From Nitrospinales bacterium (GTDB taxonomy: Bacteria > Nitrospinota_A > UBA7883 > JACRGQ01): 64,000 nt of DNA. The notes beneath the pieces are model-generated. The model ran no database searches. It was not told the origin of the DNA and worked only from the letters and a program-made list of their open reading frames with translations. Numbering within the stretch: the stretch's first letter is position 1; each line of letters opens with the position of its first letter. The position numbers and the translations under genes are program-made. This document shows positions 1 through 64,000 of this stretch, piece after piece. Location of the stretch: the NCBI GenBank assembly GCA_023248535.1, contig JAHFEJ010000002.1, positions 2,714 through 66,713 of the forward strand, in the 5' to 3' direction.

Positions 1-87
1 AATGAATATTTTCAGGTTGTTAGCGAAAACGTACTTGGAGAAACTACCTCCCCCTGAGACGCTGCCAAACAACTGGCCGGGTCTTTT

Positions 88-510
88 TCAAATTGCCTGG
101 ATCTGGGGATCGGGGAAGGCCGCCCCCGCAGTTTTTTTGAGTCCCTCATCTATCCGGCTGCACAATTCCTCTTTATGGAACGGCTTCACCATGTAGCCCT
201 GTATTCCCAGCTTCATGCAATCGACGATGCTCTCCTTGTCCGAAAGCGCGGTGAGCATGATGACCACCGTTTTCTTGGGTTTTTTTTCGTTTTTTTCATG
301 CAGGCGGATTTCCTTCAGGGCGGTATATCCCGATACGAGCGGCATCATGATATCCAGAAGGATAACGTCGGGCCCCCACTTGTAATAAAGGTCCAACGCC
401 TCCTGTCCGTTGACCGCCGGGCGTTTTGAGTAAAGCTCGCTGCTCAATGCCTCGTCGATCATGATCTGCGATACTTTGGAATCGTCCGCTATGAGCACTT
501 TTAATTTCAT
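88..510 (-). CDS. Single-domain CheY-like response regulator (REC domain only)
   Basis: 140 aa. Conserved DD...D...K receiver pattern (LIADDS, LLDIMMP, MVKPF). Immediately downstream of the hybrid HK and probably in the same operon. Confidence 0.85.
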   Translation of the reverse strand: MKLKVLIADDSKVSQIMIDEALSSELYSKRPAVNGQEALDLYYKWGPDVILLDIMMPLVSGYTALKEIRLHEKNEKKPKKTVVIMLTALSDKESIVDCMKLGIQGYMVKPFHKEELCSRIDEGLKKTAGAAFPDPQIQAI

Positions 511-2777
511 CAGCCATATCCGTTCAAATGGTCATTTTGCGTTGAAGTTTTGGGTAAGGTGAAGAAAAAGACGCTTCCCGAACCTACTTTGCTTTCCACC
601 CCTATTTCGCCGCCATGCGCATTGACGATTTTATGCGCGATGGCCAGGCCAAGGCCGGTGCTCTTTTCGTTCCCGGTCGGACGGACGGTTGTCCTGCTAA
701 ACGGCTTGAACAGCCGGGGTTGTTCCTCCGCGGGGATGCCGACCCCCTCGTCCCGTATGGAAACCTTTACAAAGGAGCCGGCGTTTTCAACGAGGACATG
801 GATATGTTTATTCGGCATGGTGAACTTGATGGCGTTACTGAGCAGGTTGTCTATAACCTGCTCCATTTTGTGTTTGTCCATATCGACAATCGTTCCGCGG
901 GAAAGCGAACAGGTGATCGCGATTTCTTTCTGTTTCGCGACAACATCGGCCAGATTCACCCGGTTTTGGACAACCGGCGCGAGGTCCAAAGGCCTCCGTT
1001 GCAGTAAAACGGCGCCGACCTCGATCTTGGAAATATCAAGCAGGTCTTCAAGAAGTTTCAACATCCCGTCGCTGGCATCGATGATGATCTCGAGGAATTT
1101 CTTTGCCGTTGCGGCATCATGGTCGCCTTCATGCAGGAGCCGCGCATATCCCTGTATGGAGGAAAGCGGGTTGCGCAGGTCATGCGCGGCGATGCTGAGA
1201 AATTTGTCCTTCTCCGCATTTACCGCCCTCAATCCCTCCTTCTCTTTCAGGAGTTCTTCATACAGTTCCTTGTTCCTCAGGTGGGTGCCGATCCTTGCCA
1301 GCAGTTCGGATTCGTCGAACGGTTTCACGATGTAATCGTTGGCCCCCGCGGCCAGGCCGTGGAGCACATCCGACTTGTTTGAAGACGCCGTCACCATAAT
1401 GATCGGCACATGACGGTACTCCTTCATCTCCCTGACCCGCGCCGTGAGCGCGAAGCCGTCCATCTTCGGCATGAAGCAGTCGGTGACGATGATGTCCGGC
1501 TTGAACCCCGGAAGGAGCTTAAGGGCCGCCTCGCCGTCCGGCGCCATTTCCACGTTATAGCCGTTTTTCTTGAAAAAATACCTCATGATGTGGCGGGTGA
1601 CGCCGCTGTCGTCCGCCACGAGGATTTTTTCCTTCTTGATGATCTTCCGCGCCTCAACGAGCATCCGGAGAAACCCGGTCAGGCGGCCCGGAGTGAACGG
1701 CTTGGTGAAATACTCCACCGCGCCCGCCTCGAATCCCTTTATCCTCAAAGTCGGCGTATCGCTTGCCGTGATGATCAGCACCGGGATGTTTTCGGTGACG
1801 GGGTCTTCCTTCAGCCGCTTGCACGCCTCAAGGCCGCCCATGACCGGCATCTCCACGTCCATGGTGATAATATCCGGCTTTATCAGCCTCGCTTTTTCCA
1901 CGGCATCAAGGCCGTTCTCCGCCTTGTAAATGTTGCTCCACGTCGACGAGAGTTCCATGTGAATGACCGCCCGCGCCCCGGCGCTGTCGTCCACTATCAG
2001 TATTTTTTCCGGCTTTTTTTCGGACTCCTCCCTTTCAAGCTGGAAAAGCACGTTTATCAATTCGCTTTCAATAACCGGCTTTTTGAGGAAGTGGTTGACG
2101 CCGGACTCGAAAGCATTTTCTATATTCTGCGGGGTTACGTCGCTTGAGATGATTATCGTGCGGACATTGGCCGTCAGGTGGTCGGTAAGGACGTTATGGC
2201 ACAACGTGTAACCGTCCATGTCGGCCAGCAGAACGCTCGTCATCAGAATGTCCGGCTTGGCGTTCCGCGCCGTTTCCAGCGCATCTTTTCCCATCGTGGC
2301 GTGTAAGACGGTATAGCCCCATTTGCCAAGCCACTTATCAAGTATCCGGGAGACCGTCGGCGACGGGTCGCAGATCAGTATCCTCTTGAGCTTGTGCCGT
2401 TTTTCGTTATAGCTCATGACCTCCTGGTGCAATATCCCTTCGGTTATGAACTTTTGCTGGACGAATATGTCGCCGATGCGGACTTTCCGGCGCGTCCGTA
2501 TGTCGAGCAGGTATTTGAGCTGGCTTGAGGTCAGATAGCCGAGCGACACCGCCGCTTCGCCAAACATAACGTCGGGCTTGCCTTCTAGGTAATCGCTTAT
2601 CTCGTTCACTTTTTCCGGTGAGAGGTAATTCACTTCTACCGCGATCTCTCCCAGGAGCCGGTGCTTGTTCTGCACCCTTTGGGCGAACTCATGCTGTTCT
2701 TTGGTGATCAGCCCCTTGCTGACGAGATGTTCGCCGAATCCCACGTGGTTTCCCTTCCCGATAAAAGCCGCGATCAT
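510..2777 (-). CDS. Hybrid sensor histidine kinase: N-terminal tandem MshEN/T2SSE_N-like motifs, three REC domains, HisKA and HATPase_c
   Basis: 755 aa. Four copies of a ~24-aa xGExxVxxGLITxxQ motif at the N-terminus. Three receiver modules (KRILICD.., KILIVDDS.., KILVADDS..). H-box AHDLRNPLSSIQGY and G-box GLGLAIAHKIV. Confidence 0.85.
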   Translation of the reverse strand: MIAAFIGKGNHVGFGEHLVSKGLITKEQHEFAQRVQNKHRLLGEIAVEVNYLSPEKVNEISDYLEGKPDVMFGEAAVSLGYLTSSQLKYLLDIRTRRKVRIGDIFVQQKFITEGILHQEVMSYNEKRHKLKRILICDPSPTVSRILDKWLGKWGYTVLHATMGKDALETARNAKPDILMTSVLLADMDGYTLCHNVLTDHLTANVRTIIISSDVTPQNIENAFESGVNHFLKKPVIESELINVLFQLEREESEKKPEKILIVDDSAGARAVIHMELSSTWSNIYKAENGLDAVEKARLIKPDIITMDVEMPVMGGLEACKRLKEDPVTENIPVLIITASDTPTLRIKGFEAGAVEYFTKPFTPGRLTGFLRMLVEARKIIKKEKILVADDSGVTRHIMRYFFKKNGYNVEMAPDGEAALKLLPGFKPDIIVTDCFMPKMDGFALTARVREMKEYRHVPIIMVTASSNKSDVLHGLAAGANDYIVKPFDESELLARIGTHLRNKELYEELLKEKEGLRAVNAEKDKFLSIAAHDLRNPLSSIQGYARLLHEGDHDAATAKKFLEIIIDASDGMLKLLEDLLDISKIEVGAVLLQRRPLDLAPVVQNRVNLADVVAKQKEIAITCSLSRGTIVDMDKHKMEQVIDNLLSNAIKFTMPNKHIHVLVENAGSFVKVSIRDEGVGIPAEEQPRLFKPFSRTTVRPTGNEKSTGLGLAIAHKIVNAHGGEIGVESKVGSGSVFFFTLPKTSTQNDHLNGYG

Positions 2778-2876
2778 TTTAGTCCACTTTCATTGTAGCT
2801 ATTTGTGCTATTTCATTCCATTCTATTTTTCGCCATAGCCGCACCCCGATAAATCTAAAAAGATACATTTTACCCC

Positions 2877-2992
2877 GTTTCCGAAATTGGAAATGATACG
2901 CATATGTTTATCGCTTTGCTTTTCACCCATATTCAAGGCTGATTGCATTTTTTTTTGTTTGCACAAAAAAGTGCGTTTCCAATTTCGGTCCG
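2877..2992. promoter_or_regulatory. AT-rich promoter region of the HK operon containing the 13-bp inverted repeat GAAATTGGAAA(C/T)G
   Basis: CCGAAATTGGAAATG at about 2877-2891 and its reverse complement CGTTTCCAATTTCGG at about 2978-2992. Lies in the intergenic spacer upstream of the minus-strand HK start. Confidence 0.3.
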
Positions 2993-3206
2993 GGACAAAC
3001 CCGGGGATCGGTTTTCCGGCGTTTTCCGTGTATTACGCTATTCCACACGCCAGCCGTGTTAAAAAACGTCCTTCAACTTCGGATTCCGGGTTTTATCTTC
3101 CTTCGTATTCATAAAGACGAAGGGGGGTTCAGGCTGAATGCGGCGGAACTATTTCTGGCCGTGGTAGCCGTAGACGCGGTAGAGGGTGAATTGGCGCACC
3201 GGCTTA

Positions 3207-5780
3207 TTATGCGCGGAATTTGATCTTTACGCGTTTTCTGGCAAGCAGGGCGGAGAGGATAAGCATTGCCATGATTCCCAATAAAACGCCAGGATATGCG
3301 GCGCAATAAACTATCGGGAGCAAAAGCGCCATGACCACATTTTTCGCCAATCCATTATTCCGGATTTTATCCGCAAGCGCCGGTGAATAGCGGTTATACA
3401 TTTCCACGAACATCCTTCCCGGCACGTTGGTAAGCAAATGATCGTCCCTGAACCGCTTCAGCACCGTTACATGCCAATCCATATTGTTTCCGTAGGCCGC
3501 TGTTGCTATAAAGCAGCCGGATTTGCCGCCTCCTCCAGCCGAGGCAGTAGTGACGGTAGTTGCCGGGGGGGACGCTGTTGCAGCCGCCGGCGTTCCGTAA
3601 CGAAAGAGTCCTTCCCCCTGGGTTGCCGCATAAAGCACCTTGCCGTCCGCGGATATCGCCATTGACTTAACGGCCCTCGTGGATAATCCGGTCATGGCGC
3701 TGTCCGGGAACGGAGCCCATGTTTCCCCGCCATCGGCCGACATATAAACGCCAGAGGTCCAATCGCCCGCATAAACCGCCGCCGAACCAGCGGGGGCCAC
3801 CACTATCCCCCGCACCTGCGGATTCGCGGAAGAAAACCCGGTGTTTTTCGGCCCCGCCCACGTCGCGCCGCCATCGGCACTTTTGAAAATCCCCACCTTC
3901 TCGCTCGCGGCGAACAGGATCAACGGGTTGGATGGGTCGATGGCGACCGCGCGGATATCCGCGTTACCCAGGCCGTTGAGTTGCGACCAGCTGGAGGCTC
4001 CGTCCGAGGTTGAAAACATGCCGCCGGTGGTGGCCGCGAAGGCTTTTTTGGGATCGGCCGCGCCCACAACGATCATGTTTATATTTTTACCGTCGAGGAC
4101 GGAAGGCTTTGCGGCCCAAGTGGCACCCGCATCGGAGGAAACATAAGTAACGGTTCCCACCGGGACGGTGGTATCGACCGTATTCCGGTCTTTTGCCAGC
4201 CCGGCGTACACGATTCTTGTGTCGGAAGGGGCAAAGGCAAGCGCCTTGAAACCCTGCCGCGTGAGCGAACTGCCGGCGTTCGCGGATGGATGCCTCAGCA
4301 CCTCCGTGAATGTTGCGCCGCTATCAATACTCCTGAAGATCACGCCTTGATGTTCATCGGTAACGATAATGATCGCGGTGTCATCCGGTTTTTGCCGTAT
4401 GGAATACCATTCAGGAATCCCGGATGCGCCGCCCGTTGCAATTCCGGTCCAATCATCCCCGCCGTTTGCGCTTTTGAATGGGCCGCTCCTCCCGATTACA
4501 TAAACAAGGCCGCTGGTTGTCGGATCGACATCCACGCCGTGCAAATCCGCGCCGGTATATCCCTTGCTCCACGCCACCCATGTATTCGCTCCATCGGTGG
4601 ACTTAAAAAGGCCGCCGCCGTAAGCGTTGGCGTACAGGGTATTGGCATCGTCATAGGAGACGGTTACGTCTATCGGCACTCCGGCCCGTATCCCGGCCGG
4701 ACCCCAAATCCCCCCCGAATTCCGGAGGGTGCTCCATGTTGTTCCCCCATCCTGGCTGCGATAGAAAGCGACCGAGCTTCCGGCGTAAACGATCAACGGA
4801 TTGGACGTGCTGAAATTGACGGTGGTGAGAATATCGTTTGATACCACCTTTGTCCATGCACCGCCCCCGTTCGCCGTTTTGAACAGGCCGCTGATGAAAC
4901 CGCCGCCGGAATCCGCGGAACAGGCGTTGTTACCGGTGGCCGCAAAAAGAATGTCGGGGTTCGACGGGTGCATCCGGAGGCTGCCCACGTAAAGATCGGC
5001 AAGGCCGGTGTTTACGGCATTCCACGTCGTTCCGCCGTCGGCGCTTTTTATCACGCCGACCCCGCCCCTGATGCCGTTGGTGCAATCCGAATTATTCGCT
5101 TCCCTGTCGAAAATACCCGTTGATGCATAAAGCATGTTCGGGTCGGCCGGATTGATAATCAGATAGCGGGCGAGGTTATCACCTTTCCATATTTTGACCC
5201 AATTGGCTCCTCCGTCCACGGTTTTGTAAATTCTTCCTTTCGTCCGGTTGAACTCTTTTCCGTTCACCGCCGTCGGCACTTCCGCCATTGCATATACCGT
5301 ATTGGAATTCCCGCTTTGTATGGTAAATCCCCTGAATACCAGCCCTATGTCGGTTTCCAGGCTGATACCGTTGACCATCAGGCTCCAGGTAACTCCCGCA
5401 TCGGCGGACTTATACACCCCAAAATCGGCCCCCTGCCCCTGTGTACCGGCCCAGACTATGTTGGGATCATTGGGATCTATTGTGAGGCTGAAAATAGGAA
5501 CGGAATTGCCGCTGGAACCGGATCGGATAAGAATGCCTGAATTGCTGCTGACCCATGTGGCCCCCGTATTGGAGCTTCTGTTGACGCCGCTCCAGTTGTC
5601 GGTAACCAACATGATGTTTTTTGTGGAAGGGTTGATCCGTATATCGTAACCAAGGCCGCCTATCGGCCCGCCCGTCTTTACCCAGGAACCGGCGTGGCTG
5701 GCGGCAGGGGCAAGGGATAAGGCGAAGAGGCACGACAGGGCCCCAATGCCGAAACCCCGCATCCTATTCACAAAGCGCAA
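3207..5780 (-). CDS. Secreted BNR/Asp-box repeat protein (sortilin/Ycf48-like beta-propeller) with a C-terminal CFIATAAYG motif, TM helix and basic tail
   Basis: 857 aa. Signal peptide. More than 12 S/T-x-D-G-G-x-T/A-W Asp-box repeats. C-terminus GCFIATAAYGN followed by a hydrophobic helix and RKRVKIKFRA. An alternative start at MRGFG (5762) would abut the upstream gene. Confidence 0.75.
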   Translation of the reverse strand: MRFVNRMRGFGIGALSCLFALSLAPAASHAGSWVKTGGPIGGLGYDIRINPSTKNIMLVTDNWSGVNRSSNTGATWVSSNSGILIRSGSSGNSVPIFSLTIDPNDPNIVWAGTQGQGADFGVYKSADAGVTWSLMVNGISLETDIGLVFRGFTIQSGNSNTVYAMAEVPTAVNGKEFNRTKGRIYKTVDGGANWVKIWKGDNLARYLIINPADPNMLYASTGIFDREANNSDCTNGIRGGVGVIKSADGGTTWNAVNTGLADLYVGSLRMHPSNPDILFAATGNNACSADSGGGFISGLFKTANGGGAWTKVVSNDILTTVNFSTSNPLIVYAGSSVAFYRSQDGGTTWSTLRNSGGIWGPAGIRAGVPIDVTVSYDDANTLYANAYGGGLFKSTDGANTWVAWSKGYTGADLHGVDVDPTTSGLVYVIGRSGPFKSANGGDDWTGIATGGASGIPEWYSIRQKPDDTAIIIVTDEHQGVIFRSIDSGATFTEVLRHPSANAGSSLTRQGFKALAFAPSDTRIVYAGLAKDRNTVDTTVPVGTVTYVSSDAGATWAAKPSVLDGKNINMIVVGAADPKKAFAATTGGMFSTSDGASSWSQLNGLGNADIRAVAIDPSNPLILFAASEKVGIFKSADGGATWAGPKNTGFSSANPQVRGIVVAPAGSAAVYAGDWTSGVYMSADGGETWAPFPDSAMTGLSTRAVKSMAISADGKVLYAATQGEGLFRYGTPAAATASPPATTVTTASAGGGGKSGCFIATAAYGNNMDWHVTVLKRFRDDHLLTNVPGRMFVEMYNRYSPALADKIRNNGLAKNVVMALLLPIVYCAAYPGVLLGIMAMLILSALLARKRVKIKFRA

Positions 5781-7413
5781 TTTCCTTACTCCAGAGTTCC
5801 AGGTCTGTTAAAGGCCACCCTTTGGAATCCATCCACTGTTTGAACGCCCTTCGGTAGATCAGCTTCACCTTTACTGTACTACAACCTGATTTTTTGGGCT
5901 TGAATAAATATCGGGAAGAATCGCTTCCGCCCGCCGGTATGCGGTTGTCCGAAACTATTCTGGTCTGCCTCCAGTGGGGGGCTGGCGACCGGTAATTCGG
6001 ATTGACCTTGCCCGGATATTCCGCTGCGGCATCCCCCAGTATTTTTGCAAACCCCTTTCCCGGCAACCCGGCATAATCGCCGTTTATCTCGGATCCGATG
6101 CCGCCCCAATCCGGCACCACCGGGCCTCCGGCAAATTCCAGTTTTTTTCCGCCGCCGTCGTTGGCCGCCACCAGCAATATCAGGTTGCGCATCGGCACCC
6201 CCGTCGGGAAGTGGTGCCCGGCTTTTTCATTCGTTATCGTCACGTCGACCGTCAGGCCGTTTTTATTTTTTTCAGCGGCGACGTTAATTTTCAAAGCGCT
6301 GGCAATAAAGCGGGCATCGCGCGAACCGGGCATGTTGTGGGTGGATATGGTTTTTGGATCCCTGCTTACGCCGCCTTTCCCTGGAGGAACGATAAAGACT
6401 GATTTCATGCCGGGCGCCATGTGGCAATCCTGGCACTCCGTTCCTCGGGCGGGATAGGGGCTTTTAAGCCATTCATCGTACTCGGAGTAAACAGGCGTTC
6501 CCCAGAAACTGGCGCTGTGGCACGGGGCGCAAAACCGGCTTTTCGTATAGAGGGAGGAGTAGGTATCAGGCCCCGCCGTCACGTCGTCAAGAGGCCCATA
6601 GAACAGTTGTTCGCCGGGGGGAGGACGATTAAAACGCATCGATAACACCCCCGGATACCCGCCGCCATGAATATCGGTCCCTTTGATCTTGTGGCAGAAA
6701 TCGCATGGTATCCCTTCTCGCGCGGCGCCTTTTATGTTGTTAAGATCCGTATTCCAGGGATCGGCCATCGCCGCAACGGGTGCATGGCAGGTGGCGCAAT
6801 TCCCCGCCGAGCCGGGAAAATCGAGCCGGTATCCGGGATATATTCCATTATTGCCTTTGGCATCAGTCCCGTTGTACATATCCAGCAACAGCGGGTTTCG
6901 CGCGGACATGGAATGGGCGCTTGCCCGCCACTCTGGCACAGTTGTGTTTTCGTGGCAGTTTGAGCAGTTATTTTCAAACCTGCTTCTCTGTTTTTTGTTG
7001 CCGGTCATAAAGGAGAAGGCCCGGCCTATCCCGATGGAGATTTTTTCCATGAGGGTTGGCGGTTCGGGTGAAACCCACTGGTAATCCTTTGTATCGGCAA
7101 ACGGAATGGGGTGCAGATGGATCACCGCATTCCCGGAATTTTCGGCAGTTTCGGTTCCGGCAATGAGATACCCCTCTTTCCATGCGCTAACCGTTATGTT
7201 GCCGGCGGGCGTATTTTCCAGCGTAAACATACCTTTGGCATCGGTCACTGTTTGTATTCGAGCGGCCCGCATGCGAACTGCGGCACGCGGGGCCGGCACA
7301 CCGCCCTCGGTAAGAACGATCCCCGTTACCTGCCGCGCCAACGCAAAATCACCGGGGAAGCAAATAAAGGCAAACGAAAAAATAACAAGGCATTTCATGG
7401 CGGCGTTGATCAT
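5764..7413 (-). CDS. Pentaheme c-type cytochrome with an N-terminal carboxypeptidase-regulatory-like domain
   Basis: 549 aa. Signal peptide. Five CxxCH motifs (CSNCH, CATCH, CDFCH, CAPCH, CQDCH). Its stop overlaps the start of the BNR protein. Confidence 0.8.
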   Translation of the reverse strand: MINAAMKCLVIFSFAFICFPGDFALARQVTGIVLTEGGVPAPRAAVRMRAARIQTVTDAKGMFTLENTPAGNITVSAWKEGYLIAGTETAENSGNAVIHLHPIPFADTKDYQWVSPEPPTLMEKISIGIGRAFSFMTGNKKQRSRFENNCSNCHENTTVPEWRASAHSMSARNPLLLDMYNGTDAKGNNGIYPGYRLDFPGSAGNCATCHAPVAAMADPWNTDLNNIKGAAREGIPCDFCHKIKGTDIHGGGYPGVLSMRFNRPPPGEQLFYGPLDDVTAGPDTYSSLYTKSRFCAPCHSASFWGTPVYSEYDEWLKSPYPARGTECQDCHMAPGMKSVFIVPPGKGGVSRDPKTISTHNMPGSRDARFIASALKINVAAEKNKNGLTVDVTITNEKAGHHFPTGVPMRNLILLVAANDGGGKKLEFAGGPVVPDWGGIGSEINGDYAGLPGKGFAKILGDAAAEYPGKVNPNYRSPAPHWRQTRIVSDNRIPAGGSDSSRYLFKPKKSGCSTVKVKLIYRRAFKQWMDSKGWPLTDLELWSKEIALCE

Positions 7414-7487
7414 GCCTGTATTTTATCTTCCTTCCGTTTACCTGTTCGCAATCTAAATTTGCTTGCAACATGGCGGGAGAAGAGACG

Positions 7488-8978
7488 TTATTTTTGGCCG
7501 TGGTAGCCGTAGACGCGGTAGAGAACGAACTGGCGCACCGGCTGGCCGCCGCGGCTGATGGTGAGTTCTTTCGCCACTTCGGCCCGGTCAAAGAGGTAGA
7601 ACGCGTCCGGCGGCTCCTCGAAACGGTTGTCCGCCACGAAGATGAAATCGGCCCCGGCGGGGGGGATTTTGTCGGGGAAAAAGTCGAACTGGTCGGTCGA
7701 TCCGTTGAGGCAGTAGACAGGCAGTTTGTTGAGCGTGGCGAAATCGAGCTGCGAGCACATCACCCAGTGGTGGGCCATCACGAATTTTCCCTGTGCGCCG
7801 GGGAGTTTTGCGTACTCTTCTTCCACGGCCTTTCCCACTTCGGGCCAGCCGTACAGCTCGTTGATGATGTCGTATTTCGGCTTGAGCGGCAGGATGGGAT
7901 AAAACACGTGGATGTAAAAAGTCGCCACCAGCGCGGCGGAAAGCCCGATGGCGGCATAGCTGAATTTTTTCCACTGTTCCCGCCGCGTGGCCAGATAGTG
8001 TCCCCACGCGATGTAGAGCGTAAGGTAGCCGAAGGCGGCCCAGTGCGGCTCGGAGGTATGCGACCAGAGGCCGATGTAGTAGAAAAAAACAAGCGGCGGC
8101 GCGCCAAGCCAGAAGAGCGGCGCGAAGCGCATGTCGCGTCCGGCAAAGAGCGATTTGCCGGCGCGGTACGCCGCGTAGCAAAGCCCCAGCCAGATGAGCG
8201 GCGACATGTACAGCCCCTGCCCGCCGATGAACTGGCCGCTGTGATCCCACCCGAAATGCTCTTCCACGTTGCGGTCCACCAGGTGGAACTTGAACGACGG
8301 GAAGTTGTTGATGATATTCCAGGCGATCACCGGCGCGAAGGCCAAAAGCCCCAGCACGCCGCCGAGGTAGATGTGCGGCTTTTTGAGGTGATGGCGCAAC
8401 GCGGGGTGGAAGCCGAGCATCAGCAGGGTGGAGGGAACCAGCGGCGCCAACATGTATTTCCCCAGCAGCCCCGCGCCGATGGCAAGACCGGCGGGGTACC
8501 ACAGAAGCGGCCTGTCTTCGCGCACCGCTTTCGCCGCGATGTTCACGAAAAGCATCCAGAAAAATGCGGCGGGGATGTCCGGCACCATCTGCAGGGCGCC
8601 GAAGGCGAATAGCGGCGTCACGTTGAACAGCAGCAGCGCCCAGAAACCGGTCTCGCGGTTGCCGAATATTTCATAGGCGGTTTTATAAATGAGCCAGCAG
8701 ACGCCGACGAAGATGATGGCCGAGGGGAAGCGCACGCAGAACGGCGAATCGCCGTGTACGGCGGTGGATAGCCGGATGAGCCACGCCACCAGCGGCGGGT
8801 GATCGTAGTAGCTCAGGTCCATGTGGCGCGACCATGTCCAGTAGTACGATTCGCTGTCGCCCAGGCCGGTTTGTCCCATTATCGCCATGTGGCAAAGGGT
8901 AAACGCGGTTACGAGGATGATGGAGCGGGTGCGCCAGACTATGCCGGACCGGCCCTGTTCTGAATTCATGGTGTCCAT
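7488..8978 (-). CDS. GT39/ArnT-PMT family membrane glycosyltransferase (undecaprenyl- or dolichyl-phosphate sugar transferase-like)
   Basis: About 496 aa polytopic membrane protein with the conserved YYDHPPL motif. Start ATG at 8978 chosen just downstream of the lpxI stop; the ORF track extends to 9017. Confidence 0.7.
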   Translation of the reverse strand: MDTMNSEQGRSGIVWRTRSIILVTAFTLCHMAIMGQTGLGDSESYYWTWSRHMDLSYYDHPPLVAWLIRLSTAVHGDSPFCVRFPSAIIFVGVCWLIYKTAYEIFGNRETGFWALLLFNVTPLFAFGALQMVPDIPAAFFWMLFVNIAAKAVREDRPLLWYPAGLAIGAGLLGKYMLAPLVPSTLLMLGFHPALRHHLKKPHIYLGGVLGLLAFAPVIAWNIINNFPSFKFHLVDRNVEEHFGWDHSGQFIGGQGLYMSPLIWLGLCYAAYRAGKSLFAGRDMRFAPLFWLGAPPLVFFYYIGLWSHTSEPHWAAFGYLTLYIAWGHYLATRREQWKKFSYAAIGLSAALVATFYIHVFYPILPLKPKYDIINELYGWPEVGKAVEEEYAKLPGAQGKFVMAHHWVMCSQLDFATLNKLPVYCLNGSTDQFDFFPDKIPPAGADFIFVADNRFEEPPDAFYLFDRAEVAKELTISRGGQPVRQFVLYRVYGYHGQK

Positions 8979-8980
8979 CA

Positions 8981-9778
8981 CTATACGGCGGCCAGTACGA
9001 TGTTGTGTTTGTCGCAATACGCGGCGACGGCGGGGAGATCGATAACCACCACGCCGCCCGCTTCAACGGCCAGCGCGGACGCGCCGTATTCCGCCAGCAG
9101 TTGAACGGTCCGGTTCCCCACCGAGGGGATGTCGTACCGGAGGTCCTGATTCGGGCGGCTGGATTTGATCATCACCGCCCCTTTCCCCCCCAGTTCGCAG
9201 CCGCGCCGGATCGCCGCATCGGTTCCCTCCACCGCTTCCACGGCAAGAACCACGCCATCTTTAACGATGATGGTTTGGCCGATCTCTTTTCCCGCAAGAT
9301 CGCGGCAGAGGGTCATGGACCGGGCAAATTCTTCAGCCATCGCCCCGGACGGGGCGGTTTTTCCCAGCACCCCTTTTTGCGGGATGAGCGCCGGCAGCCA
9401 ATCGGTCTGTTTGGCCACGGTCATCCCCTCCCCTTCCAGTTCGTTGATGATGGCGGTCATGATGGAGCTATCGTCCTTTTGAAGGAGGCGTCCCATCAAT
9501 TTCACGGCGCGCAGGTCGAACTTGAGGTTTTGAAAGACGGATACCTTCTCGATCTTTCCGATGAGCACCACTTCGGAGACGCCGGCATCCTTAAAGACAT
9601 TGATCACTTTGTCGGTCTGACCGAGGCCGCAACGGTGAACCGCCGCCATGCCCTCCAGGGCGTCGGCCGATTCCGGCTGGAAGGCGACGGCGACAACGGC
9701 GCGGCCCCGTTCCCGCGCGGTTTCGCAGACGATGCGGGGGAGCGAACCGGCTCCGGCGATAAGGCCGAGGGGGGCCAT
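8981..9778 (-). CDS. lpxI: UDP-2,3-diacylglucosamine hydrolase LpxI (DUF1009)
   Basis: 265 aa. Begins MAPLGLIAGAGSLP and has the family-typical GTDAAIRRG segment. Sits in a lipid A gene neighbourhood. Confidence 0.75.
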   Translation of the reverse strand: MAPLGLIAGAGSLPRIVCETARERGRAVVAVAFQPESADALEGMAAVHRCGLGQTDKVINVFKDAGVSEVVLIGKIEKVSVFQNLKFDLRAVKLMGRLLQKDDSSIMTAIINELEGEGMTVAKQTDWLPALIPQKGVLGKTAPSGAMAEEFARSMTLCRDLAGKEIGQTIIVKDGVVLAVEAVEGTDAAIRRGCELGGKGAVMIKSSRPNQDLRYDIPSVGNRTVQLLAEYGASALAVEAGGVVVIDLPAVAAYCDKHNIVLAAV

Positions 9779-10747
9779 TTATTGCCCGCCGCGGCAAAGT
9801 TCGAGTATCCGAAGCGCCATCTCGAGCGAGCGGAGTTCGTCTTTCACGCTCACCCGGCGGTCGGCTTCCCCTTTCGCGCAGGCGATGAGGTGGCGCAGTT
9901 CGAGGCGGAGCGGATTGTCGCGGTGGACGAATATCTTTTCGGAGGTCAACTCTTCCCGGTATTTCAGCTCTTGCCGGTTCACCTCGGTGGCGGCGCGGGC
10001 GAGCCGGTGGACGTGGATCTCCTGGTCGGCGAAATTGAGGCTGACGAAGTGCTCCTTGCAGGAGATGTTCATCAAGCGCGTTTTGAACTGCGTCACCCGG
10101 CTGGCGGTGAATGTGGCCAAGGTGCCGTTGGCGAATTTCACCTGCACGTCCACCGCGTCTTCCATTTGGGAAAATACCTTGGTTCCAATGACGTGTATCT
10201 GCGCCGGTTCGGCGTTGACGAGGCCGAGCACGATGTCGATATCGTGGATCATCAGGTCCAGCACCACGCTGTCGTCCTTCACCCGCGGATCGAACGGCCC
10301 CATCCGGCTGCACTGGATGAGCAGCGGCTCCGGCGCGAGCTTGTGCAGTTCCTGCACCGCGCCGTTAAAGCGCTCTATGTGCCCCACATGCAACACCACC
10401 CCCCTGGCGGCGGCCAGATCGAACAGCTCCTTGGCCTGTTGGTAATTGTTGGTGACCGGTTTTTCGATGATGGCGTGTTTGCCCGCGCCAAGCACCGCCA
10501 TGCCGACGGCGTGGTGCAGGGGGGTGGGCACCGCCACGCAGACCACATCCACATGGGGGAGCATGTCGAGGTAATCGCCAAAGTATTTAACGCGGTATTT
10601 TTCGGCGACAGCCCGGCCCCGCACGGGGCTCACGTCCGACACGGCGGCCAGCTGCACTTCCGGCATTTCGGACAGGACGTTGACGTGGAACTGCCCCATC
10701 CGTCCGGTGCCGATAACCCCTACGCGCGGCTTCCCTTCGATTTGCAT
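9779..10747 (-). CDS. Gfo/Idh/MocA family NAD(P)-dependent oxidoreductase
   Basis: 322 aa. Rossmann GxGxxG (VGVIGTGRMG) and the EKP motif (AIIEKP). Translationally abutting lpxI. A GnnA-like role is only an inference. Confidence 0.8.
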   Translation of the reverse strand: MQIEGKPRVGVIGTGRMGQFHVNVLSEMPEVQLAAVSDVSPVRGRAVAEKYRVKYFGDYLDMLPHVDVVCVAVPTPLHHAVGMAVLGAGKHAIIEKPVTNNYQQAKELFDLAAARGVVLHVGHIERFNGAVQELHKLAPEPLLIQCSRMGPFDPRVKDDSVVLDLMIHDIDIVLGLVNAEPAQIHVIGTKVFSQMEDAVDVQVKFANGTLATFTASRVTQFKTRLMNISCKEHFVSLNFADQEIHVHRLARAATEVNRQELKYREELTSEKIFVHRDNPLRLELRHLIACAKGEADRRVSVKDELRSLEMALRILELCRGGQ

Positions 10748-10840
10748 ATGGGTGGGATTATAACACCGCCGCGCGGAAAGAAAATAAGCTGATTATGCGC
10801 GTACGCATTCGGCTCTTCCGGCATTCCGGTGGATGAATTT

Positions 10841-10908
10841 AACCACTGAGGCACATGAGTCACAGAGGGATAAAGAGCGGGAGATTTTTTCTCCGTGGCT
10901 CTGTGGTT
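10841..10908. repeat. Palindromic intergenic element copy A (family TIR AACCACAGAGGCACAGAG / CTCTGTGCCTCTGTGGTT)
   Basis: AACCACTGAGGCACATGAGTCACAGAG...CTCCGTGGCTCTGTGGTT with a short unique core. Intergenic. Confidence 0.7.
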
Positions 10909-10925
10909 ATTATAAACAGCCTAAA

Positions 10926-11333
10926 TTACTTCACGCCTTTGGCGATCAAATGCTCCACATAAAGCAGGTCCGTCTTGAGAATGTGTTTGTACAGCCAGTC
11001 TTTCAGGAAATCCATGACCGCCATTGACAAAACGGTTTTGCCGCTGGTGAAATTGTTCAGCACGTCGGTGGCCTGTTTCGCCAGATCGTCGTGTTCCTTC
11101 TTGTGCGCGTCGTAACCGGAAAAGGCGTACTTTTTCATGTAGTCCTCTTCAATGGCGAAATGCGAGGCGGTGTAATTCACCAGTTCGGCAAGCACCTTCC
11201 CCATGACCTCTTTGCTTTTTCCGTGCAACATCGAGTCATGCAGTTCGTTAACCATCCCGAACAGCTTTTTGTGTTGATCGTCGATGCTTTTAATTTTGAC
11301 GCTGTACTTCTCGTCCCAAGGAATAAACGCCAT
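10926..11333 (-). CDS. Bacteriohemerythrin (hemerythrin HHE cation-binding domain)
   Basis: 135 aa. His/Asp/Glu ligand pattern (HF..E, H..EH, H..D) typical of hemerythrins. Confidence 0.75.
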   Translation of the reverse strand: MAFIPWDEKYSVKIKSIDDQHKKLFGMVNELHDSMLHGKSKEVMGKVLAELVNYTASHFAIEEDYMKKYAFSGYDAHKKEHDDLAKQATDVLNNFTSGKTVLSMAVMDFLKDWLYKHILKTDLLYVEHLIAKGVK

Positions 11334-11436
11334 AAATACCTCCAGTTAGCAGAATTTTATGTAACTATTTACAACACCCTATTGAAAGGCTAACATGAAA
11401 GAGTAATGGGGTCAAGTAGCTCCCGTACGCTGTGGA

Positions 11437-12087
11437 TTATGCGCGCTTGGGAAGGCGGCGGTTGCGGAAGAATTCCACCACGGCGGGGATGAAGGAGACA
11501 ACGATAATGCCGATGACAACCAGGCCGAAATGGCTCTTCACCGCCGGGATGTTGCCGAAAAAGTAGCCGCCATAGAGCAGCAGGCCTATCCAGGCGATAC
11601 AGCCCGCGACGGAATAGACGATGAATTTGGGGTAGTTCATCGCCCCGATGCCGGCGACGAACGGCACGAAGGTGCGGAAGAGCGGCATAAAGCGGGCCAG
11701 TATCACCGCTTTGGCGCCGTGCATTTCATAAAAAAGCTTTGTCCGTTCAAGATATTCCTCTTTCAGGAACGGTACCCAGCGCCATTTGAACACCTTGGGG
11801 CCGATGATGTCGCCGAGGGCGTAGTTGGTGATGTTCCCCAGCGTGGCCGCCACCGCCAGGGAAAAAAACAGCGTTTCGTGCGACAGGGCGCCCCCCGCCG
11901 CCAACGCGCCGAGGGCGAAGAGCAGCGAATCGCCGGGGAGGAATGGCGTCACCACCAGGCCGGTTTCGGCGAAGATGATGAGGAAGAGGATGCCGTAAGT
12001 CCACGCGCCGTACTCTTGCGCCAGTGTGCCCAGGTGCTGGTCGATATGCATGATGAACGGCACGAGGCTGGTGATGAATTCCATCAT
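11437..12087 (-). CDS. DedA/SNARE-associated family inner membrane protein
   Basis: 216 aa. DedA signature FAETGLVVTPFLPGDSLL and multiple TM helices. Confidence 0.85.
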   Translation of the reverse strand: MMEFITSLVPFIMHIDQHLGTLAQEYGAWTYGILFLIIFAETGLVVTPFLPGDSLLFALGALAAGGALSHETLFFSLAVAATLGNITNYALGDIIGPKVFKWRWVPFLKEEYLERTKLFYEMHGAKAVILARFMPLFRTFVPFVAGIGAMNYPKFIVYSVAGCIAWIGLLLYGGYFFGNIPAVKSHFGLVVIGIIVVSFIPAVVEFFRNRRLPKRA

Positions 12088-12089
12088 CA

Positions 12090-12182
12090 GTGATTCCCGC
12101 CTGCCAGCGTTTCCTTCAACTGGTCGAGATCATGGATGACGAGGATGCGCTCGGCAACATTTTCGATGAGTTTCAACATGGA
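12090..12182 (-). CDS. Possible 30-aa leader peptide translationally coupled to dedA
   Basis: MLKLIENVAERILVIHDLDQLKETLAGGNH. GGGAGAG Shine-Dalgarno 8 nt upstream. Its TGA overlaps the dedA ATG (ATGATGG). Confidence 0.3.
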
Positions 12183-12380
12183 TTGCAGTCTCTCCCAAGA
12201 TTCAGGTTTTCAGATTTGGAATTGTAGCTGATTTTCCGGTTAACCATGTCCTGTTTTTTGCCGCTGCAGGAAAGCCGAAGCTTAATACCCTGTCCTGAAT
12301 TAAAACAGCTGTCTCTGGCCTTATTGTAGACATTTCGTTGCGTGAGTATTTGAACATGTTGTATTGGCAGGCGTTATATG

Positions 12381-12398
12381 CTGGCATGAAGAATGCTT
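12381..12398 (+). promoter_or_regulatory. Candidate sigma-54 (-24/-12) promoter CTGGCATGAAGAATGCTT
   Basis: GG and GC dinucleotides at the canonical 12-nt spacing (TGGCAT-N5-ATGCT). About 65 nt upstream of the lipoprotein start. Confidence 0.25.
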
Positions 12399-12462
12399 TT
12401 ATAAGTGGTCAAGTATGGAAAATCACACGATCTTAACTATAACCTCTGAGAGAGAAAAGAAT

Positions 12463-13098
12463 ATGACGAAGAGTTTTTATCGCCGTGGCTCGCTGTTTTT
12501 TGCCGGATTAGCCATGATTTGGCTTTTCGCCGCGTGCGGCTCGGCGGCGACCAAGAATGGTGGGGAAAGCGGCGGCGGTGGAAACAATGAGGTTGAGGCG
12601 ACATCGAGCAATGAGACATCGCATGCCCAAACCAGTGGCACTGATACCACGGGTGAGCTGAATATTACAACCAGCACCAATACCAGCACGAATACCGCCA
12701 CCACCACAACCACCGCCACTTCCACCACCACCACAACTGCCGGCCAGACCGCGGTTTATACGGTGGCTTTTACCGTCAGCGCGGCGCCGGCCACCATCAC
12801 CTCCGCCACCACGCCGACCTTCACCTGGATCCCGGCTTCGCCCGCTTATAAGGTGTATGTGACATTGGCCGGTTCCACCACCATCAAGTGGGGCCTTAAG
12901 TGCGCCACCGGCACCAATTGCATCAACAGCCCGGTCAATCTGGGCGATCAATCCGTCACTGGCGCAACGGCTACGCCGGTTGGCGCCACACCGGCGGCCA
13001 CCACATTGGCGGCCGGCACCTATAACGTTGTTGTAGAAACCGCCAGCACCACCGGCACCATCTCGCAGGCCGGGTGGGTGGCGTTCACCGTTCAATAA
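12463..13098 (+). CDS. Thr/Ser-rich low-complexity lipoprotein
   Basis: Lipobox LFAAC. Poly-T/S linker (TTSTNTSTNTATTTTTATSTTTTT) followed by a beta-rich C-terminal domain. Good RBS (GAGAGAGAAAAG) before the ATG at 12463. Confidence 0.6.
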   Translation: MTKSFYRRGSLFFAGLAMIWLFAACGSAATKNGGESGGGGNNEVEATSSNETSHAQTSGTDTTGELNITTSTNTSTNTATTTTTATSTTTTTAGQTAVYTVAFTVSAAPATITSATTPTFTWIPASPAYKVYVTLAGSTTIKWGLKCATGTNCINSPVNLGDQSVTGATATPVGATPAATTLAAGTYNVVVETASTTGTISQAGWVAFTVQ

Positions 13099-13116
13099 GT
13101 TCTCTACCTCCTCCCC

Positions 13117-13157
13117 GCCCGCCGGATTCCTCCCACCGGAACCGGCGGGTTTTTTTT
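13117..13157 (+). terminator. Rho-independent terminator
   Basis: CCCGCCGG...CCGGCGGG stem followed by TTTTTTTT. Confidence 0.7.
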
Positions 13158-13194
13158 ACGCGCGGCGCGTGGATGGGAGAGCATTGGAGGGAAT

Positions 13195-13290
13195 GAACCA
13201 CAGAGGCGCGGAGACACTGAGAAACAGCGTGTTCAGGAGTGGCGTTAAGAAACCAGTTTTTAACTCTGTGCCTCTGGGGCTCTGTGGTTA
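13195..13290. repeat. Palindromic intergenic element copy B
   Basis: AACCACAGAGGCGCGGAGACACTGAG...CTCTGTGCCTCTGGGGCTCTGTGGTT. Confidence 0.7.
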
Positions 13291-13323
13291 TATGTATGCG
13301 GGAAGAGTCACAGAGAAGCGCGT

Positions 13324-14121
13324 TTAAGCGTCCGCCGCTACGCGGCTGGTGCCGCCCACGATGAAACCCCGTTTGCTTGCATTGATGAAATCGAGGATTT
13401 TCCGCACGGATCCGCTTTCGTCCGGCAGGGCCGCAAGCTCTTCCTTGGCTATTTTCAGGTTTCCCCGTTTGGCAAAAAGGATTTTGAACGCCTGTTTTAT
13501 CTCCGCCCGCGCCCCGTCTGAAAAGCCCTTCCGCTTCAGACCCACCATGTTGAAGGTGCGGATATGCGCGGGATTCCCCTGGGCCACCATGTAGGGAACC
13601 ACGTCCTGCAGGATGAGCGCGGCCCCCCCGATCATCGCGTATTCGCCCAGCCGGACAAACTGGTGGATGCCCGCATGCCCGCCGATGATAACGTGGTTAT
13701 GCACCGTTACGTGGCCGGCAAGCCCGGCGTAAGTGGTGATGATCACGTTGTCGCCGATGGCGCAGTCGTGCCCGATGTGCGTATTGGTCATGATCATGCA
13801 ATCGTCGCCAACCGCCGTGACACCGTTCTCGTCCTTGCTGCGGTGGATGCTGACGAGTTCCCGTATGTCGTTGTTTTGGCCGATCCGGACGAGTGACGGG
13901 ACCTCCTTCCAGATCAGCATCTGCGGGTTGCCGCCGATGATCGATCCGGCCCCTATCCTTGTTCCTTCGCCGATGCGCGCGTGATCCAGCCACGTTTGGG
14001 GGCCGATGACGCAGCGGGGGCCGATCTCGACGTTCGCCCCGATGACGGCAAAGGGGCCGACCGTGGCGGTGGCGTCTATCCGCGCGTCTTTATGGATGAC
14101 GGCCGAGGGATGGATGCTCAT
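13324..14121 (-). CDS. lpxA: Acyl-ACP--UDP-GlcNAc O-acyltransferase LpxA
   Basis: Left-handed beta-helix hexapeptide repeats. [15 protein letters not shown] start. An ATGA overlap couples it to fabZ. Confidence 0.9.
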   Translation of the reverse strand: MSIHPSAVIHKDARIDATATVGPFAVIGANVEIGPRCVIGPQTWLDHARIGEGTRIGAGSIIGGNPQMLIWKEVPSLVRIGQNNDIRELVSIHRSKDENGVTAVGDDCMIMTNTHIGHDCAIGDNVIITTYAGLAGHVTVHNHVIIGGHAGIHQFVRLGEYAMIGGAALILQDVVPYMVAQGNPAHIRTFNMVGLKRKGFSDGARAEIKQAFKILFAKRGNLKIAKEELAALPDESGSVRKILDFINASKRGFIVGGTSRVAADA

Positions 14122-14558
14122 TCTTCGACGCTCAACACGGCGGTGATATCGGCCTTGCAGGCAAGCTCGTCCCCCACATGCGCGGTTCCCGACAGCCACC
14201 AGATGCGCTGGCGGGTCTTTGTCACCTTCAGCTCGAGGATGAGGGTATCCCCCGGAACGACCTGGCGCTTGAATTTCGCCCCATCGATCCCGGCGAAGAG
14301 CAGGATCTTTCTGCCGGGGAGGTCTTTGATGGATTTGATGGCGAGGTAAGCACCGGCCTGCGCCATCGCCTCTATCATCAGCACGCCCGGCATGATCGGC
14401 TTCCCCGGGAAGTGGCCGTTGAAGAACGGCTCGTTCATGGTGACGTTTTTGATGGCCTTGACGGATTCATTCTCCTTCATCTCCAGCACCCGGTCGATCA
14501 GCAGGAACGGGTAGCGGTGCGGGATGGTTTCCATTATGTCGTTGATATCCATGTCCAT
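14118..14558 (-). CDS. fabZ: 3-hydroxyacyl-ACP dehydratase FabZ
   Basis: 146 aa hotdog fold. [12 protein letters not shown] active-site motif. Confidence 0.92.
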
Positions 14559-14564
14559 GAACGG

Positions 14565-15566
14565 TCATTCCCCTTTCTTCTCAAGCGCCGTAAGGCGGCG
14601 CAATATTTCAGGTCCGCGGCGGTAGGCCACTTCGGCCCGCCGCCATTCGTTGATCGGCATTGCGTAGCCGCCGCCGAAGATGCCGGGGCCGATGTCGCCG
14701 GTGACGCCGGTTTTTCCCGCGATGAATGTGTTATCGGCGATGGTGATGTGGTCGGCCATGCCGACCAGCCCGCCGATGGTGACGTGTTTGCCGATGGTGA
14801 CGGAACCGGCGATACCGCATCCGGCGGCGATGACGGTGTGATCGCCGATGACGCAGTTGTGGCCGATCTGCACCAGGTTGTCGATCTTCACCCCGTCGCC
14901 GATGACCGTCTCGTCCAGCATCGCGCGGTCGATGCAGCTGTTCGCGCCGATCTCCACGTCGTCCCCGATCCGCACGCGGCCAATGTGGCTAACTTTAATG
15001 CGGCGGCCCCCCTCGCCGGTAAGGAACTTGAAGCCGTCCGCCCCGATGACCGCCCCGGCGTGGATGATGGCCCGCTTGCCGATGGCGGTATGGGGATAGA
15101 TGGTGACGTTGGGATGGATGACGCTGTTATCGCCGATCGCGGTGCTTTCCCCGATGGAGGCGGATTGATGGATGACGACGTTATCTCCCAGCCGCGATCC
15201 CGCGCCGATGCTGGCGTAGGGGCCGACGTGGCATCCGTGGCCCAGCTTGGCTTCCAGGTGGACGGTGGCGGTGGGATGAATCCCGGGGGCCGGTTTTTTC
15301 GCGGGGTGCAAGGCGTCCATCGCCGTGGCGAAGGCAATGGCGGGATTTTTTACTTCGATGACATTGATCCCCTCCAGCCTCATGCCGGGGGAAACAATGG
15401 CGCAGGCGGGACGCCGTCCGCCGAGTTGGGGGACGAACTTTTTATCTTCGAGGAATACAATGCCCCCCGGCCCCGCATTGGCGAGCGACGAACAGCGGGC
15501 GGCTTCCTGTTCCGGGTCGCCGACGAGCGTTCCCCCCACCAGCGCGGCAATCTCCTTTAATCGCAT
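14565..15566 (-). CDS. lpxD: UDP-3-O-(3-hydroxyacyl)glucosamine N-acyltransferase LpxD
   Basis: 333 aa. N-terminal LpxD domain followed by hexapeptide repeats. Canonical lpxD-fabZ-lpxA order. Confidence 0.9.
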
Positions 15567-15624
15567 GGCGTCATTGTATAGCGGCCCCCCGCCAAAAAAA
15601 AGTGCTTCTCCGGCTTATGAATAT

Positions 15625-15718
15625 AACCACAGAGGCCCAGAGGCACAGAGCCGCAAAAAAGATTTTTGATGTCATTCACCAACAAGCTGTTTCTCCGTGC
15701 CTCCGTGGCTCTGTGGTT
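15625..15718. repeat. Palindromic intergenic element copy C
   Basis: AACCACAGAGGCCCAGAGGCACAGAG...CTCCGTGCCTCCGTGGCTCTGTGGTT. Confidence 0.7.
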
Positions 15719-15780
15719 TTTTGTCTCTAAAAAGCGGGGATTCCTTGCAAGGTTGCGCCGCCGCGCTTACACTTGAGGCG

Positions 15781-17223
15781 ATGACGCAAAAAATACTTTT
15801 CGTCGCGCCGCCGACAAACGCCACGAAACAGCTTACGCCCGACCTCGGCATCGGCTTCCTGGCATCCGCCCTGCGCGATGCGGGGTTTTCGGTCGATTTC
15901 ATCGATGTGCGCCGCGACGGTTTCTCCCGCGCGGCATTTATCCAGCGGCTGCGGCGCGAGCCGTACCTCTTCGTGGGGGTGAAGGTTTTTTCCACTTCGC
16001 TGCCGGAAGCGAACGAAGTGCTGAACGCCGTGCGCGAGGCGTTGCCGCAAACGAAGATCGTCATCGGCGGCCCCCACCCCACCTACGCGCCGGTTGACGC
16101 GCTGAAAAGCTGCCCCGCCGCCGACGTTGGCATCATCGGCGAAGGGGATGTGGCGGTGGTTGCGCTGGCCAATGCCTTCGCACAGGGGAACAGCGTCGCC
16201 GACATCGAGGCCATCGCGTTCCGCGACGGCAGCACGATACGGGTGAATGGGCGAAAGTCGTTCCTCGATCTCGAACGGCTGCCGATCCCGGCGTGGGATC
16301 TCATCGATCCGCGCCGTTATGTGGGCCACGAAGACCTCTGGTTCTTCAGCAAGGGGAAAGTGACCGCGCCGATATCGGTCGGCCGCGGCTGCCCGTTCAA
16401 GTGCACCTTCTGTTCCGATTTCATCGTGGCGGGGCGCAACGTCCGCTACCGCCCCGTTGAAAAGGTGATGGACGAGATCGCGCTGCTGGTGAACGAATAC
16501 GGCGTCGACGAGATACACCTCACCGATTCCATTTTCACCATCAACAAAAAGTACGTCTACTCCTTCTGCGAGAACTTGCAAAAACGGAACCTGAAAATCC
16601 ACTGGGCCACCCCTTATGGCACGCGGCTGGATACGCTGGATGTGGAACTGCTGGGCGCGATGGAGCAGGCGGGCTGCTACGGCACCTCCGTCGGCATAGA
16701 GGCGGGCAGCGACCCGATGCTGGCCTTCATGAAAAAGGGGGTTACGGTGGCGCTGGTGGAGGAAAAAATCGCGCTCATCAAGACGAATACCAAGTGGCTG
16801 GTGCAGGGGTTCTTCATTTTAGGCTATCCCACTGAAACGCGCGAAACGATGCGCGCGACCATCGATCTGGCCTGCCGCCTGCCGCTCGATATGGCGGTCT
16901 TTGCGCCGTTCCGCGCCACGCCGGGAACGGAAGTGGCGGCCTACCTCGCCGCGAACGAGCCGGAGTTCACCCCCAAATGGGGAAACCAAACCGTTGAGCA
17001 ACTTGTTTACCACCCGCGCGGCATCGGCGTGGAAGAGCTGGAGCAGTGGCATCGCCGCGCGTACCGCGCGTTCTACTTCCGCCCGCGGGTGGCGTGGCGC
17101 TATCTGATGATGATACGCGGTAAGAAGGAGCTGCGGCTCCTCGCCACCAAATTCAAGAACCGCATCTTCCGCCGCGCATCAGTTGAGGCGGATTCCACCT
17201 CTCCTCCCGTCTGGGCCTCGTGA
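15781..17223 (+). CDS. B12-binding domain radical SAM protein (class B)
   Basis: N-terminal cobalamin-binding-like domain. CPFKCTFC (CxxxCxxC) radical SAM motif. Confidence 0.8.
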   Translation: MTQKILFVAPPTNATKQLTPDLGIGFLASALRDAGFSVDFIDVRRDGFSRAAFIQRLRREPYLFVGVKVFSTSLPEANEVLNAVREALPQTKIVIGGPHPTYAPVDALKSCPAADVGIIGEGDVAVVALANAFAQGNSVADIEAIAFRDGSTIRVNGRKSFLDLERLPIPAWDLIDPRRYVGHEDLWFFSKGKVTAPISVGRGCPFKCTFCSDFIVAGRNVRYRPVEKVMDEIALLVNEYGVDEIHLTDSIFTINKKYVYSFCENLQKRNLKIHWATPYGTRLDTLDVELLGAMEQAGCYGTSVGIEAGSDPMLAFMKKGVTVALVEEKIALIKTNTKWLVQGFFILGYPTETRETMRATIDLACRLPLDMAVFAPFRATPGTEVAAYLAANEPEFTPKWGNQTVEQLVYHPRGIGVEELEQWHRRAYRAFYFRPRVAWRYLMMIRGKKELRLLATKFKNRIFRRASVEADSTSPPVWAS

Positions 17224-17224
17224 T
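17206..17224. repeat. 19-bp direct repeat DR1 (CCCGTCTGGGCCTCGTGAT) at the 3' end of the radical SAM gene
   Basis: Identical copy at 17957-17975. The flanking CCTCC context is also duplicated. Confidence 0.8.
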
Positions 17225-17276
17225 GGTATATTTCATGGTATGGATTGTATAAAGCCCCGATAAAGGGAATGGCATA

Positions 17277-17606
17277 ATGAGATTGCCAAAGGAAGTTATC
17301 ATTCCGGATGAAAAGCTCACGCGCTATCTTCTTGTTCCCCGGAATTGGGATGACAAGTCCAAATATCTTGCCCAAGCCGGATTCACCCAACGCAACCCGG
17401 ACGATCTGAAAGAGGCATTGACGGCTCTTGCGGCAACGTCGGAAACCGTGCAAGATGGTACAAATGAGTATGGTGAATTTCTGCGGACCGATGGCGCGTT
17501 AACGGGCCCGAACGGACGCGAACTTCCCGTAGCCGCCATTTGGCTGCGCTGGCGTATGGATGGGAGCGTCCATTTTGTGACCTTAAAACCGAGAAAGGAA
17601 AAATAG
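17277..17606 (+). CDS. DUF6883-like protein
   Basis: 109 aa. KLTRYLL...KSKYLAQAGFT pattern typical of DUF6883 partners of DUF4926. Confidence 0.55.
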   Translation: MRLPKEVIIPDEKLTRYLLVPRNWDDKSKYLAQAGFTQRNPDDLKEALTALAATSETVQDGTNEYGEFLRTDGALTGPNGRELPVAAIWLRWRMDGSVHFVTLKPRKEK

Positions 17607-17608
17607 CC

Positions 17609-17857
17609 ATGGGAATCGCGCTTTACCAGCGGGTGGCTTTGGCCGTTGACGAGCCGGAGCTGAACCTCAAAAAAGGGGATGTCGCCATGCTTGTTGATCA
17701 TGTTCCGCATCCTTCCGGCGGGGAAAATGGTTATGTATTGGAAATATTCAATGCGCTGGGCGAGTCCATCACCACTGTAACCGTAAGGGAATCCCATGTT
17801 GAACCGTTGCAGGCGGATGAGGTATTAAGCGTCCGCCATATGGCGAAGGTGGGATAA
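17609..17857 (+). CDS. DUF4926-like small protein
   Basis: 82 aa. KKGDVAMLV...YVLEIFNALGESITTVTV...LQAD pattern. Starts 2 nt after the DUF6883 stop. Confidence 0.55.
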   Translation: MGIALYQRVALAVDEPELNLKKGDVAMLVDHVPHPSGGENGYVLEIFNALGESITTVTVRESHVEPLQADEVLSVRHMAKVG

Positions 17858-17956
17858 AGTTTAGGATCTGTTTTATGAGCTGTGTAAGTAGCCATTGTTA
17901 CGGTGGCCGTCAAACGGCATGCCTAAGTTGTCAACCTGTAACCTGCCCTCCCTCCC

Positions 17957-17975
17957 CCCGTCTGGGCCTCGTGAT
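17957..17975. repeat. 19-bp direct repeat DR2 (CCCGTCTGGGCCTCGTGAT)
   Basis: Exact duplicate of 17206-17224. Closes the DUF6883/DUF4926 cassette. Confidence 0.8.
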
Positions 17976-18006
17976 ATAATTTCTCCCAATTCATAAGGAG
18001 AAAAGG

Positions 18007-18747
18007 ATGTCGTCAGCTTTATGGTTTGTGGCGGTCTTCAGCGCGGCGGTGATTGTGCATGAATTGGGACATTTTTTGGCCGCCCGCCGTTGCGGCTTGC
18101 TGGTGGGGGAATTCGCCATCGGCTTTCCCTTCAGCCCGCGTGTTATCACCCTCTTCAGCCACCGCGAGACCGAATTCACCATCCGGCTGTTGCCAATCGG
18201 CGGCTTTATCGGTTTTTCCGGCGGGGACGAGCCGGGCGGATTTGGCGCTCTTTCATCACGGCAAAAACTTGTTGTTATCGCCGCCGGACCGGTTTTTAAT
18301 ATCGTTTTCGCGGGAATTCTCTTCCCCCTCTATTTCATGTTCCATGCCGGGATGCCGCTTCTCGCGGCGGTGGCAAAGTCGGCCGTCCTCATGCAAACCG
18401 CGTTCATAGGCACAGGCCAGTTTCTGTTTCATCTCGTCAGCACCGGCTCGCTGGATGGGCTTGCAGGGCCGGTCGGCATAGCGTCGATGGCCGGCGCTGC
18501 GGCTCTGGCGGGGGTTTGGAGCATCATTTATTTCGTGGCGGTGTTAAGCCTGAGCCTTGGCATTATGAATTTCCTGCCGCTTCCGGCGCTGGATGGCGGC
18601 CAGATCGTCATGCTCGCCGCCGAACGCCTCAAAGGCTCGCCGTTCAGCGAACGGACGCTTGCATTGGTCAATAACGCGGGGATGGCCCTGCTGCTTCTGC
18701 TTTCGGCGGTGGTGACGGTAAAGGACGTAGCCGCCCTGTTGGCGTAG
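18007..18747 (+). CDS. M50 family site-2 protease-like membrane metalloprotease (no PDZ domain)
   Basis: HELGH zinc motif in TM1. NFLPLPALDGG second motif. Confidence 0.8.
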   Translation: MSSALWFVAVFSAAVIVHELGHFLAARRCGLLVGEFAIGFPFSPRVITLFSHRETEFTIRLLPIGGFIGFSGGDEPGGFGALSSRQKLVVIAAGPVFNIVFAGILFPLYFMFHAGMPLLAAVAKSAVLMQTAFIGTGQFLFHLVSTGSLDGLAGPVGIASMAGAAALAGVWSIIYFVAVLSLSLGIMNFLPLPALDGGQIVMLAAERLKGSPFSERTLALVNNAGMALLLLLSAVVTVKDVAALLA

Positions 18748-18779
18748 CAATCTCACGATAAGCTTTATCGGCAGTATGG

Positions 18780-19844
18780 TTAGCGGTGCGCGAGGATGGC
18801 GTGCAGGGCGGCGGCGAGGGTGGCCATCTCTTCATCGGTGCCGATGGTGATGCGGAGGAAATCGGCAAGGCGCGGCTTGTTCCAGTAGCGCACAAGGATA
18901 TTTTTGGCGCGCAGCGCGTCGTACAGTTCCTGCCCGCCGTGGCGCGGGTGGCGGGCGAAGACGAAGTTCGCCTTTGACGGCAGCACTTCAAAGCCGAGTT
19001 GTTGCAGGGTGACGACCGTTGCTTCCCGCGTCTTGATGATGGCGGCGCGGCATTTTTCAAAATATTCTTTGTCATCCATCGCGGCGGCGGCCCCGGCAAT
19101 GGCAAGCCTGTCCATCGTGTACGAGTTGAACGAGTTTTTCACCGCCTCCATGCCGGTTATCAGTTCGGCGTGGCCGACGGCGAACCCGGCTCGCAGCCCC
19201 GCCAGCGAGCGGGATTTTGAAAAAGTCTGCGTCACCAGCAGGTTCGGGTATTTGCTCACCAAGGGTATCGCGCTCTCGCCGCCGAAATCGACGTATGCCT
19301 CGTCCACCAACACCACCGTATCGGCGTTGCGTTTCAGCAGCGCGTCGATCTCGGCTACCGCAGTGAAGCAGCCGGTCGGGGCGTTCGGGTTGGGGAATAG
19401 CACGCCGCCGTTTTGGGCGGGGGCGCGGCTGAGGTCGATCTGCCAATCGTCGGCGATGGGAAACGTTTTGAACGGTACGCCAAAAAGTTCGCAGTAGACC
19501 GGATAAAAACTATAGGTGATATCGGGGAACACCAGCGGCAGTTTGTTGCGGAAAAAGGCGAGGAACGCGACCGCCAGCACCTCGTCCGAGCCGTTCCCGG
19601 CAAAGACGTTTTCGGCCCTAACTCCATAATAACGGGCTATAGCGGTTTTCATCGCCGATGCGTCCGGGTCGGGATAGAGCCGCAGCCCCGCGTCCGCCGC
19701 CTCTTTAATGGTGGCGATGGCGCGCGGCGAAGGGGGATAGGGGTTTTCGTTGGTGTTGAGCTTGATGACGCTCCCCTCTTTCGGCTGTTCCCCCGGCACG
19801 TAGGGTTTGAGGGTTCGCAACCCCTCGCTCCAAAACCTGTTCAT
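18780..19844 (-). CDS. hisC: Histidinol-phosphate aminotransferase
   Basis: Class II aminotransferase. NTNENPYPPSP motif and PLP lysine motif FSKSRSLAGLR. Start MNRFWS at 19844. Confidence 0.8.
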   Translation of the reverse strand: MNRFWSEGLRTLKPYVPGEQPKEGSVIKLNTNENPYPPSPRAIATIKEAADAGLRLYPDPDASAMKTAIARYYGVRAENVFAGNGSDEVLAVAFLAFFRNKLPLVFPDITYSFYPVYCELFGVPFKTFPIADDWQIDLSRAPAQNGGVLFPNPNAPTGCFTAVAEIDALLKRNADTVVLVDEAYVDFGGESAIPLVSKYPNLLVTQTFSKSRSLAGLRAGFAVGHAELITGMEAVKNSFNSYTMDRLAIAGAAAAMDDKEYFEKCRAAIIKTREATVVTLQQLGFEVLPSKANFVFARHPRHGGQELYDALRAKNILVRYWNKPRLADFLRITIGTDEEMATLAAALHAILAHR

Positions 19845-19924
19845 GGGGAGCAATTGTAGCAACTGCGGGCAGAAGGTGGAAGGACGGGTTTGCCTGTGGG
19901 CGTTCCTTGGTGGCCCAGCTAATT

Positions 19925-20260
19925 TTATTTCCCGGCAAACTTTTCCAATGTTGCGACCAGCGGCGGTAAGTCGGCGGTAACGGTGTCCCACACCACGTTC
20001 TGATCGATATCGAAGTATGCGTGAATAAGCCGGTTTCGCATTGTGATGATATCTTTCCACGGGATGTCCGGCAGTTCATTACGGCTTTCGGCGGATATTT
20101 TTGAGGCCGCCTCCCCGATGATTTCAATCGACTTAACGAGTGACAGCAGAAGCATCCTATCGGTTTGCAGCTCTTCCCTTGTTCTGCCTTTGATGAACCT
20201 TATGGCATCAAGCGCGCCATCGCGCATGTGCTGAAGCCGTATCAGGTCATCCCTTTTCAT
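19925..20260 (-). CDS. hepT: HepT-like (DUF86) toxin of a HepT/MntA TA pair
   Basis: 111 aa. Rx4HxY motif (RNRLIHAY). Confidence 0.8.
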   Translation of the reverse strand: MKRDDLIRLQHMRDGALDAIRFIKGRTREELQTDRMLLLSLVKSIEIIGEAASKISAESRNELPDIPWKDIITMRNRLIHAYFDIDQNVVWDTVTADLPPLVATLEKFAGK

Positions 20261-20546
20261 ATACTACTTCGGCTTCGGCCAAAACTTCCTGGCGGAAGTA
20301 TCGGCTTAAATCCATCGGCGTCCTGAGGTCGGCCTTTTTGCCGATGATCCCGGAAAGCTCGTTCTCGATATGCGCCATACGGATGAGGCCGATTTTGGCA
20401 TCAGGCTCGAAAGTCACCAGAAAGTCCACATCACCCTCTTCGCGCACACCGCCCTTGATGGCGGAACCGAACACCGCCAGCCGGGCGATATTGTTTTTCC
20501 GGCAGAAATCGGCGATTTCCTTCAGGGGTATGGCAACACTTATCAT
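20247..20546 (-). CDS. mntA: MntA-like nucleotidyltransferase antitoxin
   Basis: 99 aa. NTase GS motif (FGSAIKG) and DVD. Overlaps hepT by 14 nt. The rest of the 303-aa track ORF is the wrong frame. Confidence 0.75.
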   Translation of the reverse strand: MISVAIPLKEIADFCRKNNIARLAVFGSAIKGGVREEGDVDFLVTFEPDAKIGLIRMAHIENELSGIIGKKADLRTPMDLSRYFRQEVLAEAEVVYEKG

Positions 20547-20678
20547 ACGGGTGATTATACCGCTTTTTATGCCCTTTGAGAGCGGGCCTATAGCCAAGTC
20601 TGATGACCGGCCAATTTTATTTTTCCACCTCCCGGCACTATAATCTTCCATAAACCTGCTATACGGGAGACCCCCATT

Positions 20679-21113
20679 ATGCCGCTGGTGTTTAAAGACC
20701 GCTACGAGATTGACGATTCGTTCGGCCGTCTTGACTTCGACCAGCTGGAGCAGTGGCTTTCCAACACCTACTGGAGTCCCGGCATAAGGAAAGACGAGAT
20801 CATCAAGGGGACACGGCACTCCTCCATCGCAGTCGGCTGTTATTTGGACGGGCGGCAGGTGGGCTTCCTGCGGGTGGTGAGCGATAAGACCCGCTTTGGA
20901 TATTTTCTCGACGTGTATGTGGACGAGGCGCACCGGAAGAAAGGCTTGGCGCAGGCGATGATGCGATTTGTTTTTGACCATCCCGATTTTGCGGATGTCT
21001 ATATTTGGTTGCTGATCACCAAGGATGCCCACGGCGTGTACTCGAAACTGGGGTTTACGCCGGTGCCGGAACCTCAAAATTGCATGGGGATCAAAAAACC
21101 GCGCAACCGGTGA
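20679..21113 (+). CDS. GNAT family N-acetyltransferase
   Basis: 144 aa. Acetyl-CoA binding motif A-like region (HRKKGLAQAMM). Confidence 0.75.
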   Translation: MPLVFKDRYEIDDSFGRLDFDQLEQWLSNTYWSPGIRKDEIIKGTRHSSIAVGCYLDGRQVGFLRVVSDKTRFGYFLDVYVDEAHRKKGLAQAMMRFVFDHPDFADVYIWLLITKDAHGVYSKLGFTPVPEPQNCMGIKKPRNR

Positions 21114-21223
21114 TGATCGATTCGGGCGAAAAAAAAAGGGGTGCGGTCGCGCACTCAAGAATTACGCCTCTGGCTACTTGAATCCCCGCGCTCACCGCTC
21201 CCCTGCAATAAAAAACGACGCGC

Positions 21224-21421
21224 TTATGCGCCTACCTTCACCCGCTCCCCTTTAAGCTGTTCCGGCATCTGCTTGTCACGCGGCGCAGCCGCCCCCAGCT
21301 TTTCTTTCGACTTCAATTCCGACTTGTAGCTTCCCCCGCCCGGCTCATGCCGTTGGGCGGCCCTTTTGGATGAGGTGCGCGATTCGGCGGCGCGTGAGGC
21401 CTGTGCTCTTTCAGCTTTCAT
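21224..21421 (-). CDS. Small basic disordered protein (65 aa)
   Basis: Strong SD (GAGGAGGG) 7 nt upstream of the ATG. K/R/E-rich low-complexity sequence. Confidence 0.4.
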   Translation of the reverse strand: MKAERAQASRAAESRTSSKRAAQRHEPGGGSYKSELKSKEKLGAAAPRDKQMPEQLKGERVKVGA

Positions 21422-21712
21422 TATCGTCCCTCCTCAATCGATGAGTTTCCGGCCGGCGGCATCAGGCAACGCCTGTTCAGCCCCGGACACCGGTTTTTCA
21501 CCTGATTAAAGTCTAGACCCGGTTCCCCATCCTGTCAAACGGCGGCGGCTTTATTCTCTATAGTAAAGCGGGGGAGTTCGGGCTTGACCTTCCCGCCGCG
21601 CTATGGTTTTCTACCGGCTACACGCGTGCCCGGCACCGTGTAAAAAGGGGAAAACGCAGCGCCGCTGCATAAAGATATTAATCTTTCGTTTAGGGGAATA
21701 GGGAATCCAGAC

Positions 21713-23725
<2,013 letters not shown>

Positions 23726-23745
23726 GCGATAAAAGAAACTTTAAA

Positions 23746-23781
23746 ACCCGCCGCGCATCCCGCGCGGCGGGTTTTTTTTTG
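23746..23781 (+). terminator. Rho-independent terminator of hppA
   Basis: CCCGCCGCGC...GCGCGGCGGG stem plus T9. Confidence 0.8.
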
Positions 23782-23867
23782 AGCTGAAATTCTTTAATCT
23801 TTGTGGCTCTGATACTTCTGTCTCTTCCCCGGTAGCGGCGGCACTCCTGCCGCCGATTGACGCCGGG

Positions 23868-24060
23868 TAGGTACACAATTTATTGTGTACATTGGCGCAA
23901 CGCGCCAAGAAATCCCGGCCCCTTGGGCCGATGTACATGCTGAGAGCATGTACCCACCAAAGCTTCCGGGTGGGTACACATTTAAATGTGTACATTGGCG
24001 CAGCGCGCCAAGAGTGGTCACGCCTCACGGCATGATGTACCCAATAAATTGGGTACCCAC
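23868..24060. repeat. Palindrome-dense block: two ~50-bp direct repeats, each built from GTACACAWTTWAWTGTGTAC and TTGGCGCARCGCGCCAA palindromes, plus further GTAC-core palindromes
   Basis: Seen directly. Additional palindromes ATGTACATGCTGAGAGCATGTAC and GTACCCAATAAATTGGGTAC. ATCGGCCC-N4-GGGCCGAT hairpins flank the block. Confidence 0.6.
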
Positions 24061-24096
24061 CAAGAATTATGATCGGCCCTTACGGGGCCGATGGGG

Positions 24097-24150
24097 GAAG
24101 CTTTGAAAATATTTCTGGATCCCGGCTCAAGGCCGGGATGACAAAAAATC
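24097..24150 (+). other. Conserved motif AGCTTTGAAAATATTTCTGG + variable hairpin + GATGACA (copy 1 of 3)
   Basis: 22-nt identity with the copies at 48459 and 48589. Stem sequences differ but remain complementary. Confidence 0.55.
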
Positions 24151-24281
24151 GGCCCATGCGGGCCGATTGTGCGACAGGAATGTCGCACCTACCAAGGCCG
24201 ACGACACACTGGAAAGTGTGTCCTACCGGGGGAATGCCATTCACTTCAGCTTTGATATATGGATTTGATTTAGGCCAGCGA

Positions 24282-25256
24282 TCAGCGGGCGAGGGCGAAC
24301 GCGCTGTCGATGGCGAAGAGCATCGATGACGGATCGGCCTTCCCCTTCCCGGCGATGTCGAACGCCGTGCCGTGATCCACCGATGTGCGGATGAACGGCA
24401 GGCCGAGCGTGATGTTGGCGCACTCGCCGAACGACACCGCCTTGATGGCGACCAGCCCCTGATCGTGGTACATGGCCAGAAACGCGCCGTAGCGGTCGCG
24501 TACGCGCGGGGCAAAGCTGGTATCGGCGGGTAGCGGCCCCTCCGCATCGATCCCCGCCTTATGCGCCGCCGCGATGGCAGGGGCGATGATGCGCGCCTCC
24601 TCGCCGCCAAACAGTCCGCCGTCGGATGCGTGCGGATTAAGGCCGCAGACCCCTATCGGTTTTTTCAGGCGCAGCGATTTGTGCATGAGGGCCAGCTTTT
24701 CCAGTATCGCCTTTTGCGTCACCCCTTTGATGGCGTCGCGCAACGACAGGTGGGTGGTGAGCACCACCACTTTCATGGCGGGCGAGGCGAGCATCATGGC
24801 GTATTGTTTGCTGCTTGAAAGGGCCGCGAGCATTTCGGTATGCCCCGGATACGGGATGCCCGCCAGCGCCAGCGCTTTTTTGTGTATTGGCGCGGTGATG
24901 ATGCCGCGCAGTTCCCCCTTCAGCGAAAGTTCCACCCCGGCGGCGATGTAGACGGCGGCGGCCCGCCCGGCGGCGCGGTCGATCTTTCCCGCCGCCACCC
25001 CTTTTGCGGGGAGCGCGTGCATCTCCAAAAACGCCGCGTGGCCTGCGGGCGGCAGGTGGCGTGGGTCGTAAGGTGAAAGCTTCACGGCGCGCAAATAGCG
25101 CGATGCGGTGCGCGTAAGCGCCACACGGTCGGCAATCAGCACCAGCTGCCGCCGCCGTGCTGGCGGAACCAGCGCCAGCGCCTTCAGGGAAACTTCGGGG
25201 CCTACCCCGGCGGGGTCTCCCACCGTGATGGCGAACCGCATCGATTTCTTTCCCAT
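24282..25256 (-). CDS. pdxA: 4-hydroxythreonine-4-phosphate dehydrogenase
   Basis: 324 aa. PdxA family motifs (ITVGDPAGVGPE, HTEML, DHGTAFDIAGKG). Confidence 0.88.
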   Translation of the reverse strand: MGKKSMRFAITVGDPAGVGPEVSLKALALVPPARRRQLVLIADRVALTRTASRYLRAVKLSPYDPRHLPPAGHAAFLEMHALPAKGVAAGKIDRAAGRAAAVYIAAGVELSLKGELRGIITAPIHKKALALAGIPYPGHTEMLAALSSSKQYAMMLASPAMKVVVLTTHLSLRDAIKGVTQKAILEKLALMHKSLRLKKPIGVCGLNPHASDGGLFGGEEARIIAPAIAAAHKAGIDAEGPLPADTSFAPRVRDRYGAFLAMYHDQGLVAIKAVSFGECANITLGLPFIRTSVDHGTAFDIAGKGKADPSSMLFAIDSAFALAR

Positions 25257-25312
25257 TTCATTATTCTATCCCATTCCGGCCTGCCATCATCCGGTGAGGA
25301 TGTGGTAAAACT

Positions 25313-28249
25313 GTGCGGATGGAGACCATCACCCGCATCGCGCGCGACGGCAAACTGCACAACCTCGCCCCGCGCTGGATCGAGCGCGCCGCCCGCGCCT
25401 CCTTCGCGCCGGAGCTGGCGATGGTCAATTTCTCCCGCTTCATCGAAAAGGTGGAAGAACGCAATCCGCAGCTGCTCGCCCATTTCACCAAGCGGAACAT
25501 CCCGTGGATCGCCGCGCTGTTTTCCGGCAGCCAGGCGCTCACCGATATGGCGATGCGCGACCCGGAACTGCTCTTCTGGTGCCTCCAGCCGGGGGTGCTG
25601 CACTCCATCCGCTTCAAGCGCGACATGCGCCACGAGCGGTGGCTGATGTTCGAGCGCTGCGCCGGCCCGAAGGAGGCGCTTATCCACTTCAGAAACCGCG
25701 AACTGCTCCGCATCGGCTGGCGCGACCTGTTGAAGTGGGCCGGCACGGTGGAAACCATCGAAGACCTGTCGCGGCTGGCCGACATGGCCATTGAAGGGGC
25801 GATGACCGCCGCCGAAGGGGAAATGACCGAACGCTTCGGCCGCCCGCTGCACGCCGATGGCGCGCCGGGGCGCTTCATCGTGCTCGGCATGGGGAAGCTG
25901 GGCGGGCGCGAACTCAACTTCAGCTCCGATATCGACCTGATCTATTTCCACGATGACGACGAGGGGGAGACGGAGGGGGGCGCCGGGAAAACCGGGATGG
26001 AGCGCCAAAAAATAAGCCTGCGCGAATACTGGACGCGGATGGCGCAGCGGATGACCAGCCTGCTCAACGATGTCGGGCCGCAGGGGAACGTGTACCGCGT
26101 GGACATGAATCTCCGTCCCGAGGGGAGCCGCGGCCCGCTGACCTGTTCGCTGGCGGCGGCGGAGTTTTACTATGAATCGTGGGGCCAGCCGTGGGAACGG
26201 CAGATGATGGTCAAGGCCCGCGTGGTGGCCGGAAGCGAAAGCCTCGGCGACGAGTTTCACGCCATGATCCGCCCGTTCGTCTACCGCAAGTCGATCGATT
26301 TTTCAGCCTTGCGCGACATCCAGGCGATGAAGGAAAAAGTGGACAAGCAGTTGAAGACCGGCAAGGACCGCTACCGCCACAACGTGAAGCTGGGCAAAGG
26401 GGGCATCCGCGAGATCGAGTTCGTCATACAGGCGTACCAGCTGATATACGGCGGCAAGATGCCCTGGTTCGCCGAGACCAATTCGCTGAAGGCGCTGCAC
26501 CGCATCTTCGAGCGGGGGCTGATGGGGTACGCCCACTACGCCACGCTGGCCGACGCGCTTCTGTTCCTGCGCGACCTGGAAAACCGGATGCAGATCGCCT
26601 ATGGCCGGCAGGTGCAGATACTTCCCGAAGGGGACGGCCTGAAAGAGCTGGCGCTGAAAATGAACCTGGCCGGGCCGGAACAGCTGATGGCGGAATATGA
26701 ACGGCACACCGCCGGGGCCTATACCATTTTCACCGGCTTCTTCAAGGAAGAGGCCGGGGTGGATGAAACTCCCGCCGACCTCTTCCTCGATATCGACAAC
26801 GAAGAGGCCGCGCTGCCCCAACTGGCCGGGATGAAGTTCAAGGATCCGCAAGCGGCCCTCAACGCGCTGCTGCACATACGCGATGGCGAGCCGTTCAACC
26901 ATCCGTCCAACAAAAGCCGCAAGATCTTCATGCGGATACTCCCCGCTCTTATCAAAACCGCCGCCGCCCTGCCGCTGAAGGACCGCACCATCCAAAACCT
27001 CGACCGGTTTTTTTCCGCGCATCCGGGGCGCGAGGCGCATTACGAAATTTTCGAGCAGTTCCCGCCGTCCATCGACATCCTGCTCAAAACGCTCGGCCTG
27101 GCGCAAAACCTCGCCGACAGCACCCTGATACAGCACGACATGATAGACATCCTCAGCCAGGGGTACGAACCGGTGCGGCCCGAACCGCTGGCCGCCATCC
27201 CCGCCGAAATGCGCAGTTACGACCAACAGCTCGATTGGCTGCGCAGGGAGCGCAATTCCGAAAGCCTCCGCATCGGCATCGCCTACCTTACCTCGCATCA
27301 CGACCAGGCCCGGCTGATGGGGGACCTCACCCGTCTGGCGGCGTCGTTTGTCCAGCGCTGCCTCGACCTCATCGATGAACAGATGGGGCGGCAGGGGGAA
27401 GCGTTCGGCGGCAGGCTGGCCGTGATAGGCCTGGGCAAGATGGGGCGGCGCGCGCTCACGTACGGCTCCGACCTCGACATGATGTTCTTCTTCGACGACG
27501 GCGGCGTGAAGCCGATGGAATGCCTGACCTATTACACCACCCTGGCGCGGCGGCTGCTGGCGGCCGTGGGGGGCATTTCGCAGTACGGCCAGGCCTACCG
27601 CGTCGATCTCCGCCTGCGCCCCGAAGGGGAAAAGGGGAACATGGTCATCACCGTGGCCGCCGCGCGGGAATATTACGCCACCCGCGGCCAGTTGTGGGAG
27701 CGGATGGCGCTTACCGGCGCGCGGGCCATCGCGGGGGATACCGCCTTTGGCGCCGGGGCGCTTGCCGCTTTGGACGATTTCGTGTACGCCCCCGGCCTGT
27801 CGGCGGCCGATGCGGCGCTGATGGAAAAAATGAAGAAAAAAATGGAGCGCGAAAAAATACGCGACAAGAAAAAGATAGCCATCAAATACGGCCCCGGCGG
27901 CATCGTGGATATTGAGTTCTTCGCGCAGAAGATCAAGCTTGCCCGCGTGAAAGACGTTCCCGCCCTGCGGATGTGCAACACGCTGGAGACGCTCCTCATG
28001 GCGCGCGGCGGCGGCTGGGTGGGCGGCGATATCGACGGCATCATCGCCTCGTACAAACTGCTGCGCCGCGTGGAGATACACATGCGGATGGAATACGGGC
28101 GCGGCGCGGAAACGCTGCCCGAATCGCCGGAGGAGATGAAAATCCTCGAGGAGATACTCTCCCCCTTTGAACAGCTTGGCGGCCCGCTGGCCGATACGAT
28201 GGACGCGGCGATGGCGCGGGCGCATAAGGCCATAGCCGCCGCGTCATGA
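25313..28249 (+). CDS. glnE: Bifunctional glutamine synthetase adenylyltransferase/adenylyl-removing enzyme
   Basis: 978 aa. Two GlnE nucleotidyltransferase domains (..GKLGGRELNFSSDIDLIYF.. and ..GKMGRRALTYGSDLDMMFF..). Confidence 0.88.
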   Translation: MRMETITRIARDGKLHNLAPRWIERAARASFAPELAMVNFSRFIEKVEERNPQLLAHFTKRNIPWIAALFSGSQALTDMAMRDPELLFWCLQPGVLHSIRFKRDMRHERWLMFERCAGPKEALIHFRNRELLRIGWRDLLKWAGTVETIEDLSRLADMAIEGAMTAAEGEMTERFGRPLHADGAPGRFIVLGMGKLGGRELNFSSDIDLIYFHDDDEGETEGGAGKTGMERQKISLREYWTRMAQRMTSLLNDVGPQGNVYRVDMNLRPEGSRGPLTCSLAAAEFYYESWGQPWERQMMVKARVVAGSESLGDEFHAMIRPFVYRKSIDFSALRDIQAMKEKVDKQLKTGKDRYRHNVKLGKGGIREIEFVIQAYQLIYGGKMPWFAETNSLKALHRIFERGLMGYAHYATLADALLFLRDLENRMQIAYGRQVQILPEGDGLKELALKMNLAGPEQLMAEYERHTAGAYTIFTGFFKEEAGVDETPADLFLDIDNEEAALPQLAGMKFKDPQAALNALLHIRDGEPFNHPSNKSRKIFMRILPALIKTAAALPLKDRTIQNLDRFFSAHPGREAHYEIFEQFPPSIDILLKTLGLAQNLADSTLIQHDMIDILSQGYEPVRPEPLAAIPAEMRSYDQQLDWLRRERNSESLRIGIAYLTSHHDQARLMGDLTRLAASFVQRCLDLIDEQMGRQGEAFGGRLAVIGLGKMGRRALTYGSDLDMMFFFDDGGVKPMECLTYYTTLARRLLAAVGGISQYGQAYRVDLRLRPEGEKGNMVITVAAAREYYATRGQLWERMALTGARAIAGDTAFGAGALAALDDFVYAPGLSAADAALMEKMKKKMEREKIRDKKKIAIKYGPGGIVDIEFFAQKIKLARVKDVPALRMCNTLETLLMARGGGWVGGDIDGIIASYKLLRRVEIHMRMEYGRGAETLPESPEEMKILEEILSPFEQLGGPLADTMDAAMARAHKAIAAAS

Positions 28250-29349
28250 ACATCAGCGAGGCCGATGCCCGTATCGCCCTCAACGCGCTTTCCAACATCG
28301 GCCCCGCCAATTTCCACCACCTGCTGGCGCGCTTCGGTTCCGCCGCCGCCGCGCTGGCCGCCGATGCCGGTGCGCTTGAGGGAACTCCCGGCATCGGCCC
28401 CAAGGCGGCCGCCCAGATAGCGGCGTGCGACGGCGCAAAGACCGCCGCGCGCGAACGGGCCGCCGCGGAAAAGCAGGGGGTGGCCATCGCCACGCTGTTG
28501 GACGATTCCTATCCGGCCAACCTGAAAATGGCGCACACGCCGCCGCCGGTGCTCTACATCGCCGGAGAAATCCGGCGCGAAGACGCGCTGGCGGTGGCGG
28601 TGATCGGCACCCGCAGCCCGTCCCCCTATGGCCGGATCGCCGTTGAAAACTTCACCGCCATGCTGGCGAAGCGCGGCCTCGCCATTATCAGCGGCATGGC
28701 GCGCGGCATCGATACGATGGCCCACCGCGCCGCGCTGGAGGCGGGCGGCCGCACCATCGCGGTGCTGGGCAGCGGCCTGGACCGGTGCTATCCGCCGGAA
28801 AACGGCGAGCTGTTCAAACAGATCGCCCGATCAGGGGCGGTCATCTCGCAATTCCCCTTCGGCGCGGAGCCGGACAAGCGGAACTTTCCCATACGCAACC
28901 GCATCATCAGCGGCCTTTCGCTGGGCGTGCTGGTGATCGAAGCGGGCGAAAAGAGCGGCACCATGAGCACCGCCTACGGCGCGCTGGACGAGGGACGCGA
29001 GGTTTTTGCCGTGCCGGGGCGCATCGATTCCCCCAAGTCGATCGGCTGCAACCGGTTGCTCCAGAAAGGGGCCAAGCTGGTCATATCGCCGGACGACGTG
29101 GTGAACGAGTTTCCCCCGGAAGTGCGGGCGGCGCTTGCCGCCCCCTCCGCGGGTGAAGTGCGCGCGCCGCTTTCACCGGACGCGGCGCGGATCGTGGCCC
29201 TCCTCGGCGACGGCGAACGGCATGTGGACTATCTGGTGGAAGGGATCGGCCTGCCGAGCGGCGTGGTGCTCGGCATCCTGCTGGAGATGGAACTGCGCGG
29301 CACGGTGCGGCAACTGCCGGGAAAACTGTTCGCCCTGCTGAAAAAATAA
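28246..29349 (+). CDS. dprA: DNA processing protein DprA (Smf)
   Basis: 367 aa. Rossmann-like DprA core (AVIGTRSPSPYG, GMARGIDTMAHRAAL). ATGA overlap with glnE. Confidence 0.85.
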   Translation: MNISEADARIALNALSNIGPANFHHLLARFGSAAAALAADAGALEGTPGIGPKAAAQIAACDGAKTAARERAAAEKQGVAIATLLDDSYPANLKMAHTPPPVLYIAGEIRREDALAVAVIGTRSPSPYGRIAVENFTAMLAKRGLAIISGMARGIDTMAHRAALEAGGRTIAVLGSGLDRCYPPENGELFKQIARSGAVISQFPFGAEPDKRNFPIRNRIISGLSLGVLVIEAGEKSGTMSTAYGALDEGREVFAVPGRIDSPKSIGCNRLLQKGAKLVISPDDVVNEFPPEVRAALAAPSAGEVRAPLSPDAARIVALLGDGERHVDYLVEGIGLPSGVVLGILLEMELRGTVRQLPGKLFALLKK

Positions 29350-29356
29350 AAATCTT

Positions 29357-29425
29357 TTTCCCGCTGTCATCCCGGCCGGAGTTTACCCCCGCGAAGGCGG
29401 GGGCGGGGATGACAGCGGGAAAATA
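29357..29425. terminator. Bidirectional terminator: 18-bp perfect inverted repeat TTTTCCCGCTGTCATCCC...GGGATGACAGCGGGAAAA with a nested hairpin
   Basis: Between the convergent dprA and OMP genes. A/T tracts on both sides. Confidence 0.7.
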
Positions 29426-29447
29426 TTCTCCGCTATGCCAGGAACGC

Positions 29448-30239
29448 CTAGAACGACGCGCCGATGGCCGCGTACGGGCCGCTGAAACTGATGCTGGTCT
29501 TGAGGTTGTCGGTATCCAGCGTGATCTTCTGCGAGCTGTAGCCAAGCGCCAGATAGAGCACCGGTACCGGATGAATCCCCACTTCCACGCCCCAGTCGGT
29601 GATGCTGTTGCTCCCGGCGCTCAGGGTTTTATATTGCGCGTTGAAGGAAAGGAAATGGATGGGATAGACGCCGAGGCCGACATAGAGCATGGGAACCGGG
29701 ATCGAGGCGGTTTTTTCCTCCGTCTTGTTCGCCACGCCCGCCACGGTGCCGGTCAGCTTGCCGCTGAACGACAGCGAGCGGATGTTGATGCCGATCTCCG
29801 GATCGATAATGCCGGCGGTGGCCGTTTTGATTAACGGTATGTCGTAGAAAAGGCCGAAATCGACCGCGTTCAACGTCAGCTCCGTGTGGATGAGCGTGTT
29901 GGCCTGGAAGGTTTGGCCGCCGTACGTGAGCGCCGCCGTGCCGGTCTTGTCCCCCGAAAAACTCATCGGCAGGTAGCTGATGTAGAAATTGGGGATGATC
30001 GGGATGGCGTGCTTGATCTTAAGCTGCCCCGTGATGTCGCCGTGATCGCCCAGATTCAGGGTGTCTTTAAGGTTCGCGGAAGTCGCCGCCGACGATCCGC
30101 CGCCAACCTCCACCGTGCCGGACGGGGAGCGGGTGGTGGAACCCACGCTGAGGCTGACGTCCAGTCCCGGCAGCGCGTACGCGCGCGGAACGGCGGTCAG
30201 CGTCAAAATGCAAAATGCAAAAAATACTTTTTTAAACAC
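29448..30239 (-). CDS. Outer-membrane beta-barrel protein (OmpW/OmpA-like, 8-10 strands)
   Basis: Signal peptide. Alternating amphipathic strands. C-terminal aromatic residue (…AIGASF). Confidence 0.65.
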   Translation of the reverse strand: MFKKVFFAFCILTLTAVPRAYALPGLDVSLSVGSTTRSPSGTVEVGGGSSAATSANLKDTLNLGDHGDITGQLKIKHAIPIIPNFYISYLPMSFSGDKTGTAALTYGGQTFQANTLIHTELTLNAVDFGLFYDIPLIKTATAGIIDPEIGINIRSLSFSGKLTGTVAGVANKTEEKTASIPVPMLYVGLGVYPIHFLSFNAQYKTLSAGSNSITDWGVEVGIHPVPVLYLALGYSSQKITLDTDNLKTSISFSGPYAAIGASF

Positions 30240-30332
30240 GTTATTCTCCTAATCGCCAATTACCGGTGAATTACTTTCCCACTTGTCATTGCGTATCATA
30301 TCCCCAAAAGAGCGCTCCGGGAAAGCTTTCGC

Positions 30333-30851
30333 TTACAGCGCGGCGGGCATTTCATCCAGATCGCCGATCTCGTGAAACTCCGCCGCCAGGGTTTTCAGAT
30401 CGACTGTCGCCACGGTCGCCTTCCCGCTCAGCCAGCCCCCCCCTTCGCCGGGATTGAGCGTAAGCCGCCCGCCGTCGTGGGATGCGCGCGGTTTGTGCGT
30501 GTGGCCGTAAAGGATGAGGTCGTGCCGCGCGGCGCGCCGCAGCCCTTCCACCCGGTCCGGCTCGTGCAGCATTACGATCTTCCGGCCGCCAAGCTCCACC
30601 TCCATCGGCATGTCGCCCAGCGTCCATCCGTGCTCCGCCGCGAGCGCGCGCAGGCCTTTTTTCTCGCCGTCGTTGTTGCCGTACACGAGGTAGAGTTTCG
30701 GCTTCAACTCCTTGAACGGCAGCAGCGCGAAAGGGGCCACGAAGTCGCCGCAGTGCAGAACGGCATCCACCCCCGCGTTGTTGAAGTGGCGCACCGCGGC
30801 CTCGATCTTGGGCACGTTGTCATGCGTGTCGGATATCACGCCTATTTTCAT
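30333..30851 (-). CDS. YfcE-like metallophosphoesterase
   Basis: MKIGVISDTHDN, GD.V and GHTH motifs of calcineurin-like phosphoesterases. Confidence 0.8.
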   Translation of the reverse strand: MKIGVISDTHDNVPKIEAAVRHFNNAGVDAVLHCGDFVAPFALLPFKELKPKLYLVYGNNDGEKKGLRALAAEHGWTLGDMPMEVELGGRKIVMLHEPDRVEGLRRAARHDLILYGHTHKPRASHDGGRLTLNPGEGGGWLSGKATVATVDLKTLAAEFHEIGDLDEMPAAL

Positions 30852-31068
30852 GGTCATTCTCCGGTTGCGGATTTTTCCCATTATACATCACCCGAAAAAC
30901 CGGTCTTTTATAGACAATATGCCTTTACACACATAATTTTGTTGATGTTAACCGTGTTATATGCTAGATTTCGCCGCTTACATGGACATGTGGAAAACCG
31001 GTTCGTCGGCGCGCGGTGTGCCGGCAAACGTGACCGGACGGAACAATTTTTTGAGGAAAAAAGAAAAA

Positions 31069-31326
31069 ATGTTTAAGAAATTTGGCCTTTTGGCAGTGGT
31101 CGTGATGTTCGCGGGCGCGCTTGCAGTTCTTCCGGCTTGCGAGAAGAAAGAAGAAGCCCCGGCAGCTCCGGCCCCGGCGGCAGCCCCGGCTCCCGAAGCA
31201 GCCCCGGCAGCGGCTCCGGCTCCCGAAGCAGCCCCGGCAGCGGCTCCGGCTCCTGAAGCAGCCCCGGCAGCAGCCCCGGCCCCCGCAGCGGCACCGGCTC
31301 CGGCAGCAGCCCCGGCCCACAAGTAA
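31069..31326 (+). CDS. Small Ala/Pro-repeat lipoprotein
   Basis: Lipobox LPAC. Three 30-bp tandem nucleotide repeats encoding APEAAPAAAP. Confidence 0.6.
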   Translation: MFKKFGLLAVVVMFAGALAVLPACEKKEEAPAAPAPAAAPAPEAAPAAAPAPEAAPAAAPAPEAAPAAAPAPAAAPAPAAAPAHK

Positions 31327-31340
31327 GCCGATCCTTAAAA

Positions 31341-31369
31341 AGGGGGCGGATTTCCGCCCCCTTTTTTTT
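31341..31369 (+). terminator. Rho-independent terminator
   Basis: AGGGGGCGGA TTTC CGCCCCCT followed by T9. Confidence 0.85.
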
Positions 31370-31586
31370 CGCCTAATTTCAGCAATCAGCGTCTTTCCAT
31401 GCGCCATTACCGCACCGTTATATAATCATCCTGTGAACAATGCCGCCCGCGCGGAAATCTTTGGCGAAAAACTGCGCGCCGAAAACGGCGTGGCCGCGGC
31501 GATGGGCTTTATTGAAGACGCGCTCGCCAAGGCTTCCCGCCTCTATAAGGAGCCTTAAAATTGTATTAACAATAAGATGTTTCTAT

Positions 31587-31713
31587 AACCACAGAGACAC
31601 ACGAGACACAGAGAAAAACATCATCTTTTTTCCCCTTTTACGAAGGAGGGGAAAGAGGGGAATGCAACGGGTAAAAGACCCTTCCCCGTCTGTGCCTCCG
31701 TGCCTCTGTGGTT
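31587..31713. repeat. Palindromic intergenic element copy D
   Basis: AACCACAGAGACACACGAGACACAGAG...CTGTGCCTCCGTGCCTCTGTGGTT. The core contains a CCCCTTTTACGAAGGAGGGG hairpin. Confidence 0.7.
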
Positions 31714-31789
31714 TGTCCCATTATTTTTTGCCTGAATTATTTTGAGACCCTTGATAATTCTTCCCTCCGCAAACAAAGCGGGATAAATT

Positions 31790-33157
31790 ATGCGGATGAA
31801 TCTTGACGATACCATCGCCGCCATCGCCACCCCCGCGGGCGAAGGGGGGCTGGGGGTGATACGCGTTTCAGGCCCCAGCGCCCACCGCATCGCCGCCCCG
31901 CTTTTTTTCCGCAAAGGGGGAAAGCCGGGCGATCCGCTGGAATCGCACCGGCTTTACTTCGGCACGCTGCTCGGCGCGGCGGGGCCGGTGGACGAGGTCT
32001 GCGTGGTCTACATGCGATCGCCGCGCAGCTACACGCGGCAGGATATGGTGGAGATAAGCTGCCACGGCTCCCCCGCCGTGTTGCGCCGCGCCCTCAACAC
32101 GCTGCTGGAGGCCGGCGCGCGGATGGCCGAGCCGGGGGAATTCACCAAGCGGGCGTTTTTGAGCGGGCGCATCGACCTCAGCCAGGCCGAGGGGATCATC
32201 GATCTCATCAAGGCCCGCAGCGAGGGCGCGGCCCGCGCCGCGTTCGGGCTGATGCAGGGGGGGCTGTCGCAACGGATAGAGGCGGTGCGCCAAAAACTGG
32301 TATGGACCCTTTCGCACCTTGAAGCGTCCATCGATTTTCCCGACGAGGAGTTCATCACCGCCACCGATGACGAGCTGCGCAAAACGCTCACCGAGGCCGC
32401 GCGCCGACTGGACATCTTGATAAAAAGCTACGACGGCGGACGGTTTTTAAAGCACGGGCTTTCGCTTGCCATCATCGGCAAACCCAACGCGGGCAAATCA
32501 TCGCTGCTCAACGCGCTGCTGGAGGAAGAGCGGGCCATCGTGGCCGAAATCCCCGGTACTACGCGCGATCTCATCCGCGCCGAGGGGGAACTGGCCGGAC
32601 TGAAAGTGGAACTGATAGACACGGCGGGGCTGAACCCCGCGCCGGATGAGGTGGAAGCCGAGGGGATCCGCCGCGCATTGAAAGCCGCCGAGGGAGCCGA
32701 CGCGGTCATCGGCCTGTTCGACGGCGCGCGCGCATGGGAAGAAAGCGATACGAAAGTGTTGGAGGTGCTGAAAAAAGCGCGGCTCCATCTGGCGGTGATA
32801 AACAAGGCCGATATGCCGCAGCTTATCGCGTGGCCCGACGCCGCCCTGGCGCCGGTCAAAATATCGGTGAAAGAGATGCGCGGCCTCGACCAGCTTCTGA
32901 CAAAAATTGCGGCCTTCGCGCACGATGCTCAGGCGCTCAATCACGAAGAGCCGGTGGTGACGCGGGCGCGCCACCGCGAAATATTTTGCCGCATCGCCGG
33001 CGATTTGCGCCGCGCCGCCGATGAAATCGCGGCGGGGCGCGAACTGGCAGCCGCCAGCGTGTGGGACGCGCTGGAAGAGATAAAGCGGTTCACCGGTGAG
33101 TCGTACACCGAAGAGGTGCTTTCGGCCATCTTTGACGAATTCTGCGTGGGCAAGTGA
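31790..33157 (+). CDS. mnmE: tRNA modification GTPase MnmE
   Basis: 455 aa. G-domain GKPNAGKSSLLNAL. C-terminal C(V)GK motif. Confidence 0.9.
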   Translation: MRMNLDDTIAAIATPAGEGGLGVIRVSGPSAHRIAAPLFFRKGGKPGDPLESHRLYFGTLLGAAGPVDEVCVVYMRSPRSYTRQDMVEISCHGSPAVLRRALNTLLEAGARMAEPGEFTKRAFLSGRIDLSQAEGIIDLIKARSEGAARAAFGLMQGGLSQRIEAVRQKLVWTLSHLEASIDFPDEEFITATDDELRKTLTEAARRLDILIKSYDGGRFLKHGLSLAIIGKPNAGKSSLLNALLEEERAIVAEIPGTTRDLIRAEGELAGLKVELIDTAGLNPAPDEVEAEGIRRALKAAEGADAVIGLFDGARAWEESDTKVLEVLKKARLHLAVINKADMPQLIAWPDAALAPVKISVKEMRGLDQLLTKIAAFAHDAQALNHEEPVVTRARHREIFCRIAGDLRRAADEIAAGRELAAASVWDALEEIKRFTGESYTEEVLSAIFDEFCVGK

Positions 33158-33189
33158 AGCTATTGATCCCCGCATTTATAATGTCCCAT

Positions 33190-33240
33190 ACATGGGTGGC
33201 GCGGACACTCTTGTCCGCGTTGTGCCCGCAAGGGCACAAC
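33190..33240. other. Paired hairpins GGACACTCTTGTCC + GTGCCCGCAAGGGCAC (recurs at 48397-48430)
   Basis: The same two-hairpin arrangement with small substitutions occurs in a second intergenic region. Confidence 0.4.
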
Positions 33241-33347
33241 TGTTTAATTGCCGCGCGGGTATTGCGCGCCCTGCCGGACGCGCCACGGGCAAGAGTGCCC
33301 GTGCCACCAAATGCAACTTTCTTAAATAAAACATTATTTAACGCCCA

Positions 33348-35216
33348 ATGGCTATGAAGCGGTTTGACGTTATCGTGGCCGGGGGCGGCCACGCCGGATG
33401 CGAAGCGGCGCACGCCGCCGCGCGCCTCGGCTGCGCCACCGCGATGGTCGTCACCGACAGGCTCTCCATCGCCCGGATGAGCTGCAACCCCGCCATCGGC
33501 GGTCCCGGCAAAAGCCAGATCGTGCGCGAGATAGACGCGCTGGGCGGCCTGATGGCGCGCGTAACCGACCGCGCCGGGCTGCAATGGCGCACCCTCAACG
33601 GCGCCAAAGGGGCCGCCGTCCGCGCCTGCCGGGCGCAGGCCGACACCATCGAATACGAAACGGCGATGCGGGAAGAGCTGGCCGCCACGCCAAACCTTTC
33701 CATCATCGAAGGAACTGTAAAAGATATTCTGGCAAAGGACGGCGCGGTGCGCGGCGTTCTTTTGCTTTCTGGAGATGAGCTGGCGGCCAATGCGGTGATT
33801 CTATGCACCGGCACGTTCCTCAACGGCCTGTTGCACACCGGCCTTACGCAAACACCGGGGGGGCGCGTGGGCGAGGGGCCGTCGGCGCACCTTTCCGATT
33901 CGCTTAAAAAACTTGGCCTCACGCTTGGCCGCCTGAAAACCGGCACCCCCGCGCGGCTGCACAAGGATTCCATCAACTGGGATGCGGCCCAAGAACAGCC
34001 GGGCGACACGCCGCCGCCGCCGATGTCGTACTTCACCAAAAAGATCGGGCGCGAACAGTTGCCCTGCCACATCACCCACACCAACGCCCGCACGCACGAG
34101 ATCATCCGCACCGGGTTTGGCCGCTCGCCGCTGTTCACCGGCGTGATACAAGGGGTGGGGCCGCGCTACTGTCCCAGCATAGAGGACAAAGTGGTGCGCT
34201 TTCCCGAACGGCTTTCGCATCACATCTTCCTCGAGCCGGTCTCGCGCCACAACGATGAAATCTACCCCAATGGCATATCCACCTCTCTGCCGGAGGACAT
34301 TCAGGACGAATTCCTCCGCTCCATCCCCGGCCTCGAAGAGGTAAAGGTCATCCGCTACGGCTACGCGGTGGAATACGATTTTGTGCCGCCAACGCAAACC
34401 TACCCCACGCTGGAATCGAAGGCGGTGGGCGGCCTCTATCTGGCGGGACAGATCAACGGCACCAGCGGATACGAGGAGGCGGCGGGGCAAGGGCTGTTGG
34501 CCGGCATCAACGCCGCCCGCAAGGTGCGCGGCGAAGAGCCGGTCATTTTGTCACGCGCTGAAAGCTACATCGGCGTGATGGTGGACGACCTCACCACCCT
34601 CGGCACCGAAGAGCCGTACCGCATGTTCACCAGCCGCGCCGAACACCGCTTGGTGATGCGGCAGGATAACGCCGACCAGCGGCTGTGCGAACTGGGCCGC
34701 ATCATCGGCCTGTTGCGAGAAGAACAGTATCGGGAATATCGGGAAAGGCAGGGGCGGATTCAATCGCTGGTGAAGCGGTTGCGGGGGGAGTTTCTCAATC
34801 CCACGCCGGAAACAATGACTTTGCTGCGCAATAGCGGACTCCCGCCGGTGGAGATGTCCATCGGCATCGCTCAATACATGAAACGCCCTGATGTGGCGCT
34901 GAAACGCGACTCCGTCTTTGGCGATCTGGCGGCATTCGACGATGCCGACATCGAGCGGGCCGAAACGGAGATAAAATACGAAGGGTACATCGCCCGGCAA
35001 AACCGCTGGATAGAGCAGATGGGGAAGATTGAGAACATGCCGCTGGAAAAAGAAATGAATTACATCGGCATCTCCGGCCTCTCCGTCGAGCTGCAACAAA
35101 AGTTGGAAAAGGTGAAACCGCTCACCTTCGGTCGGGCGTCGCGCATCGCCGGCATGACCCCTGCCGCGCTCTCCATCTTGATGATCCATCTCAAAACACG
35201 GGGACGAAATGTTTAG
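33348..35216 (+). CDS. mnmG: tRNA uridine 5-carboxymethylaminomethyl modification enzyme MnmG (GidA)
   Basis: 622 aa. FAD-binding DVIVAGGGHAGCEAA. Conserved GidA C-terminal domain. Confidence 0.92.
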   Translation: MAMKRFDVIVAGGGHAGCEAAHAAARLGCATAMVVTDRLSIARMSCNPAIGGPGKSQIVREIDALGGLMARVTDRAGLQWRTLNGAKGAAVRACRAQADTIEYETAMREELAATPNLSIIEGTVKDILAKDGAVRGVLLLSGDELAANAVILCTGTFLNGLLHTGLTQTPGGRVGEGPSAHLSDSLKKLGLTLGRLKTGTPARLHKDSINWDAAQEQPGDTPPPPMSYFTKKIGREQLPCHITHTNARTHEIIRTGFGRSPLFTGVIQGVGPRYCPSIEDKVVRFPERLSHHIFLEPVSRHNDEIYPNGISTSLPEDIQDEFLRSIPGLEEVKVIRYGYAVEYDFVPPTQTYPTLESKAVGGLYLAGQINGTSGYEEAAGQGLLAGINAARKVRGEEPVILSRAESYIGVMVDDLTTLGTEEPYRMFTSRAEHRLVMRQDNADQRLCELGRIIGLLREEQYREYRERQGRIQSLVKRLRGEFLNPTPETMTLLRNSGLPPVEMSIGIAQYMKRPDVALKRDSVFGDLAAFDDADIERAETEIKYEGYIARQNRWIEQMGKIENMPLEKEMNYIGISGLSVELQQKLEKVKPLTFGRASRIAGMTPAALSILMIHLKTRGRNV

Positions 35217-35219
35217 AGT

Positions 35220-35558
35220 AACCACAGAGGCACAGAGACACAGACGGGAAAGGTGCGGCATAACCCGAAAGGTTGTCATACTGAGGGAGCGCTGGCGACC
35301 GAAGTATCTCTTTCCGGCAAGAGCGCTGAAGGTTTTCTCTGTGTCTCCGTGCCTCAGTGGTGATTTCTCATTTTCATATCGGCACCATAATGTTTGGAAT
35401 AACCACCGAGACACAGAGCCACAGACGGGAAAGGGGCGGCATAACTTGGAAGGTTGTCATACTGAGGGAGCACTGGCGACCGAAGTATCTCTTTCCGGCA
35501 AGAGCGCTGAAGGTTTTCTCCGTGCCTCCGTGCCTCTGTGTCTCCGTGCCTCTGTGTT
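35220..35558. repeat. Tandem pair of palindromic elements (E1 35220-35362, E2 35401-35558) sharing an ~95-bp conserved core
   Basis: Both copies carry GACGGGAAAGG(T/G)GCGGCATAAC...GGTTGTCATACTGAGGGAGC(G/A)CTGGCGACCGAAGTATCTCTTTCCGGCAAGAGCGCTGAAGGTTTTCTC between the family TIRs. About 90% identity. Lies between mnmG and rsmG. Confidence 0.8.
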
Positions 35559-35590
35559 TATTTTTTCCCTACGCATGATGCAAGGTTGCC

Positions 35591-36139
35591 ATGACAGATA
35601 AACTCATCACGCGCTATCTGGACGAGCTTTACCGCTGGAATGAAAAGGTGAACCTCACCTCTGTCGCGCGGGAAAAGGCCCACGCGGTGCTCATCGAGCC
35701 GTCGTTCGCGATGGCGGAGTTCTTTCCGCCGGGGGATACGCTGGAGATTTTCGACATCGGCAGCGGCGGCGGACTTCCCGCCATCCCGCTCGCCGTGCGC
35801 CATCCGCGGCACCGTTTCACTCTGGTGGAATCGGACCGGAAGAAGGCGGTTTTTTTACAGCACGCCGCCGGTCTGCTGGGATTGAAAAACGTGCGGGTGC
35901 TGAACGAGCGGAGCGAAAAGGTTTCGCAAGACCCCGCTTGCCGCGGAACCGCCGATGTTGTAACCTCGCGCGCCGTGAAGAGGGAAGATGTTTTTGCCGC
36001 CGCCGACGGCCTGTTGAAACCATCGGGCCGCGTCATCATCCACCACACCCCCGACGCCCCGGAAGTGGCCTCCGGTTACCACCTTTACGGCAAAATCCCC
36101 TCCGCCGACTGCTTCACCCGCCATCTCACCGCCCCATAA
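35591..36139 (+). CDS. rsmG: 16S rRNA (guanine527-N7)-methyltransferase RsmG (GidB)
   Basis: 182 aa. SAM-binding DIGSGGGLP motif. Conserved mnmG-rsmG synteny. Confidence 0.88.
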   Translation: MTDKLITRYLDELYRWNEKVNLTSVAREKAHAVLIEPSFAMAEFFPPGDTLEIFDIGSGGGLPAIPLAVRHPRHRFTLVESDRKKAVFLQHAAGLLGLKNVRVLNERSEKVSQDPACRGTADVVTSRAVKREDVFAAADGLLKPSGRVIIHHTPDAPEVASGYHLYGKIPSADCFTRHLTAP

Positions 36140-36539
36140 ATGCCACTATCCGCTTTACCAATAACGGCGTTTTTTTAATCTGGCATTCCCAAATCACAAG
36201 CGTTTTCCAACCCTGTTTTTTCAGCGCTAGAAGGTTTTTTTGGTCACGTTCTTTGTTTCTTGATAACTTTGCCTTCCAATACTTGATATTCGATTTTGGC
36301 ATGTGTGCGATGCCACATTGATTACTTTCATGTGTGTGCCAAAAGCATCCATGGACGAAAATGGCTTTTTTTCCGCTTCTAAACACCAAGTCCGGCTTGC
36401 CGGGCAAATCGGAAGCATGAAGGCGGTAACGGTAACCAAGTTGATAAACGGTTTTTCTTACGGCGATTTCAGGCTTCATCCCCTTGCCCCGGATGCGCCG
36501 CATGTTCTCGCTTCGCGCGTCGGGGGTGAGCTTATCCAT
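36126..36539 (-). CDS. vsr: Very-short-patch repair endonuclease
   Basis: 137 aa. Vsr motifs (PDLVF, FVHGCFWH). 8-nt overlap with the HNH gene. Confidence 0.88.
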   Translation of the reverse strand: MDKLTPDARSENMRRIRGKGMKPEIAVRKTVYQLGYRYRLHASDLPGKPDLVFRSGKKAIFVHGCFWHTHESNQCGIAHMPKSNIKYWKAKLSRNKERDQKNLLALKKQGWKTLVIWECQIKKTPLLVKRIVAFMGR

Positions 36540-37125
36540 CCTTCAGTTGTTTTTTGGCATCCTTGGGAAACTTGCCGATAAGCCAATTCAATACTGAAAT
36601 CTGATCAGTGGCCGGTGCTCTGCGGATTTGCGCCAACAATTTGCTGGCCGAAGGACGCTCAAGCGTAATATTGGCCGCCCCTTCATTGCAGACGGAACAA
36701 ATGGCGCGCAGGTTGGATGGATCGTCATCGCCACCTAATGATTTATCTTTAACGTGGCCTATGTGCAACCGGGTCTTGCGGGTGGGGTCATAAGGATGGG
36801 GTTCTCCGGCTGCCGCCCCGCACATCTGGCAGGTATACCCGTTTCGATCCAGAACAAGGGCGCGGGTTTCTTTTGATATTTCGCGGGCAAAGGCGGGCAC
36901 CGGCTTGGGGTTCTCAAGCAGATAGTCCCCCGGTTTCAAATTGCTCCGGTCATTGTGGGTCAGTATTTGGTATCCCTCTTCCGTGCGCAGTTCCCGGACT
37001 CTCCTTGCCCACTCGCTGGTGTTGCCCGCGATTTTTCTTAATTCATCCGAAGACATGACTTTGCCTATATTTTTCAGAAAATGTGCCCGGAGTTTCGCCC
37101 TCGCGCCATTTGATTTCTTTTTCAT
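36532..37125 (-). CDS. HNH nuclease, putative restriction endonuclease of a Type II R-M system
   Basis: 197 aa. CxxC...HIGH...N...CxxC HNH core (CQMCG, HIGHVKDKS, CSVCN). Sandwiched between the m5C MTase and vsr. Confidence 0.65.
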   Translation of the reverse strand: MKKKSNGARAKLRAHFLKNIGKVMSSDELRKIAGNTSEWARRVRELRTEEGYQILTHNDRSNLKPGDYLLENPKPVPAFAREISKETRALVLDRNGYTCQMCGAAAGEPHPYDPTRKTRLHIGHVKDKSLGGDDDPSNLRAICSVCNEGAANITLERPSASKLLAQIRRAPATDQISVLNWLIGKFPKDAKKQLKDG

Positions 37126-37129
37126 AATC

Positions 37130-38083
37130 TTAGCTTGCCACCTGAACCAATTGCCGCCTGGTCAGGCACTTTACCAACTGTTGTGCAACTGCGTGAGCCA
37201 CCGGAGAGGGAAAAGCGTTTCCCACTTGACGGTAGGCGGGGGTTTTTTTTCCATGAAATTGCCAGTCATCCGGGAAACCTTGTATGCGTGCCACCATTCG
37301 CACCGTCAGCCGGGGCATGCCGATAAAATCCTTGGCCGGGGCTTCATCCACAATGCCCCGGCCATCGACCCCCAATGCGGCCCACGCTTTTCTTGCCCTT
37401 GTCGGCCCCAAATCCGGCCCGCCATGCTTAAGGGAACCGCCAACTATCGTTGGCGCGATCTCATTGGCTTGTTTGGCCCAGTTTTTTGCGCCCTTCCATC
37501 CATTGAAGGCCATAAGGTCATATAGCGTTTCGCCAACAGTGGGGGGATGGGCCGATAATCTGAAAGGCCACGAAAAATTTTCCCATAAGTCAGATTTAAG
37601 GGCCACAAAGATAACGCGGGGCCGCAACTGCGGCACCCCGAAATCACTGGCATTGAGCAAAGCCCAATCGGTTTTATAACCAAGTTTTTTTAGTTCTTTG
37701 GCGACGTACAGGCGGTAATCCTGAAAGACGGCGTCCAGTATTCCCCGGACATTTTCAATCATTACCGCGCGAGGCCTGATTTCATCAACCAGCCTGATGG
37801 CGGCTGGAAAAAGATTGCGTTCATCATCTTCGCCCAATTGCTTTCCCGCCTTTGAAAACGGAGGACAGGGCAACCCCCCGGCGAACAGATCAACCCCTTT
37901 GTACGGCTTGCCGTTAAACTCCTTGATATTTTCCTGCAAGACGTTCCACTGAGGGCGGTTAAGCGTTAGGGTGTTGCAAGCGTTTTTATCAAGTTCGACA
38001 AGAGCCTGATGATCGAAGCCGGCTTTTTCAAGCCCAATAGCTTGTCCCCCCGCCCCGGCGCATACCTCAACTGAAGTCAGCAT
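37130..38083 (-). CDS. DNA (cytosine-5)-methyltransferase
   Basis: 317 aa. Motif I (EVCAGAGG), motif IV (GLPCPPFS), motif VI (ENV) and motif X. Confidence 0.9.
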   Translation of the reverse strand: MLTSVEVCAGAGGQAIGLEKAGFDHQALVELDKNACNTLTLNRPQWNVLQENIKEFNGKPYKGVDLFAGGLPCPPFSKAGKQLGEDDERNLFPAAIRLVDEIRPRAVMIENVRGILDAVFQDYRLYVAKELKKLGYKTDWALLNASDFGVPQLRPRVIFVALKSDLWENFSWPFRLSAHPPTVGETLYDLMAFNGWKGAKNWAKQANEIAPTIVGGSLKHGGPDLGPTRARKAWAALGVDGRGIVDEAPAKDFIGMPRLTVRMVARIQGFPDDWQFHGKKTPAYRQVGNAFPSPVAHAVAQQLVKCLTRRQLVQVAS

Positions 38084-38123
38084 ATTGGCAATATTCTAAC
38101 AGCATTTTCATTTTACCGCCTCG

Positions 38124-38357
38124 CTACGGATGGGATGTGCCGGGATTGGGAGGCTTTTGCCGCTGCTCGAAGGCGAGGCAGGATGACCCGGAATTTTGCA
38201 GCACATCCAGCTGCGGCCTCCGTTTGCTCTTGAAACCGATCGCGCGGCAGCCATGGGGAAAATTCACGTCCCAGGTGATGTGGTAGTAGGCGCATTGCAA
38301 ACAGTTGGGTGCCTGCTCCTTTGCCTGCTTTTTCGGTTTTGTCATCGGCCCTGCCAT
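38124..38357 (-). CDS. Small Cys-containing hypothetical protein (~77 aa)
   Basis: AAGGAGA Shine-Dalgarno 6 nt before ATG 38357. Cys/His pattern CLQCAYYH...HGC...C. Directly upstream of the R-M operon. Confidence 0.4.
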   Translation of the reverse strand: MAGPMTKPKKQAKEQAPNCLQCAYYHITWDVNFPHGCRAIGFKSKRRPQLDVLQNSGSSCLAFEQRQKPPNPGTSHP

Positions 38358-38675
38358 TCTCCTTGCCCGGCGTAAATTTATCTGTCCAACTATAGACCGT
38401 CCCCCCATGCGAAACAAAGATGGATAGTCAACACCGCTTGGCGGTTTTGGCGGAATTGGGAGAATTGGCGCTTCGGCAACCGGGCTGACGGGCAGTCTCA
38501 CCCGGCGAGCGAGGCGTTTTTCACCAGGCCGCGATGCGGTGGATTTGGCGCGCTTGGCGTTTTTGCACGAAAAGCATGAAGAATCCGCCCCGAAAAAAGC
38601 GGTAGAAATCCCCCTCCTCCCAAAATCCCAAAAATAATGTTCCCCCCTCCGCTCCGCGCGCGGTAAAATCGACCC

Positions 38676-39257
38676 ATGTTGCTAATGATCGATAACTACG
38701 ATTCTTTCACCTACAACCTCGTTCAGTATTTCCTGGAACTGGGGCAGACGGTGGAGACCTTCCGTAACGATGCCATCTCCATCGCCGATATAGAGGCGCT
38801 GAAACCCGAATACATCGTCATCTCCCCCGGTCCCTGCACCCCAAACGAGGCCGGCATATCGCTTGCCGTGGTGGAAAAGCTGCAGGGAAAGTACCCGATA
38901 CTGGGGGTCTGCCTTGGTCATCAGTCGATTTGCCAGGCCTTTGGCGGAAAGATCGTAAAAGCCAAAAAACTGATGCACGGAAAAACATCGAACATCATTC
39001 ACGACCGAAGAACCATTTTTTCAAACATTCCCAGCCCCTTTACTGCCACCCGATATCACTCGCTGGTGGCCGAAAGGGAGGGCCTGCCTGAAGACCTTGA
39101 GATATCGGCCTACGATGACGAACTCCATGAAATCATGGCCGTCCGGCACAAGACACTCCCCATAGAGGGGGTGCAGTTCCACCCGGAATCTATACTTACT
39201 GATCACGGAAAAAGTATTATAAGTAACTTTTTGACTATATATGGGTCAAAAGCATGA
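38676..39257 (+). CDS. trpG: Anthranilate/aminodeoxychorismate synthase glutamine amidotransferase component
   Basis: 193 aa class I GATase. Catalytic GVCLGHQ Cys and HPES His/Glu. Confidence 0.88.
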
Positions 39258-40267
39258 TAAAAGAAGCAATTTCAAAGATTATTGCCAGCCAAGACCTGCC
39301 AGAGGCGGAGATGGTTCAGGTCATGGAAGAGATCATGACCGGGGCAGCCACCCCCGCCCAGATCGGCGCTTTTCTCATCGCTCTTCGGATAAAAGGGGAG
39401 ACGGTGGACGAGATAACCGGTGCTGCGTGGGTGATGCGGGAGAAAGCGGTGAAGATCGACACGCCCGCTGGCAAAACGGTCGTTGATACCTGCGGCACCG
39501 GCGGAGATTCATCCGGGACGTTCAACATCTCCACCACAGCCGCTTTCATCACCGCTGGCGCGGGATTGGTCGTGGCGAAACATGGGAACAAATCGGTCTC
39601 CAGTAAATCGGGCAGCGCCGATCTTTTGCAAGCCCTCGGCATTAACATCGAAGCCGAGCAGAGCCGCGTGGAAGAGTGCCTGCGGCAGTGCGGAATAGGC
39701 TTTCTTTTTGCCCCGATGATGCATGGAGCGATGAAATACGCCATCGGCCCTCGCAGAGAGATAGGGGTGAGAACAATATTCAATCTGCTGGGTCCGCTCA
39801 CCAATCCGGCCGGTGCCGAAAACCAGGTGATCGGGGTTTATTCCGATACCCTTACCGAGCCATTGGCCAACGTGTTGAAAAGGTTGGGATCAAAGCATGT
39901 TTTTGTGGTACACGGACACGATGGTTTGGATGAATTGACCCTCACGGCCAAAAGCCGGGTGAGCGAGCTGAAAGATGGAAAAGTAACGACTTATGATTTC
40001 GATCCGCGGGAATACGGCTTTTCTTATTGCAGTCCGGCGGATTTAAAAGGGGAAGACCCGCAAGCCAACGCCAAAATCACCCTTGGAATCCTGAAAGGGG
40101 AAGAAAAGGGGCCAAAAAGGGACATTTCGGTTTTGAATGCGGCTTTTTCAATTGTGGCCGGGGGCAAGGCGAATAGTATTAAAGATGGGGTGGAACTTGC
40201 AAAAACATCCATCGCATCTGGTGCAGCACTGTCGAAACTGGAAGAGATGAGACGCCTTACGAATTAG
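39254..40267 (+). CDS. trpD: Anthranilate phosphoribosyltransferase
   Basis: 337 aa. GTGGD and KHGN motifs. ATGA overlap with trpG. Confidence 0.9.
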
Positions 40268-40269
40268 CG

Positions 40270-41225
40270 CACTCCGTCTGGCATGCTTGCAATATATAAT
40301 AGCCCCACGTTAGATATATGGCCTTTACGACTTATTTATACAACGCAATTTTCTATAAACCCTTACAGTTAGATCACTGTATCCTGTGTTGGCCATACAT
40401 GCCCGTACACTATAAGGCGCAATACTAAATTATTCATGGTCATTTGTATATTTCAATACACATGGCATTTTTAGAAGTTTTTGATACTTAGGCACATTTC
40501 TTTGCCCACCGTAATTGCAATGTAAGTCTTATATCATACATTAATACCATTTATATAACATTTCATGCGACTGACCAAAGAGACAGTATATACGGTGACA
40601 ACTTTTATATATAAAACTCCAGAATTGGCACTCCGATGTCGAGTGAAGACCAATATTCATTGCCGATAGGATAGCCGAACTCATGCATATGCTAGCTGAA
40701 ATATATTTTTTCAATGTTGAGGTCACTTTTCAGCACTTGGGTGCACTTATTAGCCCATAGCAGCGTGGCTCCAGATGCAGATCGCTACGTCTGGATTTTT
40801 GGCAATGGGCCGATCTGAAACCAGCTTAGCCGTCATGGAAAACTGAAATATGTCAACATATTCCATTAATGTCTTCGCGTGATCTTCGACCTTCCTCTTT
40901 GTTAGTTTGAGCCAAACTTCCTCGGTTATTGCCATAATTTTTATTAGAAAACCGAGCCTTCATCGCCCAAGATGCCTTGAGAGCGGTGTGGATTTATTGA
41001 AAGATCAGAATTGCTGACCAATCGGTATGTAACATTCACGTATTGATACACGTAATGTCGCAACGCCCATAATAATAACATATAGCCTGTAAATATGCCT
41101 GAAAAATTGATTTAGGCTCTTGCCATTCAACTGTTTTCCCAATGAAAAATTAAATTTCAGCCCATTATTCCAATATTTATACCAGCAAAATATTGATTAC
41201 AGGGTATCACCGTCTTATATCTTCC
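40270..41225. other. ~950-bp AT-rich (about 40% GC) non-coding island
   Basis: Sharp compositional drop against ~65% flanks. Only short, poorly supported ORFs. Confidence 0.7.
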
Positions 41226-41227
41226 TC

Positions 41228-43789
41228 ATGATGGATTTTAACAGGTTTACGATCAAGGCCTCGGAAGCGATACAAGGAGCGATGCAGCTTGCAGGGAGCC
41301 TATCCCACCAGGCGGTCACCCCCCTACACCTCCTCCTTAGCCTCATAAAGCAGGACGGGGGACTGGTGCCGAACATCCTTACCCGGCTTGAGGTTTCCCC
41401 CGAAAAGCTTGCCGGGGAGATAAAAAGTGCACTGGAGTCCCTGCCGCGCGTCACCGGTGTTGAGGGCGCCTACCTTTCCCCCGAAGCCAAGAAGGCGCTT
41501 GAGGCGGCGGAATCGGAGGCGGCCCAGCTTCACGACGAATACCTGAGCACCGAGCACTTGCTCTTGGGGGTTCTTGATCAGCCCTCGGTGAAAAAGCTGC
41601 TCAAGATCACGCGTGACGAGGTTTTGAAAGCACTGGCCTCTATCAGGGGAAGCCAGCGTGTGACCGACGCCGACCCGGAAGGAAAATACCAGGCCCTTGA
41701 AAAATACACCGCCGATCTCACCCGGCAGGCGGCCCAAAACAAAATAGACCCTGTGGTTGGCCGCGAAGACGAGATCCGCCGGATGATGCAGATTCTCAGC
41801 CGCCGCACCAAGAACAACCCCTGCCTGGTTGGGGAACCGGGAACCGGCAAAACCGCCATCGTGGAGGGTTTGGCCCGAAAAATAATCGAAGGGGACGTTC
41901 CCAACACAATTAAAAACAAACGGTTACTCTCGCTTGATATGGGGGCGCTCATCGCCGGCACCAAATACCGGGGCGAGTTTGAAGACCGTCTGAAAGCGGT
42001 CATAAAGGAGATTGAGTCGGCCGAGGGGGAGGTGATCCTCTTCATCGACGAATTGCACACCATCGTGGGGGCTGGCGCGGCGGAAGGCTCGATGGACGCG
42101 GGCAACCTGCTGAAACCGGCCCTTGCGCGGGGCAAGCTCCACACCATCGGCGCCACCACGTTGAAAGAGTACCGCAAACATATCGAAAAAGATGCCGCCC
42201 TGGAGCGCCGCTTCCAGCCCGTGATGGTGGAAGAGCCATCCGTAAAAGACGCCATCTCGATTCTGCGCGGCATCAAGGAGAAATATGAACTGCATCATGG
42301 CGTGCGCATCCGTGATAACGCCATCGTGGCGGCGGCAACCCTTTCCGCCCGCTATATCACCGACCGCTTTCTGCCTGATAAGGCCATTGACCTGATGGAC
42401 GAGGCGGCCAGCGGCCTCAAAATGGACCTTGAAAGCCGTCCCGCCGAGCTGGATCGGCTCGACCGGAAAATACGCCAGATGGAGATCGAGCGCGCCGCCC
42501 TGAAAAAAGAATCCGACGAGGCGAGCAAAAAGAGGCTGCAAGAGCTGGAAAAGGAGCTTTCGCTATCCGCCGAGGAATTGAAGACGGTCGAGCTGCAATG
42601 GCAAAACGAAAAAGGGGTTATCGACGCCATCAAGGGGGCGAAAGAGGAGATCGGCCGCCTGAAAGACGGGGCGGAAAAGGCCGAGCGGACGGGCGAACTG
42701 CAAAAGGTCGCCGAGATCCGCTACGCCAAAATCCCCGAACAGGAAAAACTGATGCGCGAGACGCAGGCAAAGCTGGCCGCGCTGCATACAAACCGCTCCA
42801 TCCTCCGCGAAGAGGTGACGGAAGAGGATATCGCCGCGGTGGTTTCCCGATGGACGGGCATCCCCGTCACCCGGATGTTGACGGAAGAGAGCCAAAAACT
42901 CGCGCACCTTGAAGAATCCCTTGCCCGGCGGGTGGTCGGCCAAAAACCGGCTATTAAGGCAGTGAGCAACGCGGTGCGCCGCAGCCGCGCCGGGTTGCAG
43001 GAAGAGGGGCGGCCGATGGGGAGCTTCATCTTCCTGGGGCCAACCGGCGTGGGAAAGACCGAGCTGGCCAAGGCGCTGGCGGAGTTTTTATTCAACGACG
43101 AGCGGAACATTATCCGCGTCGATATGAGCGAATATATGGAAAAACACGCCGTGGCGCGGCTGATCGGCTCGCCCCCCGGCTATGTGGGATACGAGGAGGG
43201 GGGGCAGCTCACCGAAGCGGTGCGCCGCCATCCCTACAGCATTATGCTGTTCGACGAAATTGAAAAAGCCCACTCCGATGTTTTCAACCTGCTGCTGCAG
43301 GTGCTGGACGAAGGGCGGCTCACCGATGGCAAGGGGCGGACGGTCGATTTCCGCAACACGGTGTTGATAATGACCTCGAACATCGCGGCGGAGCAGATAG
43401 CCGAGTTTAGGGACGACCCCGGGCGGCAGCGCGAAGAGGTCTTCGCGGCGCTGCGGCGGCTCTTCCGGCCCGAGTTCCTCAACCGCATCGACGACACCAT
43501 CATCTTCCAGCACCTCGGGCGCGAAGAGCTGGCCGAGATCGTCCGGATACAGGTGGAGAGGGTGGCGAAACGGCTGGAGCAAAAGAAGATCGCCCTGCGC
43601 CTCACCAAGCGCGCCACCGGCCAGCTTGCCGTAGCGGGTTACGATCCTGCATTTGGCGCGCGCCCCCTCAAGCGGGTCATCCAGAACGAGATACTGGACG
43701 AGTTGGCGTTGCGTATTGTGGAAGGAAAAATTGCTGAAGGGAATGACGTGACCATAGACTACAAAGACGGATGGGTGATAACCGTTTAG
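41228..43789 (+). CDS. clpB: Chaperone ClpB (AAA+ disaggregase)
   Basis: Two AAA+ modules ([16 protein letters not shown]), the middle coiled-coil domain and a Clp N domain. Confidence 0.93.
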
Positions 43790-43909
43790 CCGGTTTTTCT
43801 TCCGGTTCCATTTCGATTTCCTTTTTCGATGGATCGAAAAAATAGGATAAACTGGACGCGTGTTCTTCAAAATGCTAAACGCGCAATACACTATCGAGGG
43901 GAACGTGAA

Positions 43910-44344
43910 ATGACACAGCCGGACAACGTATCCAGGCTTGATCTCAACGCCATGAAGGCCAATCAGGCCGTTATCATTACTTTGTTATTGGCCGCTTTTT
44001 TTCTGAACCTGCCGTGGCTGGTGCTGTTCGTGGGTGCCGTGATGGCAATAGGCACCGTGGCCGGTGTTCCCGGATTCAAGCCCATCTACCGGTATTGTTT
44101 TATCCCGCTGAACGTTGTTAAGCCACACATTGTTGACGGCAACCGCGAAGGCCCCCGCTTCGCTCAGGGAACCGGCGCCGTCTGCGCCGTGGCCGGGGCG
44201 GCGCTGCTATACGCGGGGTATGGGTATGCGGGATGGGGGCTTGCCTGGCTTGTTATCGTGCTGGCCGCGGTGAATCTCTTCACGGGATTCTGCGCCGGTT
44301 GCTCGCTCTATTACTGGATAAAAAAGATAAAGCCGAATGGCTGA
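43910..44344 (+). CDS. DUF4395-like small membrane protein
   Basis: About 144 aa. Four TM segments. C-terminal CAGCSLYY. Confidence 0.5.
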   Translation: MTQPDNVSRLDLNAMKANQAVIITLLLAAFFLNLPWLVLFVGAVMAIGTVAGVPGFKPIYRYCFIPLNVVKPHIVDGNREGPRFAQGTGAVCAVAGAALLYAGYGYAGWGLAWLVIVLAAVNLFTGFCAGCSLYYWIKKIKPNG

Positions 44345-44430
44345 TTACAGCGGAACTATTCGCCACATGGCGCGGGCAAGCCGTACTGCGGAGTTTGTCC
44401 GCCATAACGGCTTGCACGCGATAAAAGAAA

Positions 44431-44826
44431 CTATATTGCCTTAAGAACCTTTTTCGTGCTGGCCAGAACTTCTTTCTTCAACTGGGCCATTTTCGGGTTC
44501 TTCTTTATCAGCCCGAGTATTATGTTGGCATCCAGCACTTCAACGCGAACCTTGCCGGCCTTGTCTTCCCGCACCACGAAATTGCACGGCATCAAAAGCC
44601 CGATGGAAGGTTCCGCATCCAATGCCCGCGCGGCAAACGGGGGATTGCATGCACCGAGTATGAGGTACTTGGGTATATCCTTGTTTATTTTTTCCTTCAT
44701 GATCTTGCAGACGTCCATTTCGGTCAGCACGCCCCAGCTGCCGGCCTGAAGCGCCGCCCTGGTCTTTTTAACCGCATCGTCGAAAGACATCTTCACTACT
44801 TTTCCGAACCCGTAATTTTTTGTCAT
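44431..44826 (-). CDS. DUF302 domain protein
   Basis: 131 aa. Strong SD AAGGAGGGG before ATG 44826. Confidence 0.6.
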   Translation of the reverse strand: MTKNYGFGKVVKMSFDDAVKKTRAALQAGSWGVLTEMDVCKIMKEKINKDIPKYLILGACNPPFAARALDAEPSIGLLMPCNFVVREDKAGKVRVEVLDANIILGLIKKNPKMAQLKKEVLASTKKVLKAI

Positions 44827-45035
44827 AAAGAACCCCTCCTTTGTGAATAAGCCAAAAACCCCAACACCCTGCACTGAGGAATAATTGTACCGTAAAAGAT
44901 AACGGTCATCCACTGCGGGCGAAACCCCGGCCCGCGAAAACCGGCGGCGCTGAACGGACGGGGAAACTGTCTTTTTAACCATACCTTAACAAAAAGGCCA
45001 TCAAAGTTTCACCGACACCGCCGTATCATGGCGGC

Positions 45036-45776
45036 ATGACCAAAGAAATGCTTGAGCGCCAGCATGCAAGCCTCTCCCTCGTCACCCACGACCTGAAATC
45101 GCCGATGGTCGCCATCATCGGCTGTTCCCGATTCCTGATGCGCGACATGAAAAACAAGCCGCACGACCCCAATTGGCTCCTTATGGTGGAGCGGATGGTG
45201 AAGGCGGGGGAGGGAATGCTGGTGCTCATCGAAACCATCCTTGCTATGGGAAAAATGGAAGCGGGGAAAGAACACGTCGAGCCAACTTGGACTGCGGATA
45301 TTGCCGATGAATTGCGGGAAACCGTTAAAACGTTCGAGTACGAAGCGGCGGCGAAAAATATTCGCCTGATGGTCGATACACCAACGCCGCTGCCGCCAGT
45401 TTTTTGGGATATAATGCGGTTGCGCCACCACGTTTTCAACAACATTATCTCAAACGCCCTCAAATTCACCCCTGCGGATGGCAACGTAACCCTTTCGGCA
45501 AGGCAGCGGGAAAATCTGGTGGAAATCCGCGTTGCCGATACCGGCCCTGGCATCGCGCCGGAAGAGCAGGAAAAAATATTCTCCCGGTTCGAGCAGGGGA
45601 GCATGACCACACAACGGGTATTCAACGGGTCAGGCCTGGGCCTCTACAACGCCCGCCTGTTTGTGGACCGGCACGGCGGGACAATTGCCGTGGAAAACTC
45701 CAACGAAATGGGGACGGTCATCCTCATCACGCTGCCGCTGGTGAAGGCCGATGCTCCCGTCCCCGCAATGGCGTAA
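45036..45776 (+). CDS. Cytoplasmic sensor histidine kinase (HisKA + HATPase_c)
   Basis: 246 aa. H-box THDLKSPM. N, G1 and G2 boxes present. No TM segment. Confidence 0.8.
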   Translation: MTKEMLERQHASLSLVTHDLKSPMVAIIGCSRFLMRDMKNKPHDPNWLLMVERMVKAGEGMLVLIETILAMGKMEAGKEHVEPTWTADIADELRETVKTFEYEAAAKNIRLMVDTPTPLPPVFWDIMRLRHHVFNNIISNALKFTPADGNVTLSARQRENLVEIRVADTGPGIAPEEQEKIFSRFEQGSMTTQRVFNGSGLGLYNARLFVDRHGGTIAVENSNEMGTVILITLPLVKADAPVPAMA

Positions 45777-45870
45777 CGCAAATCCATCCTGTTGGCCATC
45801 AAGGGCGGAGTGCCGGAAGCGGGCGATTATGAAAAGGGATGACCTTGTTGGAAAAGTCCGCCGGGAAATA

Positions 45871-45891
45871 AAATTGGCTGGCCACCAAGGA
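45871..45891. repeat. Direct repeat of the tRNA-Gln 3' end (AAATTGGCTGGCCACCAAGGA)
   Basis: Identical to 46029-46049. A further inverted partial copy TTCGAATCCTTGGTG lies at 46002-46016. Confidence 0.75.
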
Positions 45892-46032
45892 ACGCCCACA
45901 GGCGCGGTCGCATCACGCTCCCGCTTTGCGGGCCGCCTTGCTTGCTATGCCGGACATCCTGTCCGTCATGCGCTCCCTAACCGGTCACGCCGCGCGCTTG
46001 CTTCGAATCCTTGGTGCAAGTTATGGAAAAAT

Positions 46033-46106
46033 TGGCTGGCCACCAAGGATTCGAACCTCGATAGGCAGATCCAGAATCTGCTGTCCTACCATTAGACGAG
46101 TGGCCA
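46033..46106 (-). tRNA. tRNA-Gln (anticodon CUG)
   Basis: Manual fold: U1-A72 acceptor (TGGCCAC/GTGGCCA), D-arm GTCT/GGAC, anticodon stem GCAGA/TCTGC with loop TTCTGGA, T-arm CGAGG-TTCGAAT-CCTTG, discriminator G, encoded CCA. Confidence 0.85.
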
Positions 46107-46121
46107 ATTATGCGGTCAATG

Positions 46122-46325
46122 TCACTCGGAGAGGGGGTCGTCCTTCCCGTCCGCCGCCTCTTCCTGGTGGCGGTGGCACGAGTTCAGGATGAATTCCTCG
46201 GCGCTCATCAGTGCGCCTTTCACGTCATACAGGGAAAGGTGTGGATACCGCGTTATCACCAGCTCGGCAACTTCCTTAGCCAGGAAGATCCGCGCGGTAT
46301 CGTTGTCCCTGTTCCGATTATGCAT
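46122..46325 (-). CDS. Hypothetical 67-aa protein
   Basis: ORF next to the tRNA. No recognisable motifs. Confidence 0.3.
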   Translation of the reverse strand: MHNRNRDNDTARIFLAKEVAELVITRYPHLSLYDVKGALMSAEEFILNSCHRHQEEAADGKDDPLSE

Positions 46326-46398
46326 GCTCTCCTCAGTCCGGTATTTATATCAAATGCCGAAGGCGAAATCAAACAAATGCGTTTTTGGGGCGGCTGAA

Positions 46399-47394
46399 TC
46401 AGCGGGGCAACGGCTCCACAGTGACGCCACCGGGCGGCGCGGACGCCGGGGGGGCCGCATCAAGCTCGCGCAACCGGAGTTCCATCTGTTGCGCTTCGTA
46501 CTCGTAGCGGTTGGCGCGGTATCCGTCCCGCGCAGTGGTGAAAGATACCTTCGCCTTTGCTGTATCCCCCAATGCGATGTAAAGCCGCCCGAAATATTCG
46601 TTAGCGGCGGCTTCCCAATAGCCGTCCTTCGCACTTTTGATCTTCGCCAGCCCCTGCGTCAGTTTCGCCTCCGCCCCGGCGAAATCCAGCTGCGCCAGCA
46701 GAACATTCCCCGTATTTAGCAACGCAATGCCGGCGGTCAGGGGATTTTTCAGCCTTTCTCCCAGCACGGCGGCGCGGCTATAGGCATCCAGCGCGTCGGC
46801 ATAATCCTTTTTGTCGAAAAGGATCGTTCCCATGTTGTTGAGCGCGGTGCCAGCCGCCGCTACCTCCCCTTCGTCCACGGCGCGGCGGTAATATTCCAGC
46901 GCCTTTTCGATTTCCCCCCGCTCGCGGAAAAGCGACGCCATATTCGCCAGGGTCAGGCCTCGCGTCCGCATATCCTGCGTGACGATGGCGTAGGCCAGGG
47001 CGGTATCGTAGCGTTCCAGCGCCTTGACGTAATCCTTTTCCTTTTGCAGCAGCTGGCCGAGGTCGCTGTTGAGAACCATCGTCTGATTTGGCGTATCGGC
47101 CAGTGGCAGGGCCGCCCGCAGCTGTTCCATCGCTTTAGCGGTCATTCCTGCGCCGGCATAGGCCCTGCCAAGGCAGTGGCGCGATTCGAAATAGTCGCCT
47201 TTCGCTTCCACCGCTTGTTGTCCGGCGGCGATGGCGGCGGAGAAATTTTTCTTCTCCAGCGCTTCGGCGCAGGTGGCGGCCTCTTTTTTGTACACCGGCG
47301 TGAAAAAGCTGATCGCACAGGCGGGGGCCGGGCGAACCAGCAGCAAAGCCAGTGCGGCGGCGAACAGTAATCCATGCCGTTTCATGGAATCCAT
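46399..47394 (-). CDS. Secreted tetratricopeptide-repeat protein
   Basis: Signal peptide MKRHGLLFAAALALLLVRPAPACA. At least six TPR-like helical pairs. Confidence 0.7.
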   Translation of the reverse strand: MDSMKRHGLLFAAALALLLVRPAPACAISFFTPVYKKEAATCAEALEKKNFSAAIAAGQQAVEAKGDYFESRHCLGRAYAGAGMTAKAMEQLRAALPLADTPNQTMVLNSDLGQLLQKEKDYVKALERYDTALAYAIVTQDMRTRGLTLANMASLFRERGEIEKALEYYRRAVDEGEVAAAGTALNNMGTILFDKKDYADALDAYSRAAVLGERLKNPLTAGIALLNTGNVLLAQLDFAGAEAKLTQGLAKIKSAKDGYWEAAANEYFGRLYIALGDTAKAKVSFTTARDGYRANRYEYEAQQMELRLRELDAAPPASAPPGGVTVEPLPR

Positions 47395-47458
47395 TTTGCG
47401 GCGAAACCCTTCTACTTGCAAATTTCCCCTGTTTGGCCGATGCTGGATGCAACATAGT

Positions 47459-48367
47459 ATGAACGGCGGCAAAACCAAAATCATCGCGGCATTCGCGGCG
47501 GTCTACATTCTTTGGGGTTCCACCTACCTCGCCATCCGCTTCGCCATAGAAACCCTTCCGCCATTCTTGATGTCCGGCGTCCGCTTTGTCATCGCCGGGG
47601 GGCTGCTCTTCGGCTTCATGGCGATGAAGGGGGAGAAGTGCCCCACGTCGCGGCAGTGGCGGTCCACCGTTATCATTGGCGGATTGCTGCTGCTCGGCGG
47701 CAACGGCGGCGTTGTTTACGCGGAAGAGCGGGGAGTGGCATCCGGCCTCACCGCGTTGCTGGTGGCTACGGTGCCCATCTGGATGGCGCTGCTCGACTGG
47801 AAAAGCAGGGGCCGCCTCAATCCCGGCGCGTGGGTGAGCGCGGGACTGGCGCTCGGCTTTGCGGGGGTTGCGCTGCTGGTGCTGCAAAACGGCGTGGTGG
47901 CGGTGCACATCGATCCCGTCGGGCTGGCATCGCTGGTGGCGGCGTCGGTGGCGTGGGCATACGGCAGCATTTGGGCGCGCACCGCCGATCTGCCCCGGTC
48001 ATCGCTGCAAACCACCGGCATGCAGCTGCTGATGGGCGGGCTGTGGCTCTGCATCGCGGGGTTGCTGAAAGGGGAAGCGGCGCATGTGGAGGCGGCGGAG
48101 TGGAGCCTCCGCTCGGTCGGTGCGTTTTTTTATCTTATCTTTTTCGGCTCCATCATTGGCTACAGCGCGTATGTGTATATATTGAAGATGAGCACTCCGG
48201 CCAAGGCGGGAACGTATGCCTATATCAATCCTGCCATCGCGGTGTTTTTGGGCTGGGCGCTGGCGGGGGAAAAGGTGACCGGCGTTACGATACTGGCCGC
48301 GATGATCATCATCTTCTCGGTGGCGCTCATTACCATCCGTCCGCGCGAAGCCCCCGCAAGGGAGTAG
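47459..48367 (+). CDS. EamA/DMT family transporter
   Basis: 10-TM drug/metabolite transporter with two EamA repeats. Confidence 0.75.
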   Translation: MNGGKTKIIAAFAAVYILWGSTYLAIRFAIETLPPFLMSGVRFVIAGGLLFGFMAMKGEKCPTSRQWRSTVIIGGLLLLGGNGGVVYAEERGVASGLTALLVATVPIWMALLDWKSRGRLNPGAWVSAGLALGFAGVALLVLQNGVVAVHIDPVGLASLVAASVAWAYGSIWARTADLPRSSLQTTGMQLLMGGLWLCIAGLLKGEAAHVEAAEWSLRSVGAFFYLIFFGSIIGYSAYVYILKMSTPAKAGTYAYINPAIAVFLGWALAGEKVTGVTILAAMIIIFSVALITIRPREAPARE

Positions 48368-48458
48368 GCAGGTAGGCGCCCCTTCCGGGTGGGACGGACA
48401 CTCCTGTCCGTCATTGGCCCGCGAGGGCCAACAAAGCATTGCCGCTGCCGCGGCGATA

Positions 48459-48512
48459 AGAGAGCTTTGAAAATATTTCTGGATCCCCGTTTTCACGGGG
48501 ATGACAGGAAAA
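48459..48512 (+). other. Conserved motif AGCTTTGAAAATATTTCTGG + hairpin + GATGACAGG (copy 2)
   Basis: Stem CCCCG/CGGGG here. Stems are CCCGGC/GCCGGG in copy 1 and TGCCGGA/TCCGGCA in copy 3. Confidence 0.55.
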
Positions 48513-48588
48513 TCATTTTTCGGGGACAGCGCCGCCGCAATGGGGGTAATATGACGCGATAATAATATCGTGTTATTAACGCTACTTA

Positions 48589-48643
48589 AGAAAGCTTTGA
48601 AAATATTTCTGGGTGCCGGATCGGTGTCCGGCATGACAGAAAT
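48589..48643 (+). other. Conserved motif copy 3, immediately 5' of cbiR-like gene
   Basis: Ends 12 nt before the RBS/start of the gene at 48658. Confidence 0.55.
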
Positions 48644-48657
48644 CGAAAGGAACCGTG

Positions 48658-49461
48658 ATGCCGTTTGCCGGCAATCCGCTGCATGCCTATCGCGGCGCGC
48701 TGGACGCCTATCCGGTCAGGTTCGGCGTGTCGTCGTTCGTCTGGCCCGCGGGTTACGCCGAAAACGTCACGCGCCTGAAAGGCATTTTTGCCGAAGTACA
48801 ACTGCTGGCCTACGAATCACAGGATAAATCGCCGATCAGCGGCGACGAGTTGCGCCAGCTGGCGGCGCTCAAAGACGGTGGTTTTTCCTATTCGCTCCAC
48901 CTGCCAAGCCCCAGCCGGCTGACCGCGTCCGGCGGCGACGGGGAGGCGGTCATCATCAAGGCGATAGAAACCTTCGCCCCCGCCGGAATTGGCAACTATG
49001 TGCTGCACATGGAGCAAACCGGCTGCTTCGATCTGCCGCTGGCCGCAAAACGGCTGGAGCGCATCCTGAAAAAAACCGGCGTCGCGCCGGAACATATCTG
49101 CGTGGAGAACACCATCGGCACCCCCTTTACCCCGGTCTGGGCGGCCGTGAAAGGGCTGGGCGTTTCGGTCTGCTTCGACATCGGCCACCACTTATATGAA
49201 AAGGGCGATCCGCTCGCCTTCATCGATACCTACGGCCAACATATACGGATGTGCCACATCCATGGCGTGGCGGAGCGCGACCACCGCCCGCTTTCGGCCA
49301 TTCCCGAAGAAACGCTGACCGCCGTTCTTGCCGCCGTGGCCGATTGCAAACCCGCCGGAGCGGTCATCATAGAGAACTTTTCGGTGGGGGATGTGGTGGA
49401 ATCGGTCCGCTGCCTGGCCCACGGCGCGCGGCGTTTATTACCAAGGGAGGTGCGGGCATGA
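48658..49461 (+). CDS. Xylose-isomerase-like TIM-barrel (AP endonuclease 2 superfamily) protein, CbiR-like
   Basis: 267 aa sugar-phosphate isomerase/epimerase fold. ATGA-coupled to cobU. Its position in the cob cluster matches the described cobamide-remodelling enzyme CbiR. Confidence 0.55.
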   Translation: MPFAGNPLHAYRGALDAYPVRFGVSSFVWPAGYAENVTRLKGIFAEVQLLAYESQDKSPISGDELRQLAALKDGGFSYSLHLPSPSRLTASGGDGEAVIIKAIETFAPAGIGNYVLHMEQTGCFDLPLAAKRLERILKKTGVAPEHICVENTIGTPFTPVWAAVKGLGVSVCFDIGHHLYEKGDPLAFIDTYGQHIRMCHIHGVAERDHRPLSAIPEETLTAVLAAVADCKPAGAVIIENFSVGDVVESVRCLAHGARRLLPREVRA

Positions 49462-49982
49462 AAACGCTGATCACCGGCGGGGCGCGCAGCGGCAAAAGCG
49501 CCCACGCCCTTTTGCTGGCGGAGCGATCGCCCGGCGCGAAAATATTCATCGCCACCGCCGAGGCGCACGACGCGGAGATGCGTGCCCGCATCGTGAAACA
49601 CAAGGCCGAGCGCGGCCCCGGCTGGATAACCGTGGAAGAGCCGCTGAACGTGGCGGAAGCGGTGACGGCGCACGGCGCGGCAGGAAATATTATTGTGTTA
49701 GACTGTTTGACGCTTTGGGCCAGCAACCTGCTGGAACAGGCTGATGACGCCGCATTCGCCCGCAATGCGGATGAGCTGGCCGCCGCGGCGGCCGGCGTCG
49801 CGGCGGCGGTGATCGTGGTGACGAACGAGGTGGGGCTGGGCATCGTGCCGGGCGACCCGCTGTCGCGCGCCTACCGCGACCGATTGGGACTGGTTAACGC
49901 CCGGCTGGCGGCAGTGTGCGGCCGGGTAATATTGATGGTGGCGGGACTGCCGCTCATGATTAAAGGGGAAATGAAACCATGA
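49458..49982 (+). CDS. cobU: Adenosylcobinamide kinase / adenosylcobinamide-phosphate guanylyltransferase
   Basis: 174 aa. P-loop GGARSGKS. Confidence 0.88.
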   Translation: MKTLITGGARSGKSAHALLLAERSPGAKIFIATAEAHDAEMRARIVKHKAERGPGWITVEEPLNVAEAVTAHGAAGNIIVLDCLTLWASNLLEQADDAAFARNADELAAAAAGVAAAVIVVTNEVGLGIVPGDPLSRAYRDRLGLVNARLAAVCGRVILMVAGLPLMIKGEMKP

Positions 49983-51031
49983 AACGGATAGAGCAATACA
50001 TCGCCGCCATCGAGCCGGTGAACACCGCGCGGGATGCTGAAATTCAGACGCACCTCGACAATCTCACCAAGCCGCTCGGCTCGCTGGGGCGCTTGGAGGA
50101 TCTCGCCGCCCGCTACATCAGGGCCACGGATACTTTCCCCCCTCGGCTGAAAAAAAAGGCTATCTACATCATGGCGGCCGACCACGGCGTCTGCGCCGAA
50201 GGGGTGAGCGCGTTCCCGGCGGAAGTGACGCCGCAGATGGTGCTGAACTTCCTGCGCGGCGGCGCCGCCATCAACGTGCTGGCGCGCCACACCGGCTGCG
50301 AAACGGTGGTGGTGGACATGGGGGTCAATTACGATTTTGAAAAAACGCCGGGGCTGATCAACCTGAAGGTCGCCAAAGGATCAAAAAACATCGCCAAAGA
50401 AGCGGCGATGACCGAAAAGGAACTGGAACAGGCCATCTTCGCCGGTATCGGCCTTGCCGAAGAAGCGGCGAAGAACGGCGTTGATATCATCGGCACGGGG
50501 GACATGGGGATCGGCAACACCACCCCCTCCACCGCGCTGTATGCCGCCATGCTGGGGTTGGACCCGGAGGCCATCACCGGTCCCGGCACCGGGCTGGATG
50601 CCGCCGGGGTCGCGCGCAAGGTTGAAGTCCTCAAGCGCATCCTCGCGCTGCACGCGCCGTTCGCCTCGCCGCTTGACGCGCTGCGCAAAGTGGGCGGGCT
50701 GGAGATCGCCGGGCTTACCGGCCTTATCCTCGGCGCGGCGAAACACAAGATACCGGTGGTGGTGGACGGTTTCATCTCGATGGCGGCCGCCATCGTCGCC
50801 ATCCGCAGCGCCCCGCCCATCCATCAGCGCGTATTCTTCGCGCATCTTTCCGCCGAACGCGGGCACCGCCGCATCTGCGAAGAGGTGGGGGTGAAACCGA
50901 TCCTCGATCTCGATATGCGGCTGGGAGAGGGAACCGGCGCCGCGCTTGCCATAGGCATCGTGGAAGCCTCCGTGAAGATATACAACGAAATGGCCACCTT
51001 CGGCAGCGCTGGCGTTTCCACCGCGCTATGA
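49979..51031 (+). CDS. cobT: Nicotinate-nucleotide--dimethylbenzimidazole phosphoribosyltransferase
   Basis: 350 aa. CobT motifs (GDMGIGNTT, GLDAAG). Confidence 0.9.
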   Translation: MKRIEQYIAAIEPVNTARDAEIQTHLDNLTKPLGSLGRLEDLAARYIRATDTFPPRLKKKAIYIMAADHGVCAEGVSAFPAEVTPQMVLNFLRGGAAINVLARHTGCETVVVDMGVNYDFEKTPGLINLKVAKGSKNIAKEAAMTEKELEQAIFAGIGLAEEAAKNGVDIIGTGDMGIGNTTPSTALYAAMLGLDPEAITGPGTGLDAAGVARKVEVLKRILALHAPFASPLDALRKVGGLEIAGLTGLILGAAKHKIPVVVDGFISMAAAIVAIRSAPPIHQRVFFAHLSAERGHRRICEEVGVKPILDLDMRLGEGTGAALAIGIVEASVKIYNEMATFGSAGVSTAL

Positions 51032-51053
51032 GCGGCGGCGCGCGTTTCCGCCG

Positions 51054-51782
51054 ATGCTGAAACCGCTGCACCTGGCCTTTACGTTCCTTACCCGCCTGCC
51101 GCTGCCGCAGGTAAAGGAATACGGCGCGGCCGATTTCGGCGCGTCGTTCGCTTTCTTTCCGCTGGTGGGGGCCGCCATCGGTGGCATGGCGGCGGCGGCC
51201 GCATACGGCCTCATGAAGGCGGGGGCCGATCCGCGCATCGCCGCTTTCACCGCGTTGCTGTTGCTGACACTGCTCACCGGCGGGTTGCATCTCGACGGTT
51301 TGGCCGACTCGGCGGATGGCCTGCTGAGCGGCAAAGGGCCGCAGCGCGCGCTGGAGATCATGAAGGAGCCGTTCACCGGCCCGTTCGGCTACACAGCGAT
51401 TTTCCTCGTACTCATCGGCAAGTTCACGGCGCTCTGGCTGATCTGCGAACAGGGGCGCTTTGAAACCATCGCCGTGGCGCTCGCCTTTTCGCGCTGGAGC
51501 ATGACCGTGGCCGCCTTCAACGCCCGCTACCCGCGCGCCACCGGCACCGGCGCGGCATTTGTTGGAACCTTTTCGGCGGCGACGGTGCTTGCCGCCACGG
51601 CAATTCTTTTAGCGGCGGGGTTCTGTACCGCGCCGGCGAAACTGGCGCTCTTCGCGGGGGCGGCGGCGGCCACCGCGCTGGCGCTGCGGAAGTTTGCCGA
51701 GCGGAAAATCGGCGGCGTGACCGGCGACATCCTTGGCGCGGTGAACGAAACCGCCGAGACGCTCCTCCTGCTGATAGCCTGA
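51054..51782 (+). CDS. cobS: Adenosylcobinamide-GDP ribazoletransferase (cobalamin synthase)
   Basis: 242 aa polytopic membrane protein. GGLHLDGLADSADG motif. Confidence 0.88.
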   Translation: MLKPLHLAFTFLTRLPLPQVKEYGAADFGASFAFFPLVGAAIGGMAAAAAYGLMKAGADPRIAAFTALLLLTLLTGGLHLDGLADSADGLLSGKGPQRALEIMKEPFTGPFGYTAIFLVLIGKFTALWLICEQGRFETIAVALAFSRWSMTVAAFNARYPRATGTGAAFVGTFSAATVLAATAILLAAGFCTAPAKLALFAGAAAATALALRKFAERKIGGVTGDILGAVNETAETLLLLIA

Positions 51783-51946
51783 CGCTTTGCGCTGTTCCGG
51801 GAAATTATTTTGTAATTTCCCGTGCGGTTGATAGTAGAATCCATCCCTTACGTATTTTTTACGTTAAAGTTTGCCACGGAATATTGTTTAGCCGAGCGTG
51901 TTGCGCGGCAGTTCCGCGGAAATGATTTACACCTTGGAGGATTCGC

Positions 51947-52141
51947 ATGAAAAAGTTCCTGACTATCGCTTTCGTGGCCGTTGCTTTCACCTGCTTCACC
52001 GCCCCGGCGTTCGCTGAAGAAGTCAAAGCCGAAGTGAAGGCCGATGCCAAAGCCGACAAAAAAGCGGCCAAGAAAGCCGGCAAAGCGGAAGCGAAGGCTG
52101 AAGTGAAGGCCGAAGAAAAGAAAGCCGAAGAAAAGAAATAA
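51947..52141 (+). CDS. Small secreted Lys/Ala/Glu-rich repeat protein (64 aa)
   Basis: Signal peptide. AEVKA/KADKK repeats. GGAGG RBS. Followed by a strong terminator. Confidence 0.55.
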   Translation: MKKFLTIAFVAVAFTCFTAPAFAEEVKAEVKADAKADKKAAKKAGKAEAKAEVKAEEKKAEEKK

Positions 52142-52165
52142 CCCTCTTTTCGCTGTCTGATTTTA

Positions 52166-52203
52166 CGCCCCGGACCGGCCAACCGCCGCCGGGGCTTTTT
52201 TTT
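52166..52203 (+). terminator. Rho-independent terminator
   Basis: GCCCCGG...CCGGGGC stem followed by T9. Confidence 0.8.
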
Positions 52204-52327
52204 GATAGCGCTGTTTTCAACCGGTGGTTGTTACCACCGGAGACAGATTTTTTCGCCCATTCGTACAAAGTGCAAATATGTTTGGCGGGTGGCCGGACGG
52301 CGCGGTAGACTGCTCCCCATAAACCCG

Positions 52328-53299
52328 ATGAAAAAAATATTCCGGCTTGCGATAGTTGCGGCGCTGATCGCCCTTGCGCCGCCAATGCCGGACGAGGCCC
52401 ACGCCACACAGATATTCGCCGACCAGACCGGTAAAAACTGCGATTACTGCCACATCGGCCGTCCCGACAACCTTGAGTTCACCACCGACGGCAACCTCTT
52501 CGTCCAGAACTATTACCGGCTTCCCGGCGTGGGCGATGGCGCATCGAAGACCGGCCTCGCCGCCGCGCTTGAACGTAAAATCCGCCATCTGCTTTTGGCG
52601 GTTCATGCCGCCGCGGCGGTGGCGCTGGCGGGGACGGCCATCTTTTTCGGCTTTGTGCCGCGGCCGTTGGCGCATGAAGACCTTCCCCAGGGCGAACGCA
52701 AATTCATTTGGACATCGATGGGCCTCGCCATCCTCTGTGGCGGGCTGCTGGTGCCTTTCGTCTACCAGCCGGAGGCCGATTTCTGGCATTCCACCTACGG
52801 CACTTTTCTGGGGCTGAAGATTGTCCTCACCAACCTGCTGGTGTTGCTGATGACGGCCCGGCTGATTGTGGCGCGCCAAACGGCGGGGATCCGCAAAGAG
52901 GCCGGGCTGTTTCTTGCATTGCCCCATTTTTCCCTATCCCAGGCGTTTTCACCCGCCGATCTCAGGCATTTCAACGGCCGTAAGGGACGCCGCGCGCTGA
53001 TCGCCTATCAAGGGAAGGTGTACGATGTCACCGATGCGCGCCACTGGAACGACGGGATCCACATGAACAAGCACGCCGCCGGCGCCGATCTGACCGGCGC
53101 CATCGCCGCCGCGCCGCATGGCGAGGCGGTGCTTCGCGCAGCGAAAGAGGTGGGAACGTACAACCCATCGCTAACCACGCCGGGTTGCGGCGAGTTGCGG
53201 CGGCTCGATGCCCATCTGCGGCGGTTCAATACTTTCTCCCGCGCTTCCGCGGCGGTGGCCGCGGCGCTGGCGGTCACGCTGGCCTTCTGGCATCAATAA
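52328..53299 (+). CDS. Membrane protein fusing an N-terminal mono-heme c-type cytochrome (CDYCH), a multi-TM core and a C-terminal cytochrome b5-like heme/steroid-binding domain
   Basis: Signal peptide. Single CxxCH. At least four TM helices. C-terminal HFNGRKG...AYQGKVYDVTD...W..G.H...H motif of the cyt b5 family. Confidence 0.6.
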   Translation: MKKIFRLAIVAALIALAPPMPDEAHATQIFADQTGKNCDYCHIGRPDNLEFTTDGNLFVQNYYRLPGVGDGASKTGLAAALERKIRHLLLAVHAAAAVALAGTAIFFGFVPRPLAHEDLPQGERKFIWTSMGLAILCGGLLVPFVYQPEADFWHSTYGTFLGLKIVLTNLLVLLMTARLIVARQTAGIRKEAGLFLALPHFSLSQAFSPADLRHFNGRKGRRALIAYQGKVYDVTDARHWNDGIHMNKHAAGADLTGAIAAAPHGEAVLRAAKEVGTYNPSLTTPGCGELRRLDAHLRRFNTFSRASAAVAAALAVTLAFWHQ

Positions 53300-53362
53300 C
53301 CCCATCCGCCGCCGGGGCGGTTCCTGTGTTACAATCAGCAAAATTGCCATAAAAATGCAGTA

Positions 53363-53707
53363 TTGGGGGAATTAATGGAAACGTATTACAATCCCGCGGA
53401 CCTTGGAAAATTTGGCGACATGGGGAAGGATGCCCCGGAGCTGTGGAATGCTTTCATGCAGTGGTACGGCAAGGTTTTTGCCGAGGGGGAACTCACCGCG
53501 CGTGAGAAATCGCTCATCGCCTTGGCGGTCGCCCACGCCGTGCAGTGCCCCTATTGTATCGACGCCTACACCAAGGACTGCCTTGAAAAAGGCTCCAACA
53601 CCGGCCAGATGACCGAGGCAATCCACGTGGCGGCCGCCATACGGGGGGGGGCCTCGATGGTGCACGGAGTGCAAATGCGCAACGCTGCGGAAAAACTATC
53701 GTTTTAA
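53363..53707 (+). CDS. AhpD-like (carboxymuconolactone decarboxylase family) CxxC redox protein, partner of the ArsS-type radical SAM enzyme
   Basis: 114 aa. CPYC motif within an AhpD core. 3 nt upstream of the radical SAM gene. Confidence 0.65.
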   Translation: MGELMETYYNPADLGKFGDMGKDAPELWNAFMQWYGKVFAEGELTAREKSLIALAVAHAVQCPYCIDAYTKDCLEKGSNTGQMTEAIHVAAAIRGGASMVHGVQMRNAAEKLSF

Positions 53708-53709
53708 CG

Positions 53710-54678
53710 ATGCCCGCCACCATTACTCCATTCGACGACGCGCTTAAATCGTGCGGGCTTTACCCGTTGCGCGCCGACGGCATCGCCACCCTGCAGATGA
53801 ATTTGGGCAAAAAATGCAACCAGGCATGCAACCACTGCCACGTCGAGGCGGGGCCGAACCGCACCGAAATGATGGGGGAAGCCGTGATGGACCGCTGCAT
53901 CGCCCTGCTGGAAAGCGAGCGGATACCGGTGCTGGATATCACCGGTGGCGCGCCGGAACTGCACCCGTGCTACCGGGCGTTTGTCGAACGCGCCCGCGCC
54001 ACCGGCGCAACCGTCATGACGCGGTGCAACCTCACCATATTGCGCGAACCGGGGATGGACGACCTTCCCGCGTTTTGGAAGGCGCATAACGTAGCCATCG
54101 TCGTATCGCTCCCCTACTTCCGCCGCGAAGAGACCGATGCGGTGCGCGGCAAGGGGGTTTTTGAAAAATCGGTGGAAGCCCTCAAGCGGCTGAACGAAAT
54201 CGGTTATGGCGTCGAGGGGAGCGGCCTTTCGCTGAACCTCGTTTACAACCCGGCCGGGGCGTTCCTCCCCGCGCCGCAGGAGGCGATAGAGGGGCAATTC
54301 CGCGCGGAATTGAAGAAAAACCACGGCATTTCCTTTAATCACCTGTTCGCCTTGACCAACATGCCAATCGCGCGTTTTAAGGACCACCTCATCCGCAAAA
54401 ACACGCACGAGGGTTATCTGCAACGCCTCGCGGGGGCGTTCAACCCCGGCGCGGCTGAAAACGTGATGTGCCGGTCGATGATCTCGGTTGGATGGGACGG
54501 ATTTTTATTCGACTGCGATTTCAACCAGATGCTCAACCTGCGCGTCAATCACGGCGCACCCTTCCACATCAACGATTGGAACCGGCACGCCCTCGCGGGA
54601 CGGCAGATCGTCACCGGCCCGCACTGCTACGGCTGCACCGCCGGGCAAGGCTCCAGTTGCGGCGGAAAGACTTCTTGA
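53710..54678 (+). CDS. Radical SAM/Cys-rich domain protein of the ArsS (arsenosugar biosynthesis) family
   Basis: CNQACNHC (CxxxCxxC) near the N-terminus. C-terminal Cys cluster CYGCTAGQGSSCGG. Confidence 0.65.
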   Translation: MPATITPFDDALKSCGLYPLRADGIATLQMNLGKKCNQACNHCHVEAGPNRTEMMGEAVMDRCIALLESERIPVLDITGGAPELHPCYRAFVERARATGATVMTRCNLTILREPGMDDLPAFWKAHNVAIVVSLPYFRREETDAVRGKGVFEKSVEALKRLNEIGYGVEGSGLSLNLVYNPAGAFLPAPQEAIEGQFRAELKKNHGISFNHLFALTNMPIARFKDHLIRKNTHEGYLQRLAGAFNPGAAENVMCRSMISVGWDGFLFDCDFNQMLNLRVNHGAPFHINDWNRHALAGRQIVTGPHCYGCTAGQGSSCGGKTS

Positions 54679-54683
54679 AGCGG

Positions 54684-55178
54684 GTGCTCCCCTTTTTTCT
54701 GGCCGCCCTCATGACCGCCGGATGCAGTTACCATCTTGCGGGGCAAGGGAGCAGCCTGCCTGAAAACATCAAAAGCATTGCCATCCCCGTTTTTGAAAAC
54801 GACGTGCAGCAGCCGAACCTCGATATCGCCGTTACGCGCGCCGTGACGGAAACATTCATCAGGGACGGACGACTGGCGGTGGTTGACGGCGGGGCCGACA
54901 GCCTGCTGCTGGGCACCATTAAAAGCTACGCGCTGGAACCGGTGGCTTTTGACACCCTCAACCGGGTTACCCAGTACCGCGTTAAATTGATGGTGAAGGT
55001 CAAATTCACCGATAACACCGGCAAAGGGCTGTCGCTGGAGCGCGACCTGCGGGTGCAGTGGGATTATAATGTTGGCACAGCCATTCCGGTGGCCGAAACC
55101 GCGCGGAACCAGGCGGTTTTGGAAGCGGCCGGCTATCTGGGCGACCGGATCGCCGGCATGATCCTCGACGGTTTTTAA
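54684..55178 (+). CDS. lptE: LptE-like LPS-assembly lipoprotein
   Basis: Lipobox LMTAGC. About 165 aa, the size and pattern of LptE/RlpB. Start codon uncertain: TTG 54675 or GTG 54684, overlapping the upstream stop. Confidence 0.5.
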   Translation: MLPFFLAALMTAGCSYHLAGQGSSLPENIKSIAIPVFENDVQQPNLDIAVTRAVTETFIRDGRLAVVDGGADSLLLGTIKSYALEPVAFDTLNRVTQYRVKLMVKVKFTDNTGKGLSLERDLRVQWDYNVGTAIPVAETARNQAVLEAAGYLGDRIAGMILDGF

Positions 55179-55339
55179 CGGCAAGGAGCGGCGCCATTTC
55201 CCACACTGTCTACGGCAACATATCGGGGCTGCCCCATGCGGCCCTCAAAAGCCTCGAACGCGTTTACCGGCGTAAAATTCCCGCCGGGCAGCTCATTACC
55301 GATGAACTCCTGCTGTACATCGCCAAGCTTTCCTCGGAG

Positions 55340-56833
55340 TTGGGGCGGCAGATAGCCCTGCTGATCGACCGCAAAGGGAAAATCACGCACGTCATTGCGG
55401 GCAACGACCATCAGATCGTCATCCCCAATTTGGGACAGCGCCGCGTGGCCGGCAAACGGCTGGCCGGATACCGTTGTGTGCATACCCACCTGAAAGGGGA
55501 GCCGGTCACGCGGGACGACCTGAACGACCTTCTGCTGCTGCGGCTCGACGCGATGGCCGCCATCGACGTGCGCCCGGACGGCACGGCGGGAAAACTGCAC
55601 CTCGCCCACATCGAAGCGGGCGAAGAGGACCGCTATGCCTCGCACGGCGGGCTTACCCACCCACGGGCCGAAGAGCTGTATCAGGGGCTGATAGAGCGGG
55701 TGGAGCGCGAACTGGAAAAGACCGTCATCGTAAAAAAGGTGGAGACGGAACAGAGCGCGCTGCTGATACACGTCTCGGGCAAGCCGAAGCTGCAAATGGA
55801 CATATCGCTGGACGAGCTGGCCGAATTGGCCCGCAGCGCGGGGATCGCCGTGGCGGGACGGGTGACGCAGCGTCGCGACGTGCCCGATCCGAAATTCCTG
55901 ATGGGGCACGGCAAAATGCAGGAGTTCATGATCAAGGCGCTCTCGCTGGGGGTGGACATGGTGATATTCGATACCGAGCTGACCCCCGCGCAGATAAAGG
56001 CGATTTCCGATTTCACCGACCTGGAAGTGCTCGACCGCACCCAGCTTATCCTCGGCATCTTCGAGAAGCGCGCCACCAGCCGCGACGGCAAGGTGCGCGT
56101 GCAACTGGCGCAGATGAAATACCTGCTCCCCCGGCTGGGCGCGAAAGAATCGGCCCTCTCGCGCATTCGCGGCGGCATCGGCCTGCGCGGTCCCGGCGAA
56201 ACCACCGCCGAAACGCAGCGCCGCCACCTGCAGGGGCGCATCGCCCAGTTTGAAAAGGAACTGGAGAACCTGAAGAACCGCCGCGAACAGAAGCGGAAGA
56301 AACGCGGCCGCTCCGAGGTGAAAACCGTTTCGATACTCGGCTATACCAACGCGGGCAAATCGACGCTCCTCAACCGCCTCACCGGCAGCGACCTGCTGGT
56401 GAAAGACCTTCTCTTCTCCACGCTCGACCCCGCGACCCGGCGGCTCTGGCTGCCGAACGGCAAAGAGGTGGTCATCAGCGATACGGTGGGGCTGATCCGC
56501 AACATGCCCGAATCGCTGCGCGGCGTGTTCCGCGCCACGCTGGAGGAGCTGGCCGAATCCGACCTGCTCATCAACCTGGCAGACATCTCGAACCCCGAAC
56601 TGGATGCACACATGAAAGTCACCGAAGAGATCATCGAGGATATCGGCCTGGCGGAAATTCCCGTCATCACGGTTTTCAACAAAATAGAACTGGCCGACGC
56701 CGAACAGGCCCAAAACATCTGCCGCCGCCACGGCGCGCTCGGCCTCAGCGCCGTCACCGGCGAGGGGCTGGACGAGCTGAAACAGAAGATCAGCGGTGCG
56801 CTCTTTACATTCCCGGGATCAAAGGAGCCATAA
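55340..56833 (+). CDS. hflX: GTPase HflX
   Basis: HflX N-terminal and GTPase domains (GYTNAGKSTLLN, DTVGLI, NKID). Apparent TTG start. Unusual ~100-aa N-terminal extension. Confidence 0.8.
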   Translation: MGRQIALLIDRKGKITHVIAGNDHQIVIPNLGQRRVAGKRLAGYRCVHTHLKGEPVTRDDLNDLLLLRLDAMAAIDVRPDGTAGKLHLAHIEAGEEDRYASHGGLTHPRAEELYQGLIERVERELEKTVIVKKVETEQSALLIHVSGKPKLQMDISLDELAELARSAGIAVAGRVTQRRDVPDPKFLMGHGKMQEFMIKALSLGVDMVIFDTELTPAQIKAISDFTDLEVLDRTQLILGIFEKRATSRDGKVRVQLAQMKYLLPRLGAKESALSRIRGGIGLRGPGETTAETQRRHLQGRIAQFEKELENLKNRREQKRKKRGRSEVKTVSILGYTNAGKSTLLNRLTGSDLLVKDLLFSTLDPATRRLWLPNGKEVVISDTVGLIRNMPESLRGVFRATLEELAESDLLINLADISNPELDAHMKVTEEIIEDIGLAEIPVITVFNKIELADAEQAQNICRRHGALGLSAVTGEGLDELKQKISGALFTFPGSKEP

Positions 56834-56952
56834 ACCACCGAGTCGCAGAGGCACAGAGTTGGAAAACAAGACTCTTATTGCCATCATATTGATATGCTAT
56901 TTCTCCGTGTCTCTGTGTCTCTGTGTCTCTGTGTCTCTGTGTCTCAGTGGTT
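56833..56952. repeat. Palindromic intergenic element copy F with an internal (TCTCTGTG)x5 microsatellite
   Basis: AAACCACCGAGTCGCAGAGGCACAGAG...(GTCTCTGT)n...CTCAGTGGTT. Confidence 0.7.
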
Positions 56953-57043
56953 AAATCCTTCCTGCCGCCGCGCCATTTCCCTTGCGCCGCCGCGCCGTAT
57001 CATTTACCCTTTTCTTAAACAATAACCATAAAGGCAATCCCCA

Positions 57044-57883
57044 TTGAAAAACGAAACGGAATCCCCTTTGCCCGATAACCTGAACGTGGAACAGATACGC
57101 GCCTTCGCGCAACAGGGGGATGTGAACGCGCAATTCCTCATGGCCGAAATGTTACGCACCGGCGAAGGGGTGGAACAGGATTTGATGGAATCGGCCCGCT
57201 GGTTCCGCGCCGCCGCTCATCAGGGGCACGCGTGGGCCGCCAACAATCTCGCGCTGATGCTTCACAACGGGGCGGGGGTGAAACAGGATGCAACCGAGGC
57301 CGCCGAGTGGTTTAAAAAGGCCGCCGAGCAGGGCCTTCCCGAAGCGCAAAGCAACCTCGCGCTGATGCATTGCGCCGGCCACGGCGCGCGGCAGGATTAT
57401 AAAGAGGCAAAGCGGCTGTTCAAGCTCGCCGCCGATGCGGGATTGGCCGAGGCGCAAAACTCGCTCGGCGGCCTGTACTTCAACGGTAACGGGGTTGAAC
57501 AAAGCTATCTCGAGGCGGCCCGCTGGTACGAAGAAGCGGCGGGGAACGGCCACGCCGGGGCCGCCTACAACCTCGCGCTGATGTTCTATAACGGCCACGG
57601 GGTGCGGCAGGATTTCAACCGCGCCACTTCGCTGTTCGAGGAAGCGGCGGAAGGGGGCGTTGCCGAGGCGGCGTACAACATCGGCGTGATGTACCAGAAC
57701 GGCGTCGGCGTGCCGGCCAACGACGAGCGGGCGGTGGAATGGTTTTATAAATCGGGGCAGATATACCTTGCCCACGGCATGCGCGAACCGGCCAGCGAAG
57801 CCGCCAGCGCAATCGAAAGCTCCGTCGCGGGGCATCCGCTGGCCCAAAAGCTGCTCGCCGAAATTTATGGGGACGAGGCATGA
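57044..57883 (+). CDS. Sel1-like repeat (SLR) protein
   Basis: Seven 36-aa Sel1 repeats. No signal peptide. Confidence 0.8.
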   Translation: MKNETESPLPDNLNVEQIRAFAQQGDVNAQFLMAEMLRTGEGVEQDLMESARWFRAAAHQGHAWAANNLALMLHNGAGVKQDATEAAEWFKKAAEQGLPEAQSNLALMHCAGHGARQDYKEAKRLFKLAADAGLAEAQNSLGGLYFNGNGVEQSYLEAARWYEEAAGNGHAGAAYNLALMFYNGHGVRQDFNRATSLFEEAAEGGVAEAAYNIGVMYQNGVGVPANDERAVEWFYKSGQIYLAHGMREPASEAASAIESSVAGHPLAQKLLAEIYGDEA

Positions 57884-58221
57884 GCGAACCGCTTACGCTC
57901 CCCAAATCGCTTGCCGCTTACGGCAGCGAAGCATTCGCCGAAACACTGGCACATGAACTGCTGGATAACCTCTGGAAACTGCCGCTGGAAAAGCTCTGCA
58001 AAAAAGGGGGCTGGCCTTACAAGGACGGCCCGTTCTCGCTGTATGAAATCGACGTGAAAGATGAAGGCGGTGCGCTGCATATTGCCTGCGGCGTCAGCTT
58101 CGAAGAGGCCGTCCCTTCCTGCTGCGCGGGCGGCGGCATCACCGACACCCACATGGGCAACCTCTCGCTCACCATCAACAAATCCACCGCCCTCGCCGAA
58201 GCCAAAGTTGCCGAACTTTAG
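57880..58221 (+). CDS. Hypothetical 113-aa protein translationally coupled to the Sel1 protein
   Basis: ATGA overlap. CCAGGG Cys pair. No recognised domain. Confidence 0.45.
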   Translation: MSEPLTLPKSLAAYGSEAFAETLAHELLDNLWKLPLEKLCKKGGWPYKDGPFSLYEIDVKDEGGALHIACGVSFEEAVPSCCAGGGITDTHMGNLSLTINKSTALAEAKVAEL

Positions 58222-58249
58222 ATTATTTGTGAATTAGTGCGAAGGCCTT

Positions 58250-59059
58250 TTAAAGCCCTACACTAAATAAGTGAGCCATTCTTTTCCCTTTTGCAGAGAA
58301 TACATAGCCGTTCCCATTATCATAAATAATGTTGGCAAGTTGATATTTTTGGATTTCGTCTGCGCTTAAATTCCTACCTCCGTCCTGCAAGACATCATCG
58401 ATTACCTTATTAAACCCATTGAAGAAGTCTACCGTTTTTAACCGGTGGTATTCGGAATCGTTAGCATCAGTCCGACCGGAATCAGGCACCTTGTCTACCT
58501 TCTCCTCATTCCTTTTTTTGCTCTGCTGGCCTACTTCATCTGCCTTTAGCGCCAAGTCGGAAGTGGCCTGAGGATTGGCGGCCATCTCTAAGCTTTTTAT
58601 TTTGTTATTAAGCACTTCAATTGTGGCGTCTTTTTCTTTGATCATGCTTGCCACTTCATGTTTTACCCGTTCCATTTGGACGCGAATTTCATCAGCAGCT
58701 TCTTCTGTTAATAGCTGCTTTTTCTCCTTCTCCTGCTTTATTTTCAACAGTTCTTCCGCTCTATCTTTTGCAAAGGAATATGCCCATTTGGACGGAAAGG
58801 GATATACGAAAATAAAAAACATTGCGGAAATTAAGGGCCCAAAGAACAAATGGATAAACCCTTCCCATGATAATGTCATATAAGAAAATGATTCTATGTT
58901 GGTTATTCGGGCCGAAGCAGTTTCATCACCAATGAACAAAAGCGCGAGAACCTTCCAGTTAATAACTCCCCACGAAAGGATAAAGGCCCCCGACAAAGGG
59001 CTTACAACCCTATCGTAAAGAATAGCCTTGAACGACTTGCTTAATTCTTCAAGCATGGC
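58250..59059 (-). CDS. Membrane-anchored coiled-coil protein of unknown function (low-GC island)
   Basis: Two N-terminal TM helices, a ~100-aa K/E-rich coiled coil and a ~70-aa C-terminal domain. GC about 45%. Confidence 0.5.
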   Translation of the reverse strand, partial: AMLEELSKSFKAILYDRVVSPLSGAFILSWGVINWKVLALLFIGDETASARITNIESFSYMTLSWEGFIHLFFGPLISAMFFIFVYPFPSKWAYSFAKDRAEELLKIKQEKEKKQLLTEEAADEIRVQMERVKHEVASMIKEKDATIEVLNNKIKSLEMAANPQATSDLALKADEVGQQSKKRNEEKVDKVPDSGRTDANDSEYHRLKTVDFFNGFNKVIDDVLQDGGRNLSADEIQKYQLANIIYDNGNGYVFSAKGKRMAHLFSVGL

Positions 59060-59072
59060 TTGACCGAGATGT

Positions 59073-59321
59073 TCATATATCGGCGAATTCTTCGACGGGG
59101 ACGTTAATCTCCTTTGACGCCTTTTTTTTGGAATGGCTGATCTCCTCGAAGGCATGTTCGATTTTTTTCAGGGTTGCGGCTTCATAGTACCGCTCGCCGC
59201 AGAAATCGCATTCTTCGCACGGCACCTCGTTGACGACGAAAAAGCGGCTGCCGCTTTTATAGATGTACTGCGCCTTTTTTGCCGTGAAATTTTTGTTTCC
59301 GCAAAAATTACATGTTTTCAT
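59073..59321 (-). CDS. YgiT-type zinc-finger protein (MqsA-like antitoxin zinc ribbon, no HTH)
   Basis: CxxCG...(28 aa)...CxxCDFCGE pattern (CNFCGN ... CEECDFCGERYY). Confidence 0.6.
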   Translation of the reverse strand: MKTCNFCGNKNFTAKKAQYIYKSGSRFFVVNEVPCEECDFCGERYYEAATLKKIEHAFEEISHSKKKASKEINVPVEEFADI

Positions 59322-59323
59322 GC

Positions 59324-59629
59324 CTACCCTCTTTCCAGGGGATTAATAAACTTTGGTGGCTTCGGGATATACACTGTTATCATCACCGGCCATTCGCCGC
59401 GGCGGCCACAAACAACGTGTACCGGTTTCCCCTGTTTCGTGTAACCGGCTACAAGACAGCTTTCACCGCGGCCCGTATCTTCATAATACTCCAAAAGAAT
59501 GCCGGAAAGCAGGGCATCCTCGATTTCCAGAAATGTTAGCGAATCGTTATGCCGTTCTTCATCGGCATGTTTGGAAACATAATATTGCCCTGCCCTTACC
59601 TGCTCCTTTATCCAATCAAGGGATAGCAT
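59324..59629 (-). CDS. DUF4258-like small protein (toxin-like partner of YgiT/DUF2283 antitoxins)
   Basis: 101 aa. ESCLVAGYTKQGKPVHVVCG...ITVY pattern of DUF4258. ATG overlaps the TAA of the upstream gltS-like gene (TAATG). Confidence 0.55.
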   Translation of the reverse strand: MLSLDWIKEQVRAGQYYVSKHADEERHNDSLTFLEIEDALLSGILLEYYEDTGRGESCLVAGYTKQGKPVHVVCGRRGEWPVMITVYIPKPPKFINPLERG

Positions 59630-61302
59630 TACGTTTCCTTCCGTAAAGCGGGGCGGGGGAAGAGGTCGGCGCAGTTGCGCACGGTGTAATCGGCATCCTT
59701 GAACACCACATGCGAGCGGGTGAATTGCGTGGGCGAGGTGAGGCCGCAGGCGGCCGCGGTGGTGAACAGCCCCGCCCGTACCGTGATGAGGTAGTTCACC
59801 ACGCGGTACATTTTCTCCTCTACAAACAGCGCGCGCTGCATGGCGGGGTCGGTGGTGGCCACGCCGACGGGACACTCGTTCGAGTGGCATTTTTCCGTCA
59901 TGATGCAACCCAGCGTTATCATAAACGCGCGCGCGGCGGCGATGAGGTCGGCCCCCAGCGCCAGGGCTATCGCCTGTTCGTCCGGCAGGTGCAGGCGGCC
60001 CGATGCGATCAGCTTCACCTTGTCCCTCAGGCCGTAGGCGCGGAGCGTATCGTCCGCAATCACGATTGCGGAGTAGACCGGCAGGCCGAGGCTGTCGGCC
60101 ATCTCTTTGTACGTCGCGCCCGATCCCCCTTCGGCTCCATCCACCGTGATGAAATCCGGTCCCGTGCCACGGCGGTGGAACTCGGCGCAGAATTCCTCCA
60201 GACCGCCGCGCCCGCCGATGACCAGCTTCACCCCCACCGGCAGTCCTGCGGTTTCGCGCACCCGTTCGATGAAATCGAAAAGCTGCGGCACGTTGTCGAT
60301 GCCGGGAATGCGGTTGGGGCTGTCGACCGGCTTGTACGGCTCCACGTTGCGTATCGCGGCGATCTCGGCGGTGACTTTGCTGCCCTCCACATGGCCGCCC
60401 CGTATCTTGGCCCCCTGCATCAGCTTGATTTCAATCGCGCGCACTTGCGGTATGCGGGCTTTTTCTCGCAGCAGTTCCCAATCCATCTGTCCGTGTTTGT
60501 CGCGCACGCCGAAAAGTCCCGCGCCGATCTGGAAAACAATGTCGCCTCCCCCCAGCAGGTGATACGGGCTGATTCCCCCTTCGCCGGTGTTCAGCCACGA
60601 TCCGCCAGCCATGCCGACGCCCCGGCTGAGGGCCGACACGGCGTTGGGCCCCAGCGCGCCGTAGCTCATGCCGCTGGTGCCGACAAGTCCCTTCAGCCGC
60701 CACGGCCTTTTTGCGCCGGAGCCGACGGTGAGGGCGTCTTCGTCCGCCAGCAGCCAGGGACGCACGCTCTCTTCCTTCACTTTTTCAAAGCGTATGAACA
60801 GGGTGTCGGCGTCGATGGCGTATTTGCGGGTGGGGATGGCGGCGGGTTGATCGACCGCCATCTCTCCGAGGAGCGGCGGAAAGAGGGTATTTTGCAGGTA
60901 GAGTCCCGGCGCGGCGAAATCGCGCTTGCTGCCGTAGCTGATCAGCGTGTTGAGGTATTTCGAGGCCTTTACGATGGCGATGAACTTCACCCGGCTGATC
61001 GGCTTGCCGGCGTTGTCGTCGTCGGTGATGTAAAAGCGAAGCTCCGGGCCGATTTTTTCGATGACGTAGCGGAGGATGCCGAGGAACCAGTGCTTGCCCC
61101 GCAGCAGCGAGCTTTGCGTCTGCCGCCGGTTGCGCAGGTACAGCCACGCGGTGAACGCCAGCGGCACAAAGAACATGATGCAAAGGATGACGAAACTGGC
61201 GATTGTCAGAATGTGATTGATGATGTCCACCGCGCCCCCCCTTGATACTGCCCGTGTAATGCCGACACCTGCATTGTAGTGAATCGGCATGAAGAACCGC
61301 AA
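59629..61302 (-). CDS. FMN-binding glutamate synthase family protein (GltS FMN domain-like) with an N-terminal TM anchor
   Basis: Conserved GltB domain-2 motifs (GEGG, GAEGGSGA, ASGR). Precise start uncertain. Confidence 0.75.
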   Translation of the reverse strand: MRFFMPIHYNAGVGITRAVSRGGAVDIINHILTIASFVILCIMFFVPLAFTAWLYLRNRRQTQSSLLRGKHWFLGILRYVIEKIGPELRFYITDDDNAGKPISRVKFIAIVKASKYLNTLISYGSKRDFAAPGLYLQNTLFPPLLGEMAVDQPAAIPTRKYAIDADTLFIRFEKVKEESVRPWLLADEDALTVGSGAKRPWRLKGLVGTSGMSYGALGPNAVSALSRGVGMAGGSWLNTGEGGISPYHLLGGGDIVFQIGAGLFGVRDKHGQMDWELLREKARIPQVRAIEIKLMQGAKIRGGHVEGSKVTAEIAAIRNVEPYKPVDSPNRIPGIDNVPQLFDFIERVRETAGLPVGVKLVIGGRGGLEEFCAEFHRRGTGPDFITVDGAEGGSGATYKEMADSLGLPVYSAIVIADDTLRAYGLRDKVKLIASGRLHLPDEQAIALALGADLIAAARAFMITLGCIMTEKCHSNECPVGVATTDPAMQRALFVEEKMYRVVNYLITVRAGLFTTAAACGLTSPTQFTRSHVVFKDADYTVRNCADLFPRPALRKET

Positions 61303-61339
61303 CTATCGCGCGGTGCGCGGCGGGGGTACAATCGGCTTG

Positions 61340-62035
61340 ATGGCAAAAAAGGAGACGGCCGCGCAACGCGCCGAAGGGATCATTGCAAAACTGCGCGCCC
61401 TTTCAAAGCCGGAAAATCTGATTGGGATGGCGCGGTACGGCATCGTGCCCAAAAACGGGCTGGGGGTGAGCATTCCCCATTTGCGAAGCATCGCGAAGGA
61501 GTGCGGAAAAAACCATGCGCTGGCGCAAAAACTCTGGGCCAGCGGCATCCACGACGTGCGGATACTCGCCGCGTTGGTGGACGAGCCGGAGAAAGTTTCT
61601 CCCGCGCAGATGGACCGCTGGGTGAAAACATTTTACTCGTGGGATGTTTGCGATCAGGTCTGCGGCAACCTTTTTGACAAAACCCCATATGCATACGATA
61701 AAGCGCGTGTGTGGCGCCGCGATCCCCGCGAATACGTCAAACGCGCGGGATTTGTGTTGATGGCGGTGTTGGCGGTTCACGACAAGCGGGCGGATGATGC
61801 GCAGTTCATCGAGTTCCTGCCGATGATACGCGAAGGGGCCGAAGACGGGCGGAATTTTGTGAAGAAGGCGGTGAACTGGGCGTTGCGGCAGATCGGCAAG
61901 CGGAATCCGGCCTTGCGGAAAAAAGCGTTGGCGTTGGCGGCGGAACTTGCGGCATCGCCCGATGCGGCACCGCGCTGGGTGGGGCGCGGCGCGTTGCGGG
62001 AATTGAAGAGCATATCGCTGGGGGGGGGGAAGTAA
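61340..62035 (+). CDS. DNA alkylation repair protein (AlkD/AlkC HEAT-like repeat family)
   Basis: 232 aa. PF08713-like pattern (KLRALSKPEN, WDVCDQ). Confidence 0.7.
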   Translation: MAKKETAAQRAEGIIAKLRALSKPENLIGMARYGIVPKNGLGVSIPHLRSIAKECGKNHALAQKLWASGIHDVRILAALVDEPEKVSPAQMDRWVKTFYSWDVCDQVCGNLFDKTPYAYDKARVWRRDPREYVKRAGFVLMAVLAVHDKRADDAQFIEFLPMIREGAEDGRNFVKKAVNWALRQIGKRNPALRKKALALAAELAASPDAAPRWVGRGALRELKSISLGGGK

Positions 62036-62096
62036 GGGGGTAAAGCGGAAACCGGCTTTGGGAGGTTAATTCAAAACCGGCTTCCGCGGGTGTGGT

Positions 62097-62264
62097 TTAA
62101 TTAAGGCTGAGTTCAAGGTTGCGGCGGAGATCGGTATAAGTCTCCTGCGCCAACTGCTCGGCGTTGGCCTGATCGGCTTCCAGCTTCCGCGCTTCGTCAA
62201 GAAGGATGCTTATCAGCTCGCCGTGGCTTCTTTCCAGCAACTTCAACATATTTTCTTTAGTCAT
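62097..62264 (-). CDS. Small helical hypothetical protein (55 aa)
   Basis: ORF only. No signature. Confidence 0.25.
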   Translation of the reverse strand: MTKENMLKLLERSHGELISILLDEARKLEADQANAEQLAQETYTDLRRNLELSLN

Positions 62265-62497
62265 TTTTTTGTCTCCTGCACATATGAATAACAAGTCCCG
62301 TGCCAGAGCGGATAAATGACAGTCATGTTTATAAGTAATTGATATATATTGGCTGTTAATGTGGACTTTCCCCAGCCAGTCATCTCTTTGACGCCAACGA
62401 AAGCCTCGGACAGCGTCAACAACCCAGCAAGGATTGCCGGACAAGGCACTTTTTGCCGTGCTGTTTGCGCTTTGTAAACTGTGGATAAAGGATGGGT

Positions 62498-63322
62498 TCA
62501 GCGGCTGATGGCGACGCCGAAGCCGTAGCGGGTGGAACTGTGGTTGTAATCGATCAAGCTTTCGCCATAACCGTCCCACACTTGGAAAAAGAGATCCATA
62601 TTCCCCATGAAGTGATAGTTAACGTCGATCTGCACGTTGCCGTATTCCCATACCCGCCCCTTGCGCACGATGAATGCCCACTGCATCCATTTTTGGTCCA
62701 GGGTTATGGAGAGCTCGTTGTTCCCCTGATAATCGCGGATGTCGGCGTTTTCGGTTGAGCCGTATGCGTACCACCACTTCAGCGCGACAACGAGCGTTTT
62801 AAAATTCAGAGGGAGCTTTGCCGGATCGTCGATCACCATGCGCGGCTCCCAATAGACGCGGTTCCAGCTGCGCGATTCCGGGCCGTCGCGCCCGTTCGAT
62901 TCGTGCTCGAACAGCCCCACTTTTCCCCAGCGCCAGATGCCGGAACCGTGATTGGTGTAGTCCAAGTAAAATTCCGGGTTGTAGTTTGTTTCGCGGAACG
63001 GGAGGGAGGGGGCGGTGACGCTCCAGAACGATTTTTGCGTATAGCCGAAATACATGTTTTTGCAGAGGTGCTGTTTGATGCTCAATTGATATTTGACGTA
63101 ATCGATCATGCCGTCAACCGCGTTTGGCGTTCCCCCCTGATCGAGGAGGAGGTAGTTCCTCTTATGCGGCTTTATCCCCCAATCTTCGCTGGCCGGGATT
63201 TGGTCCCCGGCCGTTGCGTCGCTTTTGCACAGGTTGTAGAGGAAGTCAGCCGGGTCTTCGGCGCGGGCGGTGGAAGGAAAGATGAGCGCCACGGCCGCGA
63301 GGAACAAAAGCAGCCGTTTCAT
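62498..63322 (-). CDS. pldA: Outer-membrane phospholipase A1
   Basis: Signal peptide. YTQKS and HESNG catalytic motifs. Confidence 0.85.
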   Translation of the reverse strand: MKRLLLFLAAVALIFPSTARAEDPADFLYNLCKSDATAGDQIPASEDWGIKPHKRNYLLLDQGGTPNAVDGMIDYVKYQLSIKQHLCKNMYFGYTQKSFWSVTAPSLPFRETNYNPEFYLDYTNHGSGIWRWGKVGLFEHESNGRDGPESRSWNRVYWEPRMVIDDPAKLPLNFKTLVVALKWWYAYGSTENADIRDYQGNNELSITLDQKWMQWAFIVRKGRVWEYGNVQIDVNYHFMGNMDLFFQVWDGYGESLIDYNHSSTRYGFGVAISR

Positions 63323-63326
63323 GCGG

Positions 63327-64000
63327 CTATTTTTCAAGAATCCATCGCAAAAGGTTGGTGTAAAAAACGTCGCGGTCTTTCAACATGCGGGGGAACGTGC
63401 GCTTGGTTTCGGCCACCAGCTGCTCTTTTGCGCGCATGCCCCGTTCGCGCAGCAGCTCGGGCAGGTACTCTTCGCTCCAGCCGCGCACGTCGGCTTCTTC
63501 CACTTCGGGGTGGAATTGCAGGGCCAGCATGTTGCCGTGCCGGAACGCCTGATTGGCGCAGGCCTCGCTCCGGGCCAGATGCGCCGCCCCTTTGGGAATG
63601 GCGAAGGTATCGCCATGCCACTGGAATACGTTCAGCGTTTCCGGCAGGCCGGCCAGAAGCGGCTCATGTTTCCCCGCATCGGTGAGCGTGACCGGCATCC
63701 AGCCGATTTCCTTGATGGGGTTTTTCGTCACCTTTGCGCCGAGCGCGCGGGCGATCATCTGGCCACCGAGGCAGAAGCCGACGACTTTATGTTTCTTTTT
63801 CGCGGCGTCCTGCAGCAGGCGCAACTCATCGGCAAGGAAGGGGTGTTTGTCTTCCTCGTAGACGTTCATCGGCCCCCCCATGATGAGCATCACGCCGTAG
63901 CCGTCTGCCGTGGCGGGGCACGGTTCCCCTTTGGAAAGGTCGATGTCGTCGATGGCGAAGCCGTTGCGTTTTAAAAACTCCCCGAACGTGCCGGGGCTTT
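63327..64000 (-). CDS. Class I glutamine amidotransferase-like protein (5'-truncated by the window edge)
   Basis: GFCLGGQ nucleophile elbow and HPE motif. The reading frame continues past position 64000. Confidence 0.75.
   Translation of the reverse strand, partial: SPGTFGEFLKRNGFAIDDIDLSKGEPCPATADGYGVMLIMGGPMNVYEEDKHPFLADELRLLQDAAKKKHKVVGFCLGGQMIARALGAKVTKNPIKEIGWMPVTLTDAGKHEPLLAGLPETLNVFQWHGDTFAIPKGAAHLARSEACANQAFRHGNMLALQFHPEVEEADVRGWSEEYLPELLRERGMRAKEQLVAETKRTFPRMLKDRDVFYTNLLRWILEK

Follow-up and report, generated by a model that had tools for sequence, protein, structure and literature searches.

A hairpin repeat beside the cbiR-cobUTS genes of a Nitrospinales bacterium is probably a lineage-specific relative of the NTS/SRM repeats of Ssn nucleases

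Ssn nucleases and their NTS/SRM hairpin repeats were described by Chenal et al. (Nat Commun 2025, PMC11893778). The substrate of SsnA is single-stranded DNA, which it both binds and cuts; with RNA and double-stranded DNA it shows no interaction (PMC11893778). Cleavage by Ssn is confined to single strands, is strand-specific, and falls a few nucleotides upstream of the NTS; in Neisseria both cleavage and binding depend critically on the 3 nt at the 5' edge of the palindrome and on the C after its 3' edge (PMC11893778). Family members are recognized by a tblastn match to N. meningitidis SsnA with E < 1e-10, and are proteins of ~95 aa with a cd10448 domain and the catalytic residues Y6, Y17 and E64 (PMC11893778). 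The repeats are sought with the degenerate pattern HGTCWYN(0-2)YYVSBRHN(0-5)WNVSBRGN(0-2)RNCYNB, which was built by hand from 29 genomes, and the palindromic core of the NTS is the element known as dRS3 (ATTCCC-N8-GGGAAT) (PMC11893778).

We analyzed a 64-kb stretch of Nitrospinales DNA (the window) in which a first-pass annotation had picked out a thrice-repeated motif followed by a hairpin. We consider it very likely that this motif is a lineage-specific, NTS-like SRM, that is, a DNA hairpin repeat which flanks Ssn nuclease genes and is cut by their products. It shares with the NTS/SRM repeats a hairpin of 20-50 nt that is oriented by its flanks, GTC immediately 5' and C(C/Y)RG 3' of the palindrome, a multi-copy and intergenic distribution, and, in relatives, inverted copies around an ssn gene of ~95 codons. 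Read on the minus strand the window copies have the layout (C/T)TGTCAT-hairpin-CCAG, which fits the Neisseria NTS consensus CGTCAT-TCCCGCG..GCGGGAA-TCYRG. The window repeats are hairpin-forming inverted repeats with oriented GTC and C(Y)RG flanks, present in several copies between genes. They differ from the published repeats in their stems, which are of the GTGCCGGG and ATCCCSG types as against ATTCCCGC, in a conserved 20-nt AT-rich extension that lies outside the SRM definition and the published model, and in their host, an uncultured Nitrospinota lineage that is absent from the main text of PMC11893778. The extension, the 20-nt AT-rich box, adjoins the SRM on its 3' side and is peculiar to this Nitrospinota clade. 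The dRS3 and NIME elements resemble the window repeats in having family-specific extensions of ~20 nt beside C[TC]GG and in accumulating in mosaic spacers, but differ in the sequences of both extension and stem. At a Neisseria locus (L072) ssnA has units in both orientations on either side, compared with 3 copies in the 64 kb of the window.

The repeat itself is real. The 20-mer AGCTTTGAAAATATTTCTGG occurs exactly three times in the window, always on the plus strand (Table 1), allowing as many as 3 mismatches brings up no fourth site, and none of 100 shuffles contains a match; no copy is expected by chance. A covariance model trained on 13 family members finds the same three sites in the window, with E-values of 1e-15 to 1e-17, and no others; the scores are 73.8 bits (E 2.9e-17) for copy 1, 64.8 bits for copy 2 and 75.1 bits for copy 3. 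Each copy consists of the AGCTTTGAAAATATTTCTGG box, a hairpin and then (G/C)ATGACA, and in the published NTS/SRM orientation the motif of copy 1 lies on the minus strand. Some details of the original description need adjusting. The three copies are identical over 20 nt and not 22, and the tail given as GATGACA is present in copies 1 and 2 whereas copy 3 has CATGACA. The AAATC after copy 2 is native flank, since relatives that lack the element carry it too.

Table 1. Positions of the repeat copies, neighboring genes and accessory features in the window
Feature	Position	Strand	Description
hppA	21713-23725	+	upstream of copy 1
Accessory hairpin and linker	24072-24098	+	hairpin ATCGGCCCttacgGGGCCGAT (24072-24092) and purine linker GGGGGA; abuts copy 1 on the left
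Copy 1	24099-24143	+	box AGCTTTGAAAATATTTCTGG 24099-24118, hairpin ATCCCGGCtcaagGCCGGGAT 24119-24139, tail GACA 24140-24143
Possible box remnant	24248-24262	+	AGCTTTGATATATGG, 5' half-box without hairpin; low confidence
pdxA	24282-25256	-	convergent with hppA
Long palindrome	29364-29415	.	arms CTGTCATCCCGG and CGGGGATGACAG, central hairpin CCCCCGCgaagGCGGGGG; between convergent genes
Copy 2	48463-48507	+	box 48463-48482, hairpin ATCCCCGTtttcACGGGGAT 48483-48502, tail GACAG 48503-48507
Promoter-like block	48523-48552	+	GGGACA-N18-TAATAT, preceded by GAAAATCATTTTTC; context, outside the element
Copy 3	48593-48639	+	box 48593-48612, hairpin GTGCCGGATcggtGTCCGGCAT 48613-48634, tail GACAG 48635-48639
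cbiR-like gene	from ATG 48658	+	followed by cobU and cobT

The hairpin stems of the three copies, with their flanking AT included, are ATCCCGGC/GCCGGGAT, ATCCCCGT/ACGGGGAT and (G)TGCCGGA/TCCGGCA(T). They are 7-9 bp long and enclose loops of 3-6 nt in all three. The description of these stems as different and self-complementary stands as far as complementarity goes; they are longer than was given and, far from being unrelated, are variants linked by homology. Between copies 1 and 3 there are 3 differences in the stem, of which 2 are fully compensated and the other is A-T in place of G.T. The covariation proposed from the three window copies holds in a larger alignment of 13 copies from the window and its relatives. 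There the stem positions pair in 99.1% of cells, as against only 33-51% in slid-window controls, double-sided changes are seen in 4 of the 9 stem pairs, and the covariation score is 0.39 compared with 0.10 in shuffles, none of 500 of which reaches the observed value. In 10 of the 13 copies the box strand has G.T as its outermost pair, which gives an A/C mismatch on the strand of NTS orientation. Within the unit the AT-rich box is the best-conserved part and is conserved better than the stem. In alignment A2 the CTGG is invariant, as are the G and C of GAC, and the A between them is nearly so; GAC and CTGG are the counterparts of the flanking nucleotides that are critical in Neisseria. The view already put forward from the three copies, that the motif is functional rather than a product of chance, is supported, and the hairpin is under structural constraint.

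A search with the covariance model beyond the window, which had been proposed as a check, yields further copies: ~17 non-redundant examples in ~140 kb of relatives' DNA, all recovered by the one model. These and the window copies form one family with a constrained stem, and every copy whose context was read, in the window or in relatives, lies between called genes or open reading frames. A 19-mer scan of genome and metagenome contig collections returned 47 loci, 44 of which are plainly chance matches in unrelated, mostly low-GC DNA; L002 is the sole true copy, and a similar sequence at L003/L042 was rejected as a copy, being inside a 1007-aa open reading frame. A full-text literature search for the box sequence gave no match.

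The relatives also connect the repeat to a nuclease. Inverted box-plus-hairpin units flank a gene for a 96-aa GIY-YIG protein at 4 loci in 3 related Nitrospinota assemblies. At L058 the gene stands between inverted units with the box toward the gene, the same arrangement recurs at a second locus of that genome (L066), where the protein is 92% identical, and in another assembly (L074) inverted units again surround a GIY-YIG gene, box toward gene. At these three loci the gene is flanked on both sides in the manner that characterizes SRMs. The protein is 57% identical (tblastn, E 1e-25) to that of an N. gonorrhoeae locus, which encodes a 94-aa open reading frame amid NTS repeats, and the columns equivalent to the catalytic Y6, Y17 and E64 are invariant in the alignment. 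On this basis, with the gonococcal SsnA orthologue standing in for the meningococcal protein and the domain call being a precomputed Pfam assignment (PF01541), the flanked protein is an SsnA homologue that falls within the family threshold. A search of the PDB sequences and an NCBIfam scan with this homologue returned no informative match, and tblastn found no ssn gene within the 64-kb window.

In 4 other genera ssn homologues are accompanied by repeats whose core is identical or closely similar, C[TC]GG-AT[CT]CC…GG[GA]AT-GA[CG]. In Azospirillum and Neisseria, CTGG/CCGG-AT[CT]CC..GG[GA]AT-GAC units lie on both sides of the ssn homologue; in Photobacterium the units detected are CTGG-ATTCC..GGAAT-GAC and are all downstream of it; and Sinorhizobium carries a variant of the form CTGG-AT[CT]CC..GG[GA]AT-GAG. 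The Nitrospinota model weakly detects the units of Photobacterium, Neisseria and Azospirillum (E 0.0015-0.009). The published SRM pattern matches only one window copy, copy 2, on the minus strand from 48506; the other two window copies and all copies in relatives, the GTGCC-type ones among them, miss it at 1-2 stem positions. In controls the pattern gave 4 matches for Azospirillum, 8 for Neisseria and 4 for Photobacterium, and 0.37 in shuffles of the window. The published pattern consequently overlooks most copies of the Nitrospinota variant, and the present data document an Ssn/SRM system in a clade of uncultured Nitrospinota on which the main text of the 2025 paper is silent.

We infer from the behavior of the published enzyme that, once replication, repair or DNA uptake had exposed the repeat as single-stranded DNA, its minus strand would fold into a hairpin of 7-8 bp. 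The clade's Ssn would bind this hairpin together with the C that follows it, and would cut a few nucleotides 5' of the GTC, a position that on the plus strand falls immediately to the right of GACAG. For the multiplication of the repeats the leading idea is an IS-like or REP/RAYT-like process driven by Ssn.

Orthologous sites in close relatives differ in whether they hold a copy. The place of a 28-nt spacer of the window is taken in L066 by a solo unit, and L053 carries an inward-facing doublet without a gene (1-175). At the site of copy 3, L057 has a near-identical hairpin with one loop difference, L053 and L055 have no element, and L049 keeps only the remnant AGCTTTGA..TGACAG, its hairpin lost. 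Such presence/absence polymorphism, together with the solo ends, the doublets without a gene and the AGCTTTGA..TGACAG scars, is consistent with a bolder proposal, which we regard as doubtful: that the box-plus-hairpin unit is an actively mobile non-autonomous element, with the perfectly conserved box as a second module for recognition or cleavage-joining by the clade's Ssn. The spacers of L053, L058, L063 and the window have diverged too far to reveal the exact borders and target-site duplications that mark a MITE. No bacterial element, those of Ssn included, is known to transpose by means of a GIY-YIG nuclease; were the unit mobile, these observations would directly attest Ssn/SRM as a transposition system that relies on such a nuclease. 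The conserved extension and the insertion polymorphisms bear on how a small enzyme reads its site and on how the repeats multiply.

The gene surroundings first given for the repeats are confirmed, with hppA and pdxA around copy 1 and the cbiR-like gene, cobU and cobT after copies 2 and 3, and the protein read from the cbiR start codon is identical to a database entry (P0001). Copy 1 sits between the 3' ends of the convergent hppA and pdxA. Copies 2 and 3 are indeed upstream of cbiR, but the GACAG of copy 3 ends 18 nt before the ATG and not 12. Copy 2 is directly upstream of a promoter-like block, and copy 3 lies between the -10-like TAATAT of that block (48547-48552) and the cbiR ribosome-binding site. 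A by-eye alignment of the window with L049, L053 and L055 shows the block to be common to relatives with and without the element. A consensus promoter scan of 48340-48700 found none, and because the block scores below the threshold of that scan its role as a promoter is only inferred.

Could the repeats nonetheless serve the cbiR operon as RNA? A cis-regulatory leader or small RNA, for example one giving B12-responsive control of cbiR-cobUTS, would account for the position of copies 2 and 3 upstream of cbiR, for the stable extended stem-loop of copy 3 (MFE -36.7 kcal/mol, z -2.65), which is probably in the 5' UTR, and for the covariation of the stem, whose plus-strand G.T would read G.U in RNA. 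However, copy 1 lies between convergent 3' ends, L053 and L055 (81-82% CbiR identity) keep both operon and promoter-like block without the element, the ribosome-binding site is unpaired in the fold, and further copies occur at unrelated loci, flanking a nuclease gene. Nor is there a match to an Rfam family, the cobalamin riboswitch included: a search of the whole window at the gathering threshold returned one tRNA only, and a permissive search of 48350-48700 returned only chance-level matches (E >= 4.5). From the convergent copy 1, the element-free operons, the Rfam nulls, the flanking of ssn and the published specificity of SsnA for single-stranded DNA, we therefore read the covariation as that of a nuclease-recognized DNA hairpin and not of an RNA structure, and consider an RNA leader very improbable. 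The B12 leader or small RNA of the first-pass annotation falls on the same grounds; among the functions it had offered, a protein-binding site comes nearest, whereas small RNA, regulatory leader and B12 control are not borne out. Recognizing this averts a plausible mis-annotation of a nuclease-associated DNA repeat. A version compatible with the SRM interpretation is that copy 3, and perhaps copy 2, has been exapted for a present role in the cbiR operon, such as that of an mRNA-stabilizing 5' stem-loop or of a barrier beside the promoter. The placing of copy 3 downstream of the conserved -10-like TAATAT but ahead of the ribosome-binding site, its stable hairpin and its retention in L057 would suit such a role, but the operons of L053 and L055 lack it, the hairpin is gone from L049 and no regulatory switch is visible in the sequence, so that we think exaptation unlikely. 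On the SRM reading any influence of the repeats on adjacent genes is a by-product; copy 3 adds a stable stem-loop to the presumed cbiR 5' UTR with the ribosome-binding site left uncovered.

Two further readings keep the repeat as DNA and change the protein that recognizes it. REP/BIME-RAYT systems and IS200/IS605 elements share with the window family hairpins recognized as single strands, inverted repeats around a gene, mosaic spacers and compensatory stem changes, but employ a Y1 HUH transposase where the family considered here has a GIY-YIG nuclease. That the motif is a classical REP/REPIN mobilized by a RAYT would be in keeping with the inverted hairpin repeats around a gene, as in REPtrons (PMC11893778, discussion), and with the REP-like hairpins with GGTAG or GGTGG heads in which the same spacers are rich. 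Because such GGTRG-headed hairpins fill these spacers, a RAYT-type system may well be present in the source genome. The box-plus-hairpin unit, however, has no GTAG or GTGG head, the gene it surrounds at the 4 loci in 3 assemblies encodes a GIY-YIG protein, and its core matches NTS/SRM repeats of other phyla that also lie beside GIY-YIG genes; a RAYT origin for this unit is accordingly hard to credit. A double-stranded operator, in which a transcription factor or nucleoid protein reads the near-palindrome GAAAATATTTC in the box, would explain why the box is AT-rich, near-palindromic and more conserved than the stem, and a similar native near-palindrome, GAAAATCATTTTTC, abuts the cbiR -35-like hexamer. 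Against it, the window has hardly any excess of GAAAATNATTTTC-like sites (8 observed, 3.7 expected), their positions follow no pattern with respect to genes, the box is never seen apart from hairpin and tail, and copies occur between convergent genes. A Fur-like or other operator palindrome was rejected for the same want of enrichment, and we give the operator reading only a very slight chance.

Several other candidates were discarded. An intrinsic terminator is not indicated, as on neither strand is the hairpin followed by a T run, and the one stem from a scan of 48340-48700, of 5 bp, is unrelated. After copy 1 there is an A run, but it is part of the neighboring hairpin, which acts as a terminator-like site on the opposite strand. 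TTGAAA as a -35 element or a sigma-54 promoter was set aside because the spacing to any conserved -10 is inconsistent across copies, and a short open reading frame from the ATG of ATGACAG because by eye it has neither a conserved frame nor a Shine-Dalgarno sequence.

Three minor features of the window resemble parts of the unit. The long palindrome has no box and is not matched by the covariance model, but its arms may be SRM-like half-sites. The possible remnant AGCTTTGATATATGG is preceded by a hairpin and CCTACCGGGGGAATG, and a similar linker, TACCGGGGGAATG, precedes the L002 copy. The accessory hairpin beside copy 1 is of the ATCGGYCC type, and such hairpins with a purine linker also stand beside the box in relatives: L053 (-28), L058 (-1293) and, upstream of ssn, L074.

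The 20-mer AGCTTTGAAAATATTTCTGG, hereafter the box, has three exact plus-strand sites in the window; no fourth site is present there at up to 3 mismatches, and a shuffled sequence gives 0 matches. In all three copies a hairpin comes after the box, and a GACA(G) tail after the hairpin. This bears out the threefold motif claimed by the first-pass annotation and also its gene context, with copy 1 inside a 556-nt spacer between the convergent genes hppA and pdxA, and copies 2 and 3 between an upstream plus-strand gene and a cbiR-like gene (ATG at 48658) followed by cobU and cobT. The same annotation described the stems as different but compensated. The compensatory changes are real: the stems of copies 1 and 3 differ at 3 positions, 2 fully compensated and 1 an A-T versus a G.T pair. 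The stems are nevertheless homologous variants and not sequences without relation to one another.

Positions and composition of the repeats, neighboring genes and related cores (window coordinates unless a locus of a relative, L049 to L074, is named)
Feature	Position	Strand	Description
Copy 1	box at 24099	+	hairpin and tail ATCCCGGCtcaagGCCGGGAT
Copy 2	box at 48463	+	hairpin and tail ATCCCCGTtttcACGGGGAT
Copy 3	box at 48593	+	hairpin and tail GTGCCGGATcggtGTCCGGCAT
hppA	21713-23725	+	5' side of copy 1 spacer
pdxA	24282-25256	-	convergent with hppA
cbiR upstream block	48508-48552; L049 5290-5335; L053 4829-4883		near-palindrome GAAAATCATTTTTC, GGACA, 17-18 nt, TAATAT
Larger second hairpin	L058 1890-1936; L066 3366-3403; L074 4287-4333		GTGCCG(G)..CCCCGTGCCGCG..CGGGG..CCGGCATGACA
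REP-like hairpins	23836-24227; 33195-33310; 48385-48412		8-bp stem, 4-nt loop, at least 9 copies
Small hairpins	23892-23908; 23995-24011; 48414-48431		TTGGCGCnnnGCGCCAA, TTGGCCCgcgaGGGCCAA
8-nt periodic family	13196-13295; 15625-15732; 31688-31719; 35208-35565; 56833-56958		AACCACAGAGGCnCAGAG... arm opposite ...CTCCGTGCCTCTGTGGTT arm, long imperfect palindromes
Azospirillum lipoferum core			CTGG-ATCCCCGCcttcGCGGGGAT-GACGG
Neisseria gonorrhoeae core			C[TC]GG-ATTCCCGCctgcGCGGGAAT-GACGG
Photobacterium core			CTGG-ATTCCCGCctgcGCGGGAAT-GAC; every detected unit downstream of gene
Sinorhizobium meliloti core			CTGG-ATTCCTGTGAcgagCACAGGAAT-GAGGG

A 19-mer scan of collections of genomes and metagenomes returned 47 loci, 44 of them plainly chance matches in DNA that is unrelated and for the most part low in GC. 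One true copy was among them, L002 in a Nitrospinales assembly, with a box identical to that of the window, a hairpin GTGCCGCAtcaagTGCGGCAT containing one more compensated pair, and then GACAAAG. By its PdxA homologues the window belongs to an uncultured Nitrospinota lineage. Contigs of close relatives hold additional copies, some with diverged boxes. The copies form one family with a constrained stem: across an alignment of 13, pairing is seen in 99.1% of stem cells as against 33-51% for slid controls, 4 of 9 stem pairs have changed on both sides, and the covariation score is 0.39 compared with 0.10 in shuffles. In 10 of these 13 copies the outer pair, G.T on the plus strand, is an A/C mismatch when the minus strand is read. 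In the window, a covariance model built from the alignment matches the three known sites and no others; in relatives it matches ~17 non-redundant sites. Another 19-mer match, in a Desulfobacterales assembly (L003 1200-1270, identical in L042), looks like chance and falls inside an ORF of 1007 aa; after it come a 7-bp inverted repeat and TGACAGAAAT, which agrees with the copy 3 tail over 10 nt, a resemblance that is probably a coincidence.

The first-pass annotation preferred a small RNA or a B12-responsive leader of cbiR-cobUTS. A transcript of copy 3, if there is one, is predicted to fold into a stable stem-loop in which the ribosome-binding site stays free. However, Rfam detects no cobalamin riboswitch in the window, where its only match is a tRNA, and a permissive search of 48350-48700 yields chance-level matches only. 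We compared the orthologous upstream regions of relatives with CbiR proteins 79-86% identical. All contain a promoter-like block (GAAAAnCATTTTT, GGACA, 17-18 nt, TAATAT) which may be a promoter together with an operator. Upstream of cbiR in L053 and L055 the block is kept and the element is wholly absent; L057 has the hairpin at the copy 3 site with one loop base different, and L049 retains only AGCTTTGA-tgttttttt-TGACAG. The AAATC 3' of copy 2 is native flank, outside the element. Present in some relatives and absent from others beside a constant promoter-like block, the element is an insertion-type feature, variable between close relatives, and the cbiR operon and its probable promoter are independent of it. 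We reject both the RNA leader and the small RNA. In relatives (L063 16700-16988 and L064 7890-8180) a tRNA-like sequence comes after the EamA gene, as do two TCACCCACCATATTTTCC copies ~380 nt apart, which look like attachment-site repeats of a small integrated element; after the same gene in the window stand REP hairpins and copy 2.

SsnA of Neisseria meningitidis is a 94-aa GIY-YIG protein and site-specific nuclease (Chenal et al. 2025, PMC11893778). Its substrate is the NTS repeat, CGTCATTCCCGCGMAVGCGGGAATCYRG, an oriented extension of the palindromic dRS3, to which it binds as ssDNA only and on one strand only; it cuts a few nt upstream of the repeat and shows no interaction with either RNA or dsDNA; cleavage depends most on three bases 5' of the palindrome and binding on the C after it (PMC11893778). 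Homologues (cd10448) number thousands, with an Ssn-related motif (SRM) nearby in 71% and on both sides in 42% (PMC11893778). In Neisseria the system reduces transformation by NTS-bearing DNA, and the authors point to an IS-like NTS-ssnA-NTS layout and an analogy with REP/RAYT (PMC11893778).

Close relatives of the window have ssn genes flanked by our element. In L058 (GCA_040960095.1) a 96-aa GIY-YIG gene lies between two inverted units, boxes inward, and the layout recurs at L066, a second locus of that genome (protein 92% identical), and at L074 (GCA_023248495.1, also the assembly of L002), which shares ~75% DNA identity with the window. The 64-kb window itself contains no GIY-YIG gene. Variants of this layout also occur: L066 carries a solo right end (4433-4535) where the window has a 28-nt spacer after the homologous flanking gene, the gene beyond being different, and L053 1-175 is an inward-facing doublet without a gene. 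A larger second hairpin follows the first unit 3' of each ssn, and also occurs in the solo unit (L066 4497-4533); it resembles an SRM stem whose loop encloses a further small hairpin.

In minus-strand orientation every window copy reads (C/T)TGTCAT-hairpin-CCAG and then AAATATTTTCAAAGCT; the element has a core in common with the characterized NTS repeats. The GTC and the post-palindrome C are invariant (as GAC and CTGG) in 13 of 13 aligned copies, and columns equivalent to the published catalytic residues, Y6, Y17 and E64 of the 94-aa gonococcal Ssn ORF, are invariant in a protein alignment that includes the element-flanked protein. The published degenerate SRM pattern matches only copy 2 in the window. 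Copies 1 and 3 and all relatives' copies miss it at one or two stem positions, while the Azospirillum, Neisseria and Photobacterium controls all match; these copies are thus variant SRMs outside a hand-built pattern. The box extends the SRM on its 3' side and is specific to the clade; other taxa's SRMs likewise have their own ~20-nt extensions beside C[TC]GG. The element is an additional member of the repeat kind described in 2025. The first-pass reading holds in part: the motif is functional, structured and, by prediction, a protein-binding site.

A tblastn search of plasmid and chromosome records with the Nitrospinota protein yielded homologues from many genera. Five of these loci were read, and in 4 of them inverted hairpin units accompany the gene and their core is identical or closely similar; the fifth, on a Planktothrix plasmid (L069), carries inverted repeats whose core is another one. 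On A. lipoferum 4B plasmid AZO_p3 (L071, 255506-255799) an ssn homologue lies between sufB and sufC, inside an Fe-S cluster assembly operon, and is flanked on either side by paired SRM doublets. By analogy, the clade's Ssn would bind the minus-strand hairpin on ssDNA and then cut a few nt 5' of GTC, just right of GACAG in plus-strand coordinates. The most novel of the readings, in which the polymorphic units and conserved extension record transposition driven by a GIY-YIG nuclease, seems to us rather unlikely.

The window also holds other repeats. The REP-like hairpins have a GGTAG or GGTGG head (on the other strand, a hairpin plus CCACC/CTACC), which resembles the head of RAYT-associated REPs, and stems that vary but stay complementary; most of the difference in length between the hppA-pdxA spacer of L063 (206 nt) and that of the window (556 nt) is due to them. 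Each small hairpin sits one base 3' of a GGTRG-headed hairpin, forming a recurrent two-hairpin module. Within 35208-35540 a 152-nt stretch occurs twice, 181 nt apart, at 91% identity. A long palindrome (29340-29432) between convergent genes (a dprA-like gene ending at 29349, the other at 29448) has arms with CTGTCATCCCGG and CGGGGATGACAG around CCCCCGCgaagGCGGGGG and, on the minus strand, a T-rich run after it; a terminator made of SRM-like halves is a plausible reading. A tandem 12/18/30-nt periodic repeat at 31132-31334 (GCAGCCCCGGCTCCCGAA...), proline/alanine-rich if in coding frame, stands just before a strong terminator-like hairpin (31337-31366). GC content falls from ~0.58 overall to 0.47 at 40001-42000 and 0.50 at 58001-60000; the latter stretch starts exactly at the end of L066 synteny (58223), which suggests a foreign insertion.

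Follow-up and report, generated by a model that had tools for sequence, protein, structure and literature searches.

Why should a core chaperone gene in a Nitrospinales bacterium be preceded by almost a kilobase of AT-rich DNA that has no convincing gene in it? We asked what this DNA is for, and to which of its two neighbors it belongs, in a stretch of 64,000 nucleotides from one contig of the genome (called the window here). The locus consists of three features.

Positions 39254 to 40267, + strand: trpD, the upstream neighbor, which has no functional tie to the spacer.
Positions 40268 to 41227, no strand: the AT-rich, non-coding spacer, from the trpD stop codon to the clpB ATG (960 nt, 38% GC).
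Positions 41228 to 43789, + strand: clpB (853 amino acids), the gene most probably controlled by the spacer; the ClpB protein is 91–93% identical among relatives.

An earlier note on this DNA described an AT-rich island of about 40% GC between trpD and clpB, and our measurements confirm it: GC content is 38.1% at positions 40270–41225 and 38.2% over the whole spacer, as compared to 58.1% in the window, 53% in trpD, 59% in clpB and approximately 56% in the flanks. The background is really about 58%, not the 65% that the note gave for the genome. No other 960-nt segment of the 64 kb has a GC content as low as that of the spacer (z = −4.0). The island begins, as had been proposed, at the trpD stop codon (TAG, 40265–40267), but it does not end about 100 bp before clpB; AT-rich DNA reaches the clpB ATG at 41228, and GC content in 50-nt windows is 24% at 41150, 38% at 41200 and 60% at 41250. 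The longest stretch of the 64 kb that is free of stop-to-stop open reading frames (ORFs) of at least 100 codons in any frame also falls in the spacer (846 nt; the runner-up is 482 nt). The description of the island as lacking convincing ORFs holds, with only short ones present, of at most 61 codons when counted from a start codon. Searches for tandem repeats in the spacer and for tRNA genes near it found none. At its downstream edge, the N-terminus of ClpB (MMDFNRF) aligns with its relatives from residue 1, and Pfam domains were found in the products of the relatives' clpB genes. One ORF listed for the window has clpB starting earlier, at a TTG (41120); we rejected its extra 5' part, within the spacer, as an artefact.

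The same junction is found in other members of the phylum. Six other Nitrospinota lineages (L002, L003, L004, L147, L150 and L152) have a full spacer between trpD and clpB, 726–1050 nt long and with 32–38% GC, and their TrpD and ClpB proteins are, respectively, 80–91% and 91–93% identical to those of the window. A seventh contig with this junction, L151, ends inside the spacer. In a more divergent pair, L236/L237 (ClpB 76% identical), clpB is preceded by rpe instead of trpD, and its upstream region is 1092 nt long with 35% GC. Because the AT-rich region keeps company with clpB even though the upstream gene differs, we conclude that the island belongs to clpB. Flanking coding DNA is only 73–87% identical between lineages and the spacers are approximately 63–69% identical in aligned columns. 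The spacer presents a colinear series of conserved DNA motifs amid otherwise saturated sequence. The earlier note had raised the prospect that relatives would have the same spacer with a recognizable gene in it; the same AT-rich spacer is there, and the gene is not. In all, no fewer than eight related lineages of uncultivated Nitrospinota have retained a region of this type upstream of clpB.

Two further kinds of locus were seen outside this group. In L067/L155 (TrpD 71% identical), a 636-nt AT-rich spacer lies between convergent trpD and response-regulator-HD genes, with no adjoining clpB. A metagenome scan with TrpD found no relative closer than 71%. In L238 (ClpB 70% identical), the region upstream of clpB is just 100 nt long and has a normal Shine-Dalgarno sequence. 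L238 had been a candidate for the same genome as L155, but its GC content (57.5% versus 48.8%) suggests that it is probably another organism, and thus not informative here.

The conserved motifs, in order from trpD towards clpB, are as follows.

Positions 40309 to 40321, + strand: the motif GTTAA-N3-TATGG, here GTTAGATATATGG, at about columns 98–112 of the alignment.
Positions 40540 to 40591, + strand: block B, a reverse copy of that motif (CCATTTATATAAC) and then the distal palindrome P1.
Positions 40570 to 40587, no strand: palindrome P1, ACTGACCAAAGAGACAGT, 18 bp, family consensus ACTGACC-N4-GGTCAGT.
Positions 40680 to 40711, + strand: block C, family consensus ACATATGTTAAnTGAAATATAT, found by alignment and profile search.
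Positions 40844 to 40863, no strand: palindrome D, TGAAATATGTCAACATATTC, with the core ATATGT-NN-ACATAT at 40848–40861.
Positions 41009 to 41086, + strand: block F/G, the best-conserved part, made up of the proximal palindrome P2 plus GCCCAT..TAACA.
Positions 41013 to 41030, no strand: palindrome P2, GCTGACCAATCGGTATGT, located 199 nt before GTCTTAT (the promoter element described below) and 215 nt before the ATG.

The P palindromes are the most distinctive of these. Across 17 sites their consensus is A-C-T-G/A-A-C-C-N4-G-G-T-C/A-A-G-T. The heptamer ACTGACC/GGTCAGT occurs 9 times where 0.5 occurrences are expected, and a P site with up to two mismatches has a chance expectation of 0.0025 per spacer. 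We found no such site elsewhere in the 64-kb window, and approximately 1.4 Mb of other loci lack P sites apart from one isolated two-mismatch match in L027. An exact-match scan of viral contigs gave at least 80 matches, a number estimated to be within chance for 14 specified bases, and a full-text literature search for the P half-sites returned only primers. P1 and P2 can both be recognized clearly in six lineages, and the L067/L155 spacer holds two near-perfect P units, which means that P units can exist apart from clpB. The distal site is more degenerate in L152 and L236 (3–4 mismatches, no better than chance for L152), leaving just six lineages for which an architecture with two operators is firm. 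P1 is located 420–490 bp further upstream than P2. Each half of a palindrome has mismatches that are independent of those in the other half, as is expected for protein half-sites rather than for RNA stems.

Profile searches extend this picture beyond the palindromes themselves. The block B profile matches all members of the clade (E = 5e-6 to 1e-2) and its match is inverted in L067/L155. The block F profile scores 43–56 bits in seven of seven clade members. Further matches to this profile come from L004 and L150 (the reverse of block B), from L067 (both of its P units) and from L236. In L236, the DNA upstream of clpB contains an F-like block, P-like sites with 3 mismatches and the arrangement TTGACT-N14-GTCTTAT-N9-ATG. 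Blocks B and F are inverted copies of one unit of about 50–80 nt, flanking approximately 430 nt. An invertible switch, with the inverted repeats B and F around a promoter, was considered and discarded, as the orientation of the central segment does not differ between the genomes and there is no linked recombinase gene.

The D palindrome has only one exact match in the 64-kb window, and its position is conserved among the relatives, which have one to three copies each; L002 carries a 20-mer identical to it. The GTTAA-N3-TATGG motif, with its reverse copy inside block B and more copies in L067, is a weakly supported recurrent motif. When the nine spacers are combined, AA/TT dinucleotides show a periodicity of 10–11.25 bp (z about 3.4, reached by 0 of 500 simulations) that is missing from control bands and from the rest of the window. 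Taken by itself, the spacer of the window shows this A/T phasing only weakly (z = 1.3–1.9).

The elements closest to clpB resemble a promoter.

Positions 41193 to 41198, + strand: putative −35 hexamer TTGATT, from alignment and promoter scan; ATTGA is invariant in 8 lineages.
Positions 41212 to 41221, + strand: invariant GTCTTAT overlapping the putative −10 hexamer TATATC (41216–41221), from the alignment of 8 lineages.

A sigma-70-like pattern, TTGAYn-N17-TATnnn, is present in all eight lineages, with ATTGA and GTCTTAT invariant, and we propose that these elements (TTGATT, a 17-nt spacer and TATATC), where the island meets clpB, form a sigma-70-type promoter that would drive this gene. The −10 hexamer is poor (TATCAA, TATCCA or TATATC) and its conserved part is TAT only. 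GTCTTAT is 16 nt from the start codon in seven of the eight lineages and 17 nt in the eighth, and could alternatively be an operator or a translation element. Scans of the spacers with sigma-54 and sigma-32 consensus sequences gave no match conserved in position. In six of the eight lineages the −10 hexamer ends 6 nt ahead of the ATG; in L002 and L004 the ATG is 3–4 nt later. Transcription would then start at the ATG or a few bases from it, making the mRNA leaderless or nearly so. The eight aligned lineages have no Shine-Dalgarno sequence or purine-rich tract before the clpB ATG, and for this reason the clpB mRNA is probably leaderless, although many genes of this genome are without an obvious Shine-Dalgarno sequence, so the absence at clpB is not specific.

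The distance between P2 and GTCTTAT is 187 nt in one of the eight lineages, 188 nt in four, and 191, 198 and 199 nt in the others. The two longest distances are those of the window and L236, in which indels of about 10 nt arose independently and in different places. The distance of 191 nt, in L002, is 3 nt (about 0.3 of a helical turn) out of phase. With eight lineages, one of them 3 nt off, the spacing is suggestive of helical phasing of P2 relative to the promoter.

From these data we consider it probable (roughly 70%) that the island is a long, non-coding, multi-operator control region for clpB, inherited vertically in an uncultivated Nitrospinota clade. Of the explanations that the earlier note listed, a regulatory region for clpB is the one that the comparative data back. 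The promoter and the operators, all of them putative, were assigned from sequence conservation. In the mechanism that we envisage, a candidate dimeric DNA-binding protein would recognize the 18-bp ACTGACC-N4-GGTCAGT palindromes: P2, which precedes the promoter by about 200 bp with a spacing that helical phase may constrain, and P1, 420–490 bp beyond it. A second factor would probably bind the palindrome between them, ATATGT-NN-ACATAT. Looping or wrapping of the AT-rich DNA, in which A/T tracts are weakly phased, would bring these sites together and tune clpB expression, presumably under stress. More tentatively, and as a possibility that we hold to be doubtful as it stands, the P and D palindromes may be operators of an undescribed system that acts on clpB of Nitrospinota from 200–650 bp upstream, through a phase-locked, looped or wrapped AT-rich nucleoprotein complex and a leaderless promoter, and that replaces the HrcA, HspR, CtsR and sigma-32 schemes of other phyla. 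A search of the neighboring genes in the window and in the relatives did not find a candidate regulator gene conserved beside the locus.

Several known systems share parts of this organization. The P1 promoter of E. coli carAB has a RUT box, a 16-bp palindromic TetR-family operator printed as TTGACCANNTGGTGAA, at −171 to −200, with very A+T-rich flanks and with the DNA wrapped by PepA and bent by IHF (PMC2952853). In the clpB region, likewise, the surroundings of P2 are AT-rich, with weak phasing of A/T tracts, and P2 precedes the −10 region by about 187–199 nt. P also matches the printed RUT box in the left half-site (CTGACC versus TTGACC) and in the four-base gap, whereas the outer bases differ. 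The symmetric form of the RUT box is TTGACCANNTGGTCAA, and the P consensus matches it at 10 of the 12 half-site positions. Unlike carAB, the gene concerned encodes a chaperone rather than an enzyme of pyrimidine/arginine metabolism and belongs to another phylum, there is a second P site 420–490 bp upstream and an extra central palindrome, and the region is about three times longer. We treat the sequence resemblance between P and the RUT box as a lead, with homology not demonstrated. Pfam screening of 20 ORFs of the window turned up no TetR-family gene, and there is none among the called genes within 10 kb of the locus in L147, L150 and L155.

Remote operators are known in other bacteria–for example, lac O1 and O2 are about 400 bp apart, and gal, ara and deo are further systems in which remote operators form loops. 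The clpB region has in common with these systems two copies of one putative palindromic operator, about 420–490 bp apart, the proximal one perhaps at a helically constrained distance from the promoter. The main lac operator overlaps its promoter, whereas here the only overlap is by a possible half-site, the GGTC of GGTCTTATC. Inverted-repeat sites, which are putative here, are also a feature of the heat-shock operators of clpB and other chaperone genes (HrcA-CIRCE, HspR-HAIR and the CtsR box), but those operators are promoter-proximal and the P and D sites are 200–650 bp upstream. CIRCE (up to 5 mismatches) and HAIR (up to 3 mismatches) had no match in any spacer, and the CtsR box gave only scattered hits with 4 mismatches that are not conserved in position. 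Lastly, AT-rich curved upstream regions are silenced by H-NS-type proteins at, for example, virF of Shigella and proU of E. coli. The clpB island resembles these in being long AT-rich upstream DNA in a GC-richer genome, with phased A/T tracts (a modest signal), but H-NS-type regions usually accompany horizontally acquired or virulence genes, and the clpB island is vertically inherited and stands before a core housekeeping chaperone gene.

We weighed four other explanations. The first is that the spacer encodes small RNAs with little or no structure, or a long antisense or leader transcript with its own promoters, the conserved islands being RNA promoters, terminators or interaction sites rather than clpB operators. 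Promoter-like −35/−10 pairs are frequent on both strands, some of them at similar alignment columns, but the number of matches (1) is below the 3.2 expected in shuffled AT-rich DNA. The D palindrome includes a TTGACA with a −10-like hexamer 18–19 nt downstream in L147, L150 and L004, but the orientation of TTGACA within D varies between genomes. This explanation could also accommodate the P units without an adjoining clpB in L067/L155, and the gene caller of one assembly did put a gene in the spacer. Against it, an Rfam scan of positions 39500–42000 with E-values up to 5 found nothing in the spacer (one chance-level match, E = 2.2, lies outside it), and folding energies are like those of shuffled sequences (z = −0.95 for the + strand and −1.67 for the − strand). 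RNAalifold on the best-conserved 240 nt, in the 3' part, gave a consensus energy of −0.78 kcal/mol and 0 compensatory pairs. A long non-coding RNA, which the earlier note had suggested, thus finds no backing in Rfam, folding or covariation, and we regard an RNA-encoding spacer as unlikely.

Even less probable, in our judgment, is that the spacer is horizontally acquired DNA or an ancient mobile element, domesticated or decaying, such as a MITE-like element bounded by inverted repeats. AT-rich DNA in a GC-richer genome could have such an origin, and blocks B and F do enclose about 430 nt as inverted copies of 50–80 nt. A Dcm-Vsr-HNH cassette, of a type that is typically mobile, is located 2–4 kb upstream, in this genome only. 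However, every related lineage that we examined has the spacer at the same place, and it also precedes clpB in L236; this retention means that it has been kept over a divergence at which neutral sites are saturated. There are no empty sites (six of the six other full lineages have the spacer, as does L151). The region also lacks transposase or integrase remnants, an adjoining tRNA and a target-site duplication, and neither the window nor the examined loci contain a further copy. BLASTN searches in distant mode against 72,556 plasmids and 50,697 phage records gave no match. The earlier suggestion of a horizontally acquired remnant or degraded mobile element therefore does not fit the synteny across six lineages and L151, or the plasmid and phage searches.

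A small, fast-evolving protein gene hidden in the spacer is very unlikely. ORFs of 45–61 codons exist in it, and gene callers annotated genes for proteins of 61 and 84 amino acids in two assemblies, the first of which is the following.

Positions 40750 to 40935, − strand: a 61-amino-acid ORF, given in the earlier note as an example of a weak short ORF and called as a gene in one assembly, not conserved and judged to be non-coding.

The called ORFs vary in position, strand and frame between genomes, and Pfam searches with ten short ORFs from the spacer gave no match. The peptide similarity detected across genomes by TBLASTX and by clustering of short peptides is 6–18 residues long, is spread over several frames of either strand, and falls where the DNA palindromes lie. 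For example, the 61-amino-acid ORF resembles its relatives only in EYVDIF, which is the D palindrome translated. The earlier note had allowed for the segment encoding a known small protein, and we found no conserved ORF in it.

The weakest explanation, a chromosome-maintenance site (replication origin, terminus/dif or partition site), can draw on a long, AT-rich, non-coding region with several repeated motifs and palindromes, and on mnmE-mnmG-rsmG lying 5–9 kb upstream in this genome, but we consider it highly improbable, given that this linkage is absent in the relatives, DnaA boxes (TTATCCACA-like, up to 2 mismatches) number 2–8 per spacer in four spacers versus about 4 expected, exceed expectation only in L004 (8 versus 4.1) and are nowhere conserved in position, scans with parS and dif consensus sequences gave no match, there is no GC-skew switch at the locus, and genes are mostly co-directional across it in L155, as are trpG and trpD in L147.

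A control region for clpB is an ordinary kind of feature, of which this example has been uncharacterized until now, and since remote operators in bendable AT-rich DNA are a well-known principle, its wider significance is modest. Its value is more local. The anomalous composition is removed as a false lead, as the island does not appear to be foreign DNA, a pseudogene or a hidden RNA gene. For annotation, our results carry the warning that short ORFs called in this spacer, and clpB gene models that are truncated or extended at the 5' end, are artefacts. Nitrospinota are important nitrite oxidizers that are known mostly from metagenomes, and for this field the putative promoter, probably a leaderless one, the two 18-bp palindromes and the central palindrome would provide cis-elements of a core stress gene that are concrete enough to test.

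The AT-rich island between trpD and clpB is real. The spacer extends from after the trpD stop codon (TAG, 40265-40267) to the clpB start codon (ATG, 41228), and its 960 nt (40268-41227) have a GC content of 38.2%, compared with 58.1% for the window, 53% for trpD and 59% for clpB. It is the lowest-GC 960-nt segment in the 64 kb (z = −4.0), and contains the longest run without a stop-to-stop ORF of at least 100 amino acids (846 nt; the runner-up in the window is 482 nt). The earlier note, which described this island as lacking convincing ORFs, needs correction in two details: the background is about 58% GC instead of 65%, and the right boundary is not about 100 bp before clpB, because low GC extends to the ATG itself (50-nt windows at 41150, 41200 and 41250 have 24%, 38% and 60% GC). 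ClpB proteins of relatives align from residue 1 of MMDFNRF, the start at 41228, and the ORF beginning at TTG 41120 is a spurious 5' extension of clpB. Public clpB models disagree (889 aa from TTG 41120; 835, 853 and 873 aa in relatives, at L147 12011 and L004), and we favor the 853-aa model from 41228 because the N-terminus is conserved.

Just one more large stretch of low GC exists in the window, at 58161-59080, and it is coding. The interval 58161-59321 (42% GC) contains two ORFs that are possibly an acquired gene pair:
58250-59155, minus strand: 301-aa ORF with no Pfam match
59073-59321, minus strand: 82-aa ORF rich in CxxC pairs, next after the 301-aa ORF

TrpD places the window among uncultivated Nitrospinota/Nitrospinales, and the order trpG-trpD, AT-rich spacer, clpB is found in six other lineages (L002, L003, L004, L147, L150 and L152, with L148 and L149, which are identical to L147, counted as one with it). 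A seventh contig, L151, ends within its spacer. In the six lineages TrpD is 80-91% identical to the window's protein, and ClpB is 91-93% identical in the five full-length genes and 83% in the partial L152; the spacers are 726-1050 nt long with 32-38% GC, between flanks of 54-60% GC. Coding DNA is only 73-87% identical between genomes. The spacers are essentially saturated, at about 63-69% identity in gapped alignment. Despite this saturation, their length and composition are kept, as is a colinear string of short islands of conserved sequence. In the window, the conserved elements are:
40540-40591: block B, containing palindrome P1
40570-40587: P1, of the ACTGACC-N4-GGTCAGT family
40680-40711: block C, a further conserved island
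40848-40861: D, the palindrome ATATGT-NN-ACATAT, between P1 and P2
41009-41086: block F/G, containing palindrome P2; the best-conserved part of the spacer (43-56 bits)
41013-41030: P2, of the same family as P1
41192-41196: ATTGA, part of TTGATT (41193-41198), invariant in 8 of 8 lineages
41212-41218: GTCTTAT, invariant in 8 of 8 lineages
41216-41221: putative −10 hexamer TATATC, giving a 17-nt spacer if so read
GTTAA-N3-TATGG motifs form further conserved islands.

The P heptamer is the most over-represented word of the spacers (9 observed, 0.5 expected). A P site with up to 2 mismatches is expected by chance 0.0025 times per spacer; there is none elsewhere in the 64-kb window, and the other loci searched have only one isolated 2-mismatch match, in L027. 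Blocks B and F/G are inverted copies of a single unit of about 50-80 nt (the F profile matches the reverse of B). The distance from the start of P2 to GTCTTAT is 187, 188 (in four lineages) or 191 nt; it is 199 nt in the window and 198 nt in L236, a lineage with clpB in a different setting. Each of the two longer distances goes back to its own indel of about 10 nt, and the two indels lie at different places, the pattern to be expected if helical phase were under selection. P1 precedes P2 by 422-486 bp in six lineages; L236 has a 3-mismatch distal site 617 bp upstream, and L152 has no convincing distal site. The D palindrome is unique in the window, is part of 20 nt identical in L002, and occurs in 1-3 copies in relatives. 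The halves of the palindromes deviate independently and are therefore better read as DNA half-sites for a protein than as stems of an RNA. AA/TT dinucleotides have a periodicity of 10-11.25 bp in nine spacers taken together (z about 3.4, reached in 0 of 500 simulations). Neither the control bands nor the window outside the spacer show it, and in the window's own spacer it is weak (z 1.3-1.9).

The promoter module lies against the gene. GTCTTAT is 16 nt from the start codon in 7 of 8 lineages and 17 nt in L004, and 6 nt separate the end of the putative −10 from the ATG in six lineages; in L002 and L004 this gap is 3-4 nt longer. No Shine-Dalgarno sequence precedes clpB in the lineages compared, although many genes here lack one. 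This geometry fits a clpB mRNA that, judged from sequence, would be leaderless or nearly so. An obvious Shine-Dalgarno sequence is absent at most of the 14 gene starts inspected. The trpG start (38640-38678), which also lacks one, repeats the clpB arrangement, with exactly 6 nt between a −10-like TAAAAT and the ATG. Translation in this lineage may often begin on leaderless mRNAs or otherwise independently of a Shine-Dalgarno sequence.

The island goes with clpB rather than with trpD. In L236 and L237 (contigs from two samples; ClpB 76% identical), clpB comes after rpe instead of trpD. The 1092 nt ahead of it are non-coding, have 35% GC, and include sites resembling P with 3 mismatches, a unit similar to block F, and TTGACT-N14-GTCTTAT-N9-ATG. 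The AT-rich region therefore accompanies clpB when its upstream neighbor changes. On the other side, in L153 and L154 (TrpD 76%) trpD is followed by an unrelated 678-nt region without any of the motifs, upstream of a 1242-aa protein, and more distant relatives (L009, L066 and L011) have the usual order trpD-trpC-trpF-trpB-trpA without a spacer. A complication is that L067 and L155 (TrpD 71%) have a 636-nt AT-rich spacer between convergent trpD and response-regulator-HD genes, with no adjoining clpB. It contains two near-perfect P units, forming a 60-nt direct repeat (L067 6108-6167 and 6449-6535, equivalent to L155 11108-11535), and two GGGTTATC blocks similar to the promoter block of clpB. 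These units may be a rearrangement relic, or may have a role independent of clpB. L238 was considered as the source of this genome's clpB, and dropped because its GC content differs.

In this clade trpG-trpD (38676-40267) is split from the rest of the trp operon, with no trpE upstream. Lineages with 74-76% TrpD identity have trpD, an upstream region of 500-680 nt, and then a protein of about 1200-1240 aa, in which Pfam found no domain except a sub-threshold match to a phage tail-sheath Gp18 domain (L005 7532-11149, L153 6699-9695 and L154 2940-6668).

Between rsmG (gidB, 35591-36139) and trpG is a Dcm-Vsr-HNH cassette (36126-38083), made up of a Vsr very-short-patch repair endonuclease and these two genes:
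36532-37125, minus strand: HNH endonuclease
37130-38083, minus strand: Dcm-type DNA methyltransferase
Since it is absent from this position in all the relatives examined, it is probably a recent mobile insertion of restriction-modification type.

Of the four explanations proposed in the earlier note, a regulatory region for clpB survives and the other three fall. The AT-rich spacers at the same junction in relatives speak against a horizontally acquired remnant or a degraded mobile element, and the suggested database search, run by BLASTN against 72,556 plasmids and 50,697 phage records at about 65-70% sensitivity, gave no match to the spacer. For a long non-coding RNA, no Rfam family matched inside the spacer (E up to 5), folding of the whole spacer on both strands was no better than dinucleotide shuffles (z = −0.95 and −1.67), and the conserved 3' 240 nt yielded no consensus structure (−0.78 kcal/mol, 0 compensatory pairs); neither tRNAs nor tandem repeats were found in the spacer. 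Comparing syntenic junctions, as also suggested, recovered the AT-rich spacer but no conserved protein in it: ORFs vary in place, frame and strand between genomes, and none of the 10 short spacer ORFs matched Pfam. Cross-genome peptide similarity is confined to 6-18 aa on DNA palindromes, in several frames, and includes EYVDIF of the weak 61-aa ORF (40750-40935) that had been singled out. In 3 of 4 spacers tested, 9-mers resembling the DnaA box do not exceed shuffle expectation; their positions are not conserved, and scans of the spacers for parS, dif, CIRCE and HAIR consensus sequences gave no match. On these null searches we rejected a known RNA family, a large structured RNA, plasmid or phage DNA, and a replication origin or related site. 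The mnmE, mnmG and rsmG cluster (31790-36139), an arrangement frequent near replication origins, is 5-9 kb upstream of the spacer; its linkage to the locus is not conserved in relatives, and the spacer lacks origin features.

The island is most likely an upstream region that controls clpB. Its promoter, of sigma-70 type, would abut the start codon. A putative dimeric regulator would bind the P sites, the nearer of them held upstream at about 19-20 helical turns from the promoter and the farther about 40-46 turns beyond it. Another factor would bind D, and the AT-rich, weakly phased DNA would permit looping or wrapping. The data establish that the region is non-coding and conserved, that it is linked to clpB, and that its motifs have the statistics and spacing given above; we infer the transcription start, the binding of proteins, the looping and a response to stress. 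In principle the arrangement resembles classical DNA-looping systems, lac O1-O2 among them. The clpB spacers lack the operators known from heat-shock control (CIRCE, HAIR and the CtsR box), and sigma-32, sigma-54 and CtsR motifs are not conserved in position there either.

The symmetric form of the RUT box is TTGACCANNTGGTCAA, and the P consensus matches it at 10 of 12 half-site positions. This box belongs to the closest analogue that we could document, the E. coli carAB P1 control region, in which a 16-bp palindromic RUT box for the TetR-family protein RutR, printed as TTGACCANNTGGTGAA, lies at −171 to −200 between very A+T-rich flanks, in DNA wrapped by PepA and bent by IHF (PMC2952853). The P consensus resembles the printed box in its left half-site (CTGACC versus TTGACC) and has the same four-base gap. 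We treat this likeness as a lead to a possible TetR-type regulator, with no claim of membership; no TetR-family gene was found among 20 window ORFs or the annotated neighbors in relatives. The feature is of an ordinary kind, a long complex promoter-upstream region, in an uncharacterized phylum. Its interest is modest, and its main value is that it provides concrete cis-elements and shows the compositional anomaly not to be due to horizontal transfer.

Follow-up and report, generated by a model that had tools for sequence, protein, structure and literature searches.

The stretch of DNA analysed (the window) is 64,000 nucleotides long, and the coordinates below refer to its plus strand unless stated otherwise. 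At 52328..53299 it contains an intact open reading frame of 323 amino acids, running from an ATG at 52328 to a TAA at 53297-53299 and encoding a membrane protein that combines a haem c site, a CopD-like helix bundle and a cytochrome b5M domain. A longer TTG-started frame (52202-53299, 365 aa) was rejected, as both the N-termini of orthologues and the signal peptide favour the ATG at 52328. Upstream of the gene lie cobT/cobS and a small secreted Lys/Ala-rich ORF, and downstream are genes for an AhpD-like protein (TIGR04169), ArsS (TIGR04167), LptE and HflX. The upstream small ORF is closed by a hairpin and T-run resembling an intrinsic terminator (CCGGCCAACCGCCGCCGG then GGCTTTTTTT; 52175..52200), which suggests that the gene studied here opens a new transcription unit. 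No terminator was detected downstream of the gene. An alignment of the DNA upstream of the gene in the window and in loci L001, L003, L004 and L005 contains the conserved blocks 'AAATATGTTTG' and 'GCGCGGTAAACTG'. A block conserved among the orthologues 20-45 nt 5' of the ATG includes a possible promoter (52282..52311), in which TTGGCG (52282-87) and TAGACT (52306-11) are separated by an 18-nt spacer. A consensus promoter scan called nothing at its threshold upstream of the gene, and the leader from the possible promoter would be very short and without a clear Shine-Dalgarno sequence. An 8-bp inverted repeat further upstream (about the 52097-52116 region) was discarded for want of conservation among the orthologues.

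From the N-terminus, the protein consists of a signal peptide of the Sec type, 50 periplasmic residues with a CxxCH motif, three transmembrane helices, the b5 domain and a fourth transmembrane helix. Kyte-Doolittle hydropathy delineates a signal-type segment at residues 3-22 and transmembrane segments at about residues 88-110, 126-146, 158-181 and 302-320. The signal peptide is predicted to cover residues 1-26 (52328..52405), beginning with MKKIFR, continuing with a hydrophobic core and ending in AHA directly before TQ; the close family retains A24 and A26 without exception, and in an alignment of 33 sequences the conservation of A26 is at least 90%. TM1 (residues 88-110; 52589..52657) is predicted to run from outside to inside and contains the invariant His93 (nt 52604-52606) and Gly102, while position 108 is a Gly in the window protein and a His in most of the wider family. 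TM2 (residues 126-146; 52703..52765) would return from inside to outside and is preceded by a K/R-rich cytoplasmic loop. TM3 (residues 158-181; 52799..52870), with the invariant Lys164 (nt 52817-52819), would again lead inwards, and TM4 (residues 302-320; 53231..53287) would lead outwards, leaving the C-terminus in the periplasm. An AF2 model computed with the 33-sequence alignment (pLDDT 87.4, pTM 0.80) has four long helices. In this model, the TM3 helix is prolonged to about residue 196 and the TM4 helix begins at about residue 288, both extensions forming a cytoplasmic stalk. A model based on 11 close sequences reached a pLDDT of 52 and was not used. An earlier note on this DNA had described the protein as a single-chain fusion of a c-type haem site, a multi-TM domain with four or more helices and a b5-like domain. 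All three modules were recovered; the hydropathy profile places the number of helices at four, and the multi-TM domain is of the CopD/HemJ type. All 122 family sequences compared, which reach down to about 22% identity, share the residues C38, C41, H42, H93 and K164, and the 118 of these that bear a b5 domain also share H245, H249 and H264 (118/118). This invariance argues that the motifs are present by more than chance.

The mini-cytochrome c segment (residues 27-76; 52406..52555) contains the predicted haem c attachment motif C38-D-Y-C41-H42 (CDYCH, residues 38-42; 52439-52453). When the segment profile was compared with the PDB, it was found to match the haem-1 site of OmhA (6qvm_A residues 22-41, 'LATEQYAKDTGKNCSYCH'; E 5.5e-6), and the remaining PDB matches are almost all c-type haem sites. 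The entry 6QVM is the solved structure of the 11-haem cytochrome OmhA (PMC9250108), and the consensus flanking the motif in the present family, 'ATEEYAxxTGKxCxxCH', resembles its haem-1 site. No Pfam cytochrome c family matched the 50-aa segment. The window contains a second cytochrome ORF, with five CxxCH motifs (5764-7413, minus strand), which indicates that the organism makes and matures c-type cytochromes. The protein has the features by which a c-type cytochrome is recognised, namely a CxxCH in an exported segment behind a signal-type N-terminus with AxA, and we infer that this motif carries covalently bound haem c.

The cytochrome b5M domain (residues 205-278; 52940..53161) is located within the cytoplasmic loop between TM3 and TM4. 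The b5 motif 'HFNGRKGRRALIAYQGKVYDVTDARHW' corresponds to residues 214-240, with HFNGRKG...AYQGKVYDVTD covering 214-236. The domain scores 27.9 bits with Pfam PF00173 over residues 209-269 (gathering threshold 23.7) and has the b5 fold. The closest solved structures, 6nzx_A (E 3.4e-14) and 6vz6_A (E 5.9e-14), align without gaps over residues 205-276/278, while the eukaryotic MAPR protein PGRMC1 matches at E 1e-3 only. In cytb5M, the haem is axially ligated by H42 and H61 and also contacted by H46 (10.1101/2021.11.30.470528). With a shift of one residue between the SEQRES and the numbering in the paper taken into account, H42, H61 and H46 of 6VZ6/6NZX correspond to H245, H264 and H249, so that His245 (nt 53060-62) and His264 (nt 53117-19) are the predicted axial ligands, with His249 invariant too. 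The conservation of these mapped histidines in the b5-bearing members suggests a b5 of the bis-His electron-carrier type as opposed to a Tyr-ligated MAPR. On the basis of its two axial His, the domain belongs to the prokaryotic cytb5M subclass, and haem b binding is predicted. Both 6NZX (Hadesarchaea) and 6VZ6 (Methanococcoides burtonii) are small domains of about 78 aa, whereas here the b5M domain interrupts a polytopic membrane protein in one of its loops, alongside a haem c site in the same chain. The papers on cytb5M make no mention of CopD or cytochrome c fusions, and the present protein offers a handle on this poorly understood domain and its physiological partners. Four family members of 215-226 aa (P0033, P0039, P0083 and P0162) lack the b5 domain and keep all four helices, one of them matching the CopD profile straight over the junction. 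The b5 domain is thereby shown to be inserted between TM3 and TM4. Minimal TM-b5M-TM hairpin proteins also occur separately (P0027, P0035).

Some b5M proteins are lipoproteins and hence extracytoplasmic (P0019, P0024), and the location of b5 can therefore not be assumed from the domain alone. Across the 33 sequences, the mean number of K+R is 3.5 in the loop between TM1 and TM2, 0.8 in the loop between TM2 and TM3, and 4.5 in the 18 residues following TM3. In combination with an exported N-terminus, these counts suggest the order out, in, out, in (b5), out. Fusions of CopC with CopD likewise imply an N-out orientation for the CopD repeat. Five relatives (P0037, P0043, P0050, P0055 and P0068) carry a further domain after TM4, with up to eight CxxCH motifs, that matches Pfam Multi-haem_cyto and the NCBIfam hydrazine-dehydrogenase (HAO-family) model; one fusion relative is labelled 'hydroxylamine dehydrogenase' in IMG. 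Since an HAO-like domain must be periplasmic, and is here separated from b5 by one transmembrane helix, the b5 domain would be cytoplasmic. The positive-inside rule, the CopD topology and the HAO-like fusions thus all point firmly to a periplasmic haem c segment and a cytoplasmic b5 domain. The earlier note had likewise placed the signal peptide and CDYCH on the periplasmic side, in line with the hydropathy, the motif position and the predicted N-out topology. It had also proposed haems on both sides of the membrane or across it, naming as grounds for dropping the idea two haem domains on the same side or a b5 domain that misses its HMM threshold. The predicted topology has the CxxCH and b5 on opposite sides, and the PF00173 score lies above the threshold. 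Its description of the b5 domain as C-terminal holds for the identity of the domain but not for its position, which is between TM3 and TM4. The protein would be one of few bacterial proteins with an outer-face haem c site and an inner-face haem b5 in one polypeptide.

With Pfam CopD (PF05425), the window protein scores 15.8 bits, below the threshold of 32.1, which distant relatives exceed (P0026, 36.9; P0041, 34.0; P0068, 40.8; P0117, 42.9). Positions 142-270 of the NCBIfam CopD model NF033808 align to TM1-TM3; the equivalog cutoff of 195 is missed, the best relative reaching 43.6 bits over model positions 145-260. The family profile aligns with residues 138-259 of E. coli YebZ at 39.9 bits, and more weakly with the last helix and the N-terminal repeat of YebZ. 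In this alignment, His93 is in register with YebZ His154, Gly102 with the YebZ Gly nine residues after His154, and Lys164 with the Lys of 'LLLLKAIL'. The shared register suggests that these residues are hallmarks of the CopD superfamily as opposed to the family's own inventions. Judged by these alignments, the module is homologous to the C-terminal four-TM repeat of CopD/YebZ, without being a CopD member by the curated rule. It shares with CopD/YebZ/PcoD the TM His, the Gly nine residues on, the TM Lys and the N-out topology. However, CopD/YebZ/PcoD have two repeats and 8 TM, whereas the family has one repeat and 4 TM, no CopC/YobA partner nearby, and haem domains on both faces. It provides a way into the likewise poorly understood CopD four-helix repeat and the chemistry of its invariant His/Lys pair.

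A second likeness is to HemJ (PgdH2, protoporphyrinogen dehydrogenase), a small four-TM protein that is recognised by Pfam CopD and has the TM1 pattern 'H-[LI]-x4-W-F-G' in common with the present family. A sequence that we take to be Synechocystis HemJ scored 171.8 bits with Pfam UPF0093/HemJ and 37.9 bits with Pfam CopD, the latter above the gathering threshold. The family profile scored 0.5 bits against HemJ, which is not significant; the weak in-register alignment puts His93 on HemJ His16, which is said to have been reported as the haem ligand by Skotnicova and colleagues in 2018. Neither the HemJ/UPF0093 model PF03653 nor a TIGR HemJ model matched in Pfam/NCBIfam, and the protein was not assigned to HemJ. 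HemJ itself is described as a homodimeric b-type haem protein bound to the membrane (PMC13564367). It carries neither a cytochrome c nor a b5 domain.

Other membrane redox proteins offer functional analogies. NapC/NirT/NrfH/cM552 and NorC proteins also provide a membrane-bound c-type haem beside or fused to HAO-like proteins or NorB. None of these is homologous to the present protein. The NapC/NirT/NrfH/cM552 type has four or five haem c and one TM as opposed to one haem c here, and the present protein further differs in its CopD-type four-helix anchor and the added cytoplasmic b5. With one CxxCH, four TM and no significant Pfam/NCBIfam match for the module, it falls outside the NapC/NirT/NrfH family. 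The ferric-reductase domain/NOX/STEAP proteins and cytochrome b561 resemble it in principle, as cytoplasmic electron input passes via a membrane haem module to an outside acceptor. Di-haem transmembrane reductases have two His pairs on two helices and two haems b, whereas here there is one TM His, or two in relatives (H93 and H108), on the single helix TM1. A fold comparison with the ferric-reductase domain and cytochrome b561 gave nothing above noise, no sequence match was found, and the protein was placed in neither family.

A word-indexed search identified 11 close homologues (59-100% identity), and with the divergent alignment it contributed just one further sequence before saturating. An exhaustive profile search gave 1546 matches, mostly b5M domains; among the 150 best cluster representatives of these matches, at least 33 have the complete architecture. 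Scanning the JGI metagenomes with a single TM1 motif yielded at least 596 confirmed relatives. A scan of a genome collection with the close alignment found three loci, in MAGs labelled 'Nitrospinales bacterium' and 'bacterium', and the plasmid collection contained stand-alone b5 domains only, in Firmicutes. Two subfamilies can be distinguished: the window type, which includes the b5-less forms and has Gly/Ala at position 108, and a large type with His108, located 15 residues past His93 on roughly the same helix face. The family is uncharacterised, yet widespread and environmentally common. No curated NCBIfam or Pfam model covers it and no paper in the searchable literature describes it; searches pairing CopD with HemJ, cytochrome b5, multihaem proteins, NOR or HAO yielded nothing relevant. 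Its three building blocks are known, and it is their combination that is new. 'Rarely described', in the words of the earlier note, is thus apt for the literature and the curated databases, but not for the abundance of the family in metagenomes.

The gene order around the window gene is retained in four related loci, while the locus of a 59%-identical orthologue retains the cob genes only. Conservation among close relatives and reduction at the more distant locus looks like inherited synteny. The protein shares 69-79% identity with its counterparts, as compared with 83-94% for its neighbours (LptE, 75-83%), and hence diverges faster. We considered a functional link to the AhpD-like/ArsS arsenosugar genes, which was rejected as both are absent at the locus of the 59%-identical orthologue; the potential of a b5 would moreover be ill-suited to radical-SAM reduction. 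A link to the upstream cob genes was likewise rejected, on account of the terminator between them and the gene. No conserved redox neighbours were found for the window gene itself. We extended the neighbourhood comparison to 74 metagenomic loci of the large subfamily, for which H108 was a search criterion and not a finding. Neighbour clustering identified no universal partner gene among these loci, while 16 of the 74 have a gene for a NorB/qNOR-type haem-copper protein, an HAO-like octahaem protein or a NapH/CcoG-like Fer4_5 protein within 8 kb. The arrangements include norC-like / norB / target / napH-like, cytochrome c' / three HAO-like genes / cupin / M24 peptidase / target, and qNOR / cupin / target. 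In several loci a NapH/CcoG-like Fer4_5/Fer4_18 membrane ferredoxin is encoded directly beside the gene, and one relative is preceded by a Crp/Fnr regulator and a cupin. Together with the HAO-like fusions, which form a natural link to nitrogen-oxide metabolism, these neighbours associate the family with periplasmic redox enzymes that act on nitrogen oxides. A role in copper reduction also stays under consideration, given the homology to CopD and the CcoG-like neighbour.

The protein is likely a membrane protein with a redox role that carries haem on either face, and it probably functions in electron movement at or across the membrane. Our preferred reading, held tentatively and at somewhat less than an even chance, is that of an inner-membrane redox protein with haem c outside, a CopD/HemJ-type bundle in the membrane and b5 inside, in which a partner, a dimer or the quinone pool would bridge the two sides. 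The periplasmic haem c would trade electrons with periplasmic partners, which in relatives may be the HAO-like octahaem cytochromes (fused or adjacent) and NO reductase. The pocket formed by His93 and Lys164 in the outer leaflet could act as a redox centre at the level of the membrane, occupied either by the tethered c haem, docked with His93 as its distal ligand, or by a further haem b of the kind found in HemJ, which might span the interface of a dimer. The b5 haem would then serve as the cytoplasmic entry or exit point for electrons. The His93/Lys164 pair is also found in CopD proteins not known to bind haem, which weighs against our preferred reading. Were the bundle to bind haem in the manner of HemJ, CopD-type proteins may need rethinking as redox proteins as opposed to simple copper channels.

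The distance between the two haem sites bears on how the bridging might occur. Physiological electron tunnelling is limited to roughly 14 Å between centres. About 16 residues separate His93 from the inner end of TM1, and in the AF2 model b5 is carried on extensions of TM3 and TM4 of about 14 residues into the cytoplasm. From the depth of His93 and the length of these stalks, we estimate that the gap between haem c and b5 is probably several tens of angstroms, several times this limit. In most relatives, His108 on TM1 could bind a cofactor in the inner leaflet and so close the wire; in the large subfamily it could fill part of the gap. With Gly108 in the window subfamily, bridging via a partner, a dimer interface or the quinone pool would be more likely than an intramolecular chain. 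As the window subfamily lacks the inner-leaflet TM His of most relatives, with a single TM His conserved, no unbroken chain of haems can be read from its sequence. The single-chain electron conduit of the earlier note is a hypothesis, and we consider it unlikely that the protein is a self-sufficient transmembrane wire. A new kind of transmembrane electron conduit on the CopD/HemJ four-helix fold can be envisaged, in which electrons would pass between haem c, one or two haems b at H93 (and H108), probably at a homodimer interface, and the b5 haem, wiring a cytoplasmic pool to HAO-like or NO-reducing enzymes. This scheme, too, we regard as unlikely; were it true, the CopD-type His/Lys pocket in general would be a haem or redox site.

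The CopD homology, real and with the hallmark His and Lys kept, lends itself to a different reading, to which we would give about one chance in a handful. A copper or metal reductase-importer would use the CopD-like module to move copper and the haems to send electrons out, reducing Cu(II) to Cu(I) before uptake, in functional likeness to the eukaryotic Fre/STEAP reductases and the bacterial cupric reductase CcoG. The NapH/CcoG-like ferredoxin adjoining the gene in several loci fits such a role, as do the haem-copper-superfamily genes nearby. A further parallel comes from CPR bacteria, in which cytb5M genes adjoin genes for ferric-reductase-like TM proteins (10.1101/2021.11.17.468889). However, genes of the CopC/YobA, CopA, CopZ or CsoR type are neither found beside the window gene nor recurrent in the 74 loci, and the protein has no Met/His-rich copper motifs. 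Moreover, the module amounts to only half a CopD (four TM helices out of eight), scores with the NCBIfam CopD equivalog model fall far short of the cutoff (at most 43.6 versus 195), and the strongest fusion link is to HAO-like nitrogen-cycle cytochromes and not to copper genes.

It is improbable, if not quite negligible, that the two haem domains function independently, with no transfer over the membrane. The protein would then consist of an anchored periplasmic cytochrome c (NorC-like) and a b5 domain acting as a haem/redox/NO sensor or a docking site. The b5-less members indicate that the cytochrome c and four-TM core can stand alone, the TM-b5M-TM hairpins provide the complementary case, and the inner-leaflet His is absent from the window subfamily; NO-related neighbours in relatives (cytochrome c', NorB and the Crp/Fnr regulator) would suit a sensor. 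On the other hand, no output or signalling domain is present, and the invariant pair of axial His in b5 makes for a six-coordinate, carrier-type site that is poor for ligand sensing. The complete retention of the b5 ligand His in 118/118 b5-bearing sequences, compared with only four b5-less ones, also weighs against this reading.

In contrast to the inner-membrane electron carrier we prefer, a HemJ-like dehydrogenase of tetrapyrroles or other lipophilic substrates, with built-in acceptor haems, appears highly improbable. It would account for the CopD-type module of HemJ, itself a haem-b dimer, for the register of TM1 with His16 and for the position of the gene, which in the window subfamily always follows cobU/T/S, including at the 59%-identical locus. 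The lack of any significant HemJ match (0.5 bits; no PF03653 or TIGR HemJ hit) argues against this, and the cobUTS products act on the nucleotide loop and not in porphyrinogen oxidation; a terminator precedes the gene, and the cob synteny is limited to close relatives. Finally, although Pfam assigns the 50-aa segment to none of its cytochrome c families and haem attachment is itself predicted from sequence, it is scarcely credible that the CxxCH is a thiol/disulfide, metal or chance motif in a mono-haem b5 membrane protein, given that Cys-x-x-Cys-His is invariant in 122/122 sequences, His included, and lies behind a signal peptide, that its consensus fits the haem-1 site of OmhA with the other PDB matches almost all to c-type haem sites, and that relatives are fused to multihaem c domains.

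The target gene (window 52328-53299, + strand), whose 323-aa product combines a haem c site, a CopD-type four-helix module and an inserted cytochrome b5M domain, was found to be the fastest-evolving gene locally. A comparison of the related loci L001-L005 with window 49979-56833 gave 69-79% identity for the target protein, 83-94% for the neighbouring CobT, CobS, AhpD-like, ArsS and HflX proteins, and 75-83% for LptE. Despite this fast divergence, the cofactor residues of the target are invariant. Conservation extends to the region 5' of the gene, where alignment of window 52142-52327 with L001, L003, L004 and L005 revealed the blocks AAATATGTTTG and GCGCGGTAAACTG, retained even in an orthologue at 59% protein identity. 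These blocks may constitute a promoter or operator; if a promoter is located there, the target leader is only ~15 nt long and lacks a Shine-Dalgarno sequence.

Further upstream, a 64-aa ORF (window 51947-52141, + strand) encodes a protein whose signal peptide leads into a low-complexity tail rich in Lys, Ala and Glu (EVKAEVKADAKADKKAAKKAGKAEAKAEVKAEEKKAEEKK), and a terminator-like hairpin is located 3' of the ORF (window 52175-52200). The ORF matched no Pfam or NCBIfam model, and a counterpart of 66 aa occupies the equivalent position in related loci. Immediately 3' of the target, with no intervening terminator, lies an arsenosugar-type gene pair (window 53375-54678, + strand). Its first gene matches TIGR04169 at 196 bits and codes for an AhpD-like protein of the 'peroxidase-like' kind; its second matches TIGR04167 at 434 bits and codes for the radical-SAM enzyme ArsS. 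The surroundings of the pair showed no arsM.

In the wider family of the target, operon-like neighbourhoods with nitrogen-oxide genes were identified in metagenome loci (L059/L064 5559-9886, L060 2189-8912 and L010 1407-5154). In one arrangement, the target stands between a norC-like-norB pair and a gene for a NapH- or CcoG-like ferredoxin. In another, the series runs from cytochrome c' through a triplet of HAO-like octahaem genes, a cupin and an M24 peptidase to the target, and in a third from qNOR through a cupin to the target. A small cupin repeatedly adjoins the target homologue, in three unrelated loci (L008, L010 and L060).

The profile search also revealed further, undescribed cytochrome b5M architectures among the proteins P0016-P0025, P0027 and P0035. 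One consists of three to six b5M repeats in tandem, some of these proteins carrying a lipoprotein signal (lipobox LTGC) and therefore predicted to be extracytoplasmic. Another comprises minimal TM-b5M-TM hairpin proteins of ~170 aa, similar to the cassette inserted in the target protein. With regard to the CopD module, the single HemJ (UPF0093) sequence tested scored above the gathering threshold of the Pfam CopD model, which ties the haem-b enzyme HemJ to this 'copper' module. A literature search found no paper combining the two.

Elsewhere in the window, an exported 549-aa multihaem cytochrome (5764-7413, - strand) has an unusual architecture, with five CxxCH motifs following a CarboxypepD_reg-like N-terminal domain. 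A restriction-modification-like island (36126-38083, - strand) combines genes for two endonucleases, one a Vsr mismatch enzyme and the other of the HNH type, with one for a C5 cytosine methylase, and was probably acquired horizontally, as its GC3 is 0.53-0.57 versus ~0.7-0.8 across most of the window. Two ORFs at 58250-59444, with a clearly low GC3 of 0.45-0.48, may represent a further foreign insert; the 301-aa ORF, the only one of the two scanned, gave no Pfam match. A stand-alone hemerythrin (10926-11333, - strand), a membrane H+-pyrophosphatase (21713-23725, + strand) and a tRNA gene (46036-46106, - strand) are ordinary-looking.

Follow-up and report, generated by a model that had tools for sequence, protein, structure and literature searches.

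We analysed a stretch of 64,000 nucleotides (the window) from a Nitrospinales bacterium, with GCA_023248495.1 and GCA_021815535.1 as its closest assemblies. It carries a three-gene module, here genes A, B and C, between a glutamate-synthase-family (gltS-like) gene and a convergent gene. The features are as follows.

59629..61302, minus strand: upstream native glutamate-synthase-family gene (FMN-binding), outside the cassette; coordinates of the longest ORF, with GTG at 61227 as a possible true start
59633..59640, minus strand: Shine-Dalgarno-like leader of the cassette (AAGGAAAC), which in the window also codes for the last gltS-like residues (...KET, then stop)
59629-58250, minus strand: low-GC module of three co-oriented genes A, B and C, a 1.4-kb patch
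59324..59629, minus strand: gene A, 101 aa, DUF4258; predicted BECR-fold (RelE/ParE-superfamily or colicin-like) RNase-type toxin
59073..59321, minus strand: gene B, 82 aa, YgiT-type zinc ribbon without HTH; predicted antitoxin of gene A
58250..59056, minus strand: gene C, 268 aa, membrane-anchored, of a large uncharacterised family; TM helices at ~24-42 and ~66-86, coiled coil at ~86-174, disordered linker at 177-195, predicted winged helix at 197-265
57880..58221, plus strand: convergent downstream gene for a 113-aa Cys-rich protein, no match in Pfam or NCBIfam

The earlier note on this DNA had described three co-oriented, tightly spaced genes, and this is what the minus strand holds, with gaps of 2 nt between A and B and 16 nt between B and C. 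The GC drop that it noted over these genes is confirmed, the patch having 44% GC within DNA of 58–63%. Relative to the window mean of 0.58, the value of 0.44 is ~3 sd low (sd 0.045 for 1.4-kb segments), and a single 1.4-kb patch, at ~39.9-41.3 kb, is lower. GC at third codon positions is 0.49, 0.60 and 0.45 in A, B and C versus 0.70–0.82 in neighbouring genes, so the low GC is not due to amino-acid composition. The module is foreign by composition. Synteny with locus L002 had raised the idea that the AT-rich gap at 40.3-41.1 kb is a remnant of a gene C paralogue; when tested, it held no remnants. Scanning the window for Rfam families and tRNAs returned only a tRNA-Gln at 46.0 kb, unrelated to the module.

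Gene A is matched by Pfam PF14076 (DUF4258; E 5.7e-16, 59 bits, cut-off 25), residues 19-87 aligning with profile positions 2-70 of 71. DUF4258 is its sole Pfam match at E ≤ 0.1, with MqsR (PF15723) not matched, and a PDB sequence search gave no match. Homologues are numerous (454 at E ≤ 1e-5, about 60% identical) and spread over many phyla. In a 40-sequence alignment including gene A, E25, R26, Y49, R54, S57, C58 and C74 are invariant and H21 nearly so, and the conserved polar residues are candidates for an active site. The aligned homologues (93–126 aa) are free-standing like gene A, with no delivery domain or signal. Compared with relatives, the dN/dS of gene A is 0.07–0.12. DUF4258 has been listed as a RelE/ParE-superfamily toxin of toxin-antitoxin (TA) systems, with 17 DUF4258-MqsA fusions (Gerdes 2025, PMC11980606), and reassigned to the colicin-like BECR/Ntox49 domains (bioRxiv 10.64898/2026.08.28.747851).

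Gene B matches the YgiT_finger model TIGR03831 (7.8e-10, 38.9 bits, cut-off 20.2), and its translation contains two CxxCG motifs (CNFCG at 4-8, CDFCG at 38-42). Matches to MqsA models stay below their cut-offs (TIGR03830, 27 vs 61.8 bits; PF15731, 22.8 vs 30) and are confined to their N-terminal halves (profile positions 1-64 of 127 and 2-63 of 131), which indicates that gene B has no HTH. The full MqsA architecture of a zinc ribbon followed by an HTH of the XRE type at the C-terminus is therefore not present. In MqsA, toxin and DNA are bound by distinct domains, DNA by the C-terminal one (PMC2791442). Searching PDB sequences with gene B gave chance zinc-finger matches only, and its dN/dS is 0.03–0.08.

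Genes A and B recur together as a two-gene cassette. Among 80 metagenome loci with a gene A homologue (66 distinct A sequences), an 81–89-aa YgiT ORF overlaps the DUF4258 stop codon or begins a few nucleotides past it in 76, that is, in 76 of the 76 testable loci; in the remaining four the contig runs out less than about 100 nt past the end of A. All 76 loci examined place the toxin before the antitoxin, and the tight linkage of the toxin gene to a small partner is conserved across unrelated genomes. This pairing supports, on sequence grounds, the reading of DUF4258 plus the YgiT zinc ribbon as a toxin-antitoxin-like pair of a predicted kind already known. The earlier note had called the first gene a DUF4258-type protein, the second a YgiT-type Zn-ribbon lacking the MqsA HTH, and the two a TA-like pair, and these assignments all held. 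The literature searched contained no experiment on any DUF4258-YgiT pair, so the toxicity of A and its neutralisation by B are predictions.

Among the closest known systems is MqsR-MqsA (YgiU-YgiT), a type II TA system of E. coli. Both systems place the toxin gene first and the antitoxin gene second, the toxin is a small protein of predicted RNase fold, and the partner bears the YgiT zinc ribbon (CxxCG...CxxCG), the structured part of MqsA that binds the toxin (PMC2791442). By contrast, gene A belongs to DUF4258 and not to MqsR (PF15723), and gene B, at 82 aa, ends before any C-terminal XRE-HTH, so MqsA-style promoter binding is not expected. Both by HMM score and by conserved residues, gene A is a clear member of the DUF4258 family catalogued by Gerdes (2025, PMC11980606), where association with MqsA-like partners was already noted. 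That catalogue gives an antitoxin/toxin order with no experimental reference, whereas in this subfamily the order is reversed at all 76 testable loci.

Gene C is of a different character. The earlier note had described a 269-aa protein with two TM helices, a long K/E-rich coiled coil and a C-terminal domain of its own; all of these elements are present, in a protein of 268 aa. Residues 99-165 form the K/E-rich region (27 of 67 residues charged), and the AF2 model has long helices over 86-160. The C-terminal domain is modelled as a winged helix, with an H-H-H-beta-beta(-H) topology that superposes on known winged-helix domains. Foldseek searches against the PDB gave no significant match for the full-length model or for the C-terminal domain alone; a few members of the family match HTH_45, PadR or ScpB models. 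Gene C has no match in Pfam, NCBIfam or PADLOC, and PDB matches of its profile arise only through the pentapeptide repeats of relatives. The earlier statement that the protein fits no known family thus stands for curated families but not more widely, as its N-terminal module is matched by five PHROG families without an assigned function (best 1.2e-12) and thousands of uncharacterised proteins are related to it.

At E ≤ 1e-10 this family comprises at least 1,700 clusters, and it has roughly 3,600 representatives. Its N-terminal TM hairpin is constant, and the cytoplasmic C-terminal domains are swapped, winged helix and pentapeptide repeats being among them; in gene C itself, the C-terminal domain evolves ~2x faster than the TM module. 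The closest relatives carry pentapeptide repeats (Desulfatibia-type variants), and the nearest named relative comes from a Candidatus Desulfatibia MAG. Outside the clade of the window, neither A nor B adjoins a C-family gene in any of the 13 loci examined. In Flavobacteriia, one member has the same two flanking genes in Dokdonia and Algibacter, a syntenic arrangement with no A-B. Other loci with no adjoining A-B are found in Marinobacter, Akkermansiaceae, Roseivirgaceae, Paceibacterota and the Desulfatibia-type pentapeptide variants.

The full triad is kept in three loci, the window, L005 and L006. These belong to close relatives and share one chromosomal position, so the co-occurrence reflects one inherited event and not repeated co-selection. 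A further locus (L007) has an intact A-B pair (86% nucleotide identity), and its gene C is deleted to the first 14 codons. In L097, remnants lie directly past the gltS-like stop codon (11 codons of A, about 50 of B and 9 of C). The 113-aa gene forms the conserved right flank of four loci (window, L005, L006, L007), and L097 retains a fragment of it (BLASTN, alignments); the order of gltS, A, B, C and this convergent gene is older than the split from L097. Across A, B and C, dN/dS is 0.03–0.34, indicating purifying selection, and dS is similar (~0.75). As read from these alignments, the islet was inherited at one site; one lineage then lost C and a second one nearly the whole islet, a pattern of decay that argues against an obligate three-gene unit.

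The earlier note had described a 1.4-kb insertion, and here the comparison pointed elsewhere. The site is a synteny breakpoint, the closest relatives being rearranged on a large scale at this very junction, and a clean insertion can therefore not be demonstrated. Relatives searched for a clean empty site yielded none, and flanking direct or inverted repeats and target-site duplications around 58.2-59.7 kb amounted to short chance matches. With the breakpoint at the junction and a gene order that predates the L097 split, a clean insertion of 1.4 kb is not supported, and we did not adopt the reading of a recent insertion.

At its upstream end, the module is joined to the gltS-like gene (Pfam Glu_synthase, 1.1e-84). 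Direct reading confirmed the TAATG overlap described earlier, with the gltS-like stop TAA at 59631-59629 and the ATG of gene A at 59629-59627. Homologues of the gltS-like protein that are 89–91% identical end in ...FPRPPAR, ...FPRPPIR or ...FPRPSLRVGF, and that of the window in ...FPRPALRKET. The Shine-Dalgarno-like leader marks the left limit of homology, BLASTN alignments ending at 59640 against L005 and L007 and at 59637-59642 against L096 and L097. Neither a sigma-70 promoter of its own nor a terminator stood out for the module above shuffled expectation. The earlier proposal that the module is fused into a host transcription unit is right only in part, with transcription by read-through as a prediction.

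We consider it likely that the islet consists of two functionally separate units, an A-B TA-like cassette and an independent gene C. Gene A would be a stand-alone DUF4258 toxin of the BECR-fold ribonuclease type, and gene B the counterpart of the toxin-binding N-terminal domain of MqsA, minus the DNA-binding HTH. B would bind A and block it sterically; on loss or degradation of B, A would be free to cleave RNA and growth would be arrested. As B has no DNA-binding domain, MqsA-like autoregulation of the cassette is improbable. In this genome the cassette has lost the upstream region present in relatives, and it probably relies on read-through from the gltS-like gene for transcription and on TAATG for translational coupling to that gene. 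Gene C would probably be a membrane-tethered dimer whose winged helix binds a nucleic acid or protein ligand, and it would be co-transcribed with A-B in this clade only. A clade-specific link of C to the pair, for instance with C providing the DNA binding or sensing that B lacks, is conceivable, and the 16-nt spacing on the same strand in three loci, the low GC and the similar dS point in its direction.

The strongest alternative concerns gene C alone. It could be a stand-alone anti-phage or superinfection-exclusion protein, with the cytoplasmic domain sensing a phage component and the TM hairpin damaging or gating the membrane, which would turn the islet into a small defence island of two independent systems. 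Several observations fit: the PHROG matches to the N-terminal module; the faster evolution of the C-terminal domain; tandem family paralogues in the viral contig L015; and two tandem distant paralogues in the P2-like phage of L101, between gpA and ogr/portal gpQ, an interval known as a defence hotspot (Rousset et al. 2022, PMC9122126). A scan of viral contigs with narrow alignments returned only two contigs. Some members also neighbour DarT-DarG (L003), an Mrr-type nuclease with a DUF4062 protein (L099), DUF433 (L012) or the present TA pair. However, other members sit in stable housekeeping contexts that are syntenic between genera (Dokdonia/Algibacter, Marinobacter, Akkermansiaceae, L002), dN/dS is below 1 throughout, and the neighbourhood sample is small (13 loci outside the clade) with no background rate. 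PADLOC-DB v2, a check against defence models that the earlier note had proposed, gave no match, the best hits being unrelated Cas models (E 0.026–0.033). The genes of the hotspot resemble gene C through the tandem relatives in the L101 interval and differ in that the kinship is remote, no validated system is matched and gene C itself is chromosomal, outside a prophage. On balance we regard this explanation as unlikely, if worth keeping in view. We hold an equally tentative opinion of its extension to the whole family, which would make these proteins single-gene anti-phage or superinfection-exclusion sensors with swappable heads and the islet a miniature defence island with a DUF4258-YgiT TA, or, in a narrower variant, make C a third TA component recruited in this clade.

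The earlier note had instead seen A, B and C as plausibly one system of the abortive-infection or defence type, a TA-like pair wired to a membrane effector. In the wider form of this model the pair would control the membrane protein or be controlled by it, C would act as effector or sensor, or its winged helix would replace the missing antitoxin HTH. Tripartite TA systems such as PaaR-PaaA-ParE and omega-epsilon-zeta exist. Another example is the SecB-like chaperone-dependent TAC (cited in PMC11980606). The likeness lies in three co-oriented, tightly spaced genes, of which the third could in principle encode a regulator. Also in favour of one system are the low GC common to all three, the triad under purifying selection with similar dS in three loci, and a partner B with no HTH beside a C that ends in a winged helix. 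The constant TM module with variable C-termini also resembles sensor-effector defence proteins. But the third gene of tripartite systems is conserved together with the pair across independent lineages, and gene C is not. It is absent from all 80 A loci, and 40 of these extend 850 nt or more past B, leaving room for it; the search recovered its positive controls, namely the window, L005 and L006, with E from 1e-78 to 1e-129. Conversely, A and B are missing from the 13 C-family loci examined outside the clade, C was lost alone in L007, the three triad loci represent a single inherited event, and PADLOC is silent here too. Failure of the triad to be co-conserved had been named in the earlier note as grounds for abandoning its proposal, and outside one narrow lineage no co-conservation was seen. 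We accordingly judge a single three-component system very improbable. Least credible, in our view scarcely worth entertaining, is that A is a polymorphic-toxin-type (Ntox49/colicin-like) effector against competitors and B its immunity protein: DUF4258 does overlap Ntox49 and cluster with colicin-like BECR domains (bioRxiv 10.64898/2026.08.28.747851), but A and its homologues are free-standing, the gene after A invariably encodes a small cytoplasmic zinc-ribbon protein akin to the toxin-binding domain of MqsA, and the window has no secretion-system genes close by.

With two separate units as the preferred reading, the A-B pair can be annotated as a DUF4258/YgiT-type TA cassette. The antitoxin is HTH-less in every locus examined, which prompts the question of how regulation works in such cassettes. 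A systematic neighbourhood-enrichment analysis plus expression and phage-challenge experiments would decide whether gene C represents a new defence family. Gene C is the more useful lead, as its very large family lacks a Pfam model, its structure is modelled with confidence, and its relatives at times lie in phage hotspots or beside TA or restriction genes.

Three tightly spaced, minus-strand genes (A, B and C) form a low-GC islet at ~58.2–59.6 kb of the window, where GC drops to 0.36–0.50 from 0.60–0.66 (200-bp windows):

59631-59629, minus strand: TAA stop of the upstream gltS-like gene (FMN-binding glutamate-synthase family; Pfam Glu_synthase, 1.1e-84)
59629-59324, minus strand: gene A, DUF4258 protein, 101 aa
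59321-59073, minus strand: gene B, YgiT zinc-ribbon protein, 82 aa, starting 2 nt past the A stop
59056-58250, minus strand: gene C, membrane/coiled-coil protein, 268 aa, starting 16 nt past the B stop
57880-58221, convergent to C: 113-aa gene, ending 28 nt beyond the C stop

The final A of the gltS-like stop is shared with the ATG of gene A, giving the TAATG overlap described in the earlier note, whose account of the gene arrangement and base composition was borne out; only the length of protein C changed (268 aa, not 269). The module has a GC of 0.44 (0.58 for the window), ~3 sd under the mean of 1.4-kb windows, and is the second-lowest GC patch of the 64 kb. Because GC3 is also low (A 0.49, B 0.60, C 0.45 versus 0.70–0.82 in adjoining genes), amino-acid composition does not account for this. 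The window minimum (GC ~0.42) is an ~850-bp AT-rich gap between trpD and clpB (40268-41119); its longest overlapping ORF is 62 aa, it has no Rfam match, and it contains no remnant of the response-regulator or gene-C-like genes that both follow trpD in a related locus (L002). A 160-aa minus-strand ORF without a Pfam match (62097-62579) falls on a second small low-GC patch (0.41–0.49, 62.1–62.5 kb), and a (TCTCTGTG)x6 microsatellite occupies 56902-56949, within the lower-GC spacer that separates hflX from a Sel1-repeat gene.

Both small proteins are of the types initially proposed. Protein A is a clear DUF4258 member (59 bits, cut-off 25), with 454 homologues at E<=1e-5 (~60% identical, ~100 aa, many phyla); the invariant residues of this family, including E25, R26, Y49, R54, S57, C58 and C74, and the nearly invariant H21, are all kept in the window protein. 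Protein B carries CNFCG and CDFCG motifs and exceeds the YgiT zinc-finger cut-off (TIGR03831, 38.9 bits versus 20.2). MqsA binds its toxin through a zinc-binding N-terminal domain and DNA through its C-terminal domain (PMC2791442), whereas B aligns to no more than the N-terminal half of each MqsA model, scoring under the cut-offs, and is too short to contain the HTH. An orphan YgiT gene with 84% nt identity to B and no DUF4258 partner occurs in locus L008 (3971-4219), directly 3′ of a rhodanese/lactamase_B gene and 5′ of a GIY-YIG gene. DUF4258 has been catalogued among TA toxins of the RelE/ParE superfamily (BECR), without assigned activity or experimental reference but with 17 DUF4258-MqsA fusion proteins (PMC11980606), and was grouped with colicin-like BECR domains and Ntox49 in a 2026 preprint (bioRxiv 10.64898/2026.08.28.747851).

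A metagenome scan with the alignment of A recovered 80 loci (L016–L095) with 66 distinct A sequences. A YgiT ORF of 81–89 aa followed A, overlapping it or within a few nt, in 76 of these; in the other four the contig ended within ~100 nt of the A stop and B was not visible, leaving 76 testable loci. The toxin gene preceded the YgiT gene in every testable locus of this DUF4258 subfamily (76/76), in contrast to the antitoxin/toxin order published for DUF4258 (PMC11980606). In 22 of the 24 long loci, A-B had a lower GC than the flanking DNA (mean 0.38 versus 0.44), which fits a mobile cassette.

The earlier note had read A, B and C together as a plausible abortive-infection or defence-type system, with conservation of the triad across genomes as a check. 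The three-gene reading was not supported: an HMM search detected gene-C relatives in 0/80 A-homologue metagenome loci, 40 of which extended at least 850 nt beyond B, and DUF4258/YgiT genes were present at 0/13 C-family loci examined outside the clade of close relatives. As a positive control, the same HMMs found C in all three triad loci (window, L005, L006; E 1e-78 to 1e-129), and no alternative third gene recurred 3′ of B in the metagenome loci. A three-gene defence system restricted to this clade keeps a low probability.

Gene C belongs to a family of its own. A word-indexed search returned only 7 relatives, among them two of the same architecture at 63–65% identity and one at 32%; three relatives share residues 1 to ~165 (~55% identity) but end in pentapeptide repeats. 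By full profile search the family extends to 3,662 representative clusters (E<=1e-3), 1,754 of them at E<=1e-10. The best 150 are mostly 240–300 aa and align mainly over the N-terminal 150–200 residues, and the near-invariant positions (L13, Y14, R16, S19, P20, L21, G23, F25, S28, W29, N33, P74, Y85, P86, L116) all fall in the first 120. The initial failure to match C to a known family thus stands in that no Pfam model covers it (weak HTH_45 matches in 3/60 members, PadR in one, ScpB in one), but the family is large, with every named member annotated "hypothetical protein". The AF2 model is confident (pLDDT 86) and comprises an N-terminal helix, a TM hairpin, long helices (86–174), disorder (177–195) and a compact H-H-H-β-β-H domain (197–265). 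Hydropathy agrees with the two TM helices first proposed; given the K/R-rich stretch after TM2, the C-terminal part is predicted to be cytoplasmic.

The 13 C-family loci outside the clade have the following contexts. In Flavobacteriia the gene is monocistronic and syntenic, with Dokdonia and Algibacter sharing the two genes that flank it, and in Marinobacter it sits amid metabolic genes. A 159-aa form in Akkermansiaceae consists of the N-terminal module alone, a 502-aa form in Roseivirgaceae follows a DUF433 gene, and a Paceibacterota form precedes a weak DUF4145 match. Desulfatibia-type pentapeptide variants adjoin a response-regulator/HD gene, in one locus together with DarT-DarG, and one close relative has an Mrr-type nuclease fragment on one side and a DUF4062 protein on the other. 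C-family paralogues also appear as tandem pairs on two viral contigs (L101 2425-5713; L015 4989-7153). In the P2-like phage L101 the pair, only distantly similar to C, takes up the interval from gpA to ogr/portal together with a 364-aa membrane protein; this interval is a known P2 defence hotspot (PMC9122126). Such neighbourhoods hint at an accessory or defence role but do not amount to a statistical association.

Because the same convergent 113-aa gene lies to the right of all three triads, these represent one chromosomal site in related organisms rather than independent acquisitions. The product of the 113-aa gene has a conserved Cys-rich motif (…CGVSFEEAVPSCCAGGG…) and falls in neither a Pfam nor an NCBIfam family. 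The start codon of this gene overlaps the stop of the Sel1-repeat gene upstream (ATGA), and it is kept in L005, L006 and L007. L007 is syntenic with the window on the right (HflX at 90% nt identity, Sel1 and 113-aa genes present) and retains A-B at 86% nt identity, with C cut to its first 14 codons (MLEELTKSFKAILY, 3086-3127). The region upstream differs and includes a HepT/MNT (HEPN-nucleotidyltransferase) TA pair just 5′ of A-B (1455-2232), a small TA cluster. In L097, whose gltS-like protein is 90% identical, the gltS-like stop is directly followed by a decayed version of the entire triad (4255-4540). Three fragments are left: 11 A codons joined to the final ~50 codons of B, 9 codons from the 3′ end of C, and a piece of the 113-aa gene. 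The order gltS, A, B, C, convergent 113-aa gene therefore predates the window/L097 split, and the islet appears to be undergoing piecemeal loss. In L096 (GCA_023248495.1, ~86% nt identity; compared over window 31784-36121 and 59637-62005), the gltS-like gene (91% identical) is followed by gidB-gidA-trmE, which in the window lie ~23.5 kb away (31.8–36.1 kb). The gltS stop is therefore a large-scale synteny breakpoint; no clean empty site was found, and the insertion envisaged earlier could not be shown to be a clean one.

Homology between the window and L005/L007 begins at a Shine-Dalgarno-like AAGGAAAC motif (59640-59633). Relatives' gltS-like proteins end in …FPRPPAR*, …FPRPPIR* or …FPRPSLRVGF*, that of the window in …FPRPALRKET*; the host gene is thus complete, and its last three codons lie in the cassette leader. 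The region upstream of the cassette in L005 and L007 is missing from the window, where no promoter-like site was seen ahead of it, so expression is likely by read-through and translational coupling. The proposed fusion into a host transcription unit is only partly right, the overlap being confirmed and the coupling likely. Against L005, L006 and L007, dN/dS was 0.07–0.12 for A, 0.03–0.08 for B and 0.21–0.34 for C, whose linker and winged helix change fastest, and dS was ~0.75 for all three; the genes have diverged together and are kept by selection in genomes that retain them.

The A-B pair is a member of a widespread TA family known from bioinformatic prediction, in which a predicted DUF4258 toxin is encoded ahead of a predicted HTH-less YgiT antitoxin. 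Gene C represents a separate, large uncharacterised family (TM hairpin, coiled coil, variable head) that happens to be putatively co-transcribed with A-B in one clade, and for which a stand-alone defence or exclusion role has a modest probability.
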